DNA from: Candidatus Poribacteria bacterium
GTDB lineage: Bacteria; Poribacteria; WGA-4E; WGA-3G
NCBI GenBank assembly: GCA_965242965.1
Contig: OZ251518.1
Location: 5,184,001-5,248,000 of the forward strand
Reading direction: 5' to 3'
DNA: 64,000 bases
Shown here: in pieces, positions 1 through 64,000 of the stretch
Position numbering within the stretch: the first letter of the stretch is position 1
How the letters are laid out: every line of letters starts with the position of its first letter
Made by a program: the position numbers and the translations under genes
The notes under the pieces: model-generated
What the model was told of the DNA's origin: nothing
The model's input: only the letters and a program-made list of their open reading frames with translations
Databases searched by the model: none

Positions 1-129
1 GTGGGTTTTGTTCCCGATAAGCCGCAAGGTGAAGATGTTACTGAGCGTGAGCGTGATTAACTCTGGGTTTTTGCTAAACATCAACTTCATGCGCTCAATG
101 AAGTCTTTGTATGGATTGTGATTGTTCAT
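1..129 (-). CDS. 5' end of a CDS running off the window (MNNHNPYKDFIERMKLMFSKNPELITLTLSNIFTLRLIGNKTH...); unknown, possibly a type II restriction endonuclease
   Basis: Manually translated open frame from ATG at 129 to the window edge, with an AT-rich upstream region. The function is only a recollected resemblance. Confidence 0.45.
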   Translation of the reverse strand, partial: MNNHNPYKDFIERMKLMFSKNPELITLTLSNIFTLRLIGNKTH

Positions 130-236
130 GAAATCCTATGCCTTTCCGATTAACTAACAAGCGAATTGTTAACGATAATCAAAGTATACGACATTTTTGA
201 GCAAAATGCAAGAAAAAACGACGCAGTACTACGTTT

Positions 237-474
237 AGGGTGTTTCATAAATCCGTGTCGGCGTGCCATCCCGGTCTCGAATTCATCGTAGGGCGAGGGC
301 CTGTCCCTCGCCATCGTGCGTGCCCGCGCACCCCAACGCTCGCGGGGGAAACCCGCTCGGATGCACGTGTGGTATCCGAGGGCCCCCGCGCTACGGGCAG
401 AGAAAAGCCCTACGGGAAAATCGAGACCGGGAGGTCTCTCCTACCGGGAAAACATCAATATATGAAACACCCTC
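237..474. mobile_element. TIR-bounded REP mosaic element E1 (MITE-like)
   Basis: AGGGTGTTTCATA at 237 and TATGAAACACCCTC at 461-474 enclose GTAG-led hairpins. Confidence 0.8.
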
Positions 475-502
475 ACTTAGATTCGCGTCCACGTGGCATT
501 CA

Positions 503-1747
503 TCACTTGAACGCATCCAACAGAGAAACCATCTCCCCTTGAATTATTTCCTCTACAAACGGTTCCAACGCCAACCGATACGGCCCACTCAGCGCATGGT
601 TGCGCGGGCCCGCCTCGTAGCCGCCCCGCAAGCCCAATTCATAAGCACGCTGCGTCGCAACGTAGACTTCACTGCCGTTGGTGTAGCCGAAGACGAAGGT
701 GTGTCCGAACGGCGAATGTTCATCGGCGAACAACTGATATTCCGCGAAGAGTTCATGCGGGAAAGAAAGAAGACAGAGCGCATCGCCGACAGCAAAGGCA
801 CTCATCGGAAACGGCAAAGTCCGCTTTTCGCCGCTTTTGGCGATGCCTAACAGCGCGACGTAACGTTCGTCATCAGGAAATTCGGCGATGAGCTGCTCGC
901 ACTCGGCAACCGAAGGTGGGGAACGAAACGGTAACTTCAGGTGAACGGAACGCGCTTTGAGCGCGGCAGATGGAATCTCTTCTGCTGTCTTTAACGCTTG
1001 CGCTGTTGCAAAGGCAAGGGCAAACCCAGCGACATCGCACGCGCTGAAACCGCCGCGCAACGGATAGCCGTTGATATCCGCCGCGCACCCCTGCGCGAAC
1101 ATTAAAACGGTGTCAGGTTTCAAATCCGCACCGATGAAATTGCGCAGATGATTGACTGCGTAACCGGGATAATCGGCACCCATCTCCTCGCTAGCCCAGT
1201 GGACAATCACGGGATGCGCCGCATGCGAAAATAGCACTGCAATGAACTGCCCGTTCGCATCGTCCACGCCTAACACGTCAACCCACGGCACAACCGCTCC
1301 TTCGGGATTCGGTGCCATCGTGATGTAACCGTCATCGTTCATCAGTCGACGGTTGTAGCCAATCTGCACCGGGGCGCGTCCGGCGCGTAGTGTCGCGGGT
1401 TCAAGTGCCGCCACTGCATCCGATACCAGTTTGGCAAGGCAGTCTGCCAGCCACGCCTCAGACTCTTCGGTTATCCAGCGTCCATCAACGCCGGGCGCGT
1501 TGTGCGTATGACTACAGTTGATGACGATGTGCTCGGGTGGGATGTCTGTGGCACGGTAGATAGCGTCTAGCAATACCTGATTGTAGTCAAGCGGAAATTG
1601 TCCGAAGTCTGCCGTGACGATGGCGAGTTGTTTTTCGGCATCGGCGAGCACCAGCGCGCGGGCATAGAGTTCGGCGTAGACATCGGGCTTGTCCTTGATT
1701 TGGGTTATGGGAGTTTCGGCGGCACCTGCCGTTAACGTGGTGTTCAT
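503..1747 (-). CDS. Neutral/alkaline ceramidase-like hydrolase family protein
   Basis: Motifs SHTHNAP, NRR, HAAHPV, ADYPG, QGCAADIN and GYE. Start trimmed to MNTTL, which has GGAG upstream; the ORF-track extension is REP sequence. Confidence 0.7.
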   Translation of the reverse strand: MNTTLTAGAAETPITQIKDKPDVYAELYARALVLADAEKQLAIVTADFGQFPLDYNQVLLDAIYRATDIPPEHIVINCSHTHNAPGVDGRWITEESEAWLADCLAKLVSDAVAALEPATLRAGRAPVQIGYNRRLMNDDGYITMAPNPEGAVVPWVDVLGVDDANGQFIAVLFSHAAHPVIVHWASEEMGADYPGYAVNHLRNFIGADLKPDTVLMFAQGCAADINGYPLRGGFSACDVAGFALAFATAQALKTAEEIPSAALKARSVHLKLPFRSPPSVAECEQLIAEFPDDERYVALLGIAKSGEKRTLPFPMSAFAVGDALCLLSFPHELFAEYQLFADEHSPFGHTFVFGYTNGSEVYVATQRAYELGLRGGYEAGPRNHALSGPYRLALEPFVEEIIQGEMVSLLDAFK

Positions 1748-1761
1748 GGGGTTCTCCTGTC

Positions 1762-2100
1762 GGTTTGCGGCGTGGCGAGGGACAGGCCCTCGCCCTACGA
1801 TGTCGGTTAGATCAGGGTGTTTCATAACCCCGTTTCGGTATTTATTCTGCCTTGGAGGGAGGGCGAATACCGGAAGGCATTGAGCCCATCTCTGTAGTTC
1901 GGGAGCGCCTGATCCCGAACGGGTCAGGATCAGGCGATCCTGACCTACAGGGGTGATGCGGTCTGACAGTCAAACGATGGCGAGGGACAGGCCCTCGCCC
2001 TACGGTGTCAGTTCGGTTGGTTGGCGAGGGACAGGCCCTCGCCCTACGATGGCGGTGTGGTTTGCGGCGTGGCGAGGGACAGGCCCTCGCCCTACGGCGG
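1762..2100. mobile_element. REP mosaic E2 with left TIR only (1814), flanked by a 38-bp REP-containing direct repeat
   Basis: AGGGTGTTTCATAACCCCGTTTCGG at 1814; GGTTTGCGGCGTGGCGAGGGACAGGCCCTCGCCCTACG at 1762-1799 and 2059-2096. Confidence 0.75.
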
Positions 2101-2119
2101 AGGTGCGGTAACGCGTTGC

Positions 2120-3178
2120 TCATGTCAAATCAGCGAGCTGCGGCATCACCTCATTCTGGAGCAAATCCATTGAATGCACCCACTGCTCCTTCGGCTCCCA
2201 CTCGTGTCCCATCGTGAGGAGCACGCCAAAACCACCGACTTCCTCATAGAGTTCGCGGAGGCGGTCCGCGACATGCTCAGGACTGCCCACAATCCACAGC
2301 GTATCCAACAGATTTTCCAGACACGCTTCCACGTCGGGAATGCTCGCGTCTTGCTTGAATTTCTCCCATCCGAATAGGCGGAACCAGTAATCCCGAAAAT
2401 CGCGGCCGAGGGTGCCTTCAAGTGCCTCTTTGCGCGCCTGCTCAGTGGTATCGGCGACGTAGACCTCGCGGGCGATGCGCCACGTAGAACGAGACGGCGA
2501 AAGCCCTGTCTTTGCCGCACCTTCTTCAACTGCGTCCCAATGCGTTTTGATAACGGAGACTGGGGCGAGGTTGATACTCATCGGAATCCAGCCGCGCTCG
2601 CCTGCCAAGATAAGCGTATCCGATTTAGCAGAAGAGCCGGCCACCGCAATCGGCGGGTGCGGTTTCTGATACGGCTTCATGTGGATGCTGACGATGCCCG
2701 TGCGCGGTTCGGGGATTTTAAACTCCCAGAAATCGCTTTTGTAGTGCCCGGGCTCGGGGTCCTCCCAGATTTTGAGGACAGCGTCAATTCCCTCGCGTGT
2801 CGCGCGGCGTCTATCGCCATCTGCCATGAACATCTCCGCGTCGCTCGGCGTGGAACTGGAACCGACACCCCAGTGGAAGCGTCCGTGTGCGAGATGGTCC
2901 AACTGCGCGATGCGATGTGCCACAACAGCAGGGTTGTGTATCGGCATACAGGTAATCCCGGTGCCGAAGACGATGTTTTCTGTCATCGCCACTGCTTTCG
3001 CGATGAAGAGATCTGGGGAGGGGATATTCTCCCACGTGAAGGTAAAATGCTCACCGATGTAAGCTTCCTTGTAGCCCATCCGGTCGAGCGTCACCATCTG
3101 CGCCATATCATCGTCCAGCGTTTTCGTGGTGTCGCTACCGGGTGGATGCAACGGCATCGTGAAAAAACCGAGTTCCAT
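2120..3178 (-). CDS. LLM-class flavin-dependent oxidoreductase (luciferase-like monooxygenase)
   Basis: MELGFFTMPLHPP start, GEH, HNPAVVAHRIAQLDHLAHGR, PYQKPHPPI and IVGSP motifs; AGAGGAG RBS. Confidence 0.85.
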   Translation of the reverse strand: MELGFFTMPLHPPGSDTTKTLDDDMAQMVTLDRMGYKEAYIGEHFTFTWENIPSPDLFIAKAVAMTENIVFGTGITCMPIHNPAVVAHRIAQLDHLAHGRFHWGVGSSSTPSDAEMFMADGDRRRATREGIDAVLKIWEDPEPGHYKSDFWEFKIPEPRTGIVSIHMKPYQKPHPPIAVAGSSAKSDTLILAGERGWIPMSINLAPVSVIKTHWDAVEEGAAKTGLSPSRSTWRIAREVYVADTTEQARKEALEGTLGRDFRDYWFRLFGWEKFKQDASIPDVEACLENLLDTLWIVGSPEHVADRLRELYEEVGGFGVLLTMGHEWEPKEQWVHSMDLLQNEVMPQLADLT

Positions 3179-3306
3179 GAAAGTGCTCCTCTTGTCAGCG
3201 CGCTTATTAAAAAAACGTGACAATCCTGGGCGAAATGTGTTATTATATATACGCGTATCTTGTTAAGAAATTATCACAAACGCAAATATTTTACAAGGAG
3301 AATTTG

Positions 3307-4491
3307 ATGAAACTTAAACTTTTCGCCTTAATGGCACTCGTTTTTCTCACTGTTTTGTCCGGATGCGAGCGGATAAGAACGGTGGTTGTCCCCAATGATA
3401 CCGAAGCACCGATGGCGGATGCAACGCTAAAAATCGGTGTAATCCAGCCATCAAACATCTTCTCCACCTTTAGCCAAGGTGCGGAAACGGCGCGCGCCCA
3501 GATTAATGAAAAAGGCGGCGTGCTCGGCATGCAGGTGGAGTTTATCACGCGGGATAACCAACCCGTGGCGACTGCACCGCCAACGCCGGAGGCAAGCGCA
3601 AGTGCGGCGACTGAACTCATTGAAATGGAGAACGTCTTCGCGCTCCTCGGTCCAGTCTACTCTACCAATACTGTCGACGTGGGCCCAATCGCGCAGGAAG
3701 CACAGCGGCTCTTGCTGCCCGGTTCAAGCGGTTCGCACGTACCAGAGAGCGGGAATTACGTCTTCCTCATCACCGTGCCAAACGCCTTCCAAGGCAGTGT
3801 CATGGCGAAATTCGCGATGGATGCCGATGAACTCGGTGCTAAAACGGCGGCGACAATTCATCAGCACGAAGATGTTTACTCCGATGATCTCGTGCAAGCG
3901 TTCCAAACCGCCTTCAAAGAGATGGGCGGCGAAATTGTCAGCAGTAGCACCTATACCGTCGGTGATACGACGTTTAGTGAGTTGCTGACAGAAATTAGCG
4001 AGGCAAATCCGGACGTTATTTTCTGTCCGAGTTTCCTCCCCGAAGTGCCGTTGCTCATCAATGAGGCACGGCAAAAGGGCATCAACGCGCCGTTCCTCGG
4101 CGGTAGTGCTTGGGATGACAGAGAACGGTTTCTCAGCGTTTTAGACGATAACACCGTTTTAGATGGGAGTTACTATCCCACGAACTTCTCTGTTGCAACG
4201 CAGGATGCCGATGTGCAAGAATTTGTGCAGGGATATACGGCACTCTTTGAGAGTCCGCCTGATGGCATCGCTGCGTCTGGTTACGATGCAATGCGGCTCT
4301 TAGCATTAGCGATAGAGACAGCGGGTTCGCTGGAGGCGGCTGCAGTTCGCGATGCCTTCGCTGCAGGCAGCGGTTACAGAGGTGCCACAATGATTTCGCA
4401 TTACACCGAACAGCGGCACCCTGTCAAGAGTCTCGCCATTCAGACATACCGCGAGGGACAGGTAGAACTCTACAAAATCGTGGAGCCGTAG
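3307..4491 (+). CDS. LivJ/LivK-type ABC transporter substrate-binding lipoprotein
   Basis: Signal peptide with lipobox LSGC; KIGV, INEKGGVLG and GYDAM motifs of type I periplasmic binding proteins. Confidence 0.85.
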   Translation: MKLKLFALMALVFLTVLSGCERIRTVVVPNDTEAPMADATLKIGVIQPSNIFSTFSQGAETARAQINEKGGVLGMQVEFITRDNQPVATAPPTPEASASAATELIEMENVFALLGPVYSTNTVDVGPIAQEAQRLLLPGSSGSHVPESGNYVFLITVPNAFQGSVMAKFAMDADELGAKTAATIHQHEDVYSDDLVQAFQTAFKEMGGEIVSSSTYTVGDTTFSELLTEISEANPDVIFCPSFLPEVPLLINEARQKGINAPFLGGSAWDDRERFLSVLDDNTVLDGSYYPTNFSVATQDADVQEFVQGYTALFESPPDGIAASGYDAMRLLALAIETAGSLEAAAVRDAFAAGSGYRGATMISHYTEQRHPVKSLAIQTYREGQVELYKIVEP

Positions 4492-4586
4492 TCTAGCTGT
4501 TTCGACTGTATGGGCGGCTTTCTGTATCCGTCCGAGCCGCCCATTTTTAGAGAGGGAGATTGGCCCATCTTTGGAGGGAAATTGGT

Positions 4587-5621
4587 ATGACACAAACCAT
4601 TCACTTGGGAGTCGTTGGATGTGGTTGGGCGGGTTGCCAAGCCATCCGTGCCGCGAACGCGACTTCCCGTCTGAAAGTCATCGCCATCGCCGAACGTGAC
4701 GCAAGTCGCCGTGAGCAGGCAGGCACTGACTACGCAGTGCCACATCGCTACGGTGACTATCAGGCACTCTTGGCTAATCCCGCGGTTGATGCTGTCTATC
4801 TCGCCACATCTCCCGCGGGCCGCTTGCAGCAGGTGTTAGATACGTTGCATGCCGGCAAGCACGTTTTGGTGCAGAAACCGCATGCGGTTCGCGCGCCAGA
4901 AATTCTAGAGATGGAAGCGGCAGCACAGCAATCCGGGAAGACGCTCCAATTCTGCTATTTCATGCGTCACTTTCCGCAAAATCGGCACATTCGGCGCGCA
5001 ATTCAGAACGGGAAAATCGGCACGCCGTATCATGCCCGCGTCTTCGGAAAATATAACTTCATTCCCGATTTTGATGAAAACAGCCGCTGGCTGCACGTCT
5101 ATGGACAGAAAGGTGGTTCGTTGGGACAACACTATTCTCACGAACTTAACCTTATCTGGTGGTGGATGGGCTGTCCACTGCCAGAGTGGGCGTTTGCGGC
5201 GATGCACGTGCTTTATCCGCAGTATGATGGCCCGGAGGGCGCGGCTGAGGACTATTTCACCGGCATCGTCGGATGTGAAGGCGGGAAAACCCTCCAGATT
5301 GACTGTTCACGGATGAGCCACTCGGATTCTGCCAGTGTTGTTGAGTTTTACGGCACTACGGGGGCAATCACGAACGGCGGCATCTCGCGGTTCAAAAATG
5401 GCGAATTCATCAGAGAATCTATCGATGAACCGATGGAAACCGCACACGGTGAGTTGCCGGAAGACGTTCCTGTCTTCTTTTATGAGCTCAACCATTTCGC
5501 GATGGCCATCGCGGGTGAAGTCGCGCCGGATGTCGCCGCGGACGATGCCTATACGTTCATGACAATCTTGGATGCCCTTTACGACAGCGCGAAAAGTGGG
5601 GAGAAGGTTTATATCGGTTGA
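4587..5621 (+). CDS. Gfo/Idh/MocA family oxidoreductase
   Basis: GVVGCG Rossmann motif, VDAVY, GKHVLVQKP. Confidence 0.85.
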   Translation: MTQTIHLGVVGCGWAGCQAIRAANATSRLKVIAIAERDASRREQAGTDYAVPHRYGDYQALLANPAVDAVYLATSPAGRLQQVLDTLHAGKHVLVQKPHAVRAPEILEMEAAAQQSGKTLQFCYFMRHFPQNRHIRRAIQNGKIGTPYHARVFGKYNFIPDFDENSRWLHVYGQKGGSLGQHYSHELNLIWWWMGCPLPEWAFAAMHVLYPQYDGPEGAAEDYFTGIVGCEGGKTLQIDCSRMSHSDSASVVEFYGTTGAITNGGISRFKNGEFIRESIDEPMETAHGELPEDVPVFFYELNHFAMAIAGEVAPDVAADDAYTFMTILDALYDSAKSGEKVYIG

Positions 5622-5641
5622 TGTGTCACGGATACCTAATT

Positions 5642-6183
5642 GAGGGTGTTTCATATCTCGATATCTTCCCGGTAGGAGAGACCTCCTGGTCTCGATGTTC
5701 CCGTAGCGCGGGGGCCTGTCCCCCGCGATGGCTCAAGAACCGTTTTTTTTATCGTAGCGCGGGGGCCTGTCCCCCGCGATCTCCATAGTCAAGTGTTAGC
5801 GTTTTAGGTCCTATGGACCTTAGGGATAGCGAGGGACAGGCCCTCGCCCTACGGTGGATGGGGGCGATTTCTTAGTCATGCCCGTAGCGCGGGGGCCTGT
5901 CCCCCGCGCGCTCTCAATCGCTGCGGAAAACGCCCGCAACCCAGAGACCCCGGATGTTTGCTGCTCAGCCCGGTGCATGGCGAGGGACAGGCCCTCGCCC
6001 TACGGTGAAAGCGGCACTCAAGCATGGCGAGGGAAACCCTCTCGCATGCGCGTGTGGCATGCGAGGGCCCAAGCCCTACGTGAAGGAAAGGCGTTTTTTT
6101 CACGGTAGCGCGGGGCCCTCGGATGCCACACGCGCATCCGAGCGGGTTTCACCGCGACGTTGAGCGATTTAGGAAACACCCTC
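5642..6183. mobile_element. TIR-bounded REP mosaic element E3
   Basis: GAGGGTGTTTCATA at 5642; CGACGTTGAGCGATTTAGGAAACACCCTC ending at 6183; about 8 internal hairpins. Confidence 0.85.
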
Positions 6184-6208
6184 ATTCGGCACAAGGAGTA
6201 TCACTATT

Positions 6209-7156
6209 GTGAAAGCCATTGTCACCAAACTCTTGCCCGATAAACGACGCGAGACAGTTGTCGTTAACGACTGGCCAGAACCAGCACCGCCTGCCGGCAA
6301 CGAAGTGCTTTGCGAGGCAGTCTATACAGGACTCACTAACGGCACCGAACGCAATCAACTCATCGGCGGGAATTATTCTGCGCCGGATGAACGGCTCCCG
6401 ACAGGCGGCGGGTATCAGAACGTCGGCCGCGTCATTGAAACGGGTGCTGACGTAACCCACCTCCAGCGCGGGGACATCCTCTATGCCAGCGTAGCTCACG
6501 TGGCGCGATTTACTATTCAGGAAGATGGGCTGCTGTTGAAATTACCGGCGGATGTTAACCCTGCGCAAGCCGCCCTTTTCGGCATCGCCGGGGTGGCGAT
6601 GCATTGCTGCCGCCGCCTCGATGCGCGCATCGGTGAGAAGGTGCTGATTATCGGGCAAGGGTGCATCGGCATGTTTGCGGCGCAAATCGCCAACGCAATG
6701 GGCGCGCGGGTTACAGTATGCGATATTGATGAATCGCGACTGGAACACGCGCGGCAACTCGGGGTAGCCGAACAGGTTTTCAACACTAGCGGCGATGGCT
6801 GGGACGCGCAAATTGAAGCCGATGCTTACGATGCCGTGATGGACTTCGCCGGGGCTCCCGACATGGTAACGTCAATGATACGTGCTTGCAAACTGCGCGG
6901 ACGAGTGCTGTTAGTTGCAGGACGCTTTGACGTGAACTACACCTTCAACGTCGGGCAACACAAGGAAATCAGCATTCTCCAGTGCAGTCACTTTACCTGC
7001 GATGATTTGGAGAATATCTGCCGGCTTCTCCGACAGGGCACTTTCAGAATTGCCCCGCTCATCCGGCATCAGGTGCCTGTTGACGAGGCACCACGGATAT
7101 ATCGGTGTCTCCGCGATGAACCGATGCGCCTGTTAGGCACAGTTTTTGAATGGTAA
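6209..7156 (+). CDS. Zinc-binding alcohol dehydrogenase/MDR family oxidoreductase
   Basis: GTER, GYQNVGRV, IIGQGCIG motifs; GTG start with AAGGAG RBS. Confidence 0.8.
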   Translation: MKAIVTKLLPDKRRETVVVNDWPEPAPPAGNEVLCEAVYTGLTNGTERNQLIGGNYSAPDERLPTGGGYQNVGRVIETGADVTHLQRGDILYASVAHVARFTIQEDGLLLKLPADVNPAQAALFGIAGVAMHCCRRLDARIGEKVLIIGQGCIGMFAAQIANAMGARVTVCDIDESRLEHARQLGVAEQVFNTSGDGWDAQIEADAYDAVMDFAGAPDMVTSMIRACKLRGRVLLVAGRFDVNYTFNVGQHKEISILQCSHFTCDDLENICRLLRQGTFRIAPLIRHQVPVDEAPRIYRCLRDEPMRLLGTVFEW

Positions 7157-7162
7157 TTTGTT

Positions 7163-7412
7163 GAGGGTGTTTCATAACTCCGTTTCGGCAGTTATCCCCC
7201 TTGGGGAGCGCGCTTCGGGCCCACCTCTGTAGTTTGTGATCGCCTAATCACAAACGGGTCAGGATCAGGCGATCCTGAACTACAGGGGGGATGCGGTCTG
7301 CTAGCAAAACGCGTGGCGAGGGACAGGCCCTCGCCCTACGTGAAGGTGAGGCGTTTTTTATCGTAGCACGTGGTCTGTCCCCGCGACGTTGAGCGAAATA
7401 TGAAACATCCTC
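7163..7412. mobile_element. TIR-bounded REP mosaic element E4
   Basis: GAGGGTGTTTCATAACTCCGTTTCGG ... CGACGTTGAGCGAAATATGAAACATCCTC. Confidence 0.85.
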
Positions 7413-7454
7413 ATTAAAATGATGGCATTTGCGTCAATCCTATAGGAGAACTTC

Positions 7455-8420
7455 ATGTCAAACGTTAGATTAGGCTTCATCGGCACGGGTGGTAACATGA
7501 ACCGCCACCTGCGCGAATTGACGGAAATCGGCGGCACGCAATTCGTCGCCTTTTGTGATATTGTCGTTGAGAAGGCAGAGAAAGCGGTTGCGCAATATGG
7601 CGGCAACGCTTATGCCGACTACAACCAGATGCTGGCACGGGAGGAATTGGATGCCGTTTATGTCTCCATTCCGCCGTTCGCGCACGGCGCACCGGAGAAA
7701 GCTGTCATCGCCGCGGGACTCCCGATGTTCGTCGAAAAGCCTGTCCACATGGATGCCGACGATGCGAAGGAAATCGCCGCGTTAATTGAGGAAAAGGGTA
7801 TCATCACCGCGACTGGATATCAGGAACGCTACCTTGATATCATCGACAAGGCGCAGGAGCTCCTCGCCTCCCGACGCGTCGGATTTTTCATGGGTTATTG
7901 GATGGGCGGCATGCCCGGCGGTTGGTGGCGCGATAAGTCAAAATCCGGCGGACAACTCATGGAGCAGACGACGCACGAATTCGACATGGCGCGTTATCTG
8001 TTCGGCGAGGTGAAAACCGTATATGCCGTCGCACGCAACGGGCTAGTCCCGGATGCCGATTACGATATTGAGGAGGCATCCGCTGTCTCCTTGCAATTTG
8101 AGAGCGGCGTTTTCGGCATCATGTTTTCCGCGTGTTTCACGACAACGGGACTTCGCCGTTCCGGATTAGACATCTTCTGTCAGGACGGTTCGCTGGAATA
8201 TCACCTCCGAAGAGCCTTGGTGCTTACCACAGCCGATGGCGAAACCCGGTGGGAGCCGCAGAATAATTGCACAATCGCCATGGACAGCACCTTTATTGAC
8301 GCTGTTCGGACAGGCGATGCCAGTAAAATCCGTTCTCCCTATGCCGATGCCGCCAAAACGGCGATTTTGTCCATCGCCGCGAATCACTCTTTGGCAACAG
8401 GGGAACCGGTTCATTTGTAG
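7455..8420 (+). CDS. Gfo/Idh/MocA family oxidoreductase
   Basis: GFIGTG, LDAVYV, EKPV, SGGQLMEQTTHEFD motifs. Confidence 0.88.
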   Translation: MSNVRLGFIGTGGNMNRHLRELTEIGGTQFVAFCDIVVEKAEKAVAQYGGNAYADYNQMLAREELDAVYVSIPPFAHGAPEKAVIAAGLPMFVEKPVHMDADDAKEIAALIEEKGIITATGYQERYLDIIDKAQELLASRRVGFFMGYWMGGMPGGWWRDKSKSGGQLMEQTTHEFDMARYLFGEVKTVYAVARNGLVPDADYDIEEASAVSLQFESGVFGIMFSACFTTTGLRRSGLDIFCQDGSLEYHLRRALVLTTADGETRWEPQNNCTIAMDSTFIDAVRTGDASKIRSPYADAAKTAILSIAANHSLATGEPVHL

Positions 8421-8481
8421 AACAGAGCCCGTAGGCGCGCCTTGATATCGCGCCTACAGAGCCGTTTTTGAATTCAGAAAA

Positions 8482-10817
8482 ATGGAACACCACATCACTC
8501 TCCCTGTCACTGGGATGCATTGCGAAAACTGCGCCACTCTCATCACGCGGAATCTGAAAAAGATGGAGGGCATTTTGTCCGCAGATGTCAGCATCGCGAC
8601 GGAGCAGGCGGCCGTTACCTTCAATGCGGATTCTGTCAGCGAGGATGCTATTGTTGACAAGATTCGCGCCCTCGGCTTTGACGTTGTCGATGCAGACGCG
8701 GAGTCAACAGCGCGCGCCGAGGAATTCCAGCGACAGAGGTTGCAATTCACCGTCGGCGTAGTTTTCACACTGCCGCTTTTCCTACTCAGCATGGGTAGAG
8801 ATTTTGGGGTTATCGGCGGCTGGGCACACGCAGCCTGGGTGAACGGACTCATGTTCGCCTTGGCGGCACCGGTGCAGTTTTATGTCGGTTGGGACTACTA
8901 CGTCGGTGGGTTTAAGGCGTTGCGCAACCGAGCCGCTAATATGGACGTGCTAGTCGCGATGGGCTCGTCTGTGGCGTTTCTCTATAGCGTCGCCGTCGCG
9001 CTTGCTGGCGATGCACTCGGCACGCACGTTTATTTTGAGACAGCGGCGGTGATTATCACGCTAATCAAGTTAGGCAAACTGCTGGAAGCACGCGCAAAAG
9101 GACAAACAAGTGCCGCTCTCAAAAACTGCTTGGGCTATCACCGAAAACGGCGTGTCTCCTAAAAAACGGGGAGGAAGAACACATTCCGATCGCACAGGTG
9201 ACAATCGGCGATTTGCTCCGCGTCCGCCCCGGTGAAAGCATGCCTGTTGATGGCATCGTGCGCACAGGAGAAAGCGCGGTTGATGAAAGCATCTTCACCG
9301 GCGAAAGTTTACCTGTAGATAAAACCGTCGGTTCAGAGGTGACAGCGGCAACGATTAACCAGAGCGGCCTGCTGACGATTGAGGCGACGCGCGTCGGTTC
9401 AGAAACCGCGCTCGCGCACCTGATTCAACTCGTGCAGGCGACGCAGCAGAGCAAGGCACCCATTCAACGCATCGCCGATGCAGTTGCAAGTGTGTTCGTG
9501 CCTGTCGTCATCGGAATCGCTTTTGTGACGTTCCTCGCGTGGTGGCTCTGGGTTGGAGAGGGGTTTACCCCCGCAATGCTACGGTTGGTAGCGGTGCTTG
9601 TCATCGCGTGCCCGTGTGCATTGGGGCTCGCCACGCCGACAGCCGTGATGGTAGGCACCGGCATCGGCGCGCAGCGCGGCATCCTCTTCCGAAATACCGA
9701 ATCGCTGGAACGCGCAGGGAAATTAGCAACGGTTATTCTTGACAAGACTGGCACCTTGACGCGGGGAGAGTTGACGCTTACGGACATCGTCTTGCGGGAG
9801 GGAGCAAGCGTGGCAAGCGCGTCTAATTCTCTCTTACGGCTTGCTGCTTCTGCTGAACGCGGAAGTGAGCATCCTATCGGCAAGGCAATTGTCCGCGCCG
9901 CTGCTGAACACGGTATTGATACCGTCGCGCCCACCCAATTCACGGCAGTCGCGGGACACGGCATCATCGCCTCTGTTGACGCAACTCCGGCCTCGTCGGG
10001 AGGCGCGCTTTGTAAACGCGCTGATGTTATCATCGGCACCCCCGCGCTCCTGCACCAACACGGAATTTCTGCAGAAGACACCGTTGGAGAGCCCTCACAC
10101 CCAGTAGGAGAGTCCTCCCGGTCTCGACAGGTAGGAGAGACCTCCCGGTCTCGATGCAGCGAAGACGCAAAACGCTTGCAAGCTGAAGCAAAAACCGTCC
10201 TTTGGGTAGCCATCAACGGAAAAATTGAAGGCATCATCGCCGTTGCAGATACGCTGAAGCCAGATGCGAAAAATGCCGTTGCCGAACTCCGCCACCTCGG
10301 TTGCGAGGTGACAATGATGACAGGCGATAACCGCGCCACCGCCGCCGCAATCGCCCAAGCCGCCGGGATTGACGATGTCATGGCGGAACTTTTGCCAGAA
10401 GACAAGGCATCGGCACTGCAGAAAAAACAGACTGAAACCGATGGCCTCGTCGCCATGGTAGGCGATGGTATTAACGACGCGCCCGCGCTCGCGCAAGCAG
10501 ATGTCGGCATGGCACTCGGCACCGGCACCGATATCGCCATGGAAACGGCAGATTTGACGCTGATGCACGGCGAGCTGCGCGCAATCCCTGAAGCGATACG
10601 CCTCAGCCGCGTCACCATGCGCACGATTCGGCAGAACCTCTTCTGGGCATTTTTCTACAACGTGCTGCTCATTCCGCTTGCCGCGGGCGTGTTTTATCCG
10701 CTAACTTTCCTACCGATGATGCTCCGCGAACTGCACCCGATGCTGGCGGCGTTCGCAATGGCGTTGAGTAGCGTTTCGGTGGTGCTAAATAGTTTGCGTT
10801 TGCAATGGAGAAAATAG
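8482..10817 (+). pseudogene. copA: Cu+-transporting P1B-type ATPase, split by a 1-nt deletion in an A-run at 9121-9125 (sequencing error or real)
   Basis: GMHCENC HMA domain, [28 protein letters not shown] and GDGINDAP. Adding one A joins ORFs 8482-9162 and 9198-10817 as [13 protein letters not shown]. Confidence 0.85.
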
Positions 10818-13800
10818 TGATAACCTACGGAACAATCGTTAAATCCGAACTCTGGCAAGAGCCTGTTCAAGTCATCGCCTATCAGCCTATTTCTGATGGC
10901 GATGTCCATATTGTCGGCAAATTGACGCATTCGCAAAAATCGGTAGATCAGGTGCTTACATCGGCAGAGACAGCGACGTTGGAAATTGCCGCGGCGCAGT
11001 TAGATTGGACGGCGGAGGCGCGCCACGCTTTCCTCTGCCTTGAGGCGAAACGTTACCGATACGCCGCCCGCTATGCTCCCACGTTGGCAGTTAGCATCTC
11101 CAAAGTAGAGCCGCTGCCGCATCAAATCGAAGCGGTGTGGCGGGTGCTGAAACAGCAGCGCATCCGATTTCTCATCGCCGATGACCCGGGTGCAGGCAAG
11201 ACGGTAATGGCAGGGCTCATCGCGAAGGAGCTCAAACTCCGCAATCAGGCGCAACGCATCCTGATTGTCGTCCCCGGACATCTCGTCACACAGTGGATAC
11301 ACGAGATGAAAGATCGGTTTGAGGAGAATTTCATACACGTCACGCGTCCCTATGTCGATGCGCATCCGCAGGAAAACGTCTGGCATCGGGAGTCCCAGCT
11401 GATCACCTCCATAGATTTCGCGAGGCAAGACGACATCCGCGATGCCATCGCAAATGCGCAGTTCGATCTGGTTATCGTAGACGAAGCGCATAAGATGGCT
11501 GCCTATCAATATGGCGATAAAATTGAGAGAACGAAGCGGTATCAACTCGGCGAATGCCTCTCTCGCCAGACGACGCACCTTCTATTCCTCACGGCGACAC
11601 CGCACCGGGGCGATTCTGAAAACTTCCGGCTCTTCCTCGATCTACTTGAACCCGGCTTCTTCGCCGATGCCGCCCAAATTCAGGAATCAATTCAGCGGCA
11701 AGACAATCCACTCTTCATCCGCAGAATAAAAGAGGCACTCAAGGATTTTGAAGGGAATCCTCTCTTCTTGCCGCGGCACGTCAAGACACACCCGTTCCAA
11801 CTCGGTGTAGATTCTGAAAGCGAGATGAACCTCTATAATTCCCTCTCGGATTATATCAGAGAGCAGTATAACCGCTTTTCCGATGAGTCACAGAAGCGAA
11901 ACAACGTCGCCTTCGCCTTAGTCATCTTACAGCGGCGGCTCGCCTCTAGCACGCAGGCACTCTGTTTGTCCCTCCAACGCCGAAAACAGCGGCTCACAGA
12001 ACTGCTCCGGCAAGCATCCGCGATCTCAGCCGATATCTCCTCTTTGCCTAACGCACAGGCACTTGAGGAAGCGGAAGACCAGGGGGAAGCCGAACGGTGG
12101 GAACTTGAGGAGGAGTGGGCAGTCCTCTCTGTCGCCGAAAACCGCGAGGAGTTGGAAGACGAAATTGAGACGCTGAATCGTCTTGAACGCGAGGCGCAAC
12201 GGATTATTGACAGCGAAAGCGAACTCAAACTCAAGGCTCTCCGAGATGCGCTTGATGAACTGAATACAGAATACCCGAATCAGAAAATTCTCATCTTCAC
12301 GGAGTATTTTGATACGCTGGATTACCTTGAGCAGAAGGTAAAGGCGTGGGGATTTTCTGTCTCGGTTATCCACGGGAAAATGCCGCACGAACAGCGGATA
12401 GCGGCGCAGGATGCATTTCGGGATGAGACGCAACTCCTCTTGGCAACCGAAGCCGCGGGCGAAGGCATTAATCTCCAGTTCTGCCACCTTATGCTCAACT
12501 ATGATCTTCCGTGGAACCCGAATCGCTTGGAACAGCGGATGGGGCGCATCCACCGCTACGGACAGAAAAACGAGGTGCATGTCATCAATCTTGTCTCCAC
12601 CGATACGCGAGAGGGTGCCGTTTTTAACCGTCTTTTTGACAAACTGGAGACGATTCGCGCCGAACTCGGCAGCGACAGGGTTTACGATGTCATCGGCGAA
12701 CTCTTTCCGAAAAAGAATCTGGCGCAACTCATCTTGGAAGCCGCGACGAATACCCGCGGCGAGAGCCAAACCATCGTTGACGAACTTGAAACGACGCTGG
12801 ATGAGGCGCAACTCAACTTCCTGAAGGAATTCAATCAGGAGACGCTTGTCTCGCCTTTCATCAACTTGCCAGATGTGAAATCCCTCCAGCAGCAGTCCCG
12901 TGAGCAAGGCCTTATCCCGGAATACACGCGCGAATTCTTCCGGAAGGCACTTGAAACCCTCGGCGGTGAACTCCGACTGCGCAGAGATGGATTTTTCACG
13001 CTCCCGCGCATCCCAGCGGAAATCTGGAGAATTGCCCAGAAAACATCCAATACCGGTAGGAGAGACCTCCTGGTCTCGACAAATAGGAAAGCCCTCCCGG
13101 TCTCGACAAGTAGGCGAGACCTCGGGACTCGAAAACTGACGTTCGACAAATCCCTCGCGCAGGCGGACTCGACGGCAGAATTCATATCGTTCGGGCATCC
13201 ACTTTTCGAGGCGGTTATCCAGTGGGCAGAGCAAACCCTCGCCGATGCCCTCAAAACCGGTGCCTGCTTTGAAGACCCGGGGGGCAAATACAACGGTGTC
13301 ATCGCCTTTTACGAAGGTGAAATCTGCGACGGTGCGGACGCAATCGCCGGAAAACGACTCTTTGCTTTTTACCTCCCCGAAAACAGCGACGGTGTTACCA
13401 CAATCAACCCGACGCTTCTCTGGGATTTCCAAGAGGCAGAAGCGACTCCGGAAACAACACCGATGCAGATCGCTGACTTGGAGGCGAAAGTCGGCGTGCA
13501 CGTCCTCCAGCAGCTTGAGGAATATAAGCAAGAACTGGCCGGGGAACGTCAACGGCAGGTGGACATCAAAAGGCGATACGGTATCGCATCGTTGGAGCAA
13601 CTTATCATCAAACTAGATGGCGAGCTGCTAGAATTAGATATCCGTAGCAACAACGGCGAAGATGTTCGGCTTGTCAGACAAAACAAGCAGGAACAGAAAA
13701 CCCATTACGATGACAGGAAAGCGCGGTTGGAGGAGGCATGCCAGCAAGAAGTAACGCTTTTCAGAAAGCCTCCCACGTTTGCCGGTGCGATTCGCGTCAG

Positions 13801-14209
13801 ACCGGCGGCGGATGCCGATGCCTCCATGAAAACCGCTCCAGAAATTGAACGTATCGGCATGGAAGAAGCTACCCGTTATGAGGAAGAGCAGGGGAACACC
13901 GTCGAAGATGTCTCGGCAGAGAACCTCGGCTTCGATCTTCGTTCAACGACTCCTGATGGCTCTGTTCGATGCATTGAGGTAAAAGCCCGCGCTCTCCGCG
14001 CGCCGATAGTCCTCACTTGGAACGAATGGCACAAAGCGCGGCAACTGAAGGATGCCTATTATCTCTACGTTGTCTTCAACGCTGCCACGGAGCCGGAACT
14101 TCACCGTATTCAGGATCCGGCGCGGCTCCCGAACGTGCGTCCTATCACGGAGGTTCGGTATCAAGTTTCGGTTTCGGAGATAGTGGGGAATGGCTCCCTG
14201 GGAACGTAA
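10805..14209 (+). CDS. SNF2-like SF2 helicase with C-terminal DUF3883/NOV-C nuclease-like domain
   Basis: [30 protein letters not shown] and [12 protein letters not shown]; C-terminal [13 protein letters not shown]...IEVK...NEW. The start may instead be GTG at 10817. Confidence 0.9.
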
Positions 14210-14324
14210 TATAGTAGTTGCAGGAGATAGTTCTGAGGGGCACGTAGCGCGGGGGCCTGTCCCCCGCGTTGCCGTGGCCCACAAAGGCGGCCGATTTCGC
14301 AAATCACGGCCACCTCCCCTTTAA

Positions 14325-14375
14325 CTTGCAATTTAAAACTCGGACATTGTATAATATGCTAATGTCAATTGCAAG
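14325..14375 (+). promoter_or_regulatory. Sigma70-like promoter embedded in an inverted repeat
   Basis: TTGCAA (14326), 18 bp, TATAAT (14350); arms CTTGCAATT/AATTGCAAG and GACATT/AATGTC. Confidence 0.55.
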
Positions 14376-14388
14376 CGAGGATGAACTT

Positions 14389-14862
14389 ATGGACGAAAAA
14401 CAAGAACTGCTAGCAATCTACAAACTGCACGCGGAACTCGCCGACAGCGTCAGCAGACAACGCGCTACAGCAAACCGCTTCTATATGCTGGTGCTGTCCG
14501 GATTAGTCGTCCTCTTTTCCGCGCTGATCCAACGTCAAAACGGCATCCCACTCGGCATCCTCATGGTAGGTTTCGGGCTATTCGGTATGCTTTTGGCGGC
14601 GGCATGGTATGTCGTCATCCGTTCCTATCGCCAACTAAATTCCGGCAAATTCAAGGCGTTGCACGAATTGGAGGCGAAACTCGCCTACCCATTTTTCAAA
14701 CGCGAATGGGAATTGCTTGAGGAGGGGAAGGAACGGAAAACCTATTGGCGGCTAACTATCGTTGAAACGTTCGTGCCGTTCATTTTCTTTATCTGTTTCG
14801 TCGTCTTGCTAATTATCGGGATTTACCTCCTGGTTGCAAATGGGGCTGGCGGCGCGCAATGA
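14389..14862 (+). CDS. Small three-TM membrane protein resembling the RipA/octameric membrane protein family (putative pore-forming defence effector)
   Basis: YKLHAELADSVSRQRATANRFY...W...IRSYRQLNSGKF...LHELE...EW pattern with three hydrophobic segments. Confidence 0.65.
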   Translation: MDEKQELLAIYKLHAELADSVSRQRATANRFYMLVLSGLVVLFSALIQRQNGIPLGILMVGFGLFGMLLAAAWYVVIRSYRQLNSGKFKALHELEAKLAYPFFKREWELLEEGKERKTYWRLTIVETFVPFIFFICFVVLLIIGIYLLVANGAGGAQ

Positions 14863-14871
14863 AAATTAATT

Positions 14872-15425
14872 GAGGGTGTTTCATAACTCAAGAAACTGTC
14901 CGGTTACCGTAGCGCGGGGGACAGGCCCCCGCGAGCGTCCCGTAGGAGAGACCGCCCGGTCTCAATGCAACACTCTAAACCTTATTAAGGTCCTACGGAC
15001 CTTGATAGGGTGAAGCACGTGTTTCTATAGACATTTAGGTCCTACGGACCTAAAAGAGCGGTTCGGTGGACCGCAGCCTGGCGAGGGGAACCCTCTCGCA
15101 TGCGCGTGTGGCATGCGAGGGCCCTCGCCCTACGGTGAAAGGGGGCCGTTCTGCGGCCAAGAAACCGTCCGGTTACCGTAGCGCGGGGGCCTGTCCCCCG
15201 CGATCTCCATCGTCACGATGAGTGTTTCCCCTTCTGTAGTTCGGGAGCGCCCGCTCCCGAACGGGTCAGGATCAGGCGATCCTGAACTACAGCGGTGAGG
15301 CGGTCTGCCAGCCAAACGCATGGCGAGGGACAGGTTTTCCCACCGCCCTACGTGAAGAGTCGGCGTTTTTTACCGTAGCGCGGGGCATGTCACCGTTAAC
15401 GTTGAGCGATTTATGAAACACCCTC
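14872..15425. mobile_element. TIR-bounded REP mosaic element E5, flanked by AATTAATT on both sides
   Basis: Perfect 14-bp TIRs; AATTAATT at 14864-14871 and 15426-15433. Confidence 0.9.
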
Positions 15426-15500
15426 AATTAATTTGACAAATTTCGTTTTTATGTGGTATCATTTAAATGTAGACGAATTTTCCCACAAAAGGAGAACGAT

Positions 15501-16748
15501 ATGCTGAGAGAGGATTTAGCGATTGTCCCAATCGTTAGGGAAGCCACCCGCGCGCAAAGTGAGACCGTAGAGAGCGTTATCACCCGTTGGAATAGCGGGC
15601 GTATCGTCATTCCGGATTACCAGCGCGACGCAGAGCAGTGGGATCACCGGAAAGAATCCCTCTTCATTGAATCGTTGTTGAACAATCTTACTACACCGGC
15701 GTTCTTTTTTTCGGAAAACCACGAAACCGGTTCTATAGAGGTAGTTGACGGCCAACAACGGCTGAGCACCATCCTGAAATATGCGAAGGACCAGCTGCGT
15801 TTAATGGGCAATGGGGCTATTAACTATTTTGCCCCGCAAAACGTCCACTATAGCGGGAAAAATTTTTCGGAACTACCGAGGGCGTTCCAAAACGTCTTTA
15901 ACGACTATCCGCTCACGATTATTTACCTCCCGCCGAGCCTAGAGCTTTCAACGAAATTGGAAATCTTCCGGCGCATCAACGAAGGTGGAACGCCGCTCAC
16001 CGCGCACGATATCCGGCTCTCTTACTATAGCAAATCTAAGTGCGTTTATTTCATCCGCCTCGCCGGACTTTACGCAGAAACACCGGCTGCTCAGCGTATG
16101 GTAGCCGCTGCCGCGAAAAAGGAGGTTGCCAACCCGTGGAAACAATATCCTGACACGTGGGACCTCTGGAAAGCATGGTGGGAAGGTAAAGAACTCGCCA
16201 AAGGGCAAACTCCCTCGGCGATGATTCTCTGGTACCTCGTGTTTGGGCACAGAGAAAAGTTGCATAGCCTCATTTCCTCTCCGAATTCCATGAAGCATCT
16301 CCCGCTTGTGTTTCATGGTTCAACAGAAGAGGCACTTGACATCTATTGCGCGCAGTTGCAATACACCGACGATACAAAAGGTGGAACCCCGGTCTTCCCG
16401 ACTTACGGGAACGGGCTTGAAGCCGAATTCCAGAACTTCGTGAAGTGGATCGGCGCAATCCTCCAAAGCGGACTCCCCGGACTCAGTGTGGATAAATACA
16501 AACAAATGGCGTTGTTCATCGGAGCTGCAGTTGAATTGGGACTGGATCCGGCACAGTTGAACGATGGGACATGGGATGCAATCGCAGAATTTATACAAAC
16601 ACCGCGCTTGGCCGGAGAAAAGTGGCTTGCTGAAGAAGGAGGATATCCAGAATCAAGGGGCCGCTGGAAAGGCGAACGCGGACAAAAGACGCAATGTGAT
16701 ATGGCGAAACTCCTTTTATCACGAATTGTGGCGGAGTACTCATCATGA
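15501..16748 (+). CDS. DUF262 (GmrSD/ParB-like) domain protein
   Basis: IPDYQR, SLFIESLL, VVDGQQRL and IFRRINEGGTPL motifs. Confidence 0.88.
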   Translation: MLREDLAIVPIVREATRAQSETVESVITRWNSGRIVIPDYQRDAEQWDHRKESLFIESLLNNLTTPAFFFSENHETGSIEVVDGQQRLSTILKYAKDQLRLMGNGAINYFAPQNVHYSGKNFSELPRAFQNVFNDYPLTIIYLPPSLELSTKLEIFRRINEGGTPLTAHDIRLSYYSKSKCVYFIRLAGLYAETPAAQRMVAAAAKKEVANPWKQYPDTWDLWKAWWEGKELAKGQTPSAMILWYLVFGHREKLHSLISSPNSMKHLPLVFHGSTEEALDIYCAQLQYTDDTKGGTPVFPTYGNGLEAEFQNFVKWIGAILQSGLPGLSVDKYKQMALFIGAAVELGLDPAQLNDGTWDAIAEFIQTPRLAGEKWLAEEGGYPESRGRWKGERGQKTQCDMAKLLLSRIVAEYSS

Positions 16749-17017
16749 GCAAACTTCCAAAACATCTCCCGCCACGCGACCCGCGGGCACGGACTTTCCC
16801 AACCGCGTGGAAAGAATCGTATTTCCGAAGAAATTTCGACAAGAACCGCGGCGGCTATATCTGTCCGGATTGCAATAAAGCTTTCGCCGGACCCGCAGGG
16901 TTCCGGCAACTGGACGCGGATCACATCAAGCCCTATGCAAAAGGTGGACTAACCGTATGGGAAAACCTTATCTTGCGGTGCAAACCCTGCAACTCGGCGA
17001 AGAGTGACAAAATGTAG
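16745..17017 (+). CDS. HNH endonuclease
   Basis: CPDC...DADHIKPYAKGG...NL..RCKPCN..K; ATGA overlap with the DUF262 gene. Confidence 0.88.
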   Translation: MSKLPKHLPPRDPRARTFPTAWKESYFRRNFDKNRGGYICPDCNKAFAGPAGFRQLDADHIKPYAKGGLTVWENLILRCKPCNSAKSDKM

Positions 17018-17236
17018 AAAACCCAAAACGATTTGGAATTACGCTACAATCTCAACGTAATTCCAAAATCTCCGCGATGGAGGCAAACATGCTTAACTTT
17101 TTTAGTAGTCTCTTTTGATTTTCATCTTCTCAAACTAGACGCTAATACCTATTCAGAGGGTGCATAGGGAAACGACTTTCGTAAAAAATGGAAAAATTTT
17201 TAATTTCCCGAAAATAGTACCATAATGATGTTAGTT

Positions 17237-17685
17237 GAGGGGGGGGTCATATTTCGAGGCGTTCGGTAGGAGAGACCTTCTGGTCTCGATTTCTTCCTTG
17301 TAGGCGAGACCTCCTGGTCTCGATGCGCCGGTAGGCATCGGGCCCACCTCTGTAGTTCGGGAGCGCCCGCTCCCGAACAGGTCAGAATCAGGCGATCCTG
17401 ACCTACAGGGTCTGGCGCACGAACGATGGCGAGGGAAACCCGCTCGCATGCGCGTGTGGCATGGCGAGGGACAGGCCCTCGCCCTACGTGAAGGGACGGC
17501 GTTTTTTTTATCGTAGCGCGGGGGCCTGTCCCCCGCGAACGTTGGAGTGCACGAACGATGGCGAGGGACAGGCCCTCGCCCTACGTGAGGGGAGGCGTTT
17601 TTTATCGTAGCGCGGGGCCTCGGATGCCACACGCACACCCGAGCGGGTTTCCCCCGCGACGTTGAGCGATTTATGAAACACCCTG
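17237..17685. mobile_element. TIR-bounded REP mosaic element E6 (degenerate left TIR)
   Basis: GAGGGGGGGGTCATA on the left; CGACGTTGAGCGATTTATGAAACACCCTG on the right. Confidence 0.8.
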
Positions 17686-17718
17686 AATTAACAAACTACG
17701 CAATATGGAGGAATTCAA

Positions 17719-18162
17719 ATGACTTTGACAAAGGTTACCGTTCCCCAGAAGCATGATATGATTCTGCCCCGACTCAGACTGATGTCTGATGGACAAGGAT
17801 ACGGCATAAAGCAGATGGAAGAAGCTGTCATCGCAGATCTCGCGTTATCCGTTGAGCAGACGGAAATGCGGGTTGGCTCCGGGCAGCAGAAGCAGGTTTA
17901 CAATCGGATTAGTTATAGCAACACCGATTGCAAACACGCGGGTTATATTGAGCCCATTGAGAATAAACAGTGGCGAATCACGCCACTGGGACTGGAGGCT
18001 TACGAACTCCTTGAAGAATTGGAAACACAAGGACGTAGTGACGAGTCTATTCCACTTCTTCGCGAAATGGCCAAACCCAAGCACAATTTTATGGGCTCGC
18101 CGATAGGTGCTGTGACTGTGAAGGAGCTTAAACGGCTCCTTGGCGGTGCGACTTCGGGTTAG
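17719..18162 (+). CDS. Mrr N-terminal-like winged-helix protein without a nuclease domain
   Basis: VP..HDMILP.LRLMSDG...SG....YNRISY...KHAGYIE...WRITPLG matches the Mrr_N pattern; GGAGG RBS. Confidence 0.7.
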   Translation: MTLTKVTVPQKHDMILPRLRLMSDGQGYGIKQMEEAVIADLALSVEQTEMRVGSGQQKQVYNRISYSNTDCKHAGYIEPIENKQWRITPLGLEAYELLEELETQGRSDESIPLLREMAKPKHNFMGSPIGAVTVKELKRLLGGATSG

Positions 18163-18275
18163 GATAGGAGCCTGATCCGCTTGACTCTATACTTCCTGCG
18201 GATGTAAGGCGAGGTCTTTTGCTAGTTCAAACTCGGCAAGGCACAAGGCTTTGCCCTACAGCCCAAATCAGGACG

Positions 18276-18365
18276 AAAAAAATAAATTTGACAATTAATC
18301 GAAAATATGGTATCATATTAACAAGTTGTCAAATTTTCCCAACAACTCTACTCAAACGGCAGAGA
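18276..18365 (+). promoter_or_regulatory. Copy of the methyltransferase-type promoter cassette
   Basis: TTGACA (18288), 17 bp, TATCAT (18311); inverted repeat AAATTTGACAA/TTGTCAAATTT; similar to 19877 and 20007. Confidence 0.65.
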
Positions 18366-18579
18366 CATTTCTCCCCTTTCTGTAGTTTGCGATCGCCTGA
18401 TCGCAAACAAGTCAAGATCTGGCGATCTTGACTTACAGGGAGGGCACGTGTTTTCGATTTTCAGGAGCGACATCCAAACCGAAAACTAAATGACTCTGAC
18501 CAAAATTTTAAACTTGCTAAACATTCGGGATTATGTTAAAATTTAGCATAATCCCGAAATCTTCGCGATGGAGGCACGC

Positions 18580-18855
18580 ATGTTTAACTTTTTAACAGGT
18601 CTCTTTCGTAAAGAGACACCTGAACCCCCAACCACAGAGGCTCTCTTGAACCGTATCCCTTTCCACCTCGTGGAGGATTGGAAACCCGGCGACAGAGTGA
18701 GTTTCGCTGGCAGCCCTGGGAAGATTTATGATATTGTTCCTCATGAGATTCCCTCAGGGGAAAAGATCGCATCTATTGGTGTGATGTATGACGATGAGCC
18801 GGGTGTCATTCGGCTTGTTGAATCTGATTTTCACTTACTCAAATTTGAAGGCTGA
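18580..18855 (+). CDS. Small hypothetical protein (possibly an SH3-like beta barrel)
   Basis: GGAGG RBS; TTGCTA-17-TAAAAT promoter upstream; WKPGDRV...G...V.YD pattern. Confidence 0.6.
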   Translation: MFNFLTGLFRKETPEPPTTEALLNRIPFHLVEDWKPGDRVSFAGSPGKIYDIVPHEIPSGEKIASIGVMYDDEPGVIRLVESDFHLLKFEG

Positions 18856-18973
18856 TATCGACTCAGCGGCCGCGTAAGGGAACAGCTTCCCTCGGTTGCT
18901 ATACTGGAGAGAGGGTTTGCTGTTTTGACAGCACAGTGACCCTCCCCACCACGATAACGCTCAAAGGATTGAA

Positions 18974-19861
18974 ATGAAACAAGATCAAGTCATCATCTGG
19001 AAAGAGTTATCGCAGCAGATTGCCGCTTGCGCTTTTTCCAAAGCAGACTTAAGAACGCTTTGTGAAAGACTACAAGAGGCGAGTTACGAAGCAGCGAATG
19101 AGGAAATAAGCCATTACGCGCCGCCGGATCGGCCTGAAGAAGAAATCCTCAAAGATAAAGAATTGCTCAAATCGGGATTTGAACTCAAGGTAACCGTGAG
19201 CGGCATGAACGACGAGACGGTTTTTGGCACAATTCCTATGGTGTTTGACTCTGCCCGTTTTCCGGAAAAAATTAAGAGTCTTTATATCAACAGTAGCCAA
19301 GAGTTAAGAAATCTACACGACTGGGCTCCGCGGAATCGTTTTGAGTTGCTCTTAGATTTCACCAAACCCGCACGCATCAATTTCTTACTGGCACCCGCTG
19401 GGCCTACTCCGAACGCAAGCAAGATTCTTGTTACCGGACTGAATTCTGCTTGGGTTAATGGGGTCTATAGGGACGTTGTGGACTTCGTTAGGGGACGAAA
19501 AACGCATCGCCGACTGCTCCACAGAAGTGGGGTTTATGATTTGCTCCTCCTCTGCGGAGGCATCCCCTTCGCCTTTTCGATCTCCGCAAAACTCTCCGGC
19601 ATCATGAACACGCTGTTCGGCGAACTCTCCGGACTCCTGCACAGTGCCGCACAAGTCTATGTCTTCTTCATCGCACTCAGTTTGTTCCGAATCGTGTTTG
19701 ACTACGCCCGATGGATCTTCCCACTCGTAGAATATCAAGACCCGAGCGGAACAGTTATCAAACATAGAATCTTTTTGGGAGGACTCATCCTCGGCGTTCT
19801 CGGAAATTTCATCCATGATCTTCTCAAAATTCTCCCAGGCTTCCTGACCCCAAATCCCTAA
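18974..19861 (+). CDS. Hypothetical protein with a soluble N-terminal domain and three C-terminal TM helices
   Basis: 295-aa ORF with AAGGA RBS and hydrophobic segments in the last 110 aa. Confidence 0.7.
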   Translation: MKQDQVIIWKELSQQIAACAFSKADLRTLCERLQEASYEAANEEISHYAPPDRPEEEILKDKELLKSGFELKVTVSGMNDETVFGTIPMVFDSARFPEKIKSLYINSSQELRNLHDWAPRNRFELLLDFTKPARINFLLAPAGPTPNASKILVTGLNSAWVNGVYRDVVDFVRGRKTHRRLLHRSGVYDLLLLCGGIPFAFSISAKLSGIMNTLFGELSGLLHSAAQVYVFFIALSLFRIVFDYARWIFPLVEYQDPSGTVIKHRIFLGGLILGVLGNFIHDLLKILPGFLTPNP

Positions 19862-19876
19862 AAATCCGTTATTTGT

Positions 19877-20115
19877 AAAAATAAATTTGACAATTAATCC
19901 AAAATATGGTATCATATTCAACACATTGTCAAATTTTTCAAAAAAACGGAGACCAGCGTGAAACAACGACAAACGCATCATCGAAACCGATGAATGTCTC
20001 TAAAATAAAAAATAAATTTGACAATTAACCCATTTTGTGGCATCATATTAACACGTTTTCCACTATTCTACCCAAACGGAGACTCGCGTGAGCAACGACA
20101 AACGCATCATTGAGA
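19877..20115 (+). repeat. Tandem ~130-bp duplication of the promoter plus 5' end of the DUF1156 methyltransferase gene
   Basis: AAAAATAAATTTGACAATTAA...AAACGGAGAC...GCGTG...CAACGACAAACGCATCAT occurs at 19877-19982 and 20007-20110. Confidence 0.8.
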
Positions 20116-22694
20116 TTGAATTTCCAGTCGATGAGGTTCGCGGATCAGGGGGCCAGGAAATCGCAGGGATCCACACGTGGTTCGCGCGCAGACCTCTTAG
20201 TCCCTCGCGCGGCACGGCATACGCTGCCCTCTCAAATCCTCTTCAAAATGATGCGTCGAAAGACTTATACAGACAAGCGTTCATTGTCGAACTTTGCAAG
20301 TGGGAAAACGCGAGGAAACCACTCTGGATCGACGAGGCTCGTCGCGACATCTTGGATGCCCACGATGGGCAGCCGCCCAAAGTGCTTGACCCTTTCGGTG
20401 GTGGCGGTTCAATTCCCCTTGAAGCGCAGCGGCTCGGCTGCGAAACTCACTCGTGCGATCTCAACCCCGTTGCAGTGCTCATTCAGAAGTGCACGCTTGA
20501 ATACCCGCAAAAATACGGCAAACGTCTTTCTGACGATGTCAAGAAGTGGGGAGAGCAAATCATTGCACAAGTGACAGAAGAACTGGAGCAGTTTTATCCA
20601 AAGGAGCCGGACGGTTCACACCGCTATGCCACTATTTGGGCGCGCACCCTTCCGTGCCAGAACCTCTCTTGCAATACCGTCATCCCGCTTGTGAGGAAGT
20701 ATTGGCTTGCGAAGGGCAGAATCGCCCTTTTCCCCTATGAAGACGATGGACAAATCTCCTTCCGTATCGTCGGCAATGGGTATGAGCCGATCCCTGAAGG
20801 CTTCGACCCAGCTAAAGGGACAGTAGTGCGTGCCAATGTTACTTGCCCCGTTTGCAAAAATACGATTCCTGCGCGAGATACCCATCGCCTATTCCATGAA
20901 GAGGTGGTAAAAGAACGCATCCTTGCCGTGGTTACCTATCATCCGAACGTTGCTGGAAAACGATACCGTCTTTCCACGGATGCCGATATGGAGGTTCTCG
21001 CGTCTGCCAAAATCCGTCTCTCTGAAAAACGCCAGTCTCTCCATGAGCAATGGGGAATAGATCCGGTGCCAGATGAAGAGACTCCTGCTGGGACAGGGGG
21101 TGCTTCAGTACAGGTCCGCCTATACAATCTAAACACCTATGGAGCTCTCTTCAACCCGCAGCAGCAACTCGCTCTTATTACCTTTACGGAGAAGATACGG
21201 AACGCACATACGGAGATGCTCGGGCAGGATTATGACCCTGACTATGCGCGTGCTGTTACAACCTACTTGGGCATGTGGCTGAATCGAATAGCCCAGGATT
21301 TGTCCAATCTTTGTAGATGGAGGGACGATACTCAAGGGGTTGTTGGATTGTTCGGTATGCAGGCACTCTTCATAGTTTGGGATTATGGAGATGCCAATCC
21401 GCTGCTGATTGCCACCAATAAATTACAAACCATTCTCAGGCCGCTCAAGCCTCTGTCCGAGATGCGCGCGAAGCCCGTTGTTGTCGAACAAGCATCGGCT
21501 GCCAACCTTCCCTATCAAGGTGACACCTTTGATGCGGTGCTCACGGACCCTCCCTATTACAATAACATCGAATATGCGTATCTCTCAGAGTTCTTCTACG
21601 TCTGGCTCAAAAGGAGCGTGCAGAACCTGCATCCTGAACTCTTCCAGACAGACATGACTCCCAAGAAAGACGAAATTGTCGCCTACCCTCACCTTGATGG
21701 ACAGGTGAAGGCGACCGAACGGTTTGAAAAAGGATTATCAAGAGCCTTTGCCGAAGTGCATCGGGTTTTGAAACCGAACGGCATCACCGTAATCGTCTAT
21801 GCGCACAAGTCGAAAGAGGGATGGGAAACCCTGATTAACGCGCTGCTTGACTCAGGACTCGTCATTACGGCCGCGTGGCCTCTTGAGACAGAGCAGAAAG
21901 GAAATAAATTCGGTGGGACCCGGAGGGCACTCTTAGCAACATCTATCTATATGGTTGCCCGGAAAGCGGAGCGCGAAGCATTCGGGCTGTATCAAGAGGT
22001 TCGCGCGAACGTTGAGGAGCACCTCAAGAAGCGATACGCGGAATTGTGGGAGTCTGGACTCTCTGGAGCAAACCTGTTCATCGCAACAATCGGAAGTGCC
22101 CTTCAGATATTCGGCAGGTATCAGGAAGTGATTGACGGTAACGACAACACTATTCGTGCGGATAAGATGCTTCAGGATATCCGGGAAATCGTCGCGACTT
22201 GTGCGATGGAGCAAGTTATCCCGAATGCGACTGCGTTGACGCGCTTCTACCTATATTGGCGGCAGGCGCACGGGGAAAAACGTGCAACGTTTGACGCAGC
22301 GAATAACTTGGCTTCTATCTCCGCCGGTCTTAATTTGACAGAGGAGTTAGGAAGAGGCGGCGCGGTTCAAAGAGAGGGCACGTTTGTTCGGGTTTTGGGC
22401 CCGCATGAGCGCGAATTTACGGACATCCCCACTAGCGACGAACTCGTCGACATCTTACACCATGCTCTGTGGTTTTGGCGGAAGGGCAAACACGAAGCAA
22501 TGATTCAACACCTCGCTAGAGGACAGGTAGGTTTAAACGAACCTATCTATACCCTCGCCCAGGCGGTGAGTTTAACTCTACCGCTTGAGAGTCAGGAACG
22601 GCGGTGGCTTGACGGGTGGCTTGCCGTTAAAGAGGTCATTAAGGAAGAGATTAAATCTACCTTAGAAGAGGCGAGACAGACGCGAATCGCTTGA
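20088..22694 (+). CDS. DUF1156-containing DNA adenine methyltransferase
   Basis: HTWFARRPL, VLDPFGGGGSIPLEA (SAM binding), CxxC zinc ribbon, catalytic TDPPYY. Confidence 0.9.
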   Translation: MSNDKRIIEIEFPVDEVRGSGGQEIAGIHTWFARRPLSPSRGTAYAALSNPLQNDASKDLYRQAFIVELCKWENARKPLWIDEARRDILDAHDGQPPKVLDPFGGGGSIPLEAQRLGCETHSCDLNPVAVLIQKCTLEYPQKYGKRLSDDVKKWGEQIIAQVTEELEQFYPKEPDGSHRYATIWARTLPCQNLSCNTVIPLVRKYWLAKGRIALFPYEDDGQISFRIVGNGYEPIPEGFDPAKGTVVRANVTCPVCKNTIPARDTHRLFHEEVVKERILAVVTYHPNVAGKRYRLSTDADMEVLASAKIRLSEKRQSLHEQWGIDPVPDEETPAGTGGASVQVRLYNLNTYGALFNPQQQLALITFTEKIRNAHTEMLGQDYDPDYARAVTTYLGMWLNRIAQDLSNLCRWRDDTQGVVGLFGMQALFIVWDYGDANPLLIATNKLQTILRPLKPLSEMRAKPVVVEQASAANLPYQGDTFDAVLTDPPYYNNIEYAYLSEFFYVWLKRSVQNLHPELFQTDMTPKKDEIVAYPHLDGQVKATERFEKGLSRAFAEVHRVLKPNGITVIVYAHKSKEGWETLINALLDSGLVITAAWPLETEQKGNKFGGTRRALLATSIYMVARKAEREAFGLYQEVRANVEEHLKKRYAELWESGLSGANLFIATIGSALQIFGRYQEVIDGNDNTIRADKMLQDIREIVATCAMEQVIPNATALTRFYLYWRQAHGEKRATFDAANNLASISAGLNLTEELGRGGAVQREGTFVRVLGPHEREFTDIPTSDELVDILHHALWFWRKGKHEAMIQHLARGQVGLNEPIYTLAQAVSLTLPLESQERRWLDGWLAVKEVIKEEIKSTLEEARQTRIA

Positions 22695-22710
22695 AAGGAG
22701 AATGCATCCT

Positions 22711-25224
22711 ATGGCAGGATTTGAGACAATCGCCAAGCCGCATAACGATATTCTACGCGGCAATTTCACCTTGGATACCTACGCAGCAAACCTCGGCGAC
22801 GTAGTGAAAGGGGAAGGACCTGCTGAATATCGGCACCCCAAGCGGTTTTTCCAGAAAACCTATATGACTGAAGGGTTAAAGACGTTGCTCCGTGGCGTGG
22901 AACGCCGCGTGAAAGGCCGCGGCGGCGATGCCGTTATTCAATTGCAAACCCCTTTCGGTGGCGGCAAAACCCATACCCTCATCACGTTGTTCCACAAAGC
23001 GAACGAGTGGAAAGCGAAGCCGGTCGTCATTGTTGGCACCGAGATGGAGGCGGATCACACGTTGTGGGGCCAGATGGAAGCGCAGCTGACCGGGGAGATT
23101 CAGGAGTTTCAAGGGCATCGGGCACCAGGGAGCGCGAAAATCTCCGAACTCTTCAATCAGGTTGGGAAACCTATCGTCCTCTTAATGGACGAGGTGCTGA
23201 ACTATTTGACGGCTGCTACGGCCGTGGACGTTGGCAGAAGCACTTTAGCAAAGCAGGCACTGCGGTTTGTGCATAATTTAACCGAATCGGTGAGTGCATC
23301 CAACAACGTCACCTTGATTGCGACGCGGCAGTCGGGCGAGCACGAGGATTACGGCGAGAGAGAGCTCTCAAATGATTTCAAGCAGCTGCTGGACAGAATG
23401 GCTCGGGTCGGAACACCGGTGGCTGATTCCGAAATCGCGCACATCATTCGGAGTCGGTTGTTCTCTGAAGTGAACGAATCGGCAGCCAAACGGATTGTCC
23501 GTGAATTTGCGAATTACGCCGATAGGGAGTCCATTCTGCCGCCCGGTGAGCAGAAATCGGAGTATCGCGAGCGGTTCGTCGCAAGCTATCCGTTTCAACC
23601 CGAGGTCATCGATGTGTTGTATCATCGGTGGGGCAGTTTCCCGAATTTTCAACGGACGCGCGGCGTGCTGCGTCTCCTCTCGCGTGTCGTGCAACGTTCC
23701 CTGCGCAAGAATCTGCCCTACATCACCCTCGCCGATTTTGACCTGGGCGACGCGGACATCCGTGGCGAACTTTTAAGACATGCGGGTAACGTTTTTAGCA
23801 GCATCATCGCGAACGATATTACGGCTTCCGACGCGGGCGCGAGGTTAGCGGACGAGGCACTGGGAGATGCATTAAAGAATTTGGCATTAAGCACGCGCAC
23901 GGCGACTGCTATTTTCCTTTATTCCTTCACCGGTGGACAGGAACGCGGTGCGACGTTGGATCAGATTAAGCGGAGCACTGCATATTCCGATACGCCATCG
24001 GCGGTGATAGATTCGGCGATAACGCAGCTGAACACGCACCTCTCTTACCTCCGCACCGAAAGTGGGAAGTCCTATTTCGATACGCAACCCAACTTACAGC
24101 GGCTTGTGCAGATTCGGATGGAAAATGTGGAGGATGAAGAAGTTGCATCGCGTGCCGAAGCACAGATTAAGAAGAGTTTCACAACCAGATCGGGGGCTAA
24201 GATGAAGACGTTCATCGCACCGCGAAAAGGGACAGATATTCCGGAAACGCCGGATCTGAAACTGATTGTGCTTCCTCAGCGGGACGACGAATTCTGCCGA
24301 AACCTGCTAGAGATGCGCGGTGAAAGCCCGCGTATCTATCGGAATACGCTTTTCTTCCTCGTTCCGCTTTCCGGTAGCGCGGAGAAGTTGGGTACCGAAG
24401 TGAAGCGCGTCCTCGCTTACGAAGCGATTGGTAATGATAACTCCCTGAATTTATCCGATGAGCAACAGAAGGAAGTCAAGACCCAGTTACGGCAGTCTGG
24501 CGGCGCGCTCAATGATGCGGTGTCCCAAGATTATCGCACCCTTCTGATTCCGACGCGAGAAGGCTTTCGTGAGGAAGACCTCGGGTTGCCTGCGCACGGA
24601 ATGAACACGCCGTTGGATGAGAAAGTCTATGAGACGCTCCGCGTAAAGGGAGAGATTTTGTCCAGCATCGGACCGCGAAACATCGCCATCCGTTTTTTGA
24701 AAGACAACGAAGCGGTGTCAACGGCGCAACTCTATTCGTCCGGTCTTCGCACGCCGGGTGAGACGCGCGTGCTCCGTGAGGCGTGGATAACCGGGATCCG
24801 CGATGGCGTGGTGCAGGGAGAATTTGGCATCGGCGAGAAGATGGGAGGCGAACTCATCCAGCGTGCCTTCAATCAAGACCCGAGAACGGTAACGCTTAGC
24901 GATAACGAGGTAATTATCCATCCATCGCGTTGGAAAGAGATTGAGCCGGAACCGAAACCGAAACCACAGGAAACGCAGGAGGAAATTATTGAGCCGCAGC
25001 AGCGAAAAATTGAGCCGCAGCAGCCGCGGAAATCAGTTCGTCTCCGGTTTACCGTGCCGAGTGGAAAGGTAAGTCAGATGTCCCAACGCGTCAACGCGTT
25101 GCAGTCTCAATTCAAAAACATTCGGATTGAATTGACAACCAGCGATGGCGAAATCTCCGATGCGGACTACGAAAAACTTAAAGCAGATTTCCTTGAATCA
25201 GGGATTGAGGTGGAGGAAGTCTAG
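22711..25224 (+). CDS. DUF499 AAA+ ATPase
   Basis: LQTPFGGGKTHTL (Walker A), LLMDE (Walker B), YPFQP, FQRTRGVLRLL. Confidence 0.9.
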   Translation: MAGFETIAKPHNDILRGNFTLDTYAANLGDVVKGEGPAEYRHPKRFFQKTYMTEGLKTLLRGVERRVKGRGGDAVIQLQTPFGGGKTHTLITLFHKANEWKAKPVVIVGTEMEADHTLWGQMEAQLTGEIQEFQGHRAPGSAKISELFNQVGKPIVLLMDEVLNYLTAATAVDVGRSTLAKQALRFVHNLTESVSASNNVTLIATRQSGEHEDYGERELSNDFKQLLDRMARVGTPVADSEIAHIIRSRLFSEVNESAAKRIVREFANYADRESILPPGEQKSEYRERFVASYPFQPEVIDVLYHRWGSFPNFQRTRGVLRLLSRVVQRSLRKNLPYITLADFDLGDADIRGELLRHAGNVFSSIIANDITASDAGARLADEALGDALKNLALSTRTATAIFLYSFTGGQERGATLDQIKRSTAYSDTPSAVIDSAITQLNTHLSYLRTESGKSYFDTQPNLQRLVQIRMENVEDEEVASRAEAQIKKSFTTRSGAKMKTFIAPRKGTDIPETPDLKLIVLPQRDDEFCRNLLEMRGESPRIYRNTLFFLVPLSGSAEKLGTEVKRVLAYEAIGNDNSLNLSDEQQKEVKTQLRQSGGALNDAVSQDYRTLLIPTREGFREEDLGLPAHGMNTPLDEKVYETLRVKGEILSSIGPRNIAIRFLKDNEAVSTAQLYSSGLRTPGETRVLREAWITGIRDGVVQGEFGIGEKMGGELIQRAFNQDPRTVTLSDNEVIIHPSRWKEIEPEPKPKPQETQEEIIEPQQRKIEPQQPRKSVRLRFTVPSGKVSQMSQRVNALQSQFKNIRIELTTSDGEISDADYEKLKADFLESGIEVEEV

Positions 25225-25228
25225 TCTA

Positions 25229-26167
25229 TCAAGGCAAATAACCCTCCACCGCCTCCACCACCTGCGCAACCGTAATGCCGTCAATCACCGCGCAACTGCC
25301 AGCACCACATCCCCCAGGATGCCGCCCCGGATGACACGGATTACATCCTAACTGCAACCCACTCTGCACGACAGTGTGCTTTTCTCCGTAAGGACCGCTT
25401 CGATGGTGGTTCGTCGAACCGAAAAGCGCGACGACAGGTGTCTTCACAGCGGCGGCAATGTGCATCGGACCGGTGTCATTCCCAATGTAAACATCGCATG
25501 CCGCGATTAAGGCGGTAAGTTCCCGCAGATTTTTTGTTTTGACGAGAATAGGTGAGGGATGCATCATGTCCGCTACCTGCGCTTGGAGTTCGCGTTCATC
25601 CGGTCCCGCGAAGAGGAGGATTGCGGCACCGAATTTTTCTGATAGGATTGTGGCGAGTTGCGCGTATTTTTGCGCGTCCCAGAGTTTGTATGTCCAATTG
25701 CCACCGGGATGGATGCCGATGCGGCATCGAGACCGGGAGGTCTCTCCTACCGATTCGGTGAGTTGGAGGTGAGGATGTGCATCGGTTATGTCAACGCCGT
25801 GACGTTGTAGCACCTCTAGGTATCGGGTCACGGCGTGACGATTTCCGCTGCTATGTCCCATTCCCCAATGTTTCGCGCCGATGCATCTCGCCACAAGGCT
25901 GTCGCGGAGGTTGACAACAATGTCGAATTTTTCGCGGCGCAAGGTTTTGATGAGGCGCAGCCGGCCTCTCCACCCGGCGTGTTCATCTCGGTTGTCGTAA
26001 ATGTGAACGGCATCGATTTGCGGTTCGGCGGTGAAGAGTGCCGCCGCCCGCGGTCCGACGAGGAAAGTGATGTGGGCATTAGGGAAGTGTCGCCGCAGGG
26101 GTTGGATAACGGCAGTGGAAAGCACAGCATCGCCGATGAAGGTGAAACTGAAGATGAGGATTTTCAT
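25229..26167 (-). CDS. Glycosyltransferase family 9 (heptosyltransferase-like) with an in-frame REP insert
   Basis: IGDAVL, GIHPGG, K.W, NDTGPMHIAAA, ALFG; start trimmed to MKILIF. Confidence 0.88.
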   Translation of the reverse strand: MKILIFSFTFIGDAVLSTAVIQPLRRHFPNAHITFLVGPRAAALFTAEPQIDAVHIYDNRDEHAGWRGRLRLIKTLRREKFDIVVNLRDSLVARCIGAKHWGMGHSSGNRHAVTRYLEVLQRHGVDITDAHPHLQLTESVGETSRSRCRIGIHPGGNWTYKLWDAQKYAQLATILSEKFGAAILLFAGPDERELQAQVADMMHPSPILVKTKNLRELTALIAACDVYIGNDTGPMHIAAAVKTPVVALFGSTNHHRSGPYGEKHTVVQSGLQLGCNPCHPGRHPGGCGAGSCAVIDGITVAQVVEAVEGYLP

Positions 26168-26204
26168 TTGATATTCATAGTTTGCGAGTGCTTGAAGGTC
26201 TGGG

Positions 26205-26775
26205 AGCATCGAGACCGGGAGGACTCGCCTACCGGGAAGACATTGAGAACCGTAGCGCGGGGGCCTGTCCCCCGCGATCGCTCGATCTGCGCGAAAACCG
26301 CACGCCAGCCCAGGCCGTTTCCTCGACCGAGGCATGGCGAGGGACAGGCCCTCGCCCTACGGGCCATGCGGCGATTTCTGAGTTGTTACCGTAGCGCGGG
26401 GGCCCTCGGATGCCATACGCGCATCCGAGCGGGTTTCCCCCGCGATCTCTCAACCGCTGCGGAAAACGCCCACAATCCAGAGACCCCGGCTGTTTGTTGC
26501 TCAGACCGACGCATGGCGAGGGACAGGCCCTCGCCCTACGTGCCATGCAGCGATATCTGAGTTGTTACCGTAGCGCGGGGGCCTGTCCCCCGCGATCGCT
26601 CGATCTGCGCGAAAACCGCACGCCAGCCCAGGCCGTTTCCTCGACCGAGGCATGGCGAGGGACAGGCCCTCGCCCTACGTGCCATGCGGCGATTTCTGAG
26701 TTGTTACCGTAGCGCGGGGGCCCTCGGATGCCATCCGCGCAGCCGAGCGGGTTTCCCCCGCGATCTCTCAACCGA
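26205..26775. repeat. REP array with an internal ~318-bp-period tandem duplication, no TIR
   Basis: 26251-26455 is repeated at 26569-26773. Confidence 0.85.
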
Positions 26776-26788
26776 TTTTGCCTCCGAT

Positions 26789-28030
26789 TCAGACAACCGA
26801 AGCCTCAATCAAATCCACTGCTGTCGTCAATCCATCTTCTGCGTTGAGTTTTTCGCCGAGGGTTTGCGCGCGTTCTGTCATCGTAGAGTCAGCGAGGACA
26901 GTTTCAATTCGTTTTGCTAAACGAGCCGGTGTCATCCTGCGGCGCGGGAGGCTCTTCGGTGCGACACCGAGTTCAGCGAGCCGCTTCGCCCAATAAAACT
27001 GGTCTGCGTGATGCGGCACGACTATCGATGGCAGTTTCGCGCGACACACCGATGCTGTCGTCCCTGCGCCGCCGTGGTGGACGACGCAACTCGCTCGCGG
27101 GAACAGCCACCGATGCGGCACATAGTCGGTGAAAAGGATGTCCGGTACCTCAGCGTCTAAGCCGAGTTGTCCCCAGCCGGATTGGACGATGGCGCGTTGT
27201 CCCGTCTTTTTGATGGCGGCGATCAGCAGTTCGGTTGTCTCTTTGGCGTTTGTGCCGCCCATTGAACCGAACGTGACAATGACAGGCGGCGCGCCGTCCT
27301 CCAAAAAATCGAGCAGTTCTGATGGCGGCGTGTAGGCAGGCTCATCTAAAAACCAAACCCCCGTGAATTCATGTTTTTCAGGAAAATCGGCGGGCGGCGG
27401 ACAAAGCGTCGGCGAAGCAGCCATGAGGTTCAACTGCGGTGAGTATATCCCATCCAGCGCGAAATTCCACCTCGGCTCACCACCGATAGACGCGATAAAG
27501 CGGTTAAAATAGGCATCTAAGGCGCGAGTCAGCCGGAACTCTACTAACTTCCACAAACACTGATTGAGCCACGGGCTGAAATCTGGAAAAATATAGGGCG
27601 CGTGAAACCGAGACGGCACAAACCCAGGACAATAACTATGTGTGAACCACGGCAAACCGAGACGAATAGCGGCTTCTTGTCCCGGAATATCCCCGGAATG
27701 ACAGAGTGCCAAGTCATAGCCTTTCATCGCCGAGAGGCAGTCACGATACCACTTCTCGCCGCCTCTCAAAATCCCCTCTTTCACGGTGACGAGGAGTGGC
27801 CTGAGCGGGTCGCGCATGGGGATGATGTCGTCCATCGCTTTATGAAAATGCCTCAATTCAAAAGCGATGCCGACTTCGCGGTAGTCCGCGCCGATGCGTT
27901 GAATACGTTCCTTGTAAAGCGCGGGCGCGCAGACGCGCACCTCATGCCCGCGGCTCAGCAGGCGTTTGACTACTGCCAAGATTGGATAAACGTCACCGGT
28001 TGTGCCCCAGGCCGCTACGACGATTTTCAT
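26789..28030 (-). CDS. GT1 family glycosyltransferase (sterol glucosyltransferase-like)
   Basis: GTTGDVYP, FGSM, VPHRWLF, HHGGAGTT and DQFYWA motifs. Confidence 0.88.
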   Translation of the reverse strand: MKIVVAAWGTTGDVYPILAVVKRLLSRGHEVRVCAPALYKERIQRIGADYREVGIAFELRHFHKAMDDIIPMRDPLRPLLVTVKEGILRGGEKWYRDCLSAMKGYDLALCHSGDIPGQEAAIRLGLPWFTHSYCPGFVPSRFHAPYIFPDFSPWLNQCLWKLVEFRLTRALDAYFNRFIASIGGEPRWNFALDGIYSPQLNLMAASPTLCPPPADFPEKHEFTGVWFLDEPAYTPPSELLDFLEDGAPPVIVTFGSMGGTNAKETTELLIAAIKKTGQRAIVQSGWGQLGLDAEVPDILFTDYVPHRWLFPRASCVVHHGGAGTTASVCRAKLPSIVVPHHADQFYWAKRLAELGVAPKSLPRRRMTPARLAKRIETVLADSTMTERAQTLGEKLNAEDGLTTAVDLIEASVV

Positions 28031-28048
28031 AAGTGTTCTTTTGCTCCA

Positions 28049-28280
28049 GCATGGCGAGGGACAGGTTTTCCCTTCCTTGCCCTACGCATTAAGGTGAAGG
28101 TCTTCTATTGCACCAGCATGGCGAGGGACAGGCCCTCGCCCTACGCATTAAGGGAAAGGTTTTCTATTGCGCCGGCATGGCGAGGGACAGGTTTTCCCTT
28201 CCTTGCCCTACGCATTAAGGGAAAGGTTTTCTATTGCGCGAGCATGGCGAGGGACAGGCCCTCGCCCTACGCATTAAAGG
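28049..28280. repeat. Four tandem REP-A units, each followed by GCATTAA
   Basis: GCATGGCGAGGGACAGG...GCCCTACGCATTAA four times; units 1 and 3 share a variant arm. Confidence 0.85.
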
Positions 28281-29310
28281 ATGGAGAGATTTCCTCGATT
28301 TTGTTCCAGACTTTCTCGATGGGAAGTTTTTTGGTGCATTCCCAGTCGATTTTGCACTTATGCGCGCTGCAAGGCCAGCACGGCATGTCCCGGCGCACAA
28401 TAGATGCATGCTCACTCAAGGGATGCCACGCCACGTGGTCCGTCGGACCGAAGATGGCCACCGTCGGCACGGCTAACGCCGCGGCGAGGTGCATCGGGCC
28501 GGAATCGTTGCAAACGACGAGGTTGCAACACCGCAGCAGTGCCGCTAATTCGCGAATTGAAGGCGGCGCGTAAACGACAGCGCGCGTTTGCATCGTTTCC
28601 TGAATCTCGCGCGCCAACGCCATCTCATCGGGTCCGTGCAGAATCAAGACCTCGGCGTTGTAGTGGCGCGCCAGTCTATCTGCGAGTTCGGCGTAGTGCT
28701 TCTCCGGCCACCGTTTATCAAACGAACTCCCCCCAGGGTGAATGCCGATGAGAAACCTATCCGCGCTGATGCCCCATGTTTTTAGACGCGTTTTTAGAAA
28801 GACTTCGGCGTTGCCAATTTCATCGGGATTGAGATGAAAAACGAGCCGCCGCACCCCATCGCCGTTGCAAATGAGACGCACCAGTTCCAAGTTCCTATCC
28901 ACCTCGTGTGTTTCGCCTTTTCGGTATGAACCGCGCCACGCATGCGTGAGCGTGGATTTAAACCGCTTTTGATACCTGCCTAATCGATACCGCGCGCCGG
29001 TGAGAAACGCGACAAAGTGCGGCCACGTCGCTGTCTGCATCGCAACGACAAGTTGAAACCGTTCACGACGAAGGTTCTGATAAAACCGAATCCGCTCGCG
29101 CAAACCACCCCCATCGAAGATGAGAATCCTGTCAACATCAGGGTTGCCGTGTAGCACCGGGGCATTGAGCGGCCGTGCCAACACCGTTATCTCGGCATCG
29201 GGGTAGTTTTGGCGGAGCAGCGCGATTGCGGGGGTTGAATTCAGCAAATCGCCGATGCCATCGGTGCGGATGATGAGTATCTTTTTGATACCTGGCAGCG
29301 TCAATTGCAT
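28267..29310 (-). CDS. Glycosyltransferase family 9 (heptosyltransferase-like)
   Basis: RTDGIGDLL, GIHPGG, KRWP, NDSGPMHLAAA, FGPT and C-terminal CxPC; start trimmed to MQLTL. Confidence 0.88.
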   Translation of the reverse strand: MQLTLPGIKKILIIRTDGIGDLLNSTPAIALLRQNYPDAEITVLARPLNAPVLHGNPDVDRILIFDGGGLRERIRFYQNLRRERFQLVVAMQTATWPHFVAFLTGARYRLGRYQKRFKSTLTHAWRGSYRKGETHEVDRNLELVRLICNGDGVRRLVFHLNPDEIGNAEVFLKTRLKTWGISADRFLIGIHPGGSSFDKRWPEKHYAELADRLARHYNAEVLILHGPDEMALAREIQETMQTRAVVYAPPSIRELAALLRCCNLVVCNDSGPMHLAAALAVPTVAIFGPTDHVAWHPLSEHASIVRRDMPCWPCSAHKCKIDWECTKKLPIEKVWNKIEEISPSFNA

Positions 29311-29369
29311 GCCGTTTCTCCTGCAATTACTGTAGCATAGGGTGGATAAAAATGCAAATGCGTTAAGCC

Positions 29370-30022
29370 CCTTCATCGTAGGGCCTGGGCCCTCGCATGC
29401 CACGCGTGCATGCGAGCGGGTTCCCCTCGCCATGCGTTTTGCTGTCAGCCTGCATCACCTCTGTAGGTCAGGAGCGCCTGCTCCTGACCTGTTTGTGATC
29501 AGGCGATCACAAACTACAGAGGTGGGCCCAATGCCTTCCAGTAGGAGAGACCTCCTGGTCTCGATGCAATAGGACGGCGCGCCTCACCCCTGTAGGTCAG
29601 GATCGCCTGATCCTGATCCGTTTGTGATCAGGCGATCACAAACTACAGAGAGGGGACCTAAAACGCCATCTCTTGACGATGGAGATCGCGGGGGACAGGC
29701 CCCCGCGCTACGGGAAAAAACGCTTCCCCTTCACCGTAGGGCGAGGGCCTGTCCCTCGCCATCGTTCGGGCCCTCCAACGCTCGCGGGGGACAGGCCCCG
29801 CGCTACGGGAAAAAACGCCCCTTCACCGTAGGGCGAGGGCCTGTCCCTCGCCATCGTTCGGGCCCTCCAACGCTCGCGGGGGACAGGCCCCCGCACTACG
29901 GGCACATCGAGACCAGAGGTATCTCCTACGGGGATGCATCGAGACCAGGAGGTCTCTCCTACCGGGGAGAATTGAGACCCGAGGTCTCTCCTACCGAACG
30001 CATCGAAATATGAAATACCCTC
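29370..30022. mobile_element. REP mosaic E7 with right TIR only
   Basis: About 14 hairpins; TATGAAATACCCTC at 30009-30022. Confidence 0.8.
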
Positions 30023-30061
30023 ATTTTTGCGCGTGATATTTTTCTTGCATAACACTCATCA

Positions 30062-31948
30062 ATGTGGTATCATAAACGTATGCACGAAAAAGAACCCTGC
30101 GCGCCACGCCGCTTTATCTTCGGAACCCTCGTCTTCGGTTCCATTCTCATCATCCTCACCTGCTATTGGATTATCTCTGCAGAAAACCGTGTGGTGTGGG
30201 AGTTGACAGATTTCTCCATCTTCCCCACCGTGCTGTTCACGTTTTTCCTGCTGGCTGTGATTTCGCCGCTGCTCACCCGGTTCCTCAAAAATTTCGCGCC
30301 TACCTCACGCGAGCTCGCGATGACGTACGTGATGGTATCTGTCGCGACCGCGCTCGCTGGGCACGACATCGTGCGGCAACTCGTGCCGATGATTGTGAAC
30401 GCCGGCTGGTTCGCAACCCCCGAAAATGAGTGGGCATCGCTGTTCTTCCGATTCATGCCGACATGGCTGACGATTACTGACAGACGCATCCTGCAAGGCT
30501 ATTTTGAAGGCGACGACACTTTCTGGCAGCGGCACTATCTGGAAGCGTGGATGTGGCCCATCATCGCATGGAGCGCGCTGGTTGTCGTGCTGCTGTTTAT
30601 GATGCTGTGCGTTAATATCATCATCCGAAAACAGTGGATCGACCACGAGAAGTTGAGTTATCCTCTCACAACGCTGCCGGTAGAACTCCTCGGCAACACC
30701 TCTTCTCTGTTTCGGAACAAACTGATCTGGCTCGGTTTCGGGATTGCGTTCGGGTTAGAAATCCTCGCCGGTTTCAATTATTTGTTTCCGGTGCTGCCAT
30801 CGCTGAAAATCAAATATCAGCTCGTCTTTTCAGAGCGTCCGTGGAACGCGATGGGCCGACTGCCTGTCTACGTTTATCCGTTTGCGATAGGGCTCGGCTA
30901 TCTGATGCCGCTGGAATTATCGCTGTCGTTTTGGTTTTTCTACCTGTTCTGGGGTATGCAACGCATCTTTTTCAGCGCGATAGGGTGGACAACCGCCATC
31001 GGCTTCCAGACGGAGCAGCGCGGCGGTGCTTGGCTCGGCATCGGGGTGCTCGCGCTGGTGACGAGTCGGCGGCAAATCCTGCAAGTGCTCGGCGGCGTGT
31101 TCGCCTTTAAATCCAAAGACAGGCTCTATTACCTCGCCGTTTTCGGGCTGCTCATCGGGCTTGCCATCGTGCTGACATTTTGGTATTTCGCCGGGTTGTC
31201 ACCGTGGGTAGCACTCGGCTATTTTGTCATCTATCTGGTACTGTGCATTGCGATGACGCGCATGCGCGCCGAACTCGGCCCGCCAACACACGAGTTGCAC
31301 AACATGCATCCCGACAGAATCATGCTCTTGTTCGCTGGCAGCCGCCCGTTAGGCGCGCAAAATCTGACGAATACGACGCTGCTATCGTGGCTCGCGTATG
31401 GCTACCGATGCCACCCGATGCCGCATCAATTGGAGGCGTTCAAAATCGGCAGACACTTCAACTTGCGCGAAAACCGCCTGGTCATCGCCTTGATTGTCGC
31501 CTCAATTGTCGGTGCAGTCGTCTCTGTTGTCGGACATGTTGCACTCTATTATGAATACCGATTTGCGCGATGGGGAGTCGGCGAGTTTAATCGCTTGCAA
31601 AGTTGGATTACCGCGCCGCGCACCCCGAACCTCCCCGCTATCCAACACATCACATTCGGATTCGGCTTGACTGTCGCCCTGACATTTCTCAAACGGCAGT
31701 TTCTGTGGTGGCCGTTCTATCCGGTGGGTTACGCTGTCGGCAACGGTTGGGCGATCGGCTGGATGTGGTTCTCCATTTTCTTAGGCTGGCTCTTCAAGCA
31801 GCTGCTCTTCACCGGCGGCGGTGTGCGCGCATATCGCAAGGCGTTACCGCTGTTCCTCGGGCTCATCTTCGGGCAGTTCCTCGCCGGAAGCCTGTGGAGT
31901 CTACTCGGCGTAGTGCTGAACATGAATATGTATACGCTCTTTCCTTGA
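30062..31948 (+). CDS. Polytopic membrane protein, DUF6785-like putative (oligo)peptide transporter
   Basis: Many TM segments; RKQWIDHEKLSYPL, TRMRAELG and WWPFYPVGY motifs. The start could be 30080. Confidence 0.7.
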   Translation: MWYHKRMHEKEPCAPRRFIFGTLVFGSILIILTCYWIISAENRVVWELTDFSIFPTVLFTFFLLAVISPLLTRFLKNFAPTSRELAMTYVMVSVATALAGHDIVRQLVPMIVNAGWFATPENEWASLFFRFMPTWLTITDRRILQGYFEGDDTFWQRHYLEAWMWPIIAWSALVVVLLFMMLCVNIIIRKQWIDHEKLSYPLTTLPVELLGNTSSLFRNKLIWLGFGIAFGLEILAGFNYLFPVLPSLKIKYQLVFSERPWNAMGRLPVYVYPFAIGLGYLMPLELSLSFWFFYLFWGMQRIFFSAIGWTTAIGFQTEQRGGAWLGIGVLALVTSRRQILQVLGGVFAFKSKDRLYYLAVFGLLIGLAIVLTFWYFAGLSPWVALGYFVIYLVLCIAMTRMRAELGPPTHELHNMHPDRIMLLFAGSRPLGAQNLTNTTLLSWLAYGYRCHPMPHQLEAFKIGRHFNLRENRLVIALIVASIVGAVVSVVGHVALYYEYRFARWGVGEFNRLQSWITAPRTPNLPAIQHITFGFGLTVALTFLKRQFLWWPFYPVGYAVGNGWAIGWMWFSIFLGWLFKQLLFTGGGVRAYRKALPLFLGLIFGQFLAGSLWSLLGVVLNMNMYTLFP

Positions 31949-31964
31949 GAATTTCCGGTCAAGG

Positions 31965-32164
31965 TCTGAGCACAACCAGGTCAGGAGCAGGCACTCCTGA
32001 ACTATAGGCGGGGCGCGCTTTACCCCTGTAGTGCGGGTGCGCCTGCACCCGCCCGGGTCAGGCCGCATCGAGACCGGGAGGTCTCGCCTACCGGCAATTC
32101 TCCATTTTCCCCTGTCTCACGGAGCCCTGTCACCGCGATGTTGAGCGATTTATGAAACACCCTC
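31965..32164. mobile_element. Degenerate REP mosaic E8 with right TIR
   Basis: GATGTTGAGCGATTTATGAAACACCCTC ending at 32164. Confidence 0.75.
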
Positions 32165-32187
32165 ACGTTTATTCTCGCCTTGGAAAC

Positions 32188-32532
32188 TCAAAAGTCCTCA
32201 AGTGCTTCTGCTTCGGAGGCAAAAACGCCGATGCTTTGCGATAACCCGATGGTATTGAAAATGTTACGCACCTGCTTCGACGGATGCGCAACGCGCAACA
32301 CTTGTCCCCTGTCCCGTATCCTCCAAAGCAATTTGATTATCTCACCGAACCCACTGCTGGTGATAAAGCTGCGCCGCTCAAAGTTGAGCAGCAGTTTGTC
32401 AGCACTCTGGACCGCCTCCTCAGCATACGCCTCCGTTAGCGTTGATTCAGATGCGTCCGTTAGGTAACCCGCAATGTCAAATATCGCGATGTCGCCCGCG
32501 TGCCGGATAGAGATTTGCGAATTGGCTCTCAC
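32188..32532 (-). CDS. STAS-domain anti-sigma factor antagonist
   Basis: FITSSGFG phospho-serine motif, F.TIGL and F.SEAEAL; GTG start with GAGG RBS. Confidence 0.85.
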   Translation of the reverse strand: MRANSQISIRHAGDIAIFDIAGYLTDASESTLTEAYAEEAVQSADKLLLNFERRSFITSSGFGEIIKLLWRIRDRGQVLRVAHPSKQVRNIFNTIGLSQSIGVFASEAEALEDF

Positions 32533-32603
32533 TTTTCCCTCCTCTAATTGTTAACGGCTCATGTGTTAGTTAAAATCACACGCCGCATTCTTCAATCCAA
32601 AAA

Positions 32604-33530
32604 TCACTCGGATGGACGATGTTCCGGTTGCGCGCGGACAATGCTTCCACCTTCGAGATGGAGCCATGTATCAAATTCCCGCTCGCCTTCGTGGAGTTGA
32701 ATCACACGTGCGCCGCGCGGAAAACCGTCCCTGCCGTAGGTGTTATAGCCGCTAGCCCTGCCGTAGCAGAGACGCATCCCGTGCAAATCACCCCAAAAGT
32801 CGTTCACGTGGTCATGTCCAACAAAGGTGCCTACGACATCCCCTGCCTCATGCATCGCGGCGAAAAGCCCACTATTCCGTCTCGGCGCGCAAACGGCTTC
32901 GTGCTTCTCACCGTAGCAGGTATGAAAATCCCAAACCTCATCGTATTCCGGAAGCGGAATATGGAAGAATGCGAGTGCAGGTAGCGGATGCCCCGCGGCA
33001 TCCGTGAATTTCGCCGACTCACGCAAATACCACGCAACCTGCGCCGATTTTATCCATCCGTATCCGCCGATTTCCTGTGGTGCATAGCTCCCCGAATCAA
33101 TAAAATAGAGCAGTGCCATCGGGGCACTCCCCCCGTTCCTGTGGAGAGGTAAAACGTAGTTGCCGACACCGGGAATTTCTTCGGGGCCTGCTTGTGCTAG
33201 CGAGTGCGCGCCTTCCTGCATCACTGCCATCAGTTCGTGCCGTGAAGCATCGCCTTCGTCGTCGTGGTTACCGAAAACCGCAGTCCACGGAATGTTCCAC
33301 TGCTCTACAATTCGGACAACCTCCCGCATCGATGCACACGCGTCCTGACATCCACCGCCGGCCAAAATATCGCCTGTCAACACAACCAAATCTGGTTGCA
33401 CGGCTGTTGCAATCTGCTCCATCAACGCCGCCGATTGCCTGTCTGCCGATTCGCCGTTATGCCAATGGATGTCGGTAAATTGCACGATTGTGAATTTTCC
33501 ATCTTCTTGAAACCGCAATGCTTTTTTCAC
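32604..33530 (-). CDS. Calcineurin-like metallophosphoesterase (DCR2/PAP29-like)
   Basis: FTDIH, TGD, GNHD, FFHIPL, GHDHVND. Confidence 0.88.
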   Translation of the reverse strand: MKKALRFQEDGKFTIVQFTDIHWHNGESADRQSAALMEQIATAVQPDLVVLTGDILAGGGCQDACASMREVVRIVEQWNIPWTAVFGNHDDEGDASRHELMAVMQEGAHSLAQAGPEEIPGVGNYVLPLHRNGGSAPMALLYFIDSGSYAPQEIGGYGWIKSAQVAWYLRESAKFTDAAGHPLPALAFFHIPLPEYDEVWDFHTCYGEKHEAVCAPRRNSGLFAAMHEAGDVVGTFVGHDHVNDFWGDLHGMRLCYGRASGYNTYGRDGFPRGARVIQLHEGEREFDTWLHLEGGSIVRAQPEHRPSE

Positions 33531-33634
33531 ATTTTATCTCCTTTCTTTTTTCTATCACTATACCATAATTCGCAAAAAAAGTAAGCAAAAAAAATGGCCT
33601 TGCATGCCGCAAGTTTTTGTGGTAAAATATATTT

Positions 33635-33917
33635 GAGGATGTTTCATAAGTCTGTTTCGGAATCTATCCCGCCTTGGGAGCGGGCGAATACCGGAAGGCA
33701 TCGGGCCTCCATCTGTAGTTCGGGATCGCCTGATCCCGAACGGGTCCAAAGTTCGCTGCCTCTAGTCAAGACCGTTCTGTTTCATCTGTAGTTCGGGATC
33801 GCCTGATCCCGAACGGGTCAGGATCAGGCGATCCTGACCTACAGGGGTGACGCGGTCTGCCAGCCAAACGCATGGCGAGGGAAACCCGCGACGTTGAGCG
33901 ATTTATGAAACACCGTC
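33635..33917. mobile_element. TIR-bounded REP mosaic element E9
   Basis: GAGGATGTTTCATA ... CGACGTTGAGCGATTTATGAAACACCGTC. Confidence 0.85.
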
Positions 33918-33953
33918 AATATATCTACAATGATGAATGGAAACGTTGACACG

Positions 33954-34772
33954 ATGCAAAAAACCTGTTCCCCGAACACTTACGATACCCAAACCGCGAT
34001 TCTCTCAAACGAGGAAGTCGCGGAGGCACACTATCTTCTACGCTGCGAATGTCCCGAAATCGCGCAACACGCGCAGCCCGGGCAGTTTGTCCATGTGATG
34101 ATTTCGCCTGACACGGGGCTATTGCTCCGCCGGCCGTTTACTATCTACAAGGTGGAAGGGACGCAAATAACGATGCTCTATCAGATTATCGGTGAAGGGA
34201 CAAAGCGGTTGTCAGAGATGCCGATAGGCGCGTCCTTGCAAATCCTCGGTCCGCTCGGAACGCCGTTTGACATCGCGTCAAAAGCCGAACCTGCAATTCT
34301 CGTCGGTGGGGGTGCCGGTATCGCATCGCTGATGTTATTGGCGGTGGCGTTACGCGAACGCGGGATACCGACGCTCGGCTTAGTCGGCGCACAGCATCGC
34401 GCGCGGCTGTTGAGTGTCGCGGATTTAGAAGCCATCAGCATCGGGGTGCATATCGCCACGGATGACGGAAGCGTTGGGCATCACGGGTTTGTCACCGATA
34501 TCCTCCGCGAACTATTAGGCAAAACGGATTGGCAATATCCACAGATTTATGCGTGCGGTCCGCACGGGATGCTCGCCGCTGTTGCACGACTCGCCGCCGA
34601 TTTTGCGGTGCCGACGCAAGTCGCGATGGAAAATCGGATGGGCTGCGCGATGGGGGTGTGCCTTGGGTGTGTCTGTCCTGTTCGGGTTGAGGCAGAACGC
34701 GTTGAATATCAGCGCGTTTGCACCGAAGGCCCTGTTTTTAATGCAAGCGATATTGTGTGGGTCCTGTCGTAG
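33954..34772 (+). CDS. pyrK: Dihydroorotate dehydrogenase electron transfer subunit
   Basis: PGQFV, LRRPF, GPLG, GGGAG, CGP and MGCAMGVCLGC...RVCTEGPVF [2Fe-2S] motif. Start uncertain (33930-33954). Confidence 0.88.
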   Translation: MQKTCSPNTYDTQTAILSNEEVAEAHYLLRCECPEIAQHAQPGQFVHVMISPDTGLLLRRPFTIYKVEGTQITMLYQIIGEGTKRLSEMPIGASLQILGPLGTPFDIASKAEPAILVGGGAGIASLMLLAVALRERGIPTLGLVGAQHRARLLSVADLEAISIGVHIATDDGSVGHHGFVTDILRELLGKTDWQYPQIYACGPHGMLAAVARLAADFAVPTQVAMENRMGCAMGVCLGCVCPVRVEAERVEYQRVCTEGPVFNASDIVWVLS

Positions 34773-35143
34773 CGCGGGGGCCTGTCCCCCGCGATCGTTC
34801 GGTGGACCGCAGCATGGCGAGGGACAGGCCCTCGCCCTACGGTTGGGGAAGGGTTCGTGGCGAGCGATATTGTGTGGGAATCGTAGCGCGGGGGCCTGTC
34901 CCCCGCGATCGTTCGGTGGCCCGGAGCATGGCGAGGGACAGGCCCTCGCCCTACAGTTCCCGTTGCGATTTCTCCCCATCGTAGTGCGGGGGCCTGTCCC
35001 CCGCGAACGTTCGACCTGCGCGAGGATCGCGAGGGACAGGCCCTCGCGCTACGGTTTAGGAAAGGTTCTTCGTGGTTGCGTGAGGATCGCGAGGGACAGG
35101 CCCTCGCGCTACGGTCCCCGTTGCGATTTCTTCTCGCGCTACG
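34768..35143. repeat. REP array between pyrK and bioB
   Basis: Inverted B/A hairpin doublets followed by A' copies. Confidence 0.85.
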
Positions 35144-35163
35144 GTACCAAGAAAGCGGAAATA

Positions 35164-36255
35164 ATGGAACAAACTTTTTACCAAGAATTAACACAAACTA
35201 GCCTACAAGACAAACCGCTCTCGGATGCCGTGTGTCAGCAACTCTTAACCTCGGCAGAGGTGGAATTGTTGCCGCTGTTAGACGCGGCATATCAGGTGCG
35301 CAAGACCTATTTCCAAAACGAGGTGCAACTGCATATCCTCAATAACGCGCAGAACGGCCATTGTCCAGAGGATTGCCGCTATTGTGCGCAGGCGCGCACG
35401 ACGACGGCAGAGATTGACACCTATTCCTTGAAACCGGATGCCGAGATTCTGGAGGAAGCGCGCGCCGCGTATGAATCAGGCGCGTATCGCTACTGCATCG
35501 TGATGAGCGGCCGCGGGCCTACCCCAAAACGGGTGCAGCACCTGGCGCAACTTATCCACACCGTGAAAACCGAATATCCGATTGAGGTGTGCCTCTCTGT
35601 CGGGTTGCTCGATGCCGATGCTGCGCGCACTCTGAAAGCCGCGGGCTTAGACAGACTCAACCACAACCTGAACACCTCCGAAGCGCACTATCCTAAAATC
35701 TGTAGCACGCATACTTATCAGGATAGGATGGAGACGTTGCATGCGGCACAAACGGCGGGGCTCGCCTGTTGTTCGGGAGTCATCGTCGGGATGGGGGAAG
35801 AAAACGCGGATTTGATTCAGGTGGCGAAAACGCTGCGGCGGCTGGAGGTGGAATCAATTCCTGTCAATTTTTTCCTACCGATCGCTGGCACGCAGATTGC
35901 GGAACCTTCTGTGTTGACACCCGATTACTGTCTGCGCGTGCTGTGTCTCTATCGGTTCCTAAATCCGCGCGCTGAGATTCGCATTGCGGCGGGCAGGGAG
36001 CATCACCTTCGGAGTTTGGAGGCGATGGCACTCTATCCTGCGAATTCGCTATTTCTGGAGGGGTATCTGAATGCGGCGGGTGCGGCGGCCTCGCGCACGC
36101 TGCAGATGATTCGGGATGCAGGGTTTACGGTGAAAATGAACGGAGAGGTTGCGGAGGGAATGACTTCTCCTGCAGGTGCGGCATCCGCGCCGAGTCATGT
36201 GGTGATTAAGGAATTGGAGGTGCTTCGGCCGCGGATGGCATCGGGGGATTCATAA
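35164..36255 (+). CDS. bioB: Biotin synthase
   Basis: CPEDCRYCAQ radical-SAM motif, NHNLNTS, CSGVIVGMGE, SIPVNF, IRIAAGRE; the ORF-track N-terminal extension is REP DNA. Confidence 0.92.
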   Translation: MEQTFYQELTQTSLQDKPLSDAVCQQLLTSAEVELLPLLDAAYQVRKTYFQNEVQLHILNNAQNGHCPEDCRYCAQARTTTAEIDTYSLKPDAEILEEARAAYESGAYRYCIVMSGRGPTPKRVQHLAQLIHTVKTEYPIEVCLSVGLLDADAARTLKAAGLDRLNHNLNTSEAHYPKICSTHTYQDRMETLHAAQTAGLACCSGVIVGMGEENADLIQVAKTLRRLEVESIPVNFFLPIAGTQIAEPSVLTPDYCLRVLCLYRFLNPRAEIRIAAGREHHLRSLEAMALYPANSLFLEGYLNAAGAAASRTLQMIRDAGFTVKMNGEVAEGMTSPAGAASAPSHVVIKELEVLRPRMASGDS

Positions 36256-36279
36256 CAAGACTTGCGGAGAATCTTTCGG

Positions 36280-36866
36280 ATAGGAGAGACCTCCCGGTCT
36301 CGATGCATCCCCGTAGGAGAGACCTCCTGGTCTCGATGTGCCCGTAGCGCGGGGGCCCTCGGATGCCATCGTGAAGTTATGTTTTTAGGTCCTTTAGGTC
36401 CTACATGTCTATAGCAGCCCGTGTCGTTACGTTGTCAAGGTCCTTTAGGTCCTTAATAAAAAAACACGCCGCATGTCAAAACCTATTAAGGACCTAAAGG
36501 ACCTTAGGATTCTTCGCAATCACGCGTGCTATAGACATTAAGGTCTTACAGACCTTAGGCATGGCGAGGGACAGGCCCTCGCCCTACGGTGAGGGGGCGT
36601 TTTTTTTCGTAGCGCGGGGGCCTGTCCCCCGCGATCGTTGGATTCCGCGTGCACGCACGATGGCGAGGGGAACCCGCTCGCATGCGCGTATGGCATGCGA
36701 GGGCCCTCGCCCTACGATGAAGGGGGGATTTCTGCCGCCCTATTGCATCGAGACCGGGAGGTCTATCCTACGGGGAAGCCATCGAGACCGGGAGGTCTCT
36801 CCTACCGGGACATCGCTCGTATCAAGACCGGGAGGGCGCGCCGACACGGATTTATGAAACCCCCTC
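36280..36866. mobile_element. REP mosaic E10 with right TIR
   Basis: GCCGACACGGATTTATGAAACCCCCTC at the right end, matching the reverse complement of the E1 left end. Confidence 0.8.
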
Positions 36867-36868
36867 AC

Positions 36869-37498
36869 TTAATTCTCTCCCTCTTCTTCCTCTTCATCAT
36901 CCACAAGTTCAACGTTCCATTTTATGAACACATGAGCGGGATTTTGTCCTGCCGCTTCTGCGGCTTCCTTTTCCCCTTGCCAGAACTCCAACCGGGTTTC
37001 ATGGTATTTCGCCATGTCTTTATAGGCGTTGCGAACGTTTTCCTTCTCAGCTTCATCCAGCCGAAATACGAACCGCTCGTGCTTTGCCACATCTCTTGCC
37101 ATCTCAAACTCAAGCTCATTCAGGTGTATCATCTCCGAGATAGAGGCGTTCCCCGCGCCATCCAGACGAAACATCAACAGTGCCCACTCCTCAGAACGGT
37201 GATGCGCAGACCAGACAATAATGGCGGATTTTTTGAGTTCGTCAAAGGCAGCGTTTGGATTCTTATCCTTCAGTTGCACATACGCTTTGAGATGCTCAAA
37301 AGACCTCCTGCCCCGGTTCTCTAACGTCATGCCTGCGATCTGGTCTTCGTGATACGTCCCCCGAATTTGCCTTTCGGGTGGCACGAGTTCATCGTATGGC
37401 ACACTGGGAGAAACAACGTTGGGCTGTTCGTTTTCAGCGCATCCCAGCGCGAGCAGAATGATGCCGCACAGAAGAATGAAACCAAGTTTACTTCGCAT
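36869..37498 (-). CDS. Hypothetical lipoprotein (paralog of the adjacent gene)
   Basis: FILLCGIILLALGC lipobox; shares EHLK.Y.QLK, EEWA.LMFRLD.AG.ASISE.IHL.ELE with its neighbour. Confidence 0.75.
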   Translation of the reverse strand: MRSKLGFILLCGIILLALGCAENEQPNVVSPSVPYDELVPPERQIRGTYHEDQIAGMTLENRGRRSFEHLKAYVQLKDKNPNAAFDELKKSAIIVWSAHHRSEEWALLMFRLDGAGNASISEMIHLNELEFEMARDVAKHERFVFRLDEAEKENVRNAYKDMAKYHETRLEFWQGEKEAAEAAGQNPAHVFIKWNVELVDDEEEEEGEN

Positions 37499-38038
37499 TT
37501 AATCCTCCACAACTTCGATGCTGTATTTCGTGAAAACCTTATCCGGGTCTTGTCCGAGTGCCACCGCGGCTTTCTTTTCCGCTTCCAAGATGCCCAGCTG
37601 GCCTTCCAAATATATCACATATTCTTTATAGGGGCTGCGATCTGCCGCCATCTCAACTTCCAACTCCAACAGATGAATCCTCTCCGAGATAGAGGCTTTT
37701 CCCGCGATATCCAGACGAAACATCAGCCTCGCCCATTCCTCATAATGGGGATGCCCCCACCAAGAAAGATAGGCGGCTTTTTCAAGTTCGGCATAGGCAG
37801 CGTTTGGACTCCGCGCTTTCAGTTGCAAATATGTTTTGAGATGCTCAATAACCTGCCGGCCACGTTCCTCTTCTGTCATGTTTTCCAGCATGTCTGCCAG
37901 ACGCGTCTCTGTCGTGAGGACCTCGTCGTCTTGCACATCGGGAGAAATTGGAGAAACGATGGAAACCGGCTGTTCCGTATCAGCACATCCAAGCGCGAGC
38001 AGGACGATGCCGCAGAGAATAAAGAGAGAACATTTCAT
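37499..38038 (-). CDS. Hypothetical lipoprotein (paralog of the adjacent gene)
   Basis: FILCGIVLLALGC lipobox; start trimmed to MKCSL. Confidence 0.75.
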   Translation of the reverse strand: MKCSLFILCGIVLLALGCADTEQPVSIVSPISPDVQDDEVLTTETRLADMLENMTEEERGRQVIEHLKTYLQLKARSPNAAYAELEKAAYLSWWGHPHYEEWARLMFRLDIAGKASISERIHLLELEVEMAADRSPYKEYVIYLEGQLGILEAEKKAAVALGQDPDKVFTKYSIEVVED

Positions 38039-38108
38039 TTGAAAAGAACCTCGCAGGTAAGCGCGGTTGAGAGAACACATCACGGCATGTGCTTTCAACC
38101 GATTAAAT

Positions 38109-38608
38109 GAGGATGTTTCATAACTCCGTTTTGATATTTATCCCGAGGGTGTTTCATAACTCAAGAAACCGTCCGGTTACCGTAGCGCGGGGGCCTGTCC
38201 CCCGCGAGCGTCCCGTAGGAGAGACCGCCCGGTCTCGATGCAACACTCTAACCCTTATTAAGGGCCTACGGACCTTGATACGGTGAAGCACGTTTTTCTA
38301 TAGACATTTTAGTCCTACGGACCTAAAAGAGGTTTTTGATAGACCTCAGCATGGCGAGGGACAGGCCCTCGCCCTACGGTGAAAGGAGGCCGTTCTGCGG
38401 CTAAGTAGTTTGTGATCGCCTGATCACAAACGGGTCAAGATCGGGCGATCTTGACCTATAGGGCCTGGGGCGCGCGAATGATGGCGAGGGGAACCCTCTC
38501 GCATGCGCGGATGGCATGCGAGGGCCCAAGCCCTACGGTGAAGTGCCGTTTTTTTCCCGTATCGCGGGGCCTGATAGCGCGACGTTGAGCCATTTATGAA
38601 ACACCCTC
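38109..38608. mobile_element. TIR-bounded REP mosaic element E11 with two nested left ends
   Basis: GAGGATGTTTCATA at 38109, GAGGGTGTTTCATA at 38145, and TATGAAACACCCTC at 38595-38608. Confidence 0.85.
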
Positions 38609-38733
38609 ATTAAAACAGAGATTAAAAGCAGTTAGGGCGAAAACATAAGATAGGACAGGAATTCAGGAGGCGTTTCCCCCCCCCCGATGTAAAGACGGAT
38701 GGAGGATTCCGACTTTACATGGAGGCCGTAAGA

Positions 38734-38807
<74 letters not shown>

Positions 38808-38819
38808 GCAAGATCAGAG

Positions 38820-38905
38820 TGGTCGAGGAGGGACTTGAACCCTCACGCCTTTTTATGGGCGATGGATTTTAAGTCCATTGTGTCTACCGATTCCACCACT
38901 CGACC
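38820..38905 (-). tRNA. tRNA-Leu (TAA)
   Basis: GGTCGAG/CTCGACC acceptor stem, ATGGA-CTTAAAA-TCCAT anticodon arm, long variable arm, GGTTCAAG T-loop. Confidence 0.95.
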
Positions 38906-38916
38906 TGGTGCTATAT

Positions 38917-38945
38917 ATTATACCCTATTTTATCGCGTTTGTCAA
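38917..38945 (-). promoter_or_regulatory. Consensus sigma70 promoter of the tRNA pair
   Basis: TTGACA-17 bp-TATAAT on the minus strand, just upstream of tRNA-Leu. Confidence 0.8.
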
Positions 38946-39196
38946 GTTTTTATTCAAAAAAATTGCTTTTTAACGCGAAAAATGTGGGAATTCACGCAAT
39001 TTTAATGCATTTTAACGTTAATTTCTTAAAAAGTCAAACAAAAATTTCTTTTTTCTTGACTTTTTCCGCGATTGCCTGTATCCTATTCTCAAAAAAGGAG
39101 CACATCTACGGTAAAAAATCGAGACCGGCACGGTAAGAAATCAAGACCGGGAGGTCTCTCCTACCGTATCCTATCCTCAAAAAAGGAGCATATCTC

Positions 39197-39961
39197 ATGA
39201 AAAACGTCCCACTGGCATCCGGGCACGAAATGCCGATGCTCGGCTTAGGCACTTGGCAATTAAAAGGGAGGCAGTGCGAACAGATTGTCAAGGAGGCACT
39301 CGCGCTAGGGTATACGCATATTGACACGGCGTGGATGTATCAAAACCAGCGCGCCATCGGAAACGCGCTCCGTAATAGCCGCGTCCAACGCGACAAACTC
39401 TTTATCACCACCAAAATTTGGAACACGCATCTGCGGTATGTCGATGTCCTCTCGCAATTTGATGAATGTTTGGACGACTTGCAGATGGACTACGTAGACA
39501 TGCTGCTCATTCATTGGCCCAACGAAGAGGTCGAGTTTTCGGAGACGTTTGCGGCGTTCCAAAAACTTCACGAAGCGGGCAAAGTGAAGAGCATCGGTGT
39601 CAGCAATTTCAGCATCGCGCAGGTGGAGGAAGCATGCGCAGTCTCCGCGTTACCGATTTGCACGAATCAGGTGGAATATCATGTCCGCCGCAACCGGCAC
39701 GAGTTGCTCCGCAATTGCCACAACCTCGGGCTCGTCATCACGGCGCATCGGCCCATAGGCCGCGGCGAGCTCGTCAAGGACAAGGTGTTACAGCAGATTG
39801 GTGAAAAGCACGGGAAGACAGCGGCGCAGGTGGCACTCCGATGGCTCATCGAACAGAAAATCGTCGCCATTCCGAAATCTGGTTCAGTGCCGCATCTGCG
39901 CGAAAATCTCGATGTGTTCGGATGGATATTAACCCACGCAGATATGGAAGCACTCGCATGA
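39197..39961 (+). CDS. Aldo/keto reductase
   Basis: MPMLGLGTW, IDTA..Y, FITTK, LLIHWP, IGVSNF, IPKS. Confidence 0.92.
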   Translation: MKNVPLASGHEMPMLGLGTWQLKGRQCEQIVKEALALGYTHIDTAWMYQNQRAIGNALRNSRVQRDKLFITTKIWNTHLRYVDVLSQFDECLDDLQMDYVDMLLIHWPNEEVEFSETFAAFQKLHEAGKVKSIGVSNFSIAQVEEACAVSALPICTNQVEYHVRRNRHELLRNCHNLGLVITAHRPIGRGELVKDKVLQQIGEKHGKTAAQVALRWLIEQKIVAIPKSGSVPHLRENLDVFGWILTHADMEALA

Positions 39962-41244
39962 AATTCGGGCTATTTTACGAACATCAGATTCCACGTCCGT
40001 GGCACGAAGGCGCGGAACATAAACTCTTCCAAGACGCGCTCGCGCAGGTAGAATTAGCGGACACATTGGGGTTTGACTATATCTGGGAGGTGGAGCACCA
40101 CTTCCTAGAGGAGTATTCGCATTCTTCTGCGCCGGAAGTATTCCTCGCGGCGTGTAGTCAACGGACAGAACAGATTCGGTTGGGGCACGGGATTGTGCTG
40201 ATGCCGCCGGCATATAACCATCCCGCGCGCGTCGCCGAACGGATTGCGACGCTGGATCTGGTATCAAACGGGCGCGTGGAATGGGGCACCGGCGAATCTG
40301 CCTCGCATATTGAACTCGGCGGGTTTAACGTCAATCCGAACTTGAAACGGGAGATGTGGGCGGAATGCACGCGCGAGACGGCGAAGATGATGGTGCAATC
40401 GCCTTATGCCGGGTATGAAGGCGTGCATTTCTCGATGCCTGCGCGCAATGTCGTGCCGAAACCGTTGCAAACGCCGCATCCACCGCCGTGGGTTGCCTGC
40501 TCCAGCCGCGATAGCCTCCGATACGCCGCGCGATACGGCCTCGGCGCGCTCACCTTCGCCTTCATCAGTGCCGAAGAAGCGAAATTCTGGGTGGAAGAGT
40601 ATTATGAAATCTTTGAGAAGGAGTGCGTGCCCCTCGCGCAAAGGGTGAACCCGAACATCGCTATGGTGTCCGGCTTCTCGTGCCACGACGATGAGGCGAC
40701 TGCCATCGCCCGCGGCTTAGATGGACTGCGTTTTTTCCGATTTGCTCTCGCGCATTACTATCACAACGGTTCGCAGGTGCCGGGTGAAACGGATATCTGG
40801 CAGCTGTATCGTGAGGCACAGCAGGAACCGGGTGAAGGACGCGCCGGCATCGGAACGCCAGAACAGGTGCGTGAACATTTAGCGGTAATGGAGAACGCAG
40901 GCGTAGATCAGGTGGTTTTCATTCAGCAGGCAGGCGCGAATCGGCATGAGGACATCTGCGAGTCGCTGGAGTTGTTCGCTGAACGCGTTTTACCGGATTT
41001 CAAGGCGCGCGATGCGGCGCAGGTTGCAGAGAAAGAGGCGCGGCTTGCATCGGCAATTGCGCGGGCAGAAGCGCGTAAACCTGCTTTGGCATCTCTCAGC
41101 GACGTGCCGGTTGTCGATGCCTATCCTGTCCTCCGCAAAAAGCAAGAGGCACAGACAGCGGAAGCCGCCAAACCCGATGCGATGAGCGAGGATGGGAAGA
41201 ACTTTCTGATTTCCATAGAGGGTGGCAAACGCCGCGAAGCGTAA
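39958..41244 (+). CDS. LLM-class flavin-dependent oxidoreductase
   Basis: MKFGLFYEHQ, EHHFLEEYSHSSAPE, HPARVAERIATLD, PKPLQ.PHPP. Confidence 0.88.
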   Translation: MKFGLFYEHQIPRPWHEGAEHKLFQDALAQVELADTLGFDYIWEVEHHFLEEYSHSSAPEVFLAACSQRTEQIRLGHGIVLMPPAYNHPARVAERIATLDLVSNGRVEWGTGESASHIELGGFNVNPNLKREMWAECTRETAKMMVQSPYAGYEGVHFSMPARNVVPKPLQTPHPPPWVACSSRDSLRYAARYGLGALTFAFISAEEAKFWVEEYYEIFEKECVPLAQRVNPNIAMVSGFSCHDDEATAIARGLDGLRFFRFALAHYYHNGSQVPGETDIWQLYREAQQEPGEGRAGIGTPEQVREHLAVMENAGVDQVVFIQQAGANRHEDICESLELFAERVLPDFKARDAAQVAEKEARLASAIARAEARKPALASLSDVPVVDAYPVLRKKQEAQTAEAAKPDAMSEDGKNFLISIEGGKRREA

Positions 41245-41264
41245 TCATTTGACGGAGAAAAATC

Positions 41265-42689
41265 ATGAAAAACGTCCTTGTCATTGACGACGATGAGAAA
41301 ATCTGCTGGGCATTTGAGCAATTCTTGGAAGAGGAGGGCTACTCCCCGAGCATCGCCAACAATGCCGAAGAAGGATTACGCCGCATCGCATCTGATAAGC
41401 CGGACGTAGTCCTGCTTGACGTGAAGTTGCCGGGGATGAGCGGTTTGGAGGCACTCGCGCGGATCAAAGCACGGTACCCCTGGGTCATCGTGATTATTAT
41501 CACGGCGTATGACGATGTGGAGACGACTGTGGAGGCGATGCGCCTACAGGCGTTCGATTTTGTCCCGAAGCCGATCGACCTGGATGTCGTAAAAAGCACG
41601 TTAGAGCGCGCCTTCCAAGCGCAATCTGTCCGCAGCACACTCCCCGTGAAACCGGCGAGCAAACCACCGAAGGAGCAACGGGGCCCGCGGCTCGTCGGGA
41701 AAAGCGATCAGATGCGCGAAATCTACAAACTCATCGGCATCATGGCAAGCAACACGATGACGGTGCTAATCGAAGGCGAAACGGGCACGGGGAAGGACCT
41801 GGTTGCAAGGGCAATCCACGCCGGCAGTGAACGAAAAGATATGCCGTTCGTGCCGGTGAACTGCGGTGCCATCCCCGATGAGCTGCTAGAAAGCGAACTG
41901 TTCGGTTACGAGGCAGGCGCGTTCACCGGCGCGAAGGCGGAAGGGAAACCAGGACGGTTTGAACTCGCTAACGGCGGCACCCTCTTCCTCGATGAAGTCG
42001 GGAACATGACACCGGCATTGCAGGTGAAACTCCTGCGCGCGTTGCAAACGCACGAAATTGAGAGACTCGGCGGCACCCGCATCCTGAAAGTGGATGTGCG
42101 CGTCATCGCCGCCACGAATCAGGAACTCGGACAAATGGTCCAACGCGGGCAATTCCGCGATGATCTCTATTACCGCTTCAAGCGCATCGCGCTCCATCTC
42201 CCACCGTTGCGCGAACGCAGCGAGGATGTGCCGCTGCTCATCACGCATTTCCTACAACTCGCGCAAGACGAATTGCGGAAATCCATTCGCGGTATCTCGG
42301 AAGAAGGAATGGCACTGCTACTCCGTTACGACTGGCCCGGCAACATCCGCGAACTAGAAAACTGCATTAGAAGCGCGGCGACGCTCGCCCGCGCAGATGT
42401 CATCATGCCCGCTGATCTACCGATAGAAGTGCAGACTGGATGCCGGCCAACCGCTGTCAACGCCTCGCCGTTGGAAGATTCCCTGCAAACTACCTTACAC
42501 CGCATGATTCAGGAAGCCATCGCCGAAGAAAAAAATGAACTCTATGAGGATGTCGTCGCGGTGGTGGACAAGGTGCTTATCGGGCTCGTGTTAGAGGCAT
42601 TTTCGGGCAATCATAGTAAGACTGCGGAATTGCTCGGCATGAGCCGCACGACGCTAATTAAGAAAATCAGACAACATATTGAAAAATAA
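41265..42689 (+). CDS. Sigma54-dependent response regulator (NtrC family)
   Basis: Receiver domain, GETGTGK, ESELFG, GAFTGA, WPGNIRELEN, Fis-type HTH. Confidence 0.93.
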   Translation: MKNVLVIDDDEKICWAFEQFLEEEGYSPSIANNAEEGLRRIASDKPDVVLLDVKLPGMSGLEALARIKARYPWVIVIIITAYDDVETTVEAMRLQAFDFVPKPIDLDVVKSTLERAFQAQSVRSTLPVKPASKPPKEQRGPRLVGKSDQMREIYKLIGIMASNTMTVLIEGETGTGKDLVARAIHAGSERKDMPFVPVNCGAIPDELLESELFGYEAGAFTGAKAEGKPGRFELANGGTLFLDEVGNMTPALQVKLLRALQTHEIERLGGTRILKVDVRVIAATNQELGQMVQRGQFRDDLYYRFKRIALHLPPLRERSEDVPLLITHFLQLAQDELRKSIRGISEEGMALLLRYDWPGNIRELENCIRSAATLARADVIMPADLPIEVQTGCRPTAVNASPLEDSLQTTLHRMIQEAIAEEKNELYEDVVAVVDKVLIGLVLEAFSGNHSKTAELLGMSRTTLIKKIRQHIEK

Positions 42690-42766
42690 TCGTTTGTCCA
42701 TCTTACCGTAGGGCGCGGGCTTGTGCGTAGTCGCGCGGTTTGGAGGGGTTTTCTCTATCTTACCGT

Positions 42767-43097
42767 GAGGGTGTTTCATAACTCCGTTTCGGTATTTATT
42801 CCCTATTGGGGAAGGACGAATACCAAAAGCCATCGGGCCCACCTTTGTAGTTCGGGATCGCCTGATCCCGAACGGGTCAGGATCAGGCGATCCTGACCTA
42901 CAGGGGTGAGGCGGTCTGACACCAAAACGCATGGCGAGGGCCTGTCCCTCGCCATGTTGGATTTCGCGGGTTACGGTATTGCATCGAGACCGGGAGGTCT
43001 CTCCTACGCCAGTCCTTCCCCATTTTGCGATCAGGCGATCGCAAACTACAGAGAGGGCGGAGACTTCGCGGGAGGACAGGCCCCCGCGCTACGGTAA
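42767..43097. mobile_element. REP mosaic E12 with left TIR only
   Basis: GAGGGTGTTTCATAACTCCGTTTCGG at 42767. Confidence 0.8.
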
Positions 43098-43122
43098 CAA
43101 GATGGAATCGAAAAAAAATATC

Positions 43123-43905
43123 ATGACACCTTGGATTCGCATTGCCCATCGCGGCGCATCGGGAACCGCCCCGGAAAATACGCTCGCCGCCTTCAACAAA
43201 GCACTCGAAATCGGCGTGGATGCCGTCGAATTTGACTTGCACGGAACCGCCGATGGAGAAATCGTCGTCATTCACGATGCCTCGTTGGACAGGACCACCA
43301 ACCTCAGCGGGCTCGTCAGCAAAAAGAAATTAGAGACTATCAAGTGCGCGGATGCAGGCGCATGGTTTCATCCTGATTTTAAGGGGGACTGGCGCATGAG
43401 GACTGATGCCGTTGGCAGAGAGATTTTCTGGTTTCCTCCCGATGCGAAAGGCGAACGTGTGCCGACGCTAGAAGAGGCACTTGAATGTATCACGCCAAAG
43501 GCGATGGCAGTCGCCGAAATCAAAGACCCGAGGATTGGCGAGCGCGTCGTCACCAAAATCCGAGAGGCGAACGCGGTAGATAAAGTAGTCATCATCTCCT
43601 TTCACACCTCAGTGTTACAGGAGGTTCGCGATGTGGAGCCGCGCATCCCAACAGGATGGCTCATCGGGAGCCACACGAATATTGCATCGCCGATAGCCTT
43701 GTGCCAGCAATTAGGCGAGTTCGGGTTTAATTTCCTGAACGTAAATCATTCATTGATAACGGCAGAATTCGCTTATGAGGTGCGGCGGCGGGGCATCGCG
43801 CTGTGGTGCTGGACTGTTGATGACATCGTCCGCATGCGCGAGTTGAAGGCGTGGGGAGTGCAGGGGATTACGTCGAATCATCCGGAACGGTTCGCGAAGG
43901 TTTAG
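43123..43905 (+). CDS. Glycerophosphodiester phosphodiesterase
   Basis: IAHRGASG.APENT, VEFD, IHD..LDRTT, VPTLEE, WTVD. Start is 43102 or 43123. Confidence 0.9.
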   Translation: MTPWIRIAHRGASGTAPENTLAAFNKALEIGVDAVEFDLHGTADGEIVVIHDASLDRTTNLSGLVSKKKLETIKCADAGAWFHPDFKGDWRMRTDAVGREIFWFPPDAKGERVPTLEEALECITPKAMAVAEIKDPRIGERVVTKIREANAVDKVVIISFHTSVLQEVRDVEPRIPTGWLIGSHTNIASPIALCQQLGEFGFNFLNVNHSLITAEFAYEVRRRGIALWCWTVDDIVRMRELKAWGVQGITSNHPERFAKV

Positions 43906-43907
43906 CC

Positions 43908-44204
43908 GAGAGGGTTTCATAACTCCATTTCGGTATTTATTCCCCCTTGGGAACTCGCGAATACCAGAAGCCATCGGGCCCACCTCTGTAGTTCGGGATC
44001 GCCAGATCCCGAACAGGTCAGGATCAGGCGATCCTGACCTACAGGGGTGAGGCGTTCTGATACCAAAACGGTGGCGAGGGGAACCCTCTTCCATGCGCGT
44101 GTGGCATGCGAGGGACAGGCCCTCGCCCTACGTGAAGGGGCGGCGTTTTTTTCCGCATCGCGGGGCATATCACCGCGACGTTGAGCGATATATGAAACCC
44201 CCTC
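43908..44204. mobile_element. TIR-bounded REP mosaic element E13
   Basis: GAGAGGGTTTCATA ... CGACGTTGAGCGATATATGAAACCCCCTC. Confidence 0.85.
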
Positions 44205-44206
44205 AA

Positions 44207-45100
44207 TTAATGCCGATACGCTTCCCCGATCAGATTATTCGCGGCGCGGACCGGACGGAAAAGCGTCTGCCGTTTCGCCGGCATTTCCTCAAGCAACTTC
44301 GGATGCGGATTCCAGTCGTGCCACTTGCTATTCACCGTGTTATAGCAACTGAAAATCGCAAGCCGTTTGTTATCGGCGTTCGTCCACTGATGCGTGCTAT
44401 GCGTCAACGCCTCCGTGAAAAAGAGCAACGAACCCGCCGGGCATTCATAAGTATCCCAAATCGGCGAATCCGGTGTCCGGAGCGAATCGGGGGCGGTATA
44501 GACTGCCTTGTGACTCCCCGTGACGAATAGCGTCCCACCTTGCCGATATTTGACAGGGTTGAGCTCCCACACGACGCGGGTTAACCCGCTGTATCCCTTG
44601 CCGGGGATGCATCGATAGAGATGCGAATCGCCGGGCAAGCGCAACATGCCGTTGCCGTTGTGCGGCCCGAAATGTCCATCGCCTACCTTGCGATAAAACA
44701 TGTGACACGACTCCATCCGGAACCCGTAGCATTCTTGGCTGGATAACGCCGGGTGCGCGAGGAATTCGTTGAGGAACCCGACAACGTGAGGATGGTCTGC
44801 CAGTTTTTGCATCGGCCCGCCGAGCGGCGAACGTTCGTGTTCCGGGATAGACTCCGGTTCATGATGCAGGCGGTGCCCGAACTCCTGCATTGCCGCGAGT
44901 TCGTCGCCGGACAGCACACCCGGCACCAGAAGCCAGCCGCGCATATCAAACACGTATTTCTGCTCCTGCGTCGGCGGGACAACCGGTGAACCATCGGAAG
45001 TCGTCGCTGTCAACTCAGCCTTCTCTACGTCAAGTGCCGAACCTAAGTTTTTGTCAATAATAAAAGGTTCGGTGTGATGCATTTCCATTGCCATGAGCAT
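44207..45100 (-). CDS. Phytanoyl-CoA dioxygenase (PhyH) family protein
   Basis: QKY.FD..GWL, H.G, GGT.F..GSHK, AGS...FTEAL.H. Confidence 0.75.
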   Translation of the reverse strand: MLMAMEMHHTEPFIIDKNLGSALDVEKAELTATTSDGSPVVPPTQEQKYVFDMRGWLLVPGVLSGDELAAMQEFGHRLHHEPESIPEHERSPLGGPMQKLADHPHVVGFLNEFLAHPALSSQECYGFRMESCHMFYRKVGDGHFGPHNGNGMLRLPGDSHLYRCIPGKGYSGLTRVVWELNPVKYRQGGTLFVTGSHKAVYTAPDSLRTPDSPIWDTYECPAGSLLFFTEALTHSTHQWTNADNKRLAIFSCYNTVNSKWHDWNPHPKLLEEMPAKRQTLFRPVRAANNLIGEAYRH

Positions 45101-45134
45101 TTCTCCTTTTTTTCATCTTCCGCGAAAATAACCC

Positions 45135-46328
45135 TTACGCTGCCGCCTTCGCGCGCTTGAGGGCATCCTCGGAAACGTTCAACGTCTTCGCCACGTCTTC
45201 ATCGGTATGCGAGATGGACATGAACCAGATATGTCCCTCCGGTAAATAGAGCCCGCCATCTAAAGTCGCTTCATAGAAGGTTTTGCGGAACTTCTCGCTG
45301 CACGCGGAGCCCAGTCCAAAGAACGGCATGGGCCCGATGCCGCCGGTGCGCGCACCGTCAATACCGAGGCGTGCTGTCATCTCCTGATACCCGTCCAGCA
45401 GCTTTTGTCCCTGTTTCCACATCAGCGCGACACCGTCGGTTGCCTCCAATTCCTGAATCGTGGCGATTGCGGCACCGACGAGGGAGACTTCGCCGTGGAA
45501 CGTCGCCGCTACCCAGACATCGGAGACTTCGTCCATTATCTCCTTTTTGCCGACGACAACGGCGGTGGCAAACCCGTTGGCGAGTGCCTTCCCGAAGACT
45601 GACATGTCCGGTGTAACCCCGAAGTATTCCTGCGCGCCGCCCAGGGCATACCTGAATCCTGTCTTCACTTCGTCAAAAATGAGAAGCGCGCCGTTGGCAT
45701 TGACGAGTGCCTTCGCTTCCTCCAGATATCCCTCTTCCGGCAGCGCGTGCCCAGAAGGTTCCAAGATGAAGCAGGCAATCTTCCCCGGATGTGCTTTAAA
45801 AAGAGCGGCGAGTGTATCCAAGTCATTGAAATCCACGCTAAGCGTTGCTGCAGCCGCGCTTGACAGGTGTCCACGGGCGTGACTACACCAATCGTGCCAG
45901 CCGTGATAGCCGCACCGGATGATCTTCTCTCTGCCGGTGTAAGCCCGCGCGAACTTAATCGCCCCGGTCGTTGCATCCGAGCCGCCGACGAAGTAAGCGA
46001 CTCTCTCCGCCGAGGGGATAATCTGCACCAATTTTTCGGCGAGTTCCACCTCCAGCGTATGTCCAAAGTTATAGACGTTGCCTCGCTCCAGATACTTCGC
46101 GACAGCCTCTCTCACGGCGGGATAGGCGTGTCCGAGGATCATCGGCCCGTATCCCATCAGGTAGTCAATATAGTCGTTGCCATCGGCATCCCAGAAGTGC
46201 GCGCCCTTTCCGCCAGCAATCATAATCGGTTGCGGCGGTTGGCTCTGCTTATGCGGTTGTCCGCCGCCGACTAAGGCGGCTTTGGCGCGTTCACGCCACG
46301 CAAATGATTTTTCAAAACTTCGTGCCAT
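45135..46328 (-). CDS. Class III PLP-dependent aminotransferase (glutamate-1-semialdehyde aminomutase-like)
   Basis: WDADGNDYID, YHGWHD, LIFDEVKTGFR, FGKALANG; start trimmed to MARSF. Confidence 0.88.
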   Translation of the reverse strand: MARSFEKSFAWRERAKAALVGGGQPHKQSQPPQPIMIAGGKGAHFWDADGNDYIDYLMGYGPMILGHAYPAVREAVAKYLERGNVYNFGHTLEVELAEKLVQIIPSAERVAYFVGGSDATTGAIKFARAYTGREKIIRCGYHGWHDWCSHARGHLSSAAAATLSVDFNDLDTLAALFKAHPGKIACFILEPSGHALPEEGYLEEAKALVNANGALLIFDEVKTGFRYALGGAQEYFGVTPDMSVFGKALANGFATAVVVGKKEIMDEVSDVWVAATFHGEVSLVGAAIATIQELEATDGVALMWKQGQKLLDGYQEMTARLGIDGARTGGIGPMPFFGLGSACSEKFRKTFYEATLDGGLYLPEGHIWFMSISHTDEDVAKTLNVSEDALKRAKAAA

Positions 46329-46396
46329 CCACACGTCCCTCCAATTCGTTTGACGTAACGATACCACAATTCCGCATTTTATATCAAATTACGTTT

Positions 46397-47085
46397 TGAA
46401 GTGTTTCATATCTCCGTTTCGGTATTTATTCCCCCTCTTGGTAGGAGAGACCAGGAGGTCTCAATTTTCCCGTAGCGCGGGGGCCTGTCCCCCGCGAGTG
46501 CTAGATGACGCGAGGCATGGCGAGGGAAACCCGCTCGCCTGCGCGTGTGGCATCCGAGGGCCCAAGCCCTACGGTGAAGGGAGACAACCCCGACAACCGT
46601 AGCGCGGGGGCCTGTCCCCCGCGAACTCTCAAGAAGCGTCATTTTCACCATAGCGCGGGGGCCTGTCCCCCGCGATCGTTCGATCGCGCGGACGATTCAC
46701 CCCCATCTGTAGTTCGGGAGCGCCCGCTCCCGAAACGGTTCAAGAGCAGGCGCTCTTGACCTACAGAAGAAGAGGGGAGGAGGATGTCTGGTGCCTGAAC
46801 GATGGCGAGGGACAGGCCCTCGCCCTACGGTGAAAGGAGACAACCCCGACAACCGTAGCGCGGGGGCCTGTCCCCCGCGATCGTTCCTTGCAAAAACCGT
46901 TTTTTTTCCACCGTAGCGCGGGGGCCTGTCCCCCGCGATCGCCATCATCACGATGTGTGTTTCCGCGTCTGTAGTTTGTGATCGCCTGATCACAAACAGG
47001 TCAGGATCGCTTGGAAACCAATATGCCAGAGCTTCAGACGATCCTTACCTACAGAAGAGGGGAGGAGGTCTGGTGCATGAACGAT
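46397..47085. mobile_element. REP mosaic E14 with a degenerate left TIR
   Basis: TGAAGTGTTTCATATCTCCGTTTCGG at ~46397 followed by about 12 hairpins. Confidence 0.8.
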
Positions 47086-47270
47086 ATATCCCAATTGAAC
47101 GCATTCTTAATTTGACAAATGCACGCAAAATGTGATATAATTAAGACAGTTGTAGAAATCCGCCTGCCAACGTGGCGGCGGCACGTATCGCGCTATAAAC
47201 AGCGCGCTTCAATTCAAACCGCTCTCAAAGCCAAGAGGAAACTAACAATAGAGCGCGAAACTCGTTTATC

Positions 47271-50200
47271 ATGATGAAAGCAATGAATCTTCATAAAAAC
47301 TTTATTATCAACGCCGCCTTGTGCTGCCTGATTCTCGGGGTTGTGATGTGGGGAAGCACACCGCAGGTTGCTGCGCAGAATCTGCAGGATGTTATCAGAG
47401 ATGACAACCTTGAAATTGTAATCAACAAGGCACTCGGACGCTCGGCTCCGTACAATCAGCCGATCAGTTGGTCAGATCTGTCAAATATGAGCTTCACCGA
47501 ACTGAATGCGAGCGGTTACGGTAAAGCCGAAGGGGAAAAAATCTCCGACCTTAGAGGCCTAGGATACGCAGTCTGGCTGACGGACCTGGACCTGAGCCAC
47601 AACGATATTACGGTCCCCCTGTTGTCAAGTATAACATTACAGTTGGCAAAATTGAACCTGAGCAACAACAAGATTACTAACCTCTCTGAGTTATCAGGTA
47701 TAACAACACTGAAAGAGCTGAACCTGAGCAATAACAGGATTACCGACATCTCTCAGTTGTCAGGTTTAACAAACTTGACGCATCTGAGTTTGGCGAACAA
47801 TTCGCTTGAGGATACGCCGACTAGGAATAATGGGCTTGATAATCAGCCTAATACTGAGGACGACTATTTCGAGGGCCCCACTGATGCACAAGCTAAGTTG
47901 AGGCATTTAAGCCGTTTTAACAATCTGGAAGTGTTAAACGTCTCGCACAACTCCATCCTCAACATCAATGTGGTGCAAGGTTTGACTGCACTGACAGGTT
48001 TGGCCATTGGCAACAACCCAATCGTGGATTTCACGCCGATTTTTGACCACGTCTCCGAAGGGGTTACTGTCTACACTACGTTTGGGACAGTCGCCAACAT
48101 TCCCGATTGGGAACTCAGAAATGCCTTAAAAGCCGCTGCCTACTCACAAGGTATCACAAGTGGTTTCGTCAGTAAGTTGGAACAGGCGGCTTCAGATTGG
48201 CTCAATGCCCGTGGTGCCCGTGACGGCTACATAACGCTCTCTGTAGAGCTGTTGAGAGGTATAATTGAACGTGAGCCTGTGACAGTCCAGATTTTGGAGC
48301 CGCTCCGCGAGTTGGATGCCTCATCTGGCAGCGGCTACGCTGTCTCGGACTTAACCGGACTGGATACCTACTGTCGGAACTTAGAGAAGTTAAACCTTGA
48401 GGGGGTCGTGTTTGAAACTGTTGAGACCTCCTATGAGATTATTGGTAGATTGACGCAATTGAAAACGTTAGATCTTTACCAGCATGTCTTCTTCGGCGAT
48501 GGGTACTGGCACGAACACCTCCATCACCTCGGAAATTTGAAGGCGTTAAGGTGGTTAGATCTTCGAGGGACTACCCTCCGGGATATCACGGCACTTGCAG
48601 GATTGACTGCGCTAGAGAGACTCGATCTTAGGTCCAACCATATTAGCACGCTTGAGCCCCTTGAAAATTTGACGAATTTACAGATGCTGTATCTCCATCC
48701 GCAGAATCAGGTGGATTCGTATTCTACGCCTCTGCAGCAGCCCCGGGAACTCACCGGTTTAGAGTTCCAGACACTTCGGACGTTGGCGGATCGAATCCAG
48801 CACCCATGGGTTACCGATACGGTTATCGTGAAGTCTTATAAAATCGCGTTGGAACCCGCAGTAGCGTATGGTGCCGGGTCGAATATTATTATTGAGGTAA
48901 CGTTCCAGGGCTTAATCAGTCCCGATCCAGATTTTACAGGCGATCCGAATCCTTCTCAAACAAGACCGTATCTCCTCCTAGATTTCGGCAATGAGGTTGG
49001 CGGCATAGCCGAATGGATTGCGCACACTTATGTCGCGGAAGAGAATGCTACAAAGGTCGAGTTCGCCTATCCTGTCCATTCAGAGGATAGGGAGGGTGAA
49101 GTGATTATTAAGGGTCTGGAGTTGAAGATACCTGAATCGGGGGCACTGGTTCACTGGAGACCTCTTGACAACTCTATATTCCCGATGGCGGAACAGCCGA
49201 TAATCATTAATGTTGACGATCAGAATCCTAAGCTAGTAACTATAGCGACGATCCCTGCAACCGATGGCGATGTCGTCGAGAACCAGGCCTACCCGATTAG
49301 CAGTCTGAACCGCTATAGCTTCTCATACGATCTGCCGCTGCGATCGGGGGCACCTATTGTCCAGACACAGCCAACGGTGCAAATGCGCCGTGCCGGTGGG
49401 GGAACAGGGGCAGTAACCGGTGAAAAGTTTGATGTGGAAATTACCTTTAGCGGGCCCTTGGACGAACCTAGTGCTGCCGCATTGGCTAGCAAAATTTCCT
49501 TAGAGGAGAATGTCAAGGGGGGGGGTCTCTATCAGTGCCCCAAAGCGTCCGGGCGTGCCGAAAGTTTATGAACCGGAGACGTGGACGCTGTCTGTCTTCG
49601 TAGCCGCGGGCGTGAGTGGCAATGTCACCGTGACGCTAGATTTGACAGGTTTGACAGATGCGGCGATTCCGGGCAACCCGGTTGCTTCAGCAGGTTCCAC
49701 GCTGTCTCTCACCGTGCCGGTGAATCGTCCGGGTGAGAGTGTGCCGGAAACGGAGCCGGTTGTCTTCGGCAGTGCCAACAATTCCCTGGAATTCTCGATT
49801 GTCTTCGAGGAAGATGGTGTGACTTACGAGGGGACAGCGAAGCCGTATATTACGATTTACTTGGGCGAGCGTGTTCAGGCGAATGAGCGTCATGCCGTGT
49901 GGGCGCGTGCGGAAGATGCGAATTCGACGAGAGTGACGTTCGAGTATCAGGTCGGTGCGGTTGACTTTGCTTCGGAGGTATCGTTAAAATCCGAAGAGGG
50001 TGTTGCGATTCCGAAGGGCACCACCTTTGTGAGTGAGTCTGTCCGTATCGTAGGGAATGATCCGCCGGCTCGTGCGGCGGGTGAGGCACCTCCTGCTACC
50101 ACGGCGGCACCGTCTCAACCGGCTGCGGGTTCGCCGCAGATTACCGTCGGTGGGAATAAGCGCGTCTCCTTGACGACTGCGTTTGCGCGGCCCACCGTGC

Positions 50201-51984
50201 TAAAACGTAGCGTTGAGATTCAGGGTATCGTGTATTTGCCGCCGACAGAAGAAGAGGAAACAAAAGCGGATGCTTCGGGTGTGCCGCGTTCGCCGGTCGT
50301 TTTCAACGAGCTCGGCAATGGCAGTGGTGATTCCAACGACTGGTTGGAGTTCCGCAATGTCACGGGTTCGGCAGTCTCTTTGAAAGACTGGGAGCTCAGC
50401 GTCGTGCAGAATGGAGAGAAGAAGGATACGTCGCTGATCGTGTTTTCGGATGTCAGTGTCCCGGCGAATGGTTTGTTGCTAATAACCAACAGCGATCCGA
50501 CGGCAGATGGCAATCTTCTCGCCGGTGGTGATAACGCCGCTACCTCGGCGGTGGAGAGCAAAGGTTCTTCGCATCTGTATTACGCCAATTCCGGGCTTGC
50601 GTTGCCGGATGATGGGAAGTTCCTGTTGATTCTTCGGAAATCGAAGGAGAAACTCGGTAAGAATGAGGCGTTCGTGGATGTCGCCGGTGGCGGTGGCAGT
50701 GGCACGGATGCGTTTATCCGCGATCAGACCGGCGAGTATGATACGCATGTCTGGCCCTTGCAAGTGCGTGAGGCACCGGGTGGCGATACGGAAGATGCGC
50801 TTGGTTCGGGCAAAGTCTGGCAGCGCGCGAAAGCGGATATTGTGGGTTACCACAAGGATGCTTGGGCAGAGGCGGCGTTTACGGGTATCGGCTATGACAG
50901 GGCTGTCTCGAAGTCCGCGGCGACTGCTGGCACGCCGGGCTATCCGAATGGTGCGTTGAAAACGGAGGCATCCACGCCGCAGGGGAGTATCACCATCAGC
51001 GAGGTGATGTTTGACTCGGGTGGTGGCAAACTGCCGCAGTGGGTGGAGTTGTATAACAAATCCAAAACCGAGGCAATCAATCTGAATCGGTGGAGATTGG
51101 AGATTCAGAATGTCAATTCCGAGGATTTAGTCGGTCGCCCGATTGTGACGTTGACGTTGGGTGAGAAAATCATTCAGCCGAATCAGACGTTGCTGATTGT
51201 ATCGGGTGATGCGCGTGCGTCCTCGTCGGCGCGTTTACCGGCGGATCGGGTTTACAACCTCTTCAAACTGCATGAGAAGAATCTGCGTATCAAGAAGCCG
51301 CAGGATACGTTCCTGAGTGCTGTCGGTTTCTATCTGAAGCTGTCCGATCGGAATGGGACAAAGATAGACGAAGTCGGCAATACGGATGGGAATCGTCGCA
51401 CCGATGATGCGCCGTCGTGGGCATTACCGGTGAGTCCCGAGGATGGCGTGCGGAGTTCGTTAATCCGTCGTTATACCAAAGGGACATCGGTTGCGGAGGA
51501 TGGCATGGCGCGCGGGGGTTGGGTGTTGGCATCGAACGTCAAGCGTTTCGTGGCTAACAAGGAGCTCCACTGGGGCCATGCTGAGGATATCGGCACCCCG
51601 GGGTATCGTGCCGGCGGTCCGCTGCCCGTTGAGTTATCGAGTTTCTCGGTGACGCGTCTGGAATCCGGTGCGGTTGTGTTGACTTGGACGACAGAGTCCG
51701 AGGTCGACAATGCTGGATTTAACCTGCGTCGGAGTGAGACGCGCGACAGTGGCTTTACGTTATTGAATCCTGCGCTGATCGCCGGTGCTGGCACTACGGG
51801 TGAACGTCAGGCGTATACGTTTACAGATACGTCGGCAAAGCCGGGTGTTGAGTATTTCTATCAGATCGAGGAAGTTTCGTTTGACGGCGGTCCTGTGCCG
51901 TTAGTGACGCGGTTTTTGCCGGGTCCTGTCTCGGCTTCCAATCGGATGTTAACGACGTTCGGTGCTGTTAAGTCGCGGGATTAA
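47271..51984 (+). pseudogene. Large secreted protein (internalin-like LRRs, beta-rich middle region, two lamin-tail-like domains, PLPVELSSF-type C-terminal domain) split by a frameshift at a G9 tract (49517-49525)
   Basis: Signal peptide; LxxLxLxxNxIxDLxxL repeats; VVFNE...DWLEFRN and ITISEVMF...QWVELYN...GTPG. G8 would fuse ORFs 47271-49571 and 49510-51984. Confidence 0.75.
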
Positions 51985-52008
51985 GTTTCCGTTTGGTTAT
52001 ATGTTCGT

Positions 52009-52050
52009 GCGCGGGTGGCGGCCTTGTGGTTGCCGCCCGCGCTTTTTTTT
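52009..52050 (+). terminator. Rho-independent terminator
   Basis: GCGCGGGTGGCGGCC-TTGT-GGTTGCCGCCCGCGC hairpin followed by T8. Confidence 0.85.
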
Positions 52051-52082
52051 GTTGCGTTCGCGTTCGCAAACGCCCCCGATTA

Positions 52083-52560
52083 CCGTAGCGCGAGGGCCTG
52101 TCCCTCGCGATCGTCCGATCCCGCGAGGCGTTTTCATGGCCCGTAGCGCGAGGGCCTGTCCCTCGCGATCGTTGGGGTACGCGAACGATTCGCGCACCTC
52201 TGTAGTTCGGGAGCGCCTGCTCCCGAACGGTTCAAGAGCAGGTGCTCTTGAACTACAGAGGGGAGGGGGTCTGGCGCGCGGAACGATGGCGAGGGACAGG
52301 CCCTCGCCCTACGGTGAAAGGGGGCGTTCTGGATACCGTAGCGCGGGGGCCTGTCCCCCGAGATCTCCATCGTCACGATGCCCTCTTTAGGTCCTTTAGG
52401 ACCTTAATGTCTATAGAAACCCGTGTCGTCTCGTTGTCAAGGTCCTTTAGGTCCTTAATATGGAAAACACGCGATGCGTCGAAATCTATTAAGGACCTAA
52501 AGGACCTTAGCGTTCTTCGTATCGCGGCTGCTATAGACATTAAGGTCCTACGGACCTAAA
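52083..52560. repeat. REP array including the AGGTCC/CTATAG palindrome block
   Basis: A', D, A and B hairpins, then a block at 52385-52560 similar to 36385-36560. Confidence 0.85.
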
Positions 52561-52670
52561 GAGACGTTTTTTTCCGCAACCAAAATAACCTTGACAAAAA
52601 ACCTACACTTCTGTTAAAATAAATCATAACCAAGACATCGTCTTTTGACGATGCCAAAACACAGGAGGAA

Positions 52671-53213
52671 ATGAAAATGAAATGGATTTTAGGGTTACTC
52701 ATCGCGATGCTGATTGCATCCCCTGCAATTGCGCAAGTGACACGCGCAGAGGTCGAACAGATTGCCGCAGCATCCGACGCGCGCATCCTCGCCAAACTAG
52801 AAAAAATAAATGAAAAACTCGCCACGGTGGAAACCGACATCGCGGTGTTGAAAGCCTTACTCCACAAGACCGAAACCGAACTTAAGCAATACGTTAACCT
52901 TAAGTTTGATGCCTTGAATCGCGAACAGGCAGAACGCGATAAGCGCGTTGAGACAGAAATCCGCGGTCTCACTCGGCAGCTCTCCTTCGTGCAATTCTTA
53001 CTAGGCATCTTGGTAACAGGGCTCTTGACGGTGCTCCTCGCGTTCCTCAAAAATCAGTGGGATAAACGGAAGGAAGGCGACGAAAAACTCGGCGCACAGC
53101 AAAAGGAGTTAACGGAACAGCAAAAAGCGTTAGCGGAAAAACAATCCGAGATTGATGCCTTGCGCGCCGAAAATGAACGTATGAAAAATACATTGGATAG
53201 CGAGGTTCTGTAG
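52671..53213 (+). CDS. Hypothetical exported coiled-coil protein with a C-terminal TM helix
   Basis: Signal peptide ending PAIA-Q, heptad-like region, TM segment, GGAGG RBS, TTGACA/TAAAAT promoter at 52591-52620. Confidence 0.75.
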   Translation: MKMKWILGLLIAMLIASPAIAQVTRAEVEQIAAASDARILAKLEKINEKLATVETDIAVLKALLHKTETELKQYVNLKFDALNREQAERDKRVETEIRGLTRQLSFVQFLLGILVTGLLTVLLAFLKNQWDKRKEGDEKLGAQQKELTEQQKALAEKQSEIDALRAENERMKNTLDSEVL

Positions 53214-53710
53214 TTCGGGAGCGTCTGCTCCCGAACGGGTCAGGATCAGGCGCTCTTGCCCTACAGAGGGAGACACGTCATTTTCCGCGTAGCGCGGGGG
53301 CCTGTCCCCCGCGATCGTTCGATCGCGCGGACGATTCGCGCCACCACATTTGTAGTTCGGGAGCACCCGCTCCCGAAATGGATCAAGAGCAGGCGCTCTT
53401 GAACTACAGAGAAGAGGGGAGGAGGTCTGGTGCGCGGAACGATGGCGAGGGACAGGCCCTCGCCCTACGGTAAGGGGAGGCGGCCTTGGCAACCGTAGCG
53501 CGGGGGCCTGTCCCCCGCGATCGTTGTTGGTAGGAGAGACCTCCTGGTCTCGATGTTCCCATTCTGTAGTTCGGGAGCGCCCGCTCCCGAAACGGGTCAA
53601 GAGCAGGCGCTCTTGACCTACAGAGGGGAGGGAGTCTGGCGCGCGGAACGATGGCGAGGGAAACCCGCTCGCATGCGCGTGTGGCATCCGAGGGCCCTCG
53701 CCCTACAGTA
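53208..53710. repeat. REP array
   Basis: Three D-type doublets plus A, B and C hairpins. Confidence 0.85.
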
Positions 53711-53793
53711 AGGGATAGCGTTTCGTGCTCTCTTAATTATGATTCTGAAAAAATTTGCGATATATTCCGAATTTTGCTATACTATTTCATAAT

Positions 53794-53833
53794 GCAAAAC
53801 AGAGCAAAACAGAGCAAAACAGAGCAAAACAGA
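53794..53833 (+). repeat. 10-bp tandem repeat (GCAAAACAGA)x4
   Basis: Read directly; lies in the leader just before the GGAGG RBS. Confidence 0.9.
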
Positions 53834-53849
53834 TTTGGAGGGAAATTGC

Positions 53850-54821
53850 ATGAACAGACCCGAGAGAAAGTGGGACGACACCATTGTCCGCTACCCAGAT
53901 CCGGCGATTGAAGTCATTGACTCCCGGTTCGCGAAATACAAAATCGGCAATTCTGTTGTGGAACGGCTATGGACAGGCGCACGCTGGTCCGAAGGACCCG
54001 TCTGGTTCGGGGATGGCGGCTATTTGCTATGGAGCGATATCCCCAACAATCGCATCCTGAAATGGGAGGAAGCTACCGGTGAGGTGAGCGTCTATCGCCA
54101 GCCTTCTAATTATAGCAACGGCCACACCCGCGACCGGCAGGGGCGACTTATCAGTTGCGAGCACGGCGCACGACGCGTTACACGCACCGAATACGATGGC
54201 ACTATCACCGTGCTGATGGACAGTTTCAACGGAAAACCGCTCAATGCCCCGAACGATGTTGCCGTTCATCCCGATGGACATATCTGGTTCACCGACCCGG
54301 GCTACGGCATTATGCTCAACTACGAGGGACACAAAGCTGAGTTTGAACTGCCTACCTGCGTCTATCGCCTTAACCCCGACACCGGCGAGGCAACTGTCGT
54401 GACAGATAAACTGGAGAAACCGAACGGGCTCTGCTTCTCACCCGACTACACGAAACTTTACCTCGTTGACACCGGTGTCACGCACAAAGAGGGAACGCCG
54501 CGGCACCTCTTCGTCTACGATGTGGTGGACAACGCGCGGTTGAGAAATAAGCAGGTATTCTGTGATATGTCACCCGGTATCGCGGACGGCATCCGGTGCG
54601 ATATTGATGGGAATCTGTGGGCGAGTGCCGGTTGGGTAGGCGACGGTTACGATGGCGTGCATATCTTCGCGCCCGATGGCGCGCTCATCGGGAAGATTCA
54701 TCTGCCGGAAATCTGCTCGAACCTCTGCTTCGGCGGCGTAAAACGGAACCGACTGTTTATGACAGGCAGTCAGTCGCTCTACTCTGTCTATGTCGAAGCG
54801 CAAGGATTGCCGCTTTTCTAA
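53850..54821 (+). CDS. SMP-30/gluconolactonase family protein
   Basis: WSEGPVW, SDIP, NG.TRD, LNAPND, PNGLCFSPD, ADGIRCD. Confidence 0.9.
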   Translation: MNRPERKWDDTIVRYPDPAIEVIDSRFAKYKIGNSVVERLWTGARWSEGPVWFGDGGYLLWSDIPNNRILKWEEATGEVSVYRQPSNYSNGHTRDRQGRLISCEHGARRVTRTEYDGTITVLMDSFNGKPLNAPNDVAVHPDGHIWFTDPGYGIMLNYEGHKAEFELPTCVYRLNPDTGEATVVTDKLEKPNGLCFSPDYTKLYLVDTGVTHKEGTPRHLFVYDVVDNARLRNKQVFCDMSPGIADGIRCDIDGNLWASAGWVGDGYDGVHIFAPDGALIGKIHLPEICSNLCFGGVKRNRLFMTGSQSLYSVYVEAQGLPLF

Positions 54822-54858
54822 AAAAAGAAGGGGTTATTTTTTGACGCAGAGGCACACT

Positions 54859-55716
54859 ATGGCATCAATCCAACCCGCCGCCGAACGTATTGTGGATAAC
54901 AAAAAACTAGAATCCATTGATTGCCCGACGTGCGAGCGCGATGTCGCCGAACTGCTTTTCCGGAAGGATTCGCTGTCCATCGTTGCGTGCAAGGAGTGCG
55001 GTTTGCGGTATGTGAACCCTCGCCTCCGCCGCCAGACGTTGGAAGAGAATTACGTCGAAGACTACTATCCGCCGGAAAAAATTAACCGCATCCAAACCGA
55101 CACGATGGAATGGTTGCAGATGGCGGAACGGCTGGAGGAGTTGGAACAACACCTTCCAATGCGAGGAAGACTGCTGGATGTCGGATGCGGAATTGGAACG
55201 TTCCTGCACCTCGCATCCGAACGAGGCTGGACTCCACACGGTATTGAACCTTCAAAAAGCGGTGCCGCCTTCGCAAAAGAGAATTATCAACTGGACGTGC
55301 AGTGCGGAGCTCTCTGCGATGCCGATTTTCCGACAGCGCATTTTGATGCAATCACGGCTTATCACGTGTTGGAGCACATCTCGGAGTTAAACCCGTTTCT
55401 CGGCGAGTTGCGGCGGATTTTGAAACCGCAGACAGGGAAACTTGTCATTGAGGTGCCGAACGGTGGCAGTCTGCAGAGCCTGCTTCAGAAAGCGGATTGG
55501 CCCTATGTCCACCCCCGCGACCATCTCTACTATTTTTCCGTGCGCACGTTGCCAAAACTGCTGAGGAAACACGGATTTGGAGAGTTCGCTTTGGGCAAAC
55601 CGCGGCGTGTGAGTCCCAAGAAAGGCACCAGTGTCGCGCTTCGCGGCGCGACGACAGCGATGCTCGTCCGCCTCCATCTCGGCACCGTCATTCGCGTCTA
55701 TGCGAGTTGTTCGTAG
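54859..55716 (+). CDS. Class I SAM-dependent methyltransferase with an N-terminal zinc ribbon
   Basis: CPTC/CKECG, LLDVGCGIG, HVLEH, EVPN, HLYYF. Confidence 0.85.
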   Translation: MASIQPAAERIVDNKKLESIDCPTCERDVAELLFRKDSLSIVACKECGLRYVNPRLRRQTLEENYVEDYYPPEKINRIQTDTMEWLQMAERLEELEQHLPMRGRLLDVGCGIGTFLHLASERGWTPHGIEPSKSGAAFAKENYQLDVQCGALCDADFPTAHFDAITAYHVLEHISELNPFLGELRRILKPQTGKLVIEVPNGGSLQSLLQKADWPYVHPRDHLYYFSVRTLPKLLRKHGFGEFALGKPRRVSPKKGTSVALRGATTAMLVRLHLGTVIRVYASCS

Positions 55717-55770
55717 TTCGCGATGCGTTCGTTAGGTTTGGTTTGAGACCGCGCATCAACGCACGCGCGC

Positions 55771-56259
55771 CTACCGAGAAATGGAAAAGGTCTGAATGAC
55801 ATCGTTCATGAGTAGCCTATTGGCGATGGTTTCAAGCAACGCGGCATTCAGCGCGCCGGTGAGCCAATATTTATGTCCTGTGCGGATAGCGTTGACACCC
55901 GTGATGCCCAGGTCTTTGATGCCTTTGACGGTGCTATCGCCGACAGCATCGGTGACACCGGGTTTGAATTGCACCTCAATAGTCCAGGCATCGGTTGCGG
56001 TGGGATTTGTGTTCCCGCTATTACCGGCATTGGGAAGCTGCACGGCGGAATATGTCTGCGTTATCGCATCGGCGAGCAGTTCCGTGCTAATTCTATTGAT
56101 AGTTTGCGCGTCAAGCGCGCCTTCAAGCCAGAACAGCGTTGCCGTTCGCACGGACGCAACGCCGCGAATCCCGAGGTCTGCAATATCCTCAAGGATGCCC
56201 TGTCCGACGGTGTCAGGGACTTCCGGTTTATAGTAGACTTCAATTTTCCAGTTTTGCAT
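55771..56259 (-). CDS. purS: Tandem PurS-like domain protein (FGAM synthase PurS-type subunit)
   Basis: Two repeats of IEV..KP.V.D.VG......I.DLGI.GV...RT...LL...I.QT. Confidence 0.65.
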   Translation of the reverse strand: MQNWKIEVYYKPEVPDTVGQGILEDIADLGIRGVASVRTATLFWLEGALDAQTINRISTELLADAITQTYSAVQLPNAGNSGNTNPTATDAWTIEVQFKPGVTDAVGDSTVKGIKDLGITGVNAIRTGHKYWLTGALNAALLETIANRLLMNDVIQTFSISR

Positions 56260-56326
56260 AGTTTTTTATGATATTGTAGGGCGTGGTTCTGTCCGCTGCC
56301 ACGCGCCGGTCTTCTCATTAATGGAG

Positions 56327-56652
56327 ATCGCGAGGGACAGGCCCTCGCCCTACGGTGACGTGCCGTTTTTTCCCCGTAGCGCGGGGGCCTGTCCCCCGCG
56401 AGCGTTGAATTGCGCGAGAACGATGGCGAGGGAAACCCGCTCGGATGCGCGTGTGGCATCCGAGGGCCCTCGCCCTACGGTGAGAGGGAGGCGTTTTTTC
56501 CCCGTAGCGCGGGGGCCTGTCCCCCGAGATCGTTGGAGTGCGCGAGAACGTTCGCGAGGGAAACCCGCTCGCATGCGCGTATGGCATCCGAGGGCCCTCG
56601 CCCTACGGAATCCTGATAGACGTTCGCGAGGGACAGGCCCTCGCGCTACGGA
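56327..56652. repeat. REP array
   Basis: A and B hairpins with nested-loop variants. Confidence 0.85.
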
Positions 56653-56710
56653 ATCCCAGAGAAACATGAAACAACCAGAAATGTCAATCAACGCTTTGCA
56701 ACAATCCAAA

Positions 56711-57532
56711 ATGCCCAAGCAACCGGTCCGCGTTTTAGTTTTCGGCGCGCATCCCGATGATTGCGATATGCAAGCGGGAGGTGTCGCCGCCTTGTATACG
56801 CAACAGGGACACTGCGTGAAATTTGTCTCCGTTACCAACGGCGATGCCGGGCACCACGAAATGGGAGGTGGCCCCTTGGCGCGCCGCAGAGCCGCCGAAG
56901 CGCAAGCCGCCGCGGAAGTCATCGGCATTGAGTATGAATTGCTTGATAATCACGATGGCGAACTCATGCCGACGTTAGAGAACCGCTATCAAATCATTCG
57001 CACTATCCGTGAGTTTCAGCCAGATCTGGTGATGACGCACAGACCGAATGATTATCACCCAGACCATCGGTATACCTCAACGCTGGTGCAGGATGCGGCG
57101 TATATGGTGACGGTGCCGAACTTATGCGCGCTCACACCGCATCTGGAGAAAAATCCGGTCATCGCCTATCTGAACGACCGGTTTATGAAACCTTATCCGT
57201 TTACGCCGGATGTCGCTGTCGGCATTGACGCGGTGGTTGAGCAGAAAATCGACATGCTGCATCGCCACACCTCGCAACTCTACGAATGGCTGCCCTACAA
57301 CAGCGGCACTTTAGCCGATGTTCCGGAAGGAGAAGAAGCGCGTCGCGCGTGGCTGGCGAACAGGTTGTTAACCCGGTTCCACGGCATCGCGGAGAAACAC
57401 CGCGCGCTGCTGGTTTCTCTCTATGGAGAAGAAGTCGGGCACGAAATCCGATACGCCGAAGTCTTTGAGGGATGCGAATACGGGGCTCCGCTCACCGCGG
57501 AAAATATCCCTACGCTTTTCCCGTTTTTTTGA
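56711..57532 (+). CDS. PIG-L/LmbE family deacetylase
   Basis: GAHPDD, VTNGDAG, DYHPDH. Start uncertain (56666, 56681 or 56711). Confidence 0.88.
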   Translation: MPKQPVRVLVFGAHPDDCDMQAGGVAALYTQQGHCVKFVSVTNGDAGHHEMGGGPLARRRAAEAQAAAEVIGIEYELLDNHDGELMPTLENRYQIIRTIREFQPDLVMTHRPNDYHPDHRYTSTLVQDAAYMVTVPNLCALTPHLEKNPVIAYLNDRFMKPYPFTPDVAVGIDAVVEQKIDMLHRHTSQLYEWLPYNSGTLADVPEGEEARRAWLANRLLTRFHGIAEKHRALLVSLYGEEVGHEIRYAEVFEGCEYGAPLTAENIPTLFPFF

Positions 57533-57594
57533 ACATAACAAAAACAGAGTGATTCAGTTCTCCACGGAGACTGAATAGTCCTGAGTCTTGACAA

Positions 57595-57731
57595 CTGTAG
57601 GGCAGGATCGCCTGATCCTGACCCCGTTCGAGATCGGGCGATCTCGAACTACAGAGGTGGGCCCAATGCCTTTCGGTATTCGCCCTCCCGCAAGGGGGAT
57701 AACTACCGAAACGGAGTTATGAAACACCCGC
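57595..57731. mobile_element. Truncated REP mosaic E15 (E4-type end in reverse orientation)
   Basis: CCGAAACGGAGTTATGAAACACCCGC ending at 57731. Confidence 0.75.
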
Positions 57732-57802
57732 AATATAAACGTTAGAGTCTCGGTGATGTCCACCGAACGCATTGCGAAAAACAAAAAAGCGAAAAACAAA
57801 AA

Positions 57803-58063
57803 ATGCCAACAGAAGAAGCCAGTCCCCGAACGCTCATGGTTATCGTCTGCATCATCGGTCTGATTTTTGCGATTGTGATGGTAATCCTCTTTTTCAACGC
57901 CGCTCCAGCACGCTCAAACATAGAGGTGCATCGGCAATCGGCGGAGGATGCCGCATGCCTCAAATGCCATTTGAAAGGCGACGAAAAGTCACCGACGATG
58001 CCGCATCTTGACCTGGGCAATTGCAACTTGTGCCACGGGCTATCAAAAGAGCCGCCGCGCTAA
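57803..58063 (+). CDS. Small membrane-anchored dihaem c-type cytochrome
   Basis: N-terminal TM helix; CLKCH and CNLCH motifs. Confidence 0.7.
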   Translation: MPTEEASPRTLMVIVCIIGLIFAIVMVILFFNAAPARSNIEVHRQSAEDAACLKCHLKGDEKSPTMPHLDLGNCNLCHGLSKEPPR

Positions 58064-58927
58064 AACCGCAACCCACGTGATGCAGTCTTCTGCCTCGCGC
58101 ACAACCTGCAGACATTGGAAACCGCGCGCCTCCAAAACGGATTTGATTTGGCAGAACTCCGTATCCAGAATCCCAGAGAAAATGACGTGCCCTTCAGGAT
58201 GCAGGCGAGAGGCGCAATCCGGGATGATAGGAAGAATCGCCTTCGTCAAAATATTGCCGACGATGAGGTGATAGATGCCTCGCTGTTCCTTGAGTCCATC
58301 GCCTTGCAAGAGCCGCACCTGCGCATTAACATCGTTCTGACGAAAATTGGATGCTGCCACAGGTATCGCCGTTGCATCGAGTTCAATGGCATCAACCTGT
58401 TTTGCTCCTAACTTGACAGCGGCGATTGCCAAGATGCCAGACCCGGTGCCAATATCGGCAACGTCGTAGTCTGGTTTCACTGCGTCCTCCAACAATTCGA
58501 GAGAGAGTCGAGTCGTTGGATGGTAACCCGTGCCGAATGCCATGCCCGGGTCCAGCCGAATCAAGATGTCCGCGTCGGCAGGCACAATATCCTCCCACGT
58601 CGGTGCGATGAGGAACCGTTTTCCGATGCGCTGCGGAGGGAAGGCGGCTTTCCATGCTTCCTCCCACGCCTCGGATTCTATGTGTTTGAGCGAAATCTGC
58701 GCCGGTAGCGGCTCAATTCCCCATGCCGGAAGTTGCGAAAGAAAATCGCGCAACTGCTGCACCTTCGCGCCGACGCTGTCATCCAGCGGATAGTAGGCGA
58801 TGAGACAGGTTGTCACCGCCGAACCGGTTTTGAACTCAACGCCGTGCGCTTTCAATTCAAACAGATAGTTCGCGACCGCGTCGGCTGCTTCTTGAGAAGT
58901 GGTTATCGTGAGTTGTGCCCAGTGCAT
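58043..58927 (-). CDS. prmA: Ribosomal protein L11 methyltransferase
   Basis: LDPGMAFGTGYHPTT, DIGTGSGILAI, NI, SGI. Confidence 0.93.
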   Translation of the reverse strand: MHWAQLTITTSQEAADAVANYLFELKAHGVEFKTGSAVTTCLIAYYPLDDSVGAKVQQLRDFLSQLPAWGIEPLPAQISLKHIESEAWEEAWKAAFPPQRIGKRFLIAPTWEDIVPADADILIRLDPGMAFGTGYHPTTRLSLELLEDAVKPDYDVADIGTGSGILAIAAVKLGAKQVDAIELDATAIPVAASNFRQNDVNAQVRLLQGDGLKEQRGIYHLIVGNILTKAILPIIPDCASRLHPEGHVIFSGILDTEFCQIKSVLEARGFQCLQVVREAEDCITWVAVLARRLF

Positions 58928-58954
58928 ATTTTCTATATTGCGTCGCCTTCAATT

Positions 58955-59893
58955 TTATTTCACCTTGACGATGAGGAGCTCGTGGGATTGCTTGACATAC
59001 CCTGTGCCATTCTTGATGCGTTTTTTGCCGATACGGGTTTCGCCTTGCCCCAACGTGTATTGCCATTCCACCGTGAGGATTCGGAAATCGGCGTACCACC
59101 GTCGGATCGTCTCGCAGTCGTTATAGGAGAGGACGAAACCGCCGTTGTGCGCGTGAAGCAGGTCGCGTAGCACCTCGTGCTTAAAACCGTTATGATGCAC
59201 CGGAAAATTCCGCTGCGGATAAATCCCCTTGAACATCTTCCCCTCATCAAGGTAATAAGGCGGATCGCAGTAGAGGAACTCTCCCGGGTGCCGAGGAATA
59301 GTTTCCTCGAAACTTCCGTGTTGCACAGATAACAGAGGACATTGGAAATTGCGCACCGTCTTTACCGCGCGGGCATATTTCCCCGGCGACTCATAAATTT
59401 TCGACATCCAACCGAGGAAACCGGGTCCGTAGGAAAGATTGTGGTTAAACCAGTAGTGCGCCGCCAATTCTAGCGGATTCTCGATGCGGTTTTCGTTTTT
59501 CCAATGCGCTTTGAGTCTGTGCTTAATCTCAGCGTATTGTGCTTTCGTGGGGTGCCACTGTGCCAGCCTCTCCGCAAGTTGTTCGCCTGACGTGAGTTGC
59601 ACCTGCCAATAGTTGACAAGGATATTGAAGATGTCATACGCTTGCACTTGCATGCTGAGTTCTGCAGCACAGGCAATTTCGACCGCGCCGCCGCCGATAA
59701 ACGGGGAGACCAGCTTCTCTAAACCATCGGGCATTTGTTCCACGACGTGCCCCACGCCAAGACTTTTCCCACCGGCATAACGCAGCGGAAGCCCTTTGTA
59801 ACGCGCGTATTTATACGTGCCTTGACTTCTCAGCGATTCTAAAAATAGCACTCTCAAAGAGGTGCCAAAAAGGTCTGGGTAGTTCTCTTGCAT
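58955..59893 (-). CDS. Dam-like (D12 class) DNA adenine methyltransferase, apparently orphan
   Basis: PLRYAGGKS, SPFIGGG, YCDPPY, LSYND. Confidence 0.88.
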   Translation of the reverse strand: MQENYPDLFGTSLRVLFLESLRSQGTYKYARYKGLPLRYAGGKSLGVGHVVEQMPDGLEKLVSPFIGGGAVEIACAAELSMQVQAYDIFNILVNYWQVQLTSGEQLAERLAQWHPTKAQYAEIKHRLKAHWKNENRIENPLELAAHYWFNHNLSYGPGFLGWMSKIYESPGKYARAVKTVRNFQCPLLSVQHGSFEETIPRHPGEFLYCDPPYYLDEGKMFKGIYPQRNFPVHHNGFKHEVLRDLLHAHNGGFVLSYNDCETIRRWYADFRILTVEWQYTLGQGETRIGKKRIKNGTGYVKQSHELLIVKVK

Positions 59894-59946
59894 CTTGGAT
59901 TCCTATGCTTGGCGCGTTGTCTTGACGCTGTCTCGATTTTTCTCTA

Positions 59947-60430
59947 TCGCAGGGCGGGGGCCTGTCCCCCGCAGGCAGTAATCGAGACCAGGAGGTCTCT
60001 CCTACGGCCTTCTCTATCGTAGGGCGGGGGCCTGTCCCCCGCCATGCTCCGAGTAATCGAGACCGGGAGGTCTCTCCTACGGCCTTCTGTACCGTAGGGC
60101 GGGGGCCTGTCCCCCGCCATGCTCCGAGTTGCCTAGTGATGACGATCGCGAGGGACAGGCCCTCGCGCTACGGTAGATGAGAATTATGATAAACCGCGAG
60201 GGACAGGCCAGTAGGAGAGACCTCCTGGTCTCGATGCGGTTGCTCGCGAGGGACAGGCCCTCGCGCTACGGCAGATGAGAATTATGATAAACGATCGCGA
60301 GGGACAGGCCCTCGCGCTACGGTAGATGACAGTCATGATAAACGATCGCGAGGGACAGGCCCTCGCGCTACGGAAAATGAGAATTATGATAAACGATCGC
60401 GAGGGACAGGCCCTCGCGCTACGGTAGACG
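59947..60430. repeat. REP tandem arrays (B'/C units, then ~51-bp A' units)
   Basis: CGCGAGGGACAGGCCCTCGCGCTACGG five times with near-identical linkers. Confidence 0.85.
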
Positions 60431-60444
60431 AGAATTATTAGACA

Positions 60445-61575
60445 CTACGCCGGGTCTTCATCGGCCGAATCATTGTGGCGAAAGATTCTGTCCCAGAAAC
60501 CACCCTCCTCCGCTTCAGTAGTTTCCCCCAAGGACACTGCAAATTCTTCCAACTTTTTGCGTTGCGTTTCGGTGAGGTGCCGCGGCGTTTCAATTTCGAT
60601 GCTGACAACTAAGTCGCCGGCAGAGGAGCGTTTATAGTGCGGGATGCCTTTACCCGGAATCCGCAGTTGCGCGCCGTATTGCGTGCCAACCGGAATCCGT
60701 AACTCTTCGGTGCCATCAATACCCTCCACCTTAATTTTCCCTCCTAACGCCGCTTGGACGAAGGAGATGCGCGCGGAGGTAACCAGATCGTTTCCTACCC
60801 GTTGGAAGCGCGTGTGTGGCAGCACGTTGATAATCACGAACAGGTCACCCGGGGGGGCACCGTGGGCACCTGCTTCGCCTTCGCCGCGCAACTGATATTT
60901 GAAACCGCTCTCAACCCCTTTGTCAACGTGCAGCGGAATATCGCGCTTGACGCGGATAAGTCCCTGTCCGTTACAAGGCTGACAAGGTTCGGTAATGATT
61001 TCACCTTCGCCGTGGCAACGCGGACAGGTGCGGGACATCGTGAAAAACCCCTGCGAGTGCGTGACCTGTCCTCTGCCATAGCATTCGGGGCATCTGTCAA
61101 TGCTTGAACCTTTCTTCGCGCCGGTGCCCTTACACGTAGGACAAGCTTCGATTCGCGGTACCGGCAGCGTCACCTCTTTGCCGGCGATGACATCTTCAAG
61201 CGTGATCTCGAGGTTGTATTGCAAGCTGCGTCCGCGCTTCGGCGCGCGCTGCGCTCCGCCGAATCCACCGAGAATCTCGCCGAAAACATCTCCGAAAATA
61301 TCATCAAGGTTGACACCAAAGCCGCCGTAATTGCCGCCGACACTTCCCTCCACGCCGGCATGTCCGAACTGGTTGTAACGGCCCCGTTTTTCAGGGTTGC
61401 TGAGCACCTCGTATGCTTCAGTGGCTTCCTTGAATTTATCTTCAGCCGCTTTGTCACCCGGATTCTTATCTGGATGATATTTAATCGCGAGTTTCCGGTA
61501 AGCCTTCTTAATCTCGTTATCATCTGCACTGCGGCTAACAGCCAGAATCTCGTAATAGTCGCGTTTTTGCGTCAT
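60445..61575 (-). CDS. dnaJ: Chaperone DnaJ
   Basis: J-domain HPD, G/F-rich region, four CxxCxGxG repeats. Confidence 0.96.
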   Translation of the reverse strand: MTQKRDYYEILAVSRSADDNEIKKAYRKLAIKYHPDKNPGDKAAEDKFKEATEAYEVLSNPEKRGRYNQFGHAGVEGSVGGNYGGFGVNLDDIFGDVFGEILGGFGGAQRAPKRGRSLQYNLEITLEDVIAGKEVTLPVPRIEACPTCKGTGAKKGSSIDRCPECYGRGQVTHSQGFFTMSRTCPRCHGEGEIITEPCQPCNGQGLIRVKRDIPLHVDKGVESGFKYQLRGEGEAGAHGAPPGDLFVIINVLPHTRFQRVGNDLVTSARISFVQAALGGKIKVEGIDGTEELRIPVGTQYGAQLRIPGKGIPHYKRSSAGDLVVSIEIETPRHLTETQRKKLEEFAVSLGETTEAEEGGFWDRIFRHNDSADEDPA

Positions 61576-61626
61576 GAAAGTTCACCTTCTGTAAAAATAG
61601 GCGATGGCGAGGGAGCGGCCCACGCC

Positions 61627-62346
61627 CTACGTTTCGTCAGTGTCGTTGTCATCGGTTTCAGGCGCAGGTTCTTCCGCCGCTGCGGGGCCCTGAGAGACAA
61701 CAACTTGGGAAGCGCGAAGGACGCGAGCATGCAACTGATACCCGCGCTGATATTCCTCAACAACCTTGCCTTCCGGCACCTCATCCGATGGCATGGCGAG
61801 AATGGCTTGATGCTGACCCGGGTCGAACGTTTCACCGAGTGCTTCAATCGGCGTGAGCCCGTGGATTTTGAGGGCATCGAGCAGCTGCTTCTGAACGAGT
61901 TGCACACCTTCGCTGAAGGTAGCAAATTCGGTGTCGGTATCGGCATCGGTATCGTCAATGTTCACTTTTTCAGCGATGCTTTTAATCGCCGCCTCCAGGC
62001 TATCTAACACGGGGATAAGCCCTTCCAGCAGTGCTTCATTGGCATATTGGAGTTTCCGCTCCGTTTCTGCCGCCACCCGTCTTTTGGCGTTTTCTGCCTC
62101 GGCGGCGGTGCGGAGGAGGCGTTCGCGCTCCGCCTCATATTGCTCGCGCGCCTCTACCGCAACCGCCTCCAACTTCTCGCGATACTCCGATTTGAGCGTA
62201 TTGAGTTCCGCCTCCACGGTTTCAAGCGTTCGTTCTTCCGGTGCCTCGCAAGTCTCCTCTGTCGTTGTCTCCGGGGCATCTTCACACTCCGAAGCCTCTG
62301 GGGTATCAACTACGATTTCTATGGGTATCTCTTTAACGTCAGACAT
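61627..62346 (-). CDS. grpE: Nucleotide exchange factor GrpE
   Basis: LR.AAEAEN.KRR, FDP..HQA, QRGY.L..RVLR.S.V.VS. Confidence 0.94.
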   Translation of the reverse strand: MSDVKEIPIEIVVDTPEASECEDAPETTTEETCEAPEERTLETVEAELNTLKSEYREKLEAVAVEAREQYEAERERLLRTAAEAENAKRRVAAETERKLQYANEALLEGLIPVLDSLEAAIKSIAEKVNIDDTDADTDTEFATFSEGVQLVQKQLLDALKIHGLTPIEALGETFDPGQHQAILAMPSDEVPEGKVVEEYQRGYQLHARVLRASQVVVSQGPAAAEEPAPETDDNDTDET

Positions 62347-62367
62347 TGTCTATCCTTTGTTTAGTTC

Positions 62368-62700
62368 AGGGTGTTTCATAACTCCCCGGTAAGAGAGACC
62401 TCCCGGTCTCAATATCGTCCGCGCAATCCAACGCTCGCGGGGGACAGGCCCCCGCGCTACGGCAAAAACGGCACTTCACCGTAGGGCGAGGGCCTGTCCC
62501 TCGCCAGAGTCCGCGCGCCAGACTCTGTAGGTCAGGATCGCCTGATCCTGACCTGTTTGTGATCAGGCGATCACAAACTACAGAAGCGGAAAAACACAGC
62601 GTGACGATGGACAACGCGGGGGACAGGCCCCCGCGCTACGGTAAAATCGAGACCGGGAGGTCTCTCCTACCGGGAAGACATTGATATATGAAACACCCTC
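62368..62700. mobile_element. TIR-bounded REP mosaic element E16
   Basis: AGGGTGTTTCATA at 62368; TATGAAACACCCTC at 62687-62700. Confidence 0.85.
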
Positions 62701-62762
62701 GTTTAATTAGGGAACAACGGGTAGGCGTGCTTTCCAACCGCGCCCACCGAGTTCAGGGTGAG

Positions 62763-63509
62763 TTAGCCATGAACCGCATCGGCGAACTGCTTCATCAGTG
62801 CTAGCGAACCGGTTTCCTCAAGCACATTGCCTGTAACGATGAAATCCGCACCGGCGTTAACACGCTCCTCGGCGAGTTCCGGCGTGCGAATGCCACCACC
62901 GACAATCAGCGGAATGCTGATGCGCGCTTTCACTGCGGCTATCATCGCATTCGGGACAGGGTGCTTCGCGCCGCTGCCAGCCTCCAAGTAGACAAGTTTC
63001 ATGCCGAGGTATTGAGCGGCTAACGCATGCGGTCCCGCGATATCCGGTTTATCCCGAGGAATCGGCATCGTGCCGCTCATGAACTCAACAGTGGTGCGAT
63101 TCCCACTCTCAATCAGCAGATAACCGGTAGGGATAGGTTCAAGCGCGTAGCGTTGTATCCACGGCGCAGCTTTCACCTGTTCCCCGATGAGATAGTTCGG
63201 GTTTCTGCCACTGATAAGACTCAGATAGAGAATCGCATCGGCATGCGCGGTGAGATGCATGGAATCCCCAGGAAAAAGCACAATAGGGAGGCGTGTCGCG
63301 CTTTTCAGCGTTTCCGCAATCGGATGCAACTCGGTAGTTAAGAAGCTGCCGCCAAGCAGAATCGCGTCCGCGCCTGCTTGTTCAATGTCGCGTGCAAGTT
63401 TAGCGCACGACGCAACCTCACACTGCTCCGGATCGATCAGGACGAGATAGCCGGCGCGATGTCTCTTCAAGACCTCGTGGAAGTAATTCAGAACCCGATG
63501 TGATGCCAA
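62763..63509 (-). CDS. Geranylgeranylglyceryl/heptaprenylglyceryl phosphate synthase (group II-like)
   Basis: LIDP, GGS, LFPG, SLISGRNP.YLIG, YLEAGSGA, VGGGIR, VTGN. Confidence 0.9.
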   Translation of the reverse strand: MASHRVLNYFHEVLKRHRAGYLVLIDPEQCEVASCAKLARDIEQAGADAILLGGSFLTTELHPIAETLKSATRLPIVLFPGDSMHLTAHADAILYLSLISGRNPNYLIGEQVKAAPWIQRYALEPIPTGYLLIESGNRTTVEFMSGTMPIPRDKPDIAGPHALAAQYLGMKLVYLEAGSGAKHPVPNAMIAAVKARISIPLIVGGGIRTPELAEERVNAGADFIVTGNVLEETGSLALMKQFADAVHG

Positions 63510-63612
63510 ATGGAAATGTTCCTTCTCAATGATTGCGCGTATTGCGCGCGTTTGTTAATTATTTTACCACATTGATGCGCGTTTGTCAAATTACAATTGC
63601 ACGTTGACGCTA

Positions 63613-64000
63613 TTAACGCCGGGACAATTCATAGAGCAGAACGCCCGCGGCGACACCGACATTGAGCGATGCTTGACTTTGACTTCTTCCCGCCGCCGTT
63701 AGCACCCCGGGTGCCATCGGGATGCGCACCAAGTCCGTGCAACTTTCGCGTGCCGGCACGGAAATACCGGTATGTTCATTGCCGATAACGACTGCGGTAG
63801 GCGGCTCCACTTCCAGTGTGTAGAGTGATGTCTCGGTGTGCGCAGTCGCGCCGAGGACACGCCACCCTTCCCGCTGAAGTGCTTCAAGCGCAGGCACTGC
63901 ATCCGGTTCAAAGAAGAGCAGCAGACGGCCCACCGCGCCTCGCGCTGCACGAATGCAGTTTTTATGAAATGGACTCGCGCCGCTGCCACATAGCAAAACC
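63613..64000 (-). CDS. TrmH/SpoU family RNA methyltransferase, 3' part
   Basis: VIGNE..GI, RIPM, SLNVGVAAGVLLYE; runs off the window edge. Confidence 0.88.
   Translation of the reverse strand, partial: VLLCGSGASPFHKNCIRAARGAVGRLLLFFEPDAVPALEALQREGWRVLGATAHTETSLYTLEVEPPTAVVIGNEHTGISVPARESCTDLVRIPMAPGVLTAAGRSQSQASLNVGVAAGVLLYELSRR

Follow-up and report, generated by a model that had tools for sequence, protein, structure and literature searches.

What are the intergenic elements that recur along a 64,000-nucleotide stretch of a Candidatus Poribacteria genome (the whole stretch analysed, hereafter the window), in which arrays of GTAG-headed REP hairpins are enclosed by the same 14-bp end? The explanation that we favour, with a probability of roughly 0.8, is a family of MITEs with insertion sequence (IS) ends that carry REP arrays as cargo and that changed further in place after insertion. 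The DDE transposase of a 1.11-kb IS would have acted in trans and excised elements with 14-17-bp TIRs, and insertion at A-n-T-T-A-A-n-T sites would have produced 8-bp (sometimes 9-bp) target duplications. REP arrays between two ends would thereby have been moved to new loci as cargo, as is shown by a master architecture at 52 loci and by ten smaller architectures. The IS, alive in sister genera, would have decayed here, with orphan fossils left behind in the form of ~300 copies that are complete and ~420 ends that stand alone. After insertion, the copy number of REP doublets probably shifted, hairpins may have entered REP loops, and sub-terminal segments may have been swapped or deleted and ends lost.

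With up to two mismatches allowed, the window holds 24 matches to the 14-bp end. Shuffling it 100 times gives an expectation of 0.37, and no shuffle reached 24. These matches comprise eight convergent pairs of 239-554 bp, the pair at 17237, the end at 38109 and six solo ends (Table 1), which agrees with the ~16 sites counted in a preliminary description of this DNA. The set of nine two-ended elements given there largely stands, since eight are recovered by the 14-mer and the one at 17237 is real, with four mismatches in its left end; the start at 38109 does not, being a truncated end beside a MITE that begins at 38145. The repeat seen earlier on both sides of one element is the exact duplication around 14872-15425.

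Table 1. Complete elements and isolated ends in the window
Feature	Position	Strand	Remarks
Complete MITE, 239 bp	236..474		left TIR with 1 mismatch; no recognisable target duplication
Solo TIR end adjoining REP array	1813..1826	+	14-mer match
Complete MITE, 542 bp	5642..6183		B-type and D-type ends; REP modules inside
Complete MITE, 250 bp	7163..7412		C-D architecture of the canonical form (master type, 52 copies)
Complete MITE, 554 bp, H-D type	14872..15425		exact 8-bp target duplication AATTAATT on both sides
Complete MITE, 449 bp	17237..17685		left TIR degenerate, 4 mismatches
Solo TIR end	30009..30022	-	14-mer match
Solo TIR end, D type	32151..32164	-	G001/G002 alignment restarts directly after the end
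Complete MITE, 283 bp, C-D type	33635..33917		9-bp duplication, one mismatch
Solo TIR end	36853..36866	-	14-mer match
Truncated C-type end, 36 bp	38109..38144		directly abuts the MITE at 38145
Complete MITE, 464 bp, H-D type	38145..38608		preceded by the truncated end 38109-38144
Solo TIR end	42767..42780	+	14-mer match
Complete MITE, 297 bp, C-D type	43908..44204		convergent 14-mer pair
Solo TIR end	57718..57731	-	14-mer match
Complete MITE, 334 bp	62367..62700		8-bp duplication, one mismatch: GTTTAGTT / GTTTAATT

Does the pairing extend beyond the window? Genome-wide, the 14-bp end occurs in 1026 copies (~31 expected), 530 of which are exact (0.035 expected). Of 363 successive neighbours oriented +/-, 298 are at most 1000 bp apart, as are 23 of 363 oriented -/+, which places the pairing of TIRs far above chance. 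Convergent pairs of at most 1500 bp number 301, with a length mode of 250-300 bp, next to 423 solo ends; when degenerate partners of these solo ends were sought, search and control were equally high (167 versus 170).

An exact direct repeat of at least 8 bp surrounds 98 of the 301 pairs, against 0.7 expected in 200 re-pairings, and this control argues against direct repeats that stem from a palindromic target preference alone. With one mismatch allowed, a duplication is present at 144 pairs, at a rate that is alike across length classes and end-type combinations, and 157 pairs are without one. The flank logo and the repeat register define an AT-rich target, A-n-T-T-A-A-n-T, with duplications of 8 bp, at times 9 bp. 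Precise TIR-to-TIR absence in relatives, for which the preliminary description had proposed to look, was seen for two elements of the window: the one at 33635-33917 is missing from both congeners, G001 and G002, and the one at 62367-62700 from G002, with a single copy of the target in each case. At 5642, 7163, 14872 and 43908, the congener spacers are too diverged or rearranged for a precise empty site. The syntenic spacer of the first measures 163 bp in G001 but 37 bp in G002, where that of the second measures 85 bp, and the spacer orthologous to 43908-44204 holds another REP type in place of the MITE in G001 and G002. A metagenome scan for closer strains gave six loci with protein identity of at most 82%, which did not help with empty sites. 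With paired TIRs, target duplications, small size, no transposase gene and precise empty sites, the elements are true MITEs.

Where do their ends come from? A full-length IS with the same TIR, for which a search had been proposed, is found in related genomes and not intact here. At nine of ten IS loci from ten related genomes, exact 14-mers stand at both ends, 1107-1112 bp apart, with one 332-aa ORF between them; exact 8-bp duplications flank five of the nine, and two of the nine have one with a single mismatch. The encoded transposase matches Pfam PF13612 (DDE_Tnp_1_3) at 37.4 bits (cut-off 27), and its best NCBIfam match is IS982 (NF033520) at 52.3 bits, below the cut-off of 130. Because this score is far under the cut-off and because the closest homologues carry the NCBI name 'hypothetical protein', we regard the parent as an unclassified relative; an IS is thereby identified behind proteins that are publicly annotated as hypothetical. 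It resembles the IS982 family in its length of ~1.1 kb, its inverted ends, its single transposase ORF and its DDE_Tnp_1_3 domain, and differs from it in a transposase under the NF033520 cut-off (52 versus 130 bits). The likeness to IS5-family ends that had been proposed at first is not supported, as the NCBIfam IS5 models score 14.4-14.6 bits with cut-offs of 110-140. The D-type MITE end has ~21-23 nt in common with the right end of the IS, and the F-type end has a 10-nt word in common with its left end, in register. Judging from these shared ends, the MITE ends appear to derive from this 1.11-kb DDE IS of related sponge-symbiont genomes. The pair repeats and the parent IS ends bear out what was postulated for the window, namely that the TIRs are of IS type, belong to a DDE element and come with AT-rich target duplications. 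Of 111 other genomes in the bacterium's family, 53 have homologues of the transposase; the two congeners have none.

In the source genome as a whole, an intact parent transposase was not found: tblastn gave only fragments of 54 and 44 aa beside an exact TIR, and six to seven relics of the IS left end persist at 70-75% identity. The earlier remark that no transposase lies in the window thus holds, for intact copies, genome-wide. Since only decayed IS relics are left, the MITE copies here are orphans, and with the transposase missing, mobilisation in trans is deduced from the shared ends, the duplication length and the target. Nothing points to activity at present, as the master copies are only ~86% alike. 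Among 594 +/- end pairs of 700-12000 bp screened in the genome for an autonomous copy, those that lack inner ends and have an exact 8-bp match between their flanks are no commoner than chance would have it (~1.4 expected). The two pairs inspected span ordinary genes, one ankyrin-like (C1:54311-57212) and one restriction-modification-like (C1:188873-192792), and we do not claim gene capture. Pfam searches of the source genome for ISL3, DDE_Tnp_1, IS256-type and IS1595 transposases gave no match. IS1595 is frequent in relatives (26 genomes out of a searched set of 41 that includes G000) but was rejected as the parent on account of its different ends, and a self-comparison of the genome for IS copies among long repeats returned paralogous gene families instead.

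What do the ends enclose? In the genome, whose spacers are crowded with repeats, five types of module have a GTAG head and number between 547 and 2775 copies apiece, and a sixth counted type, without the GTAG head, numbers 312; only 11-35% of the module copies lie inside pairs. Within the elements, 86.6% of the interior bases fall in 14-mers that recur at least five times outside them, compared with 10% for random DNA. By these counts, the interiors are generic GTAG-headed REP modules and not deletion remnants of the IS, in line with the original view of REP hairpins as cargo. The genome also encodes the anticipated RAYT, a single gene (NF047646, 120.6 bits, cut-off 80) that has arrays of one of the REP types, R3, on both sides, which makes one RAYT against at least five REP types.

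Clustering by megablast sorted the 301 copies into 228 architectures. Eleven of these occur at two or more loci, with duplications, namely a 266-bp master and ten smaller ones. The master retains a fixed REP order at 52 loci, with a median identity of 86.5%, and thus shows that REPs did move as MITE cargo. Only ~17 bp per end are common to all copies, and in the end types G, I and H the REPs begin within 4-6 nt of the TIR. Such minimal ends, like the eleven repeated architectures with their duplications, would also be expected if diversity arose by capture, i.e. if a REP array between inward-facing ends, either solo or belonging to elements nearby, became mobile as a new composite and then transposed in its present form. 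It agrees with this that copies which are long or unique have duplications (104 of 217 singletons) as often as master copies do (22 of 52). We nevertheless hold capture to be a doubtful account of the diversity: 217 of the 301 copies have a unique architecture, yet capture followed by transposition would be expected to leave remnants of the donor at the least, and numerous long copies are the master with a REP doublet duplicated inside. Moreover, at two loci where G000 and G001 both carry an element, flank and TIR position are the same and the interiors are largely non-homologous, with the reservation that G001 is a 210-contig assembly whose repeat arrays are possibly misassembled. Capture is compatible with IS-ended MITEs that carry REP cargo, not exclusive of them. 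The unique architectures and the two congener loci suggest that interiors were remodelled in place; at the two loci, elements may also have inserted independently into one shared consensus site. The preliminary description had spoken of recurrent sub-terminal types in different pairings, which we find genome-wide, and of cargo reshuffled by REP machinery or recombination. What the analysis shows is differing interiors, junctions that fall at REP boundaries and the difference at the two orthologous loci; REP machinery as the agent of reshuffling is not supported. Its observation is thus confirmed and its interpretation supported in part.

Owing to the pairs without a duplication and to the solo ends, many present 'pairs' may be recombinants or juxtapositions and not single insertions. 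Taken to the extreme, together with the repeat-crowded spacers of this genome, these numbers could mean that paired ends are not units at all, solo IS ends and REP arrays having piled up in a few permissive spacers where the order '+ ... -' is coincidental. This is very improbable: the excess of +/- over -/+ neighbours, the exact duplications that span whole pairs, the two pairs missing as whole units in congeners and the full architecture common to 52 loci already contradict it for a third to a half of the pairs as a minimum.

Among the small repeats of bacteria, REPs and MITEs usually count as distinct classes that depend on different enzymes. In the elements of this genome, mobile DNA of two unrelated kinds is merged into one unit, and the presence of REP arrays inside DDE-type ends, copied as cargo to dozens of loci, crosses this divide. 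In plants, Pack-MITEs carry captured host gene fragments between inverted ends instead of transposon sequence; the inverted ends described here too carry captured host sequence, with the difference that the cargo is another class of mobile repeat. We speculate that a DDE IS could have given RAYT-type REPs a second means of dispersal, any array bracketed by two ~17-bp ends being mobile, and that REP-driven recombination in turn rebuilt the MITEs, a reciprocal HUH-DDE coupling that would outlive the transposase; we offer this as a tentative idea. With the parent IS in sister genera, the transposase lost and the REP family confined to the genus, the system amounts to a natural experiment on REP-MITE interaction and on the decay of orphan MITEs, and it explains ~2% of this genome plus much of its intergenic spacer content. 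In the literature searched, which lay outside subscription journals, we found nothing that joins Poribacteria with miniature inverted-repeat elements or IS982 with MITE and target site duplication, and Poribacteria together with repetitive extragenic palindromic only in one unrelated review.

In the relevant sections of PMC3733652, PMC2817692 and PMC3116915, REPs and MITEs are treated as separate classes, and the IS-derived bacterial MITEs named in the first include RUP, NEMIS/Correia, ERIC and Nezha. Our elements resemble the MITEs outlined there in being short, non-coding, intergenic, of high copy number and flanked by target duplications, and in having TIRs (15-30 bp there) in common with an autonomous IS able to act in trans. 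They differ from that outline in a body made of a host REP hairpin array instead of an IS remnant, in their 228 architectures among 301 copies and in a parent IS that is missing from the genome with the burst. With the REPs, BIMEs, REPINs and RAYTs portrayed in the same sections of the three sources, they have in common GC-rich GTAG-headed palindromes in hundreds to thousands of copies, frequent inverted doublets and one RAYT flanked by one module type, whereas the arrays here are bracketed by DDE-type inverted ends with 8-bp duplications and copied as whole blocks.

That the 14-bp end is itself another REP arm, moved like the hairpins by a RAYT (HUH) enzyme, might be read from its constant position among REPs and from the one RAYT present, but is refuted by its AT-rich sequence without a GTAG head or hairpin arm, by 8-bp target duplications, which to our knowledge HUH single-strand transposition does not make, and by its identity to the ends of a DDE IS from genomes without the R1 REP. 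Indeed, R1 counts are 634 in G001 and 480 in G002 and zero in G140, G034 and G045, all three of which have the IS. This distribution indicates that the REP system and the IS/MITE ends are two unrelated mobile systems, presumably of separate origin. In G140, four ordinary MITEs of ~210 bp have the same ends and contain no REPs.

In the Candidatus Poribacteria genome studied here, MITEs that share their ends, duplication length and target preference with a DDE insertion sequence (IS) have inserted as whole units where congeners have empty sites, and arrays of GTAG-headed REP hairpins have travelled as their cargo. The element is a MITE on all the criteria that could be tested, and its interior modules are REPs on the REP/RAYT criteria tested (RAYT, REP-associated tyrosine transposase). 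In the passages cited, MITEs and REPs are handled as separate classes (PMC3733652, PMC2817692, PMC3116915), and in the literature searched we found no account of such a MITE/REP composite, nor of MITEs in Poribacteria.

With at most two mismatches allowed, the window holds 24 matches to the 14-bp terminal motif; the expectation is 0.37, and none of 100 shuffles scored as high. The preliminary description of the window elements proved accurate when motif count, pairs and flanks were rechecked; of its nine two-ended elements, eight are convergent pairs (239-554 bp), the ninth has a diverged left end (see table), and six further ends are solo. Across the 5.70-Mb, two-contig assembly, in which the window is C1:5184001-5248000, we found 1026 matches where base composition predicts about 31, and 530 of these are exact, against a predicted 0.035. 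Successive neighbours were at most 1000 bp apart in 298 of 363 cases for the +/- orientation, but in just 23 of 363 for -/+, and the paired arrangement seen in the window extends genome-wide to 301 convergent pairs within 1500 bp (length mode 250-300 bp), besides 423 solo ends.

According to the flank logo, the first G of the motif is the first base of the element, and the adjoining target is an AT-rich palindrome, A-n-T-T-A-A-n-T. Left and right flanks form direct repeats in an 8-bp and, more weakly, a 9-bp register: an exact repeat of at least 8 bp accompanies 98 of the 301 pairs, whereas 200 random re-pairings of flanks give an expectation of 0.7; 144 pairs have one when one mismatch is permitted, at rates that are alike whatever the length class or end-type combination. 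Long pairs of ends that surround ordinary genes and have matching 8-bp flanks are as frequent as chance predicts, and we therefore claim no gene capture.

The two congeners (G001, G002) are syntenic with the window, with genes about 85% identical. Two window elements have precise empty sites there, in keeping with the mobile unit proposed in the preliminary description. At four others the element is absent but the sites are imprecise, because the spacers are too diverged, another REP type is present, or a neighbouring gene is absent too. At 43908-44204 the counterpart spacers contain another hairpin repeat, in one or two copies, so the spacer content was replaced rather than simply interrupted.

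Coordinates of elements, ends and neighbouring features (C1, contig of the studied genome)
Location	Feature	Observation
Window 5642	MITE	Imprecise site in congeners
Window 7163	MITE	Imprecise site in congeners
Window 14872-15425	MITE	AATTAATT at either side, as first described; imprecise site in congeners
Window 17237	Ninth two-ended element	Left end with four mismatches
Window 33635-33917	MITE	Flanks joined in G001 and G002; single 9-bp target copy
Window 38109	36-bp truncated end	Abuts second end at 38145
Window 43908-44204	MITE	Imprecise site in congeners
Window 62367-62700	MITE	Single 8-bp site copy in G002
Window 6020-6075, 15085-15135, 17430-17460	Nested hairpins	Second small hairpin within loop of GTAG REP
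Window 15453-16748	431-aa ORF adjoining MITE 14872-15425	No counterpart at syntenic site of G001/G002, where flanking genes lie 18 bp apart in the alignment
Window 49330-52052	2.7-kb stretch	Second copy, 93.5% identical, at C1:4839902-4842619
C1:54311-57212	Long end pair around ordinary genes	Matching 8-bp flanks
C1:188873-192792	Long end pair around ordinary genes	Matching 8-bp flanks
C1:2371733-2371746	Exact end	Adjoined by transposase fragments
C1:~3012258-3012735	Locus occupied in studied genome and G001	Flank and target shared; G001 duplication AGTTAATT exact
C1:3015002-3015015	Locus occupied in studied genome and G001	Right flank and end shared
C1:3123891-3127127 (locus L001)	IS605-like element, second Y1 match	408-aa TnpB-like ORF; two TGA stop codons interrupt the Y1 transposase gene
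G001 contig C102:14122-14384 (locus L009, 3123-3385)	MITE	Flanking direct repeat of 14 bp, GC-richer and with a single mismatch, in place of the usual 8-bp AT-rich duplication

Is there a full-length IS with the same ends? In a survey of 175 phylum genomes, most of the family carried few copies of the motif, and a 1.1-kb end pair stood out in G045. It proved to be such an IS, 1111 bp long, whose exact ends enclose a single ORF of 332 aa. The encoded protein passes the Pfam cut-off for DDE_Tnp_1_3. Its best NCBIfam match is IS982, yet far under the family cut-off, and the parent IS is an unclassified relative of IS982; the likeness to IS5-family ends suggested earlier was not borne out, as NCBIfam IS5 models give this transposase only about 14 bits. 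Of 111 other family genomes, 53 have homologues (genus g2, 18/40; g5, 35/65; congeners, 0/2), and the closest public homologues are annotated 'hypothetical protein', Candidatus Poribacteria. Among the matches listed, nine of ten IS loci have both exact ends, 1107-1112 bp apart, with an exact 8-bp duplication in five and a one-mismatch duplication in two more. In two genomes (G127, G034) the ends lie almost exclusively in full-length copies, with six and seven pairs, respectively. A one-base variant end accompanies a transposase with about 62% identity to the parental one in G087, G079 and G140 (e.g. loci L038-L042); it sits at many G087 contig ends, the pattern expected of a multi-copy IS, and in G078 it is present in four copies with 86-bp spacing.

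In the studied genome, tblastn found no intact parent transposase, only fragments of 54 and 44 aa, and the IS survives as six to seven relics of its first 130-138 bp (70-75% identity). Exact 14-mers number 530 there, five in G001 and one in G002. A parent-type DDE transposase probably mobilised the MITEs in trans and was then lost from this genome.

REPs and IS have separate distributions. The R1 REP type has 634 copies in G001 and 480 in G002 and none in the IS-carrying G140, G034 and G045, and four MITEs of G140 (202-212 bp) have identical ends around an ordinary, AT-richer body free of REPs; thus, the REP-filled body is peculiar to the window's genus.

The largest architecture class comprises 52 copies (227-304 bp, median pairwise identity 86.5%), 22 of which keep the duplication; its 266-bp consensus, the C-D master, shows a fixed arrangement of one REP doublet and a further double hairpin. 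Ten further classes number 2-6 copies each, and another 217 copies each have an architecture of their own. The module types, five GTAG-headed and a sixth without this head, have 312-2775 genomic copies, of which only 11-35% lie inside pairs (2.2% of the genome), and 86.6% of interior bases fall in 14-mers recurring at least five times outside elements, against 10% for random DNA. As anticipated, the sole RAYT gene, which scores above the NCBIfam equivalog cut-off, has REP modules (type R3) on either side. Among the sub-terminal end types, D and F run on into IS right-end and left-end sequence, respectively, in G, I and H a REP follows the 14-mer after 4-6 nt, and J corresponds to C minus 12 nt; heterotypic pairs predominate (C-D 77, B-D 28, B-I 18).

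In many long copies the REP doublet of the master is repeated, with junctions at REP boundaries, and some interior REPs have a second hairpin inserted into the loop. Two loci are occupied in both the studied genome and G001, a 210-contig assembly whose repeat arrays may be misassembled. At the first, the left two thirds of the interiors are unrelated, a 23-nt indel beside the end sets the right sub-terminal regions apart, and the left end is degenerate in the studied genome; at the second, the sub-terminal type differs and the studied genome has lost the left end. Interiors may thus have been further remodelled by REP-level processes, with RAYT, slippage and recombination between copies as candidate agents.

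The REP-within-REP form of the window recurs in many copies genome-wide. Several other large-gene families are present in 3-9 copies at 85-93% identity, including a gene (about 1035 aa) resembling a restriction-modification enzyme.
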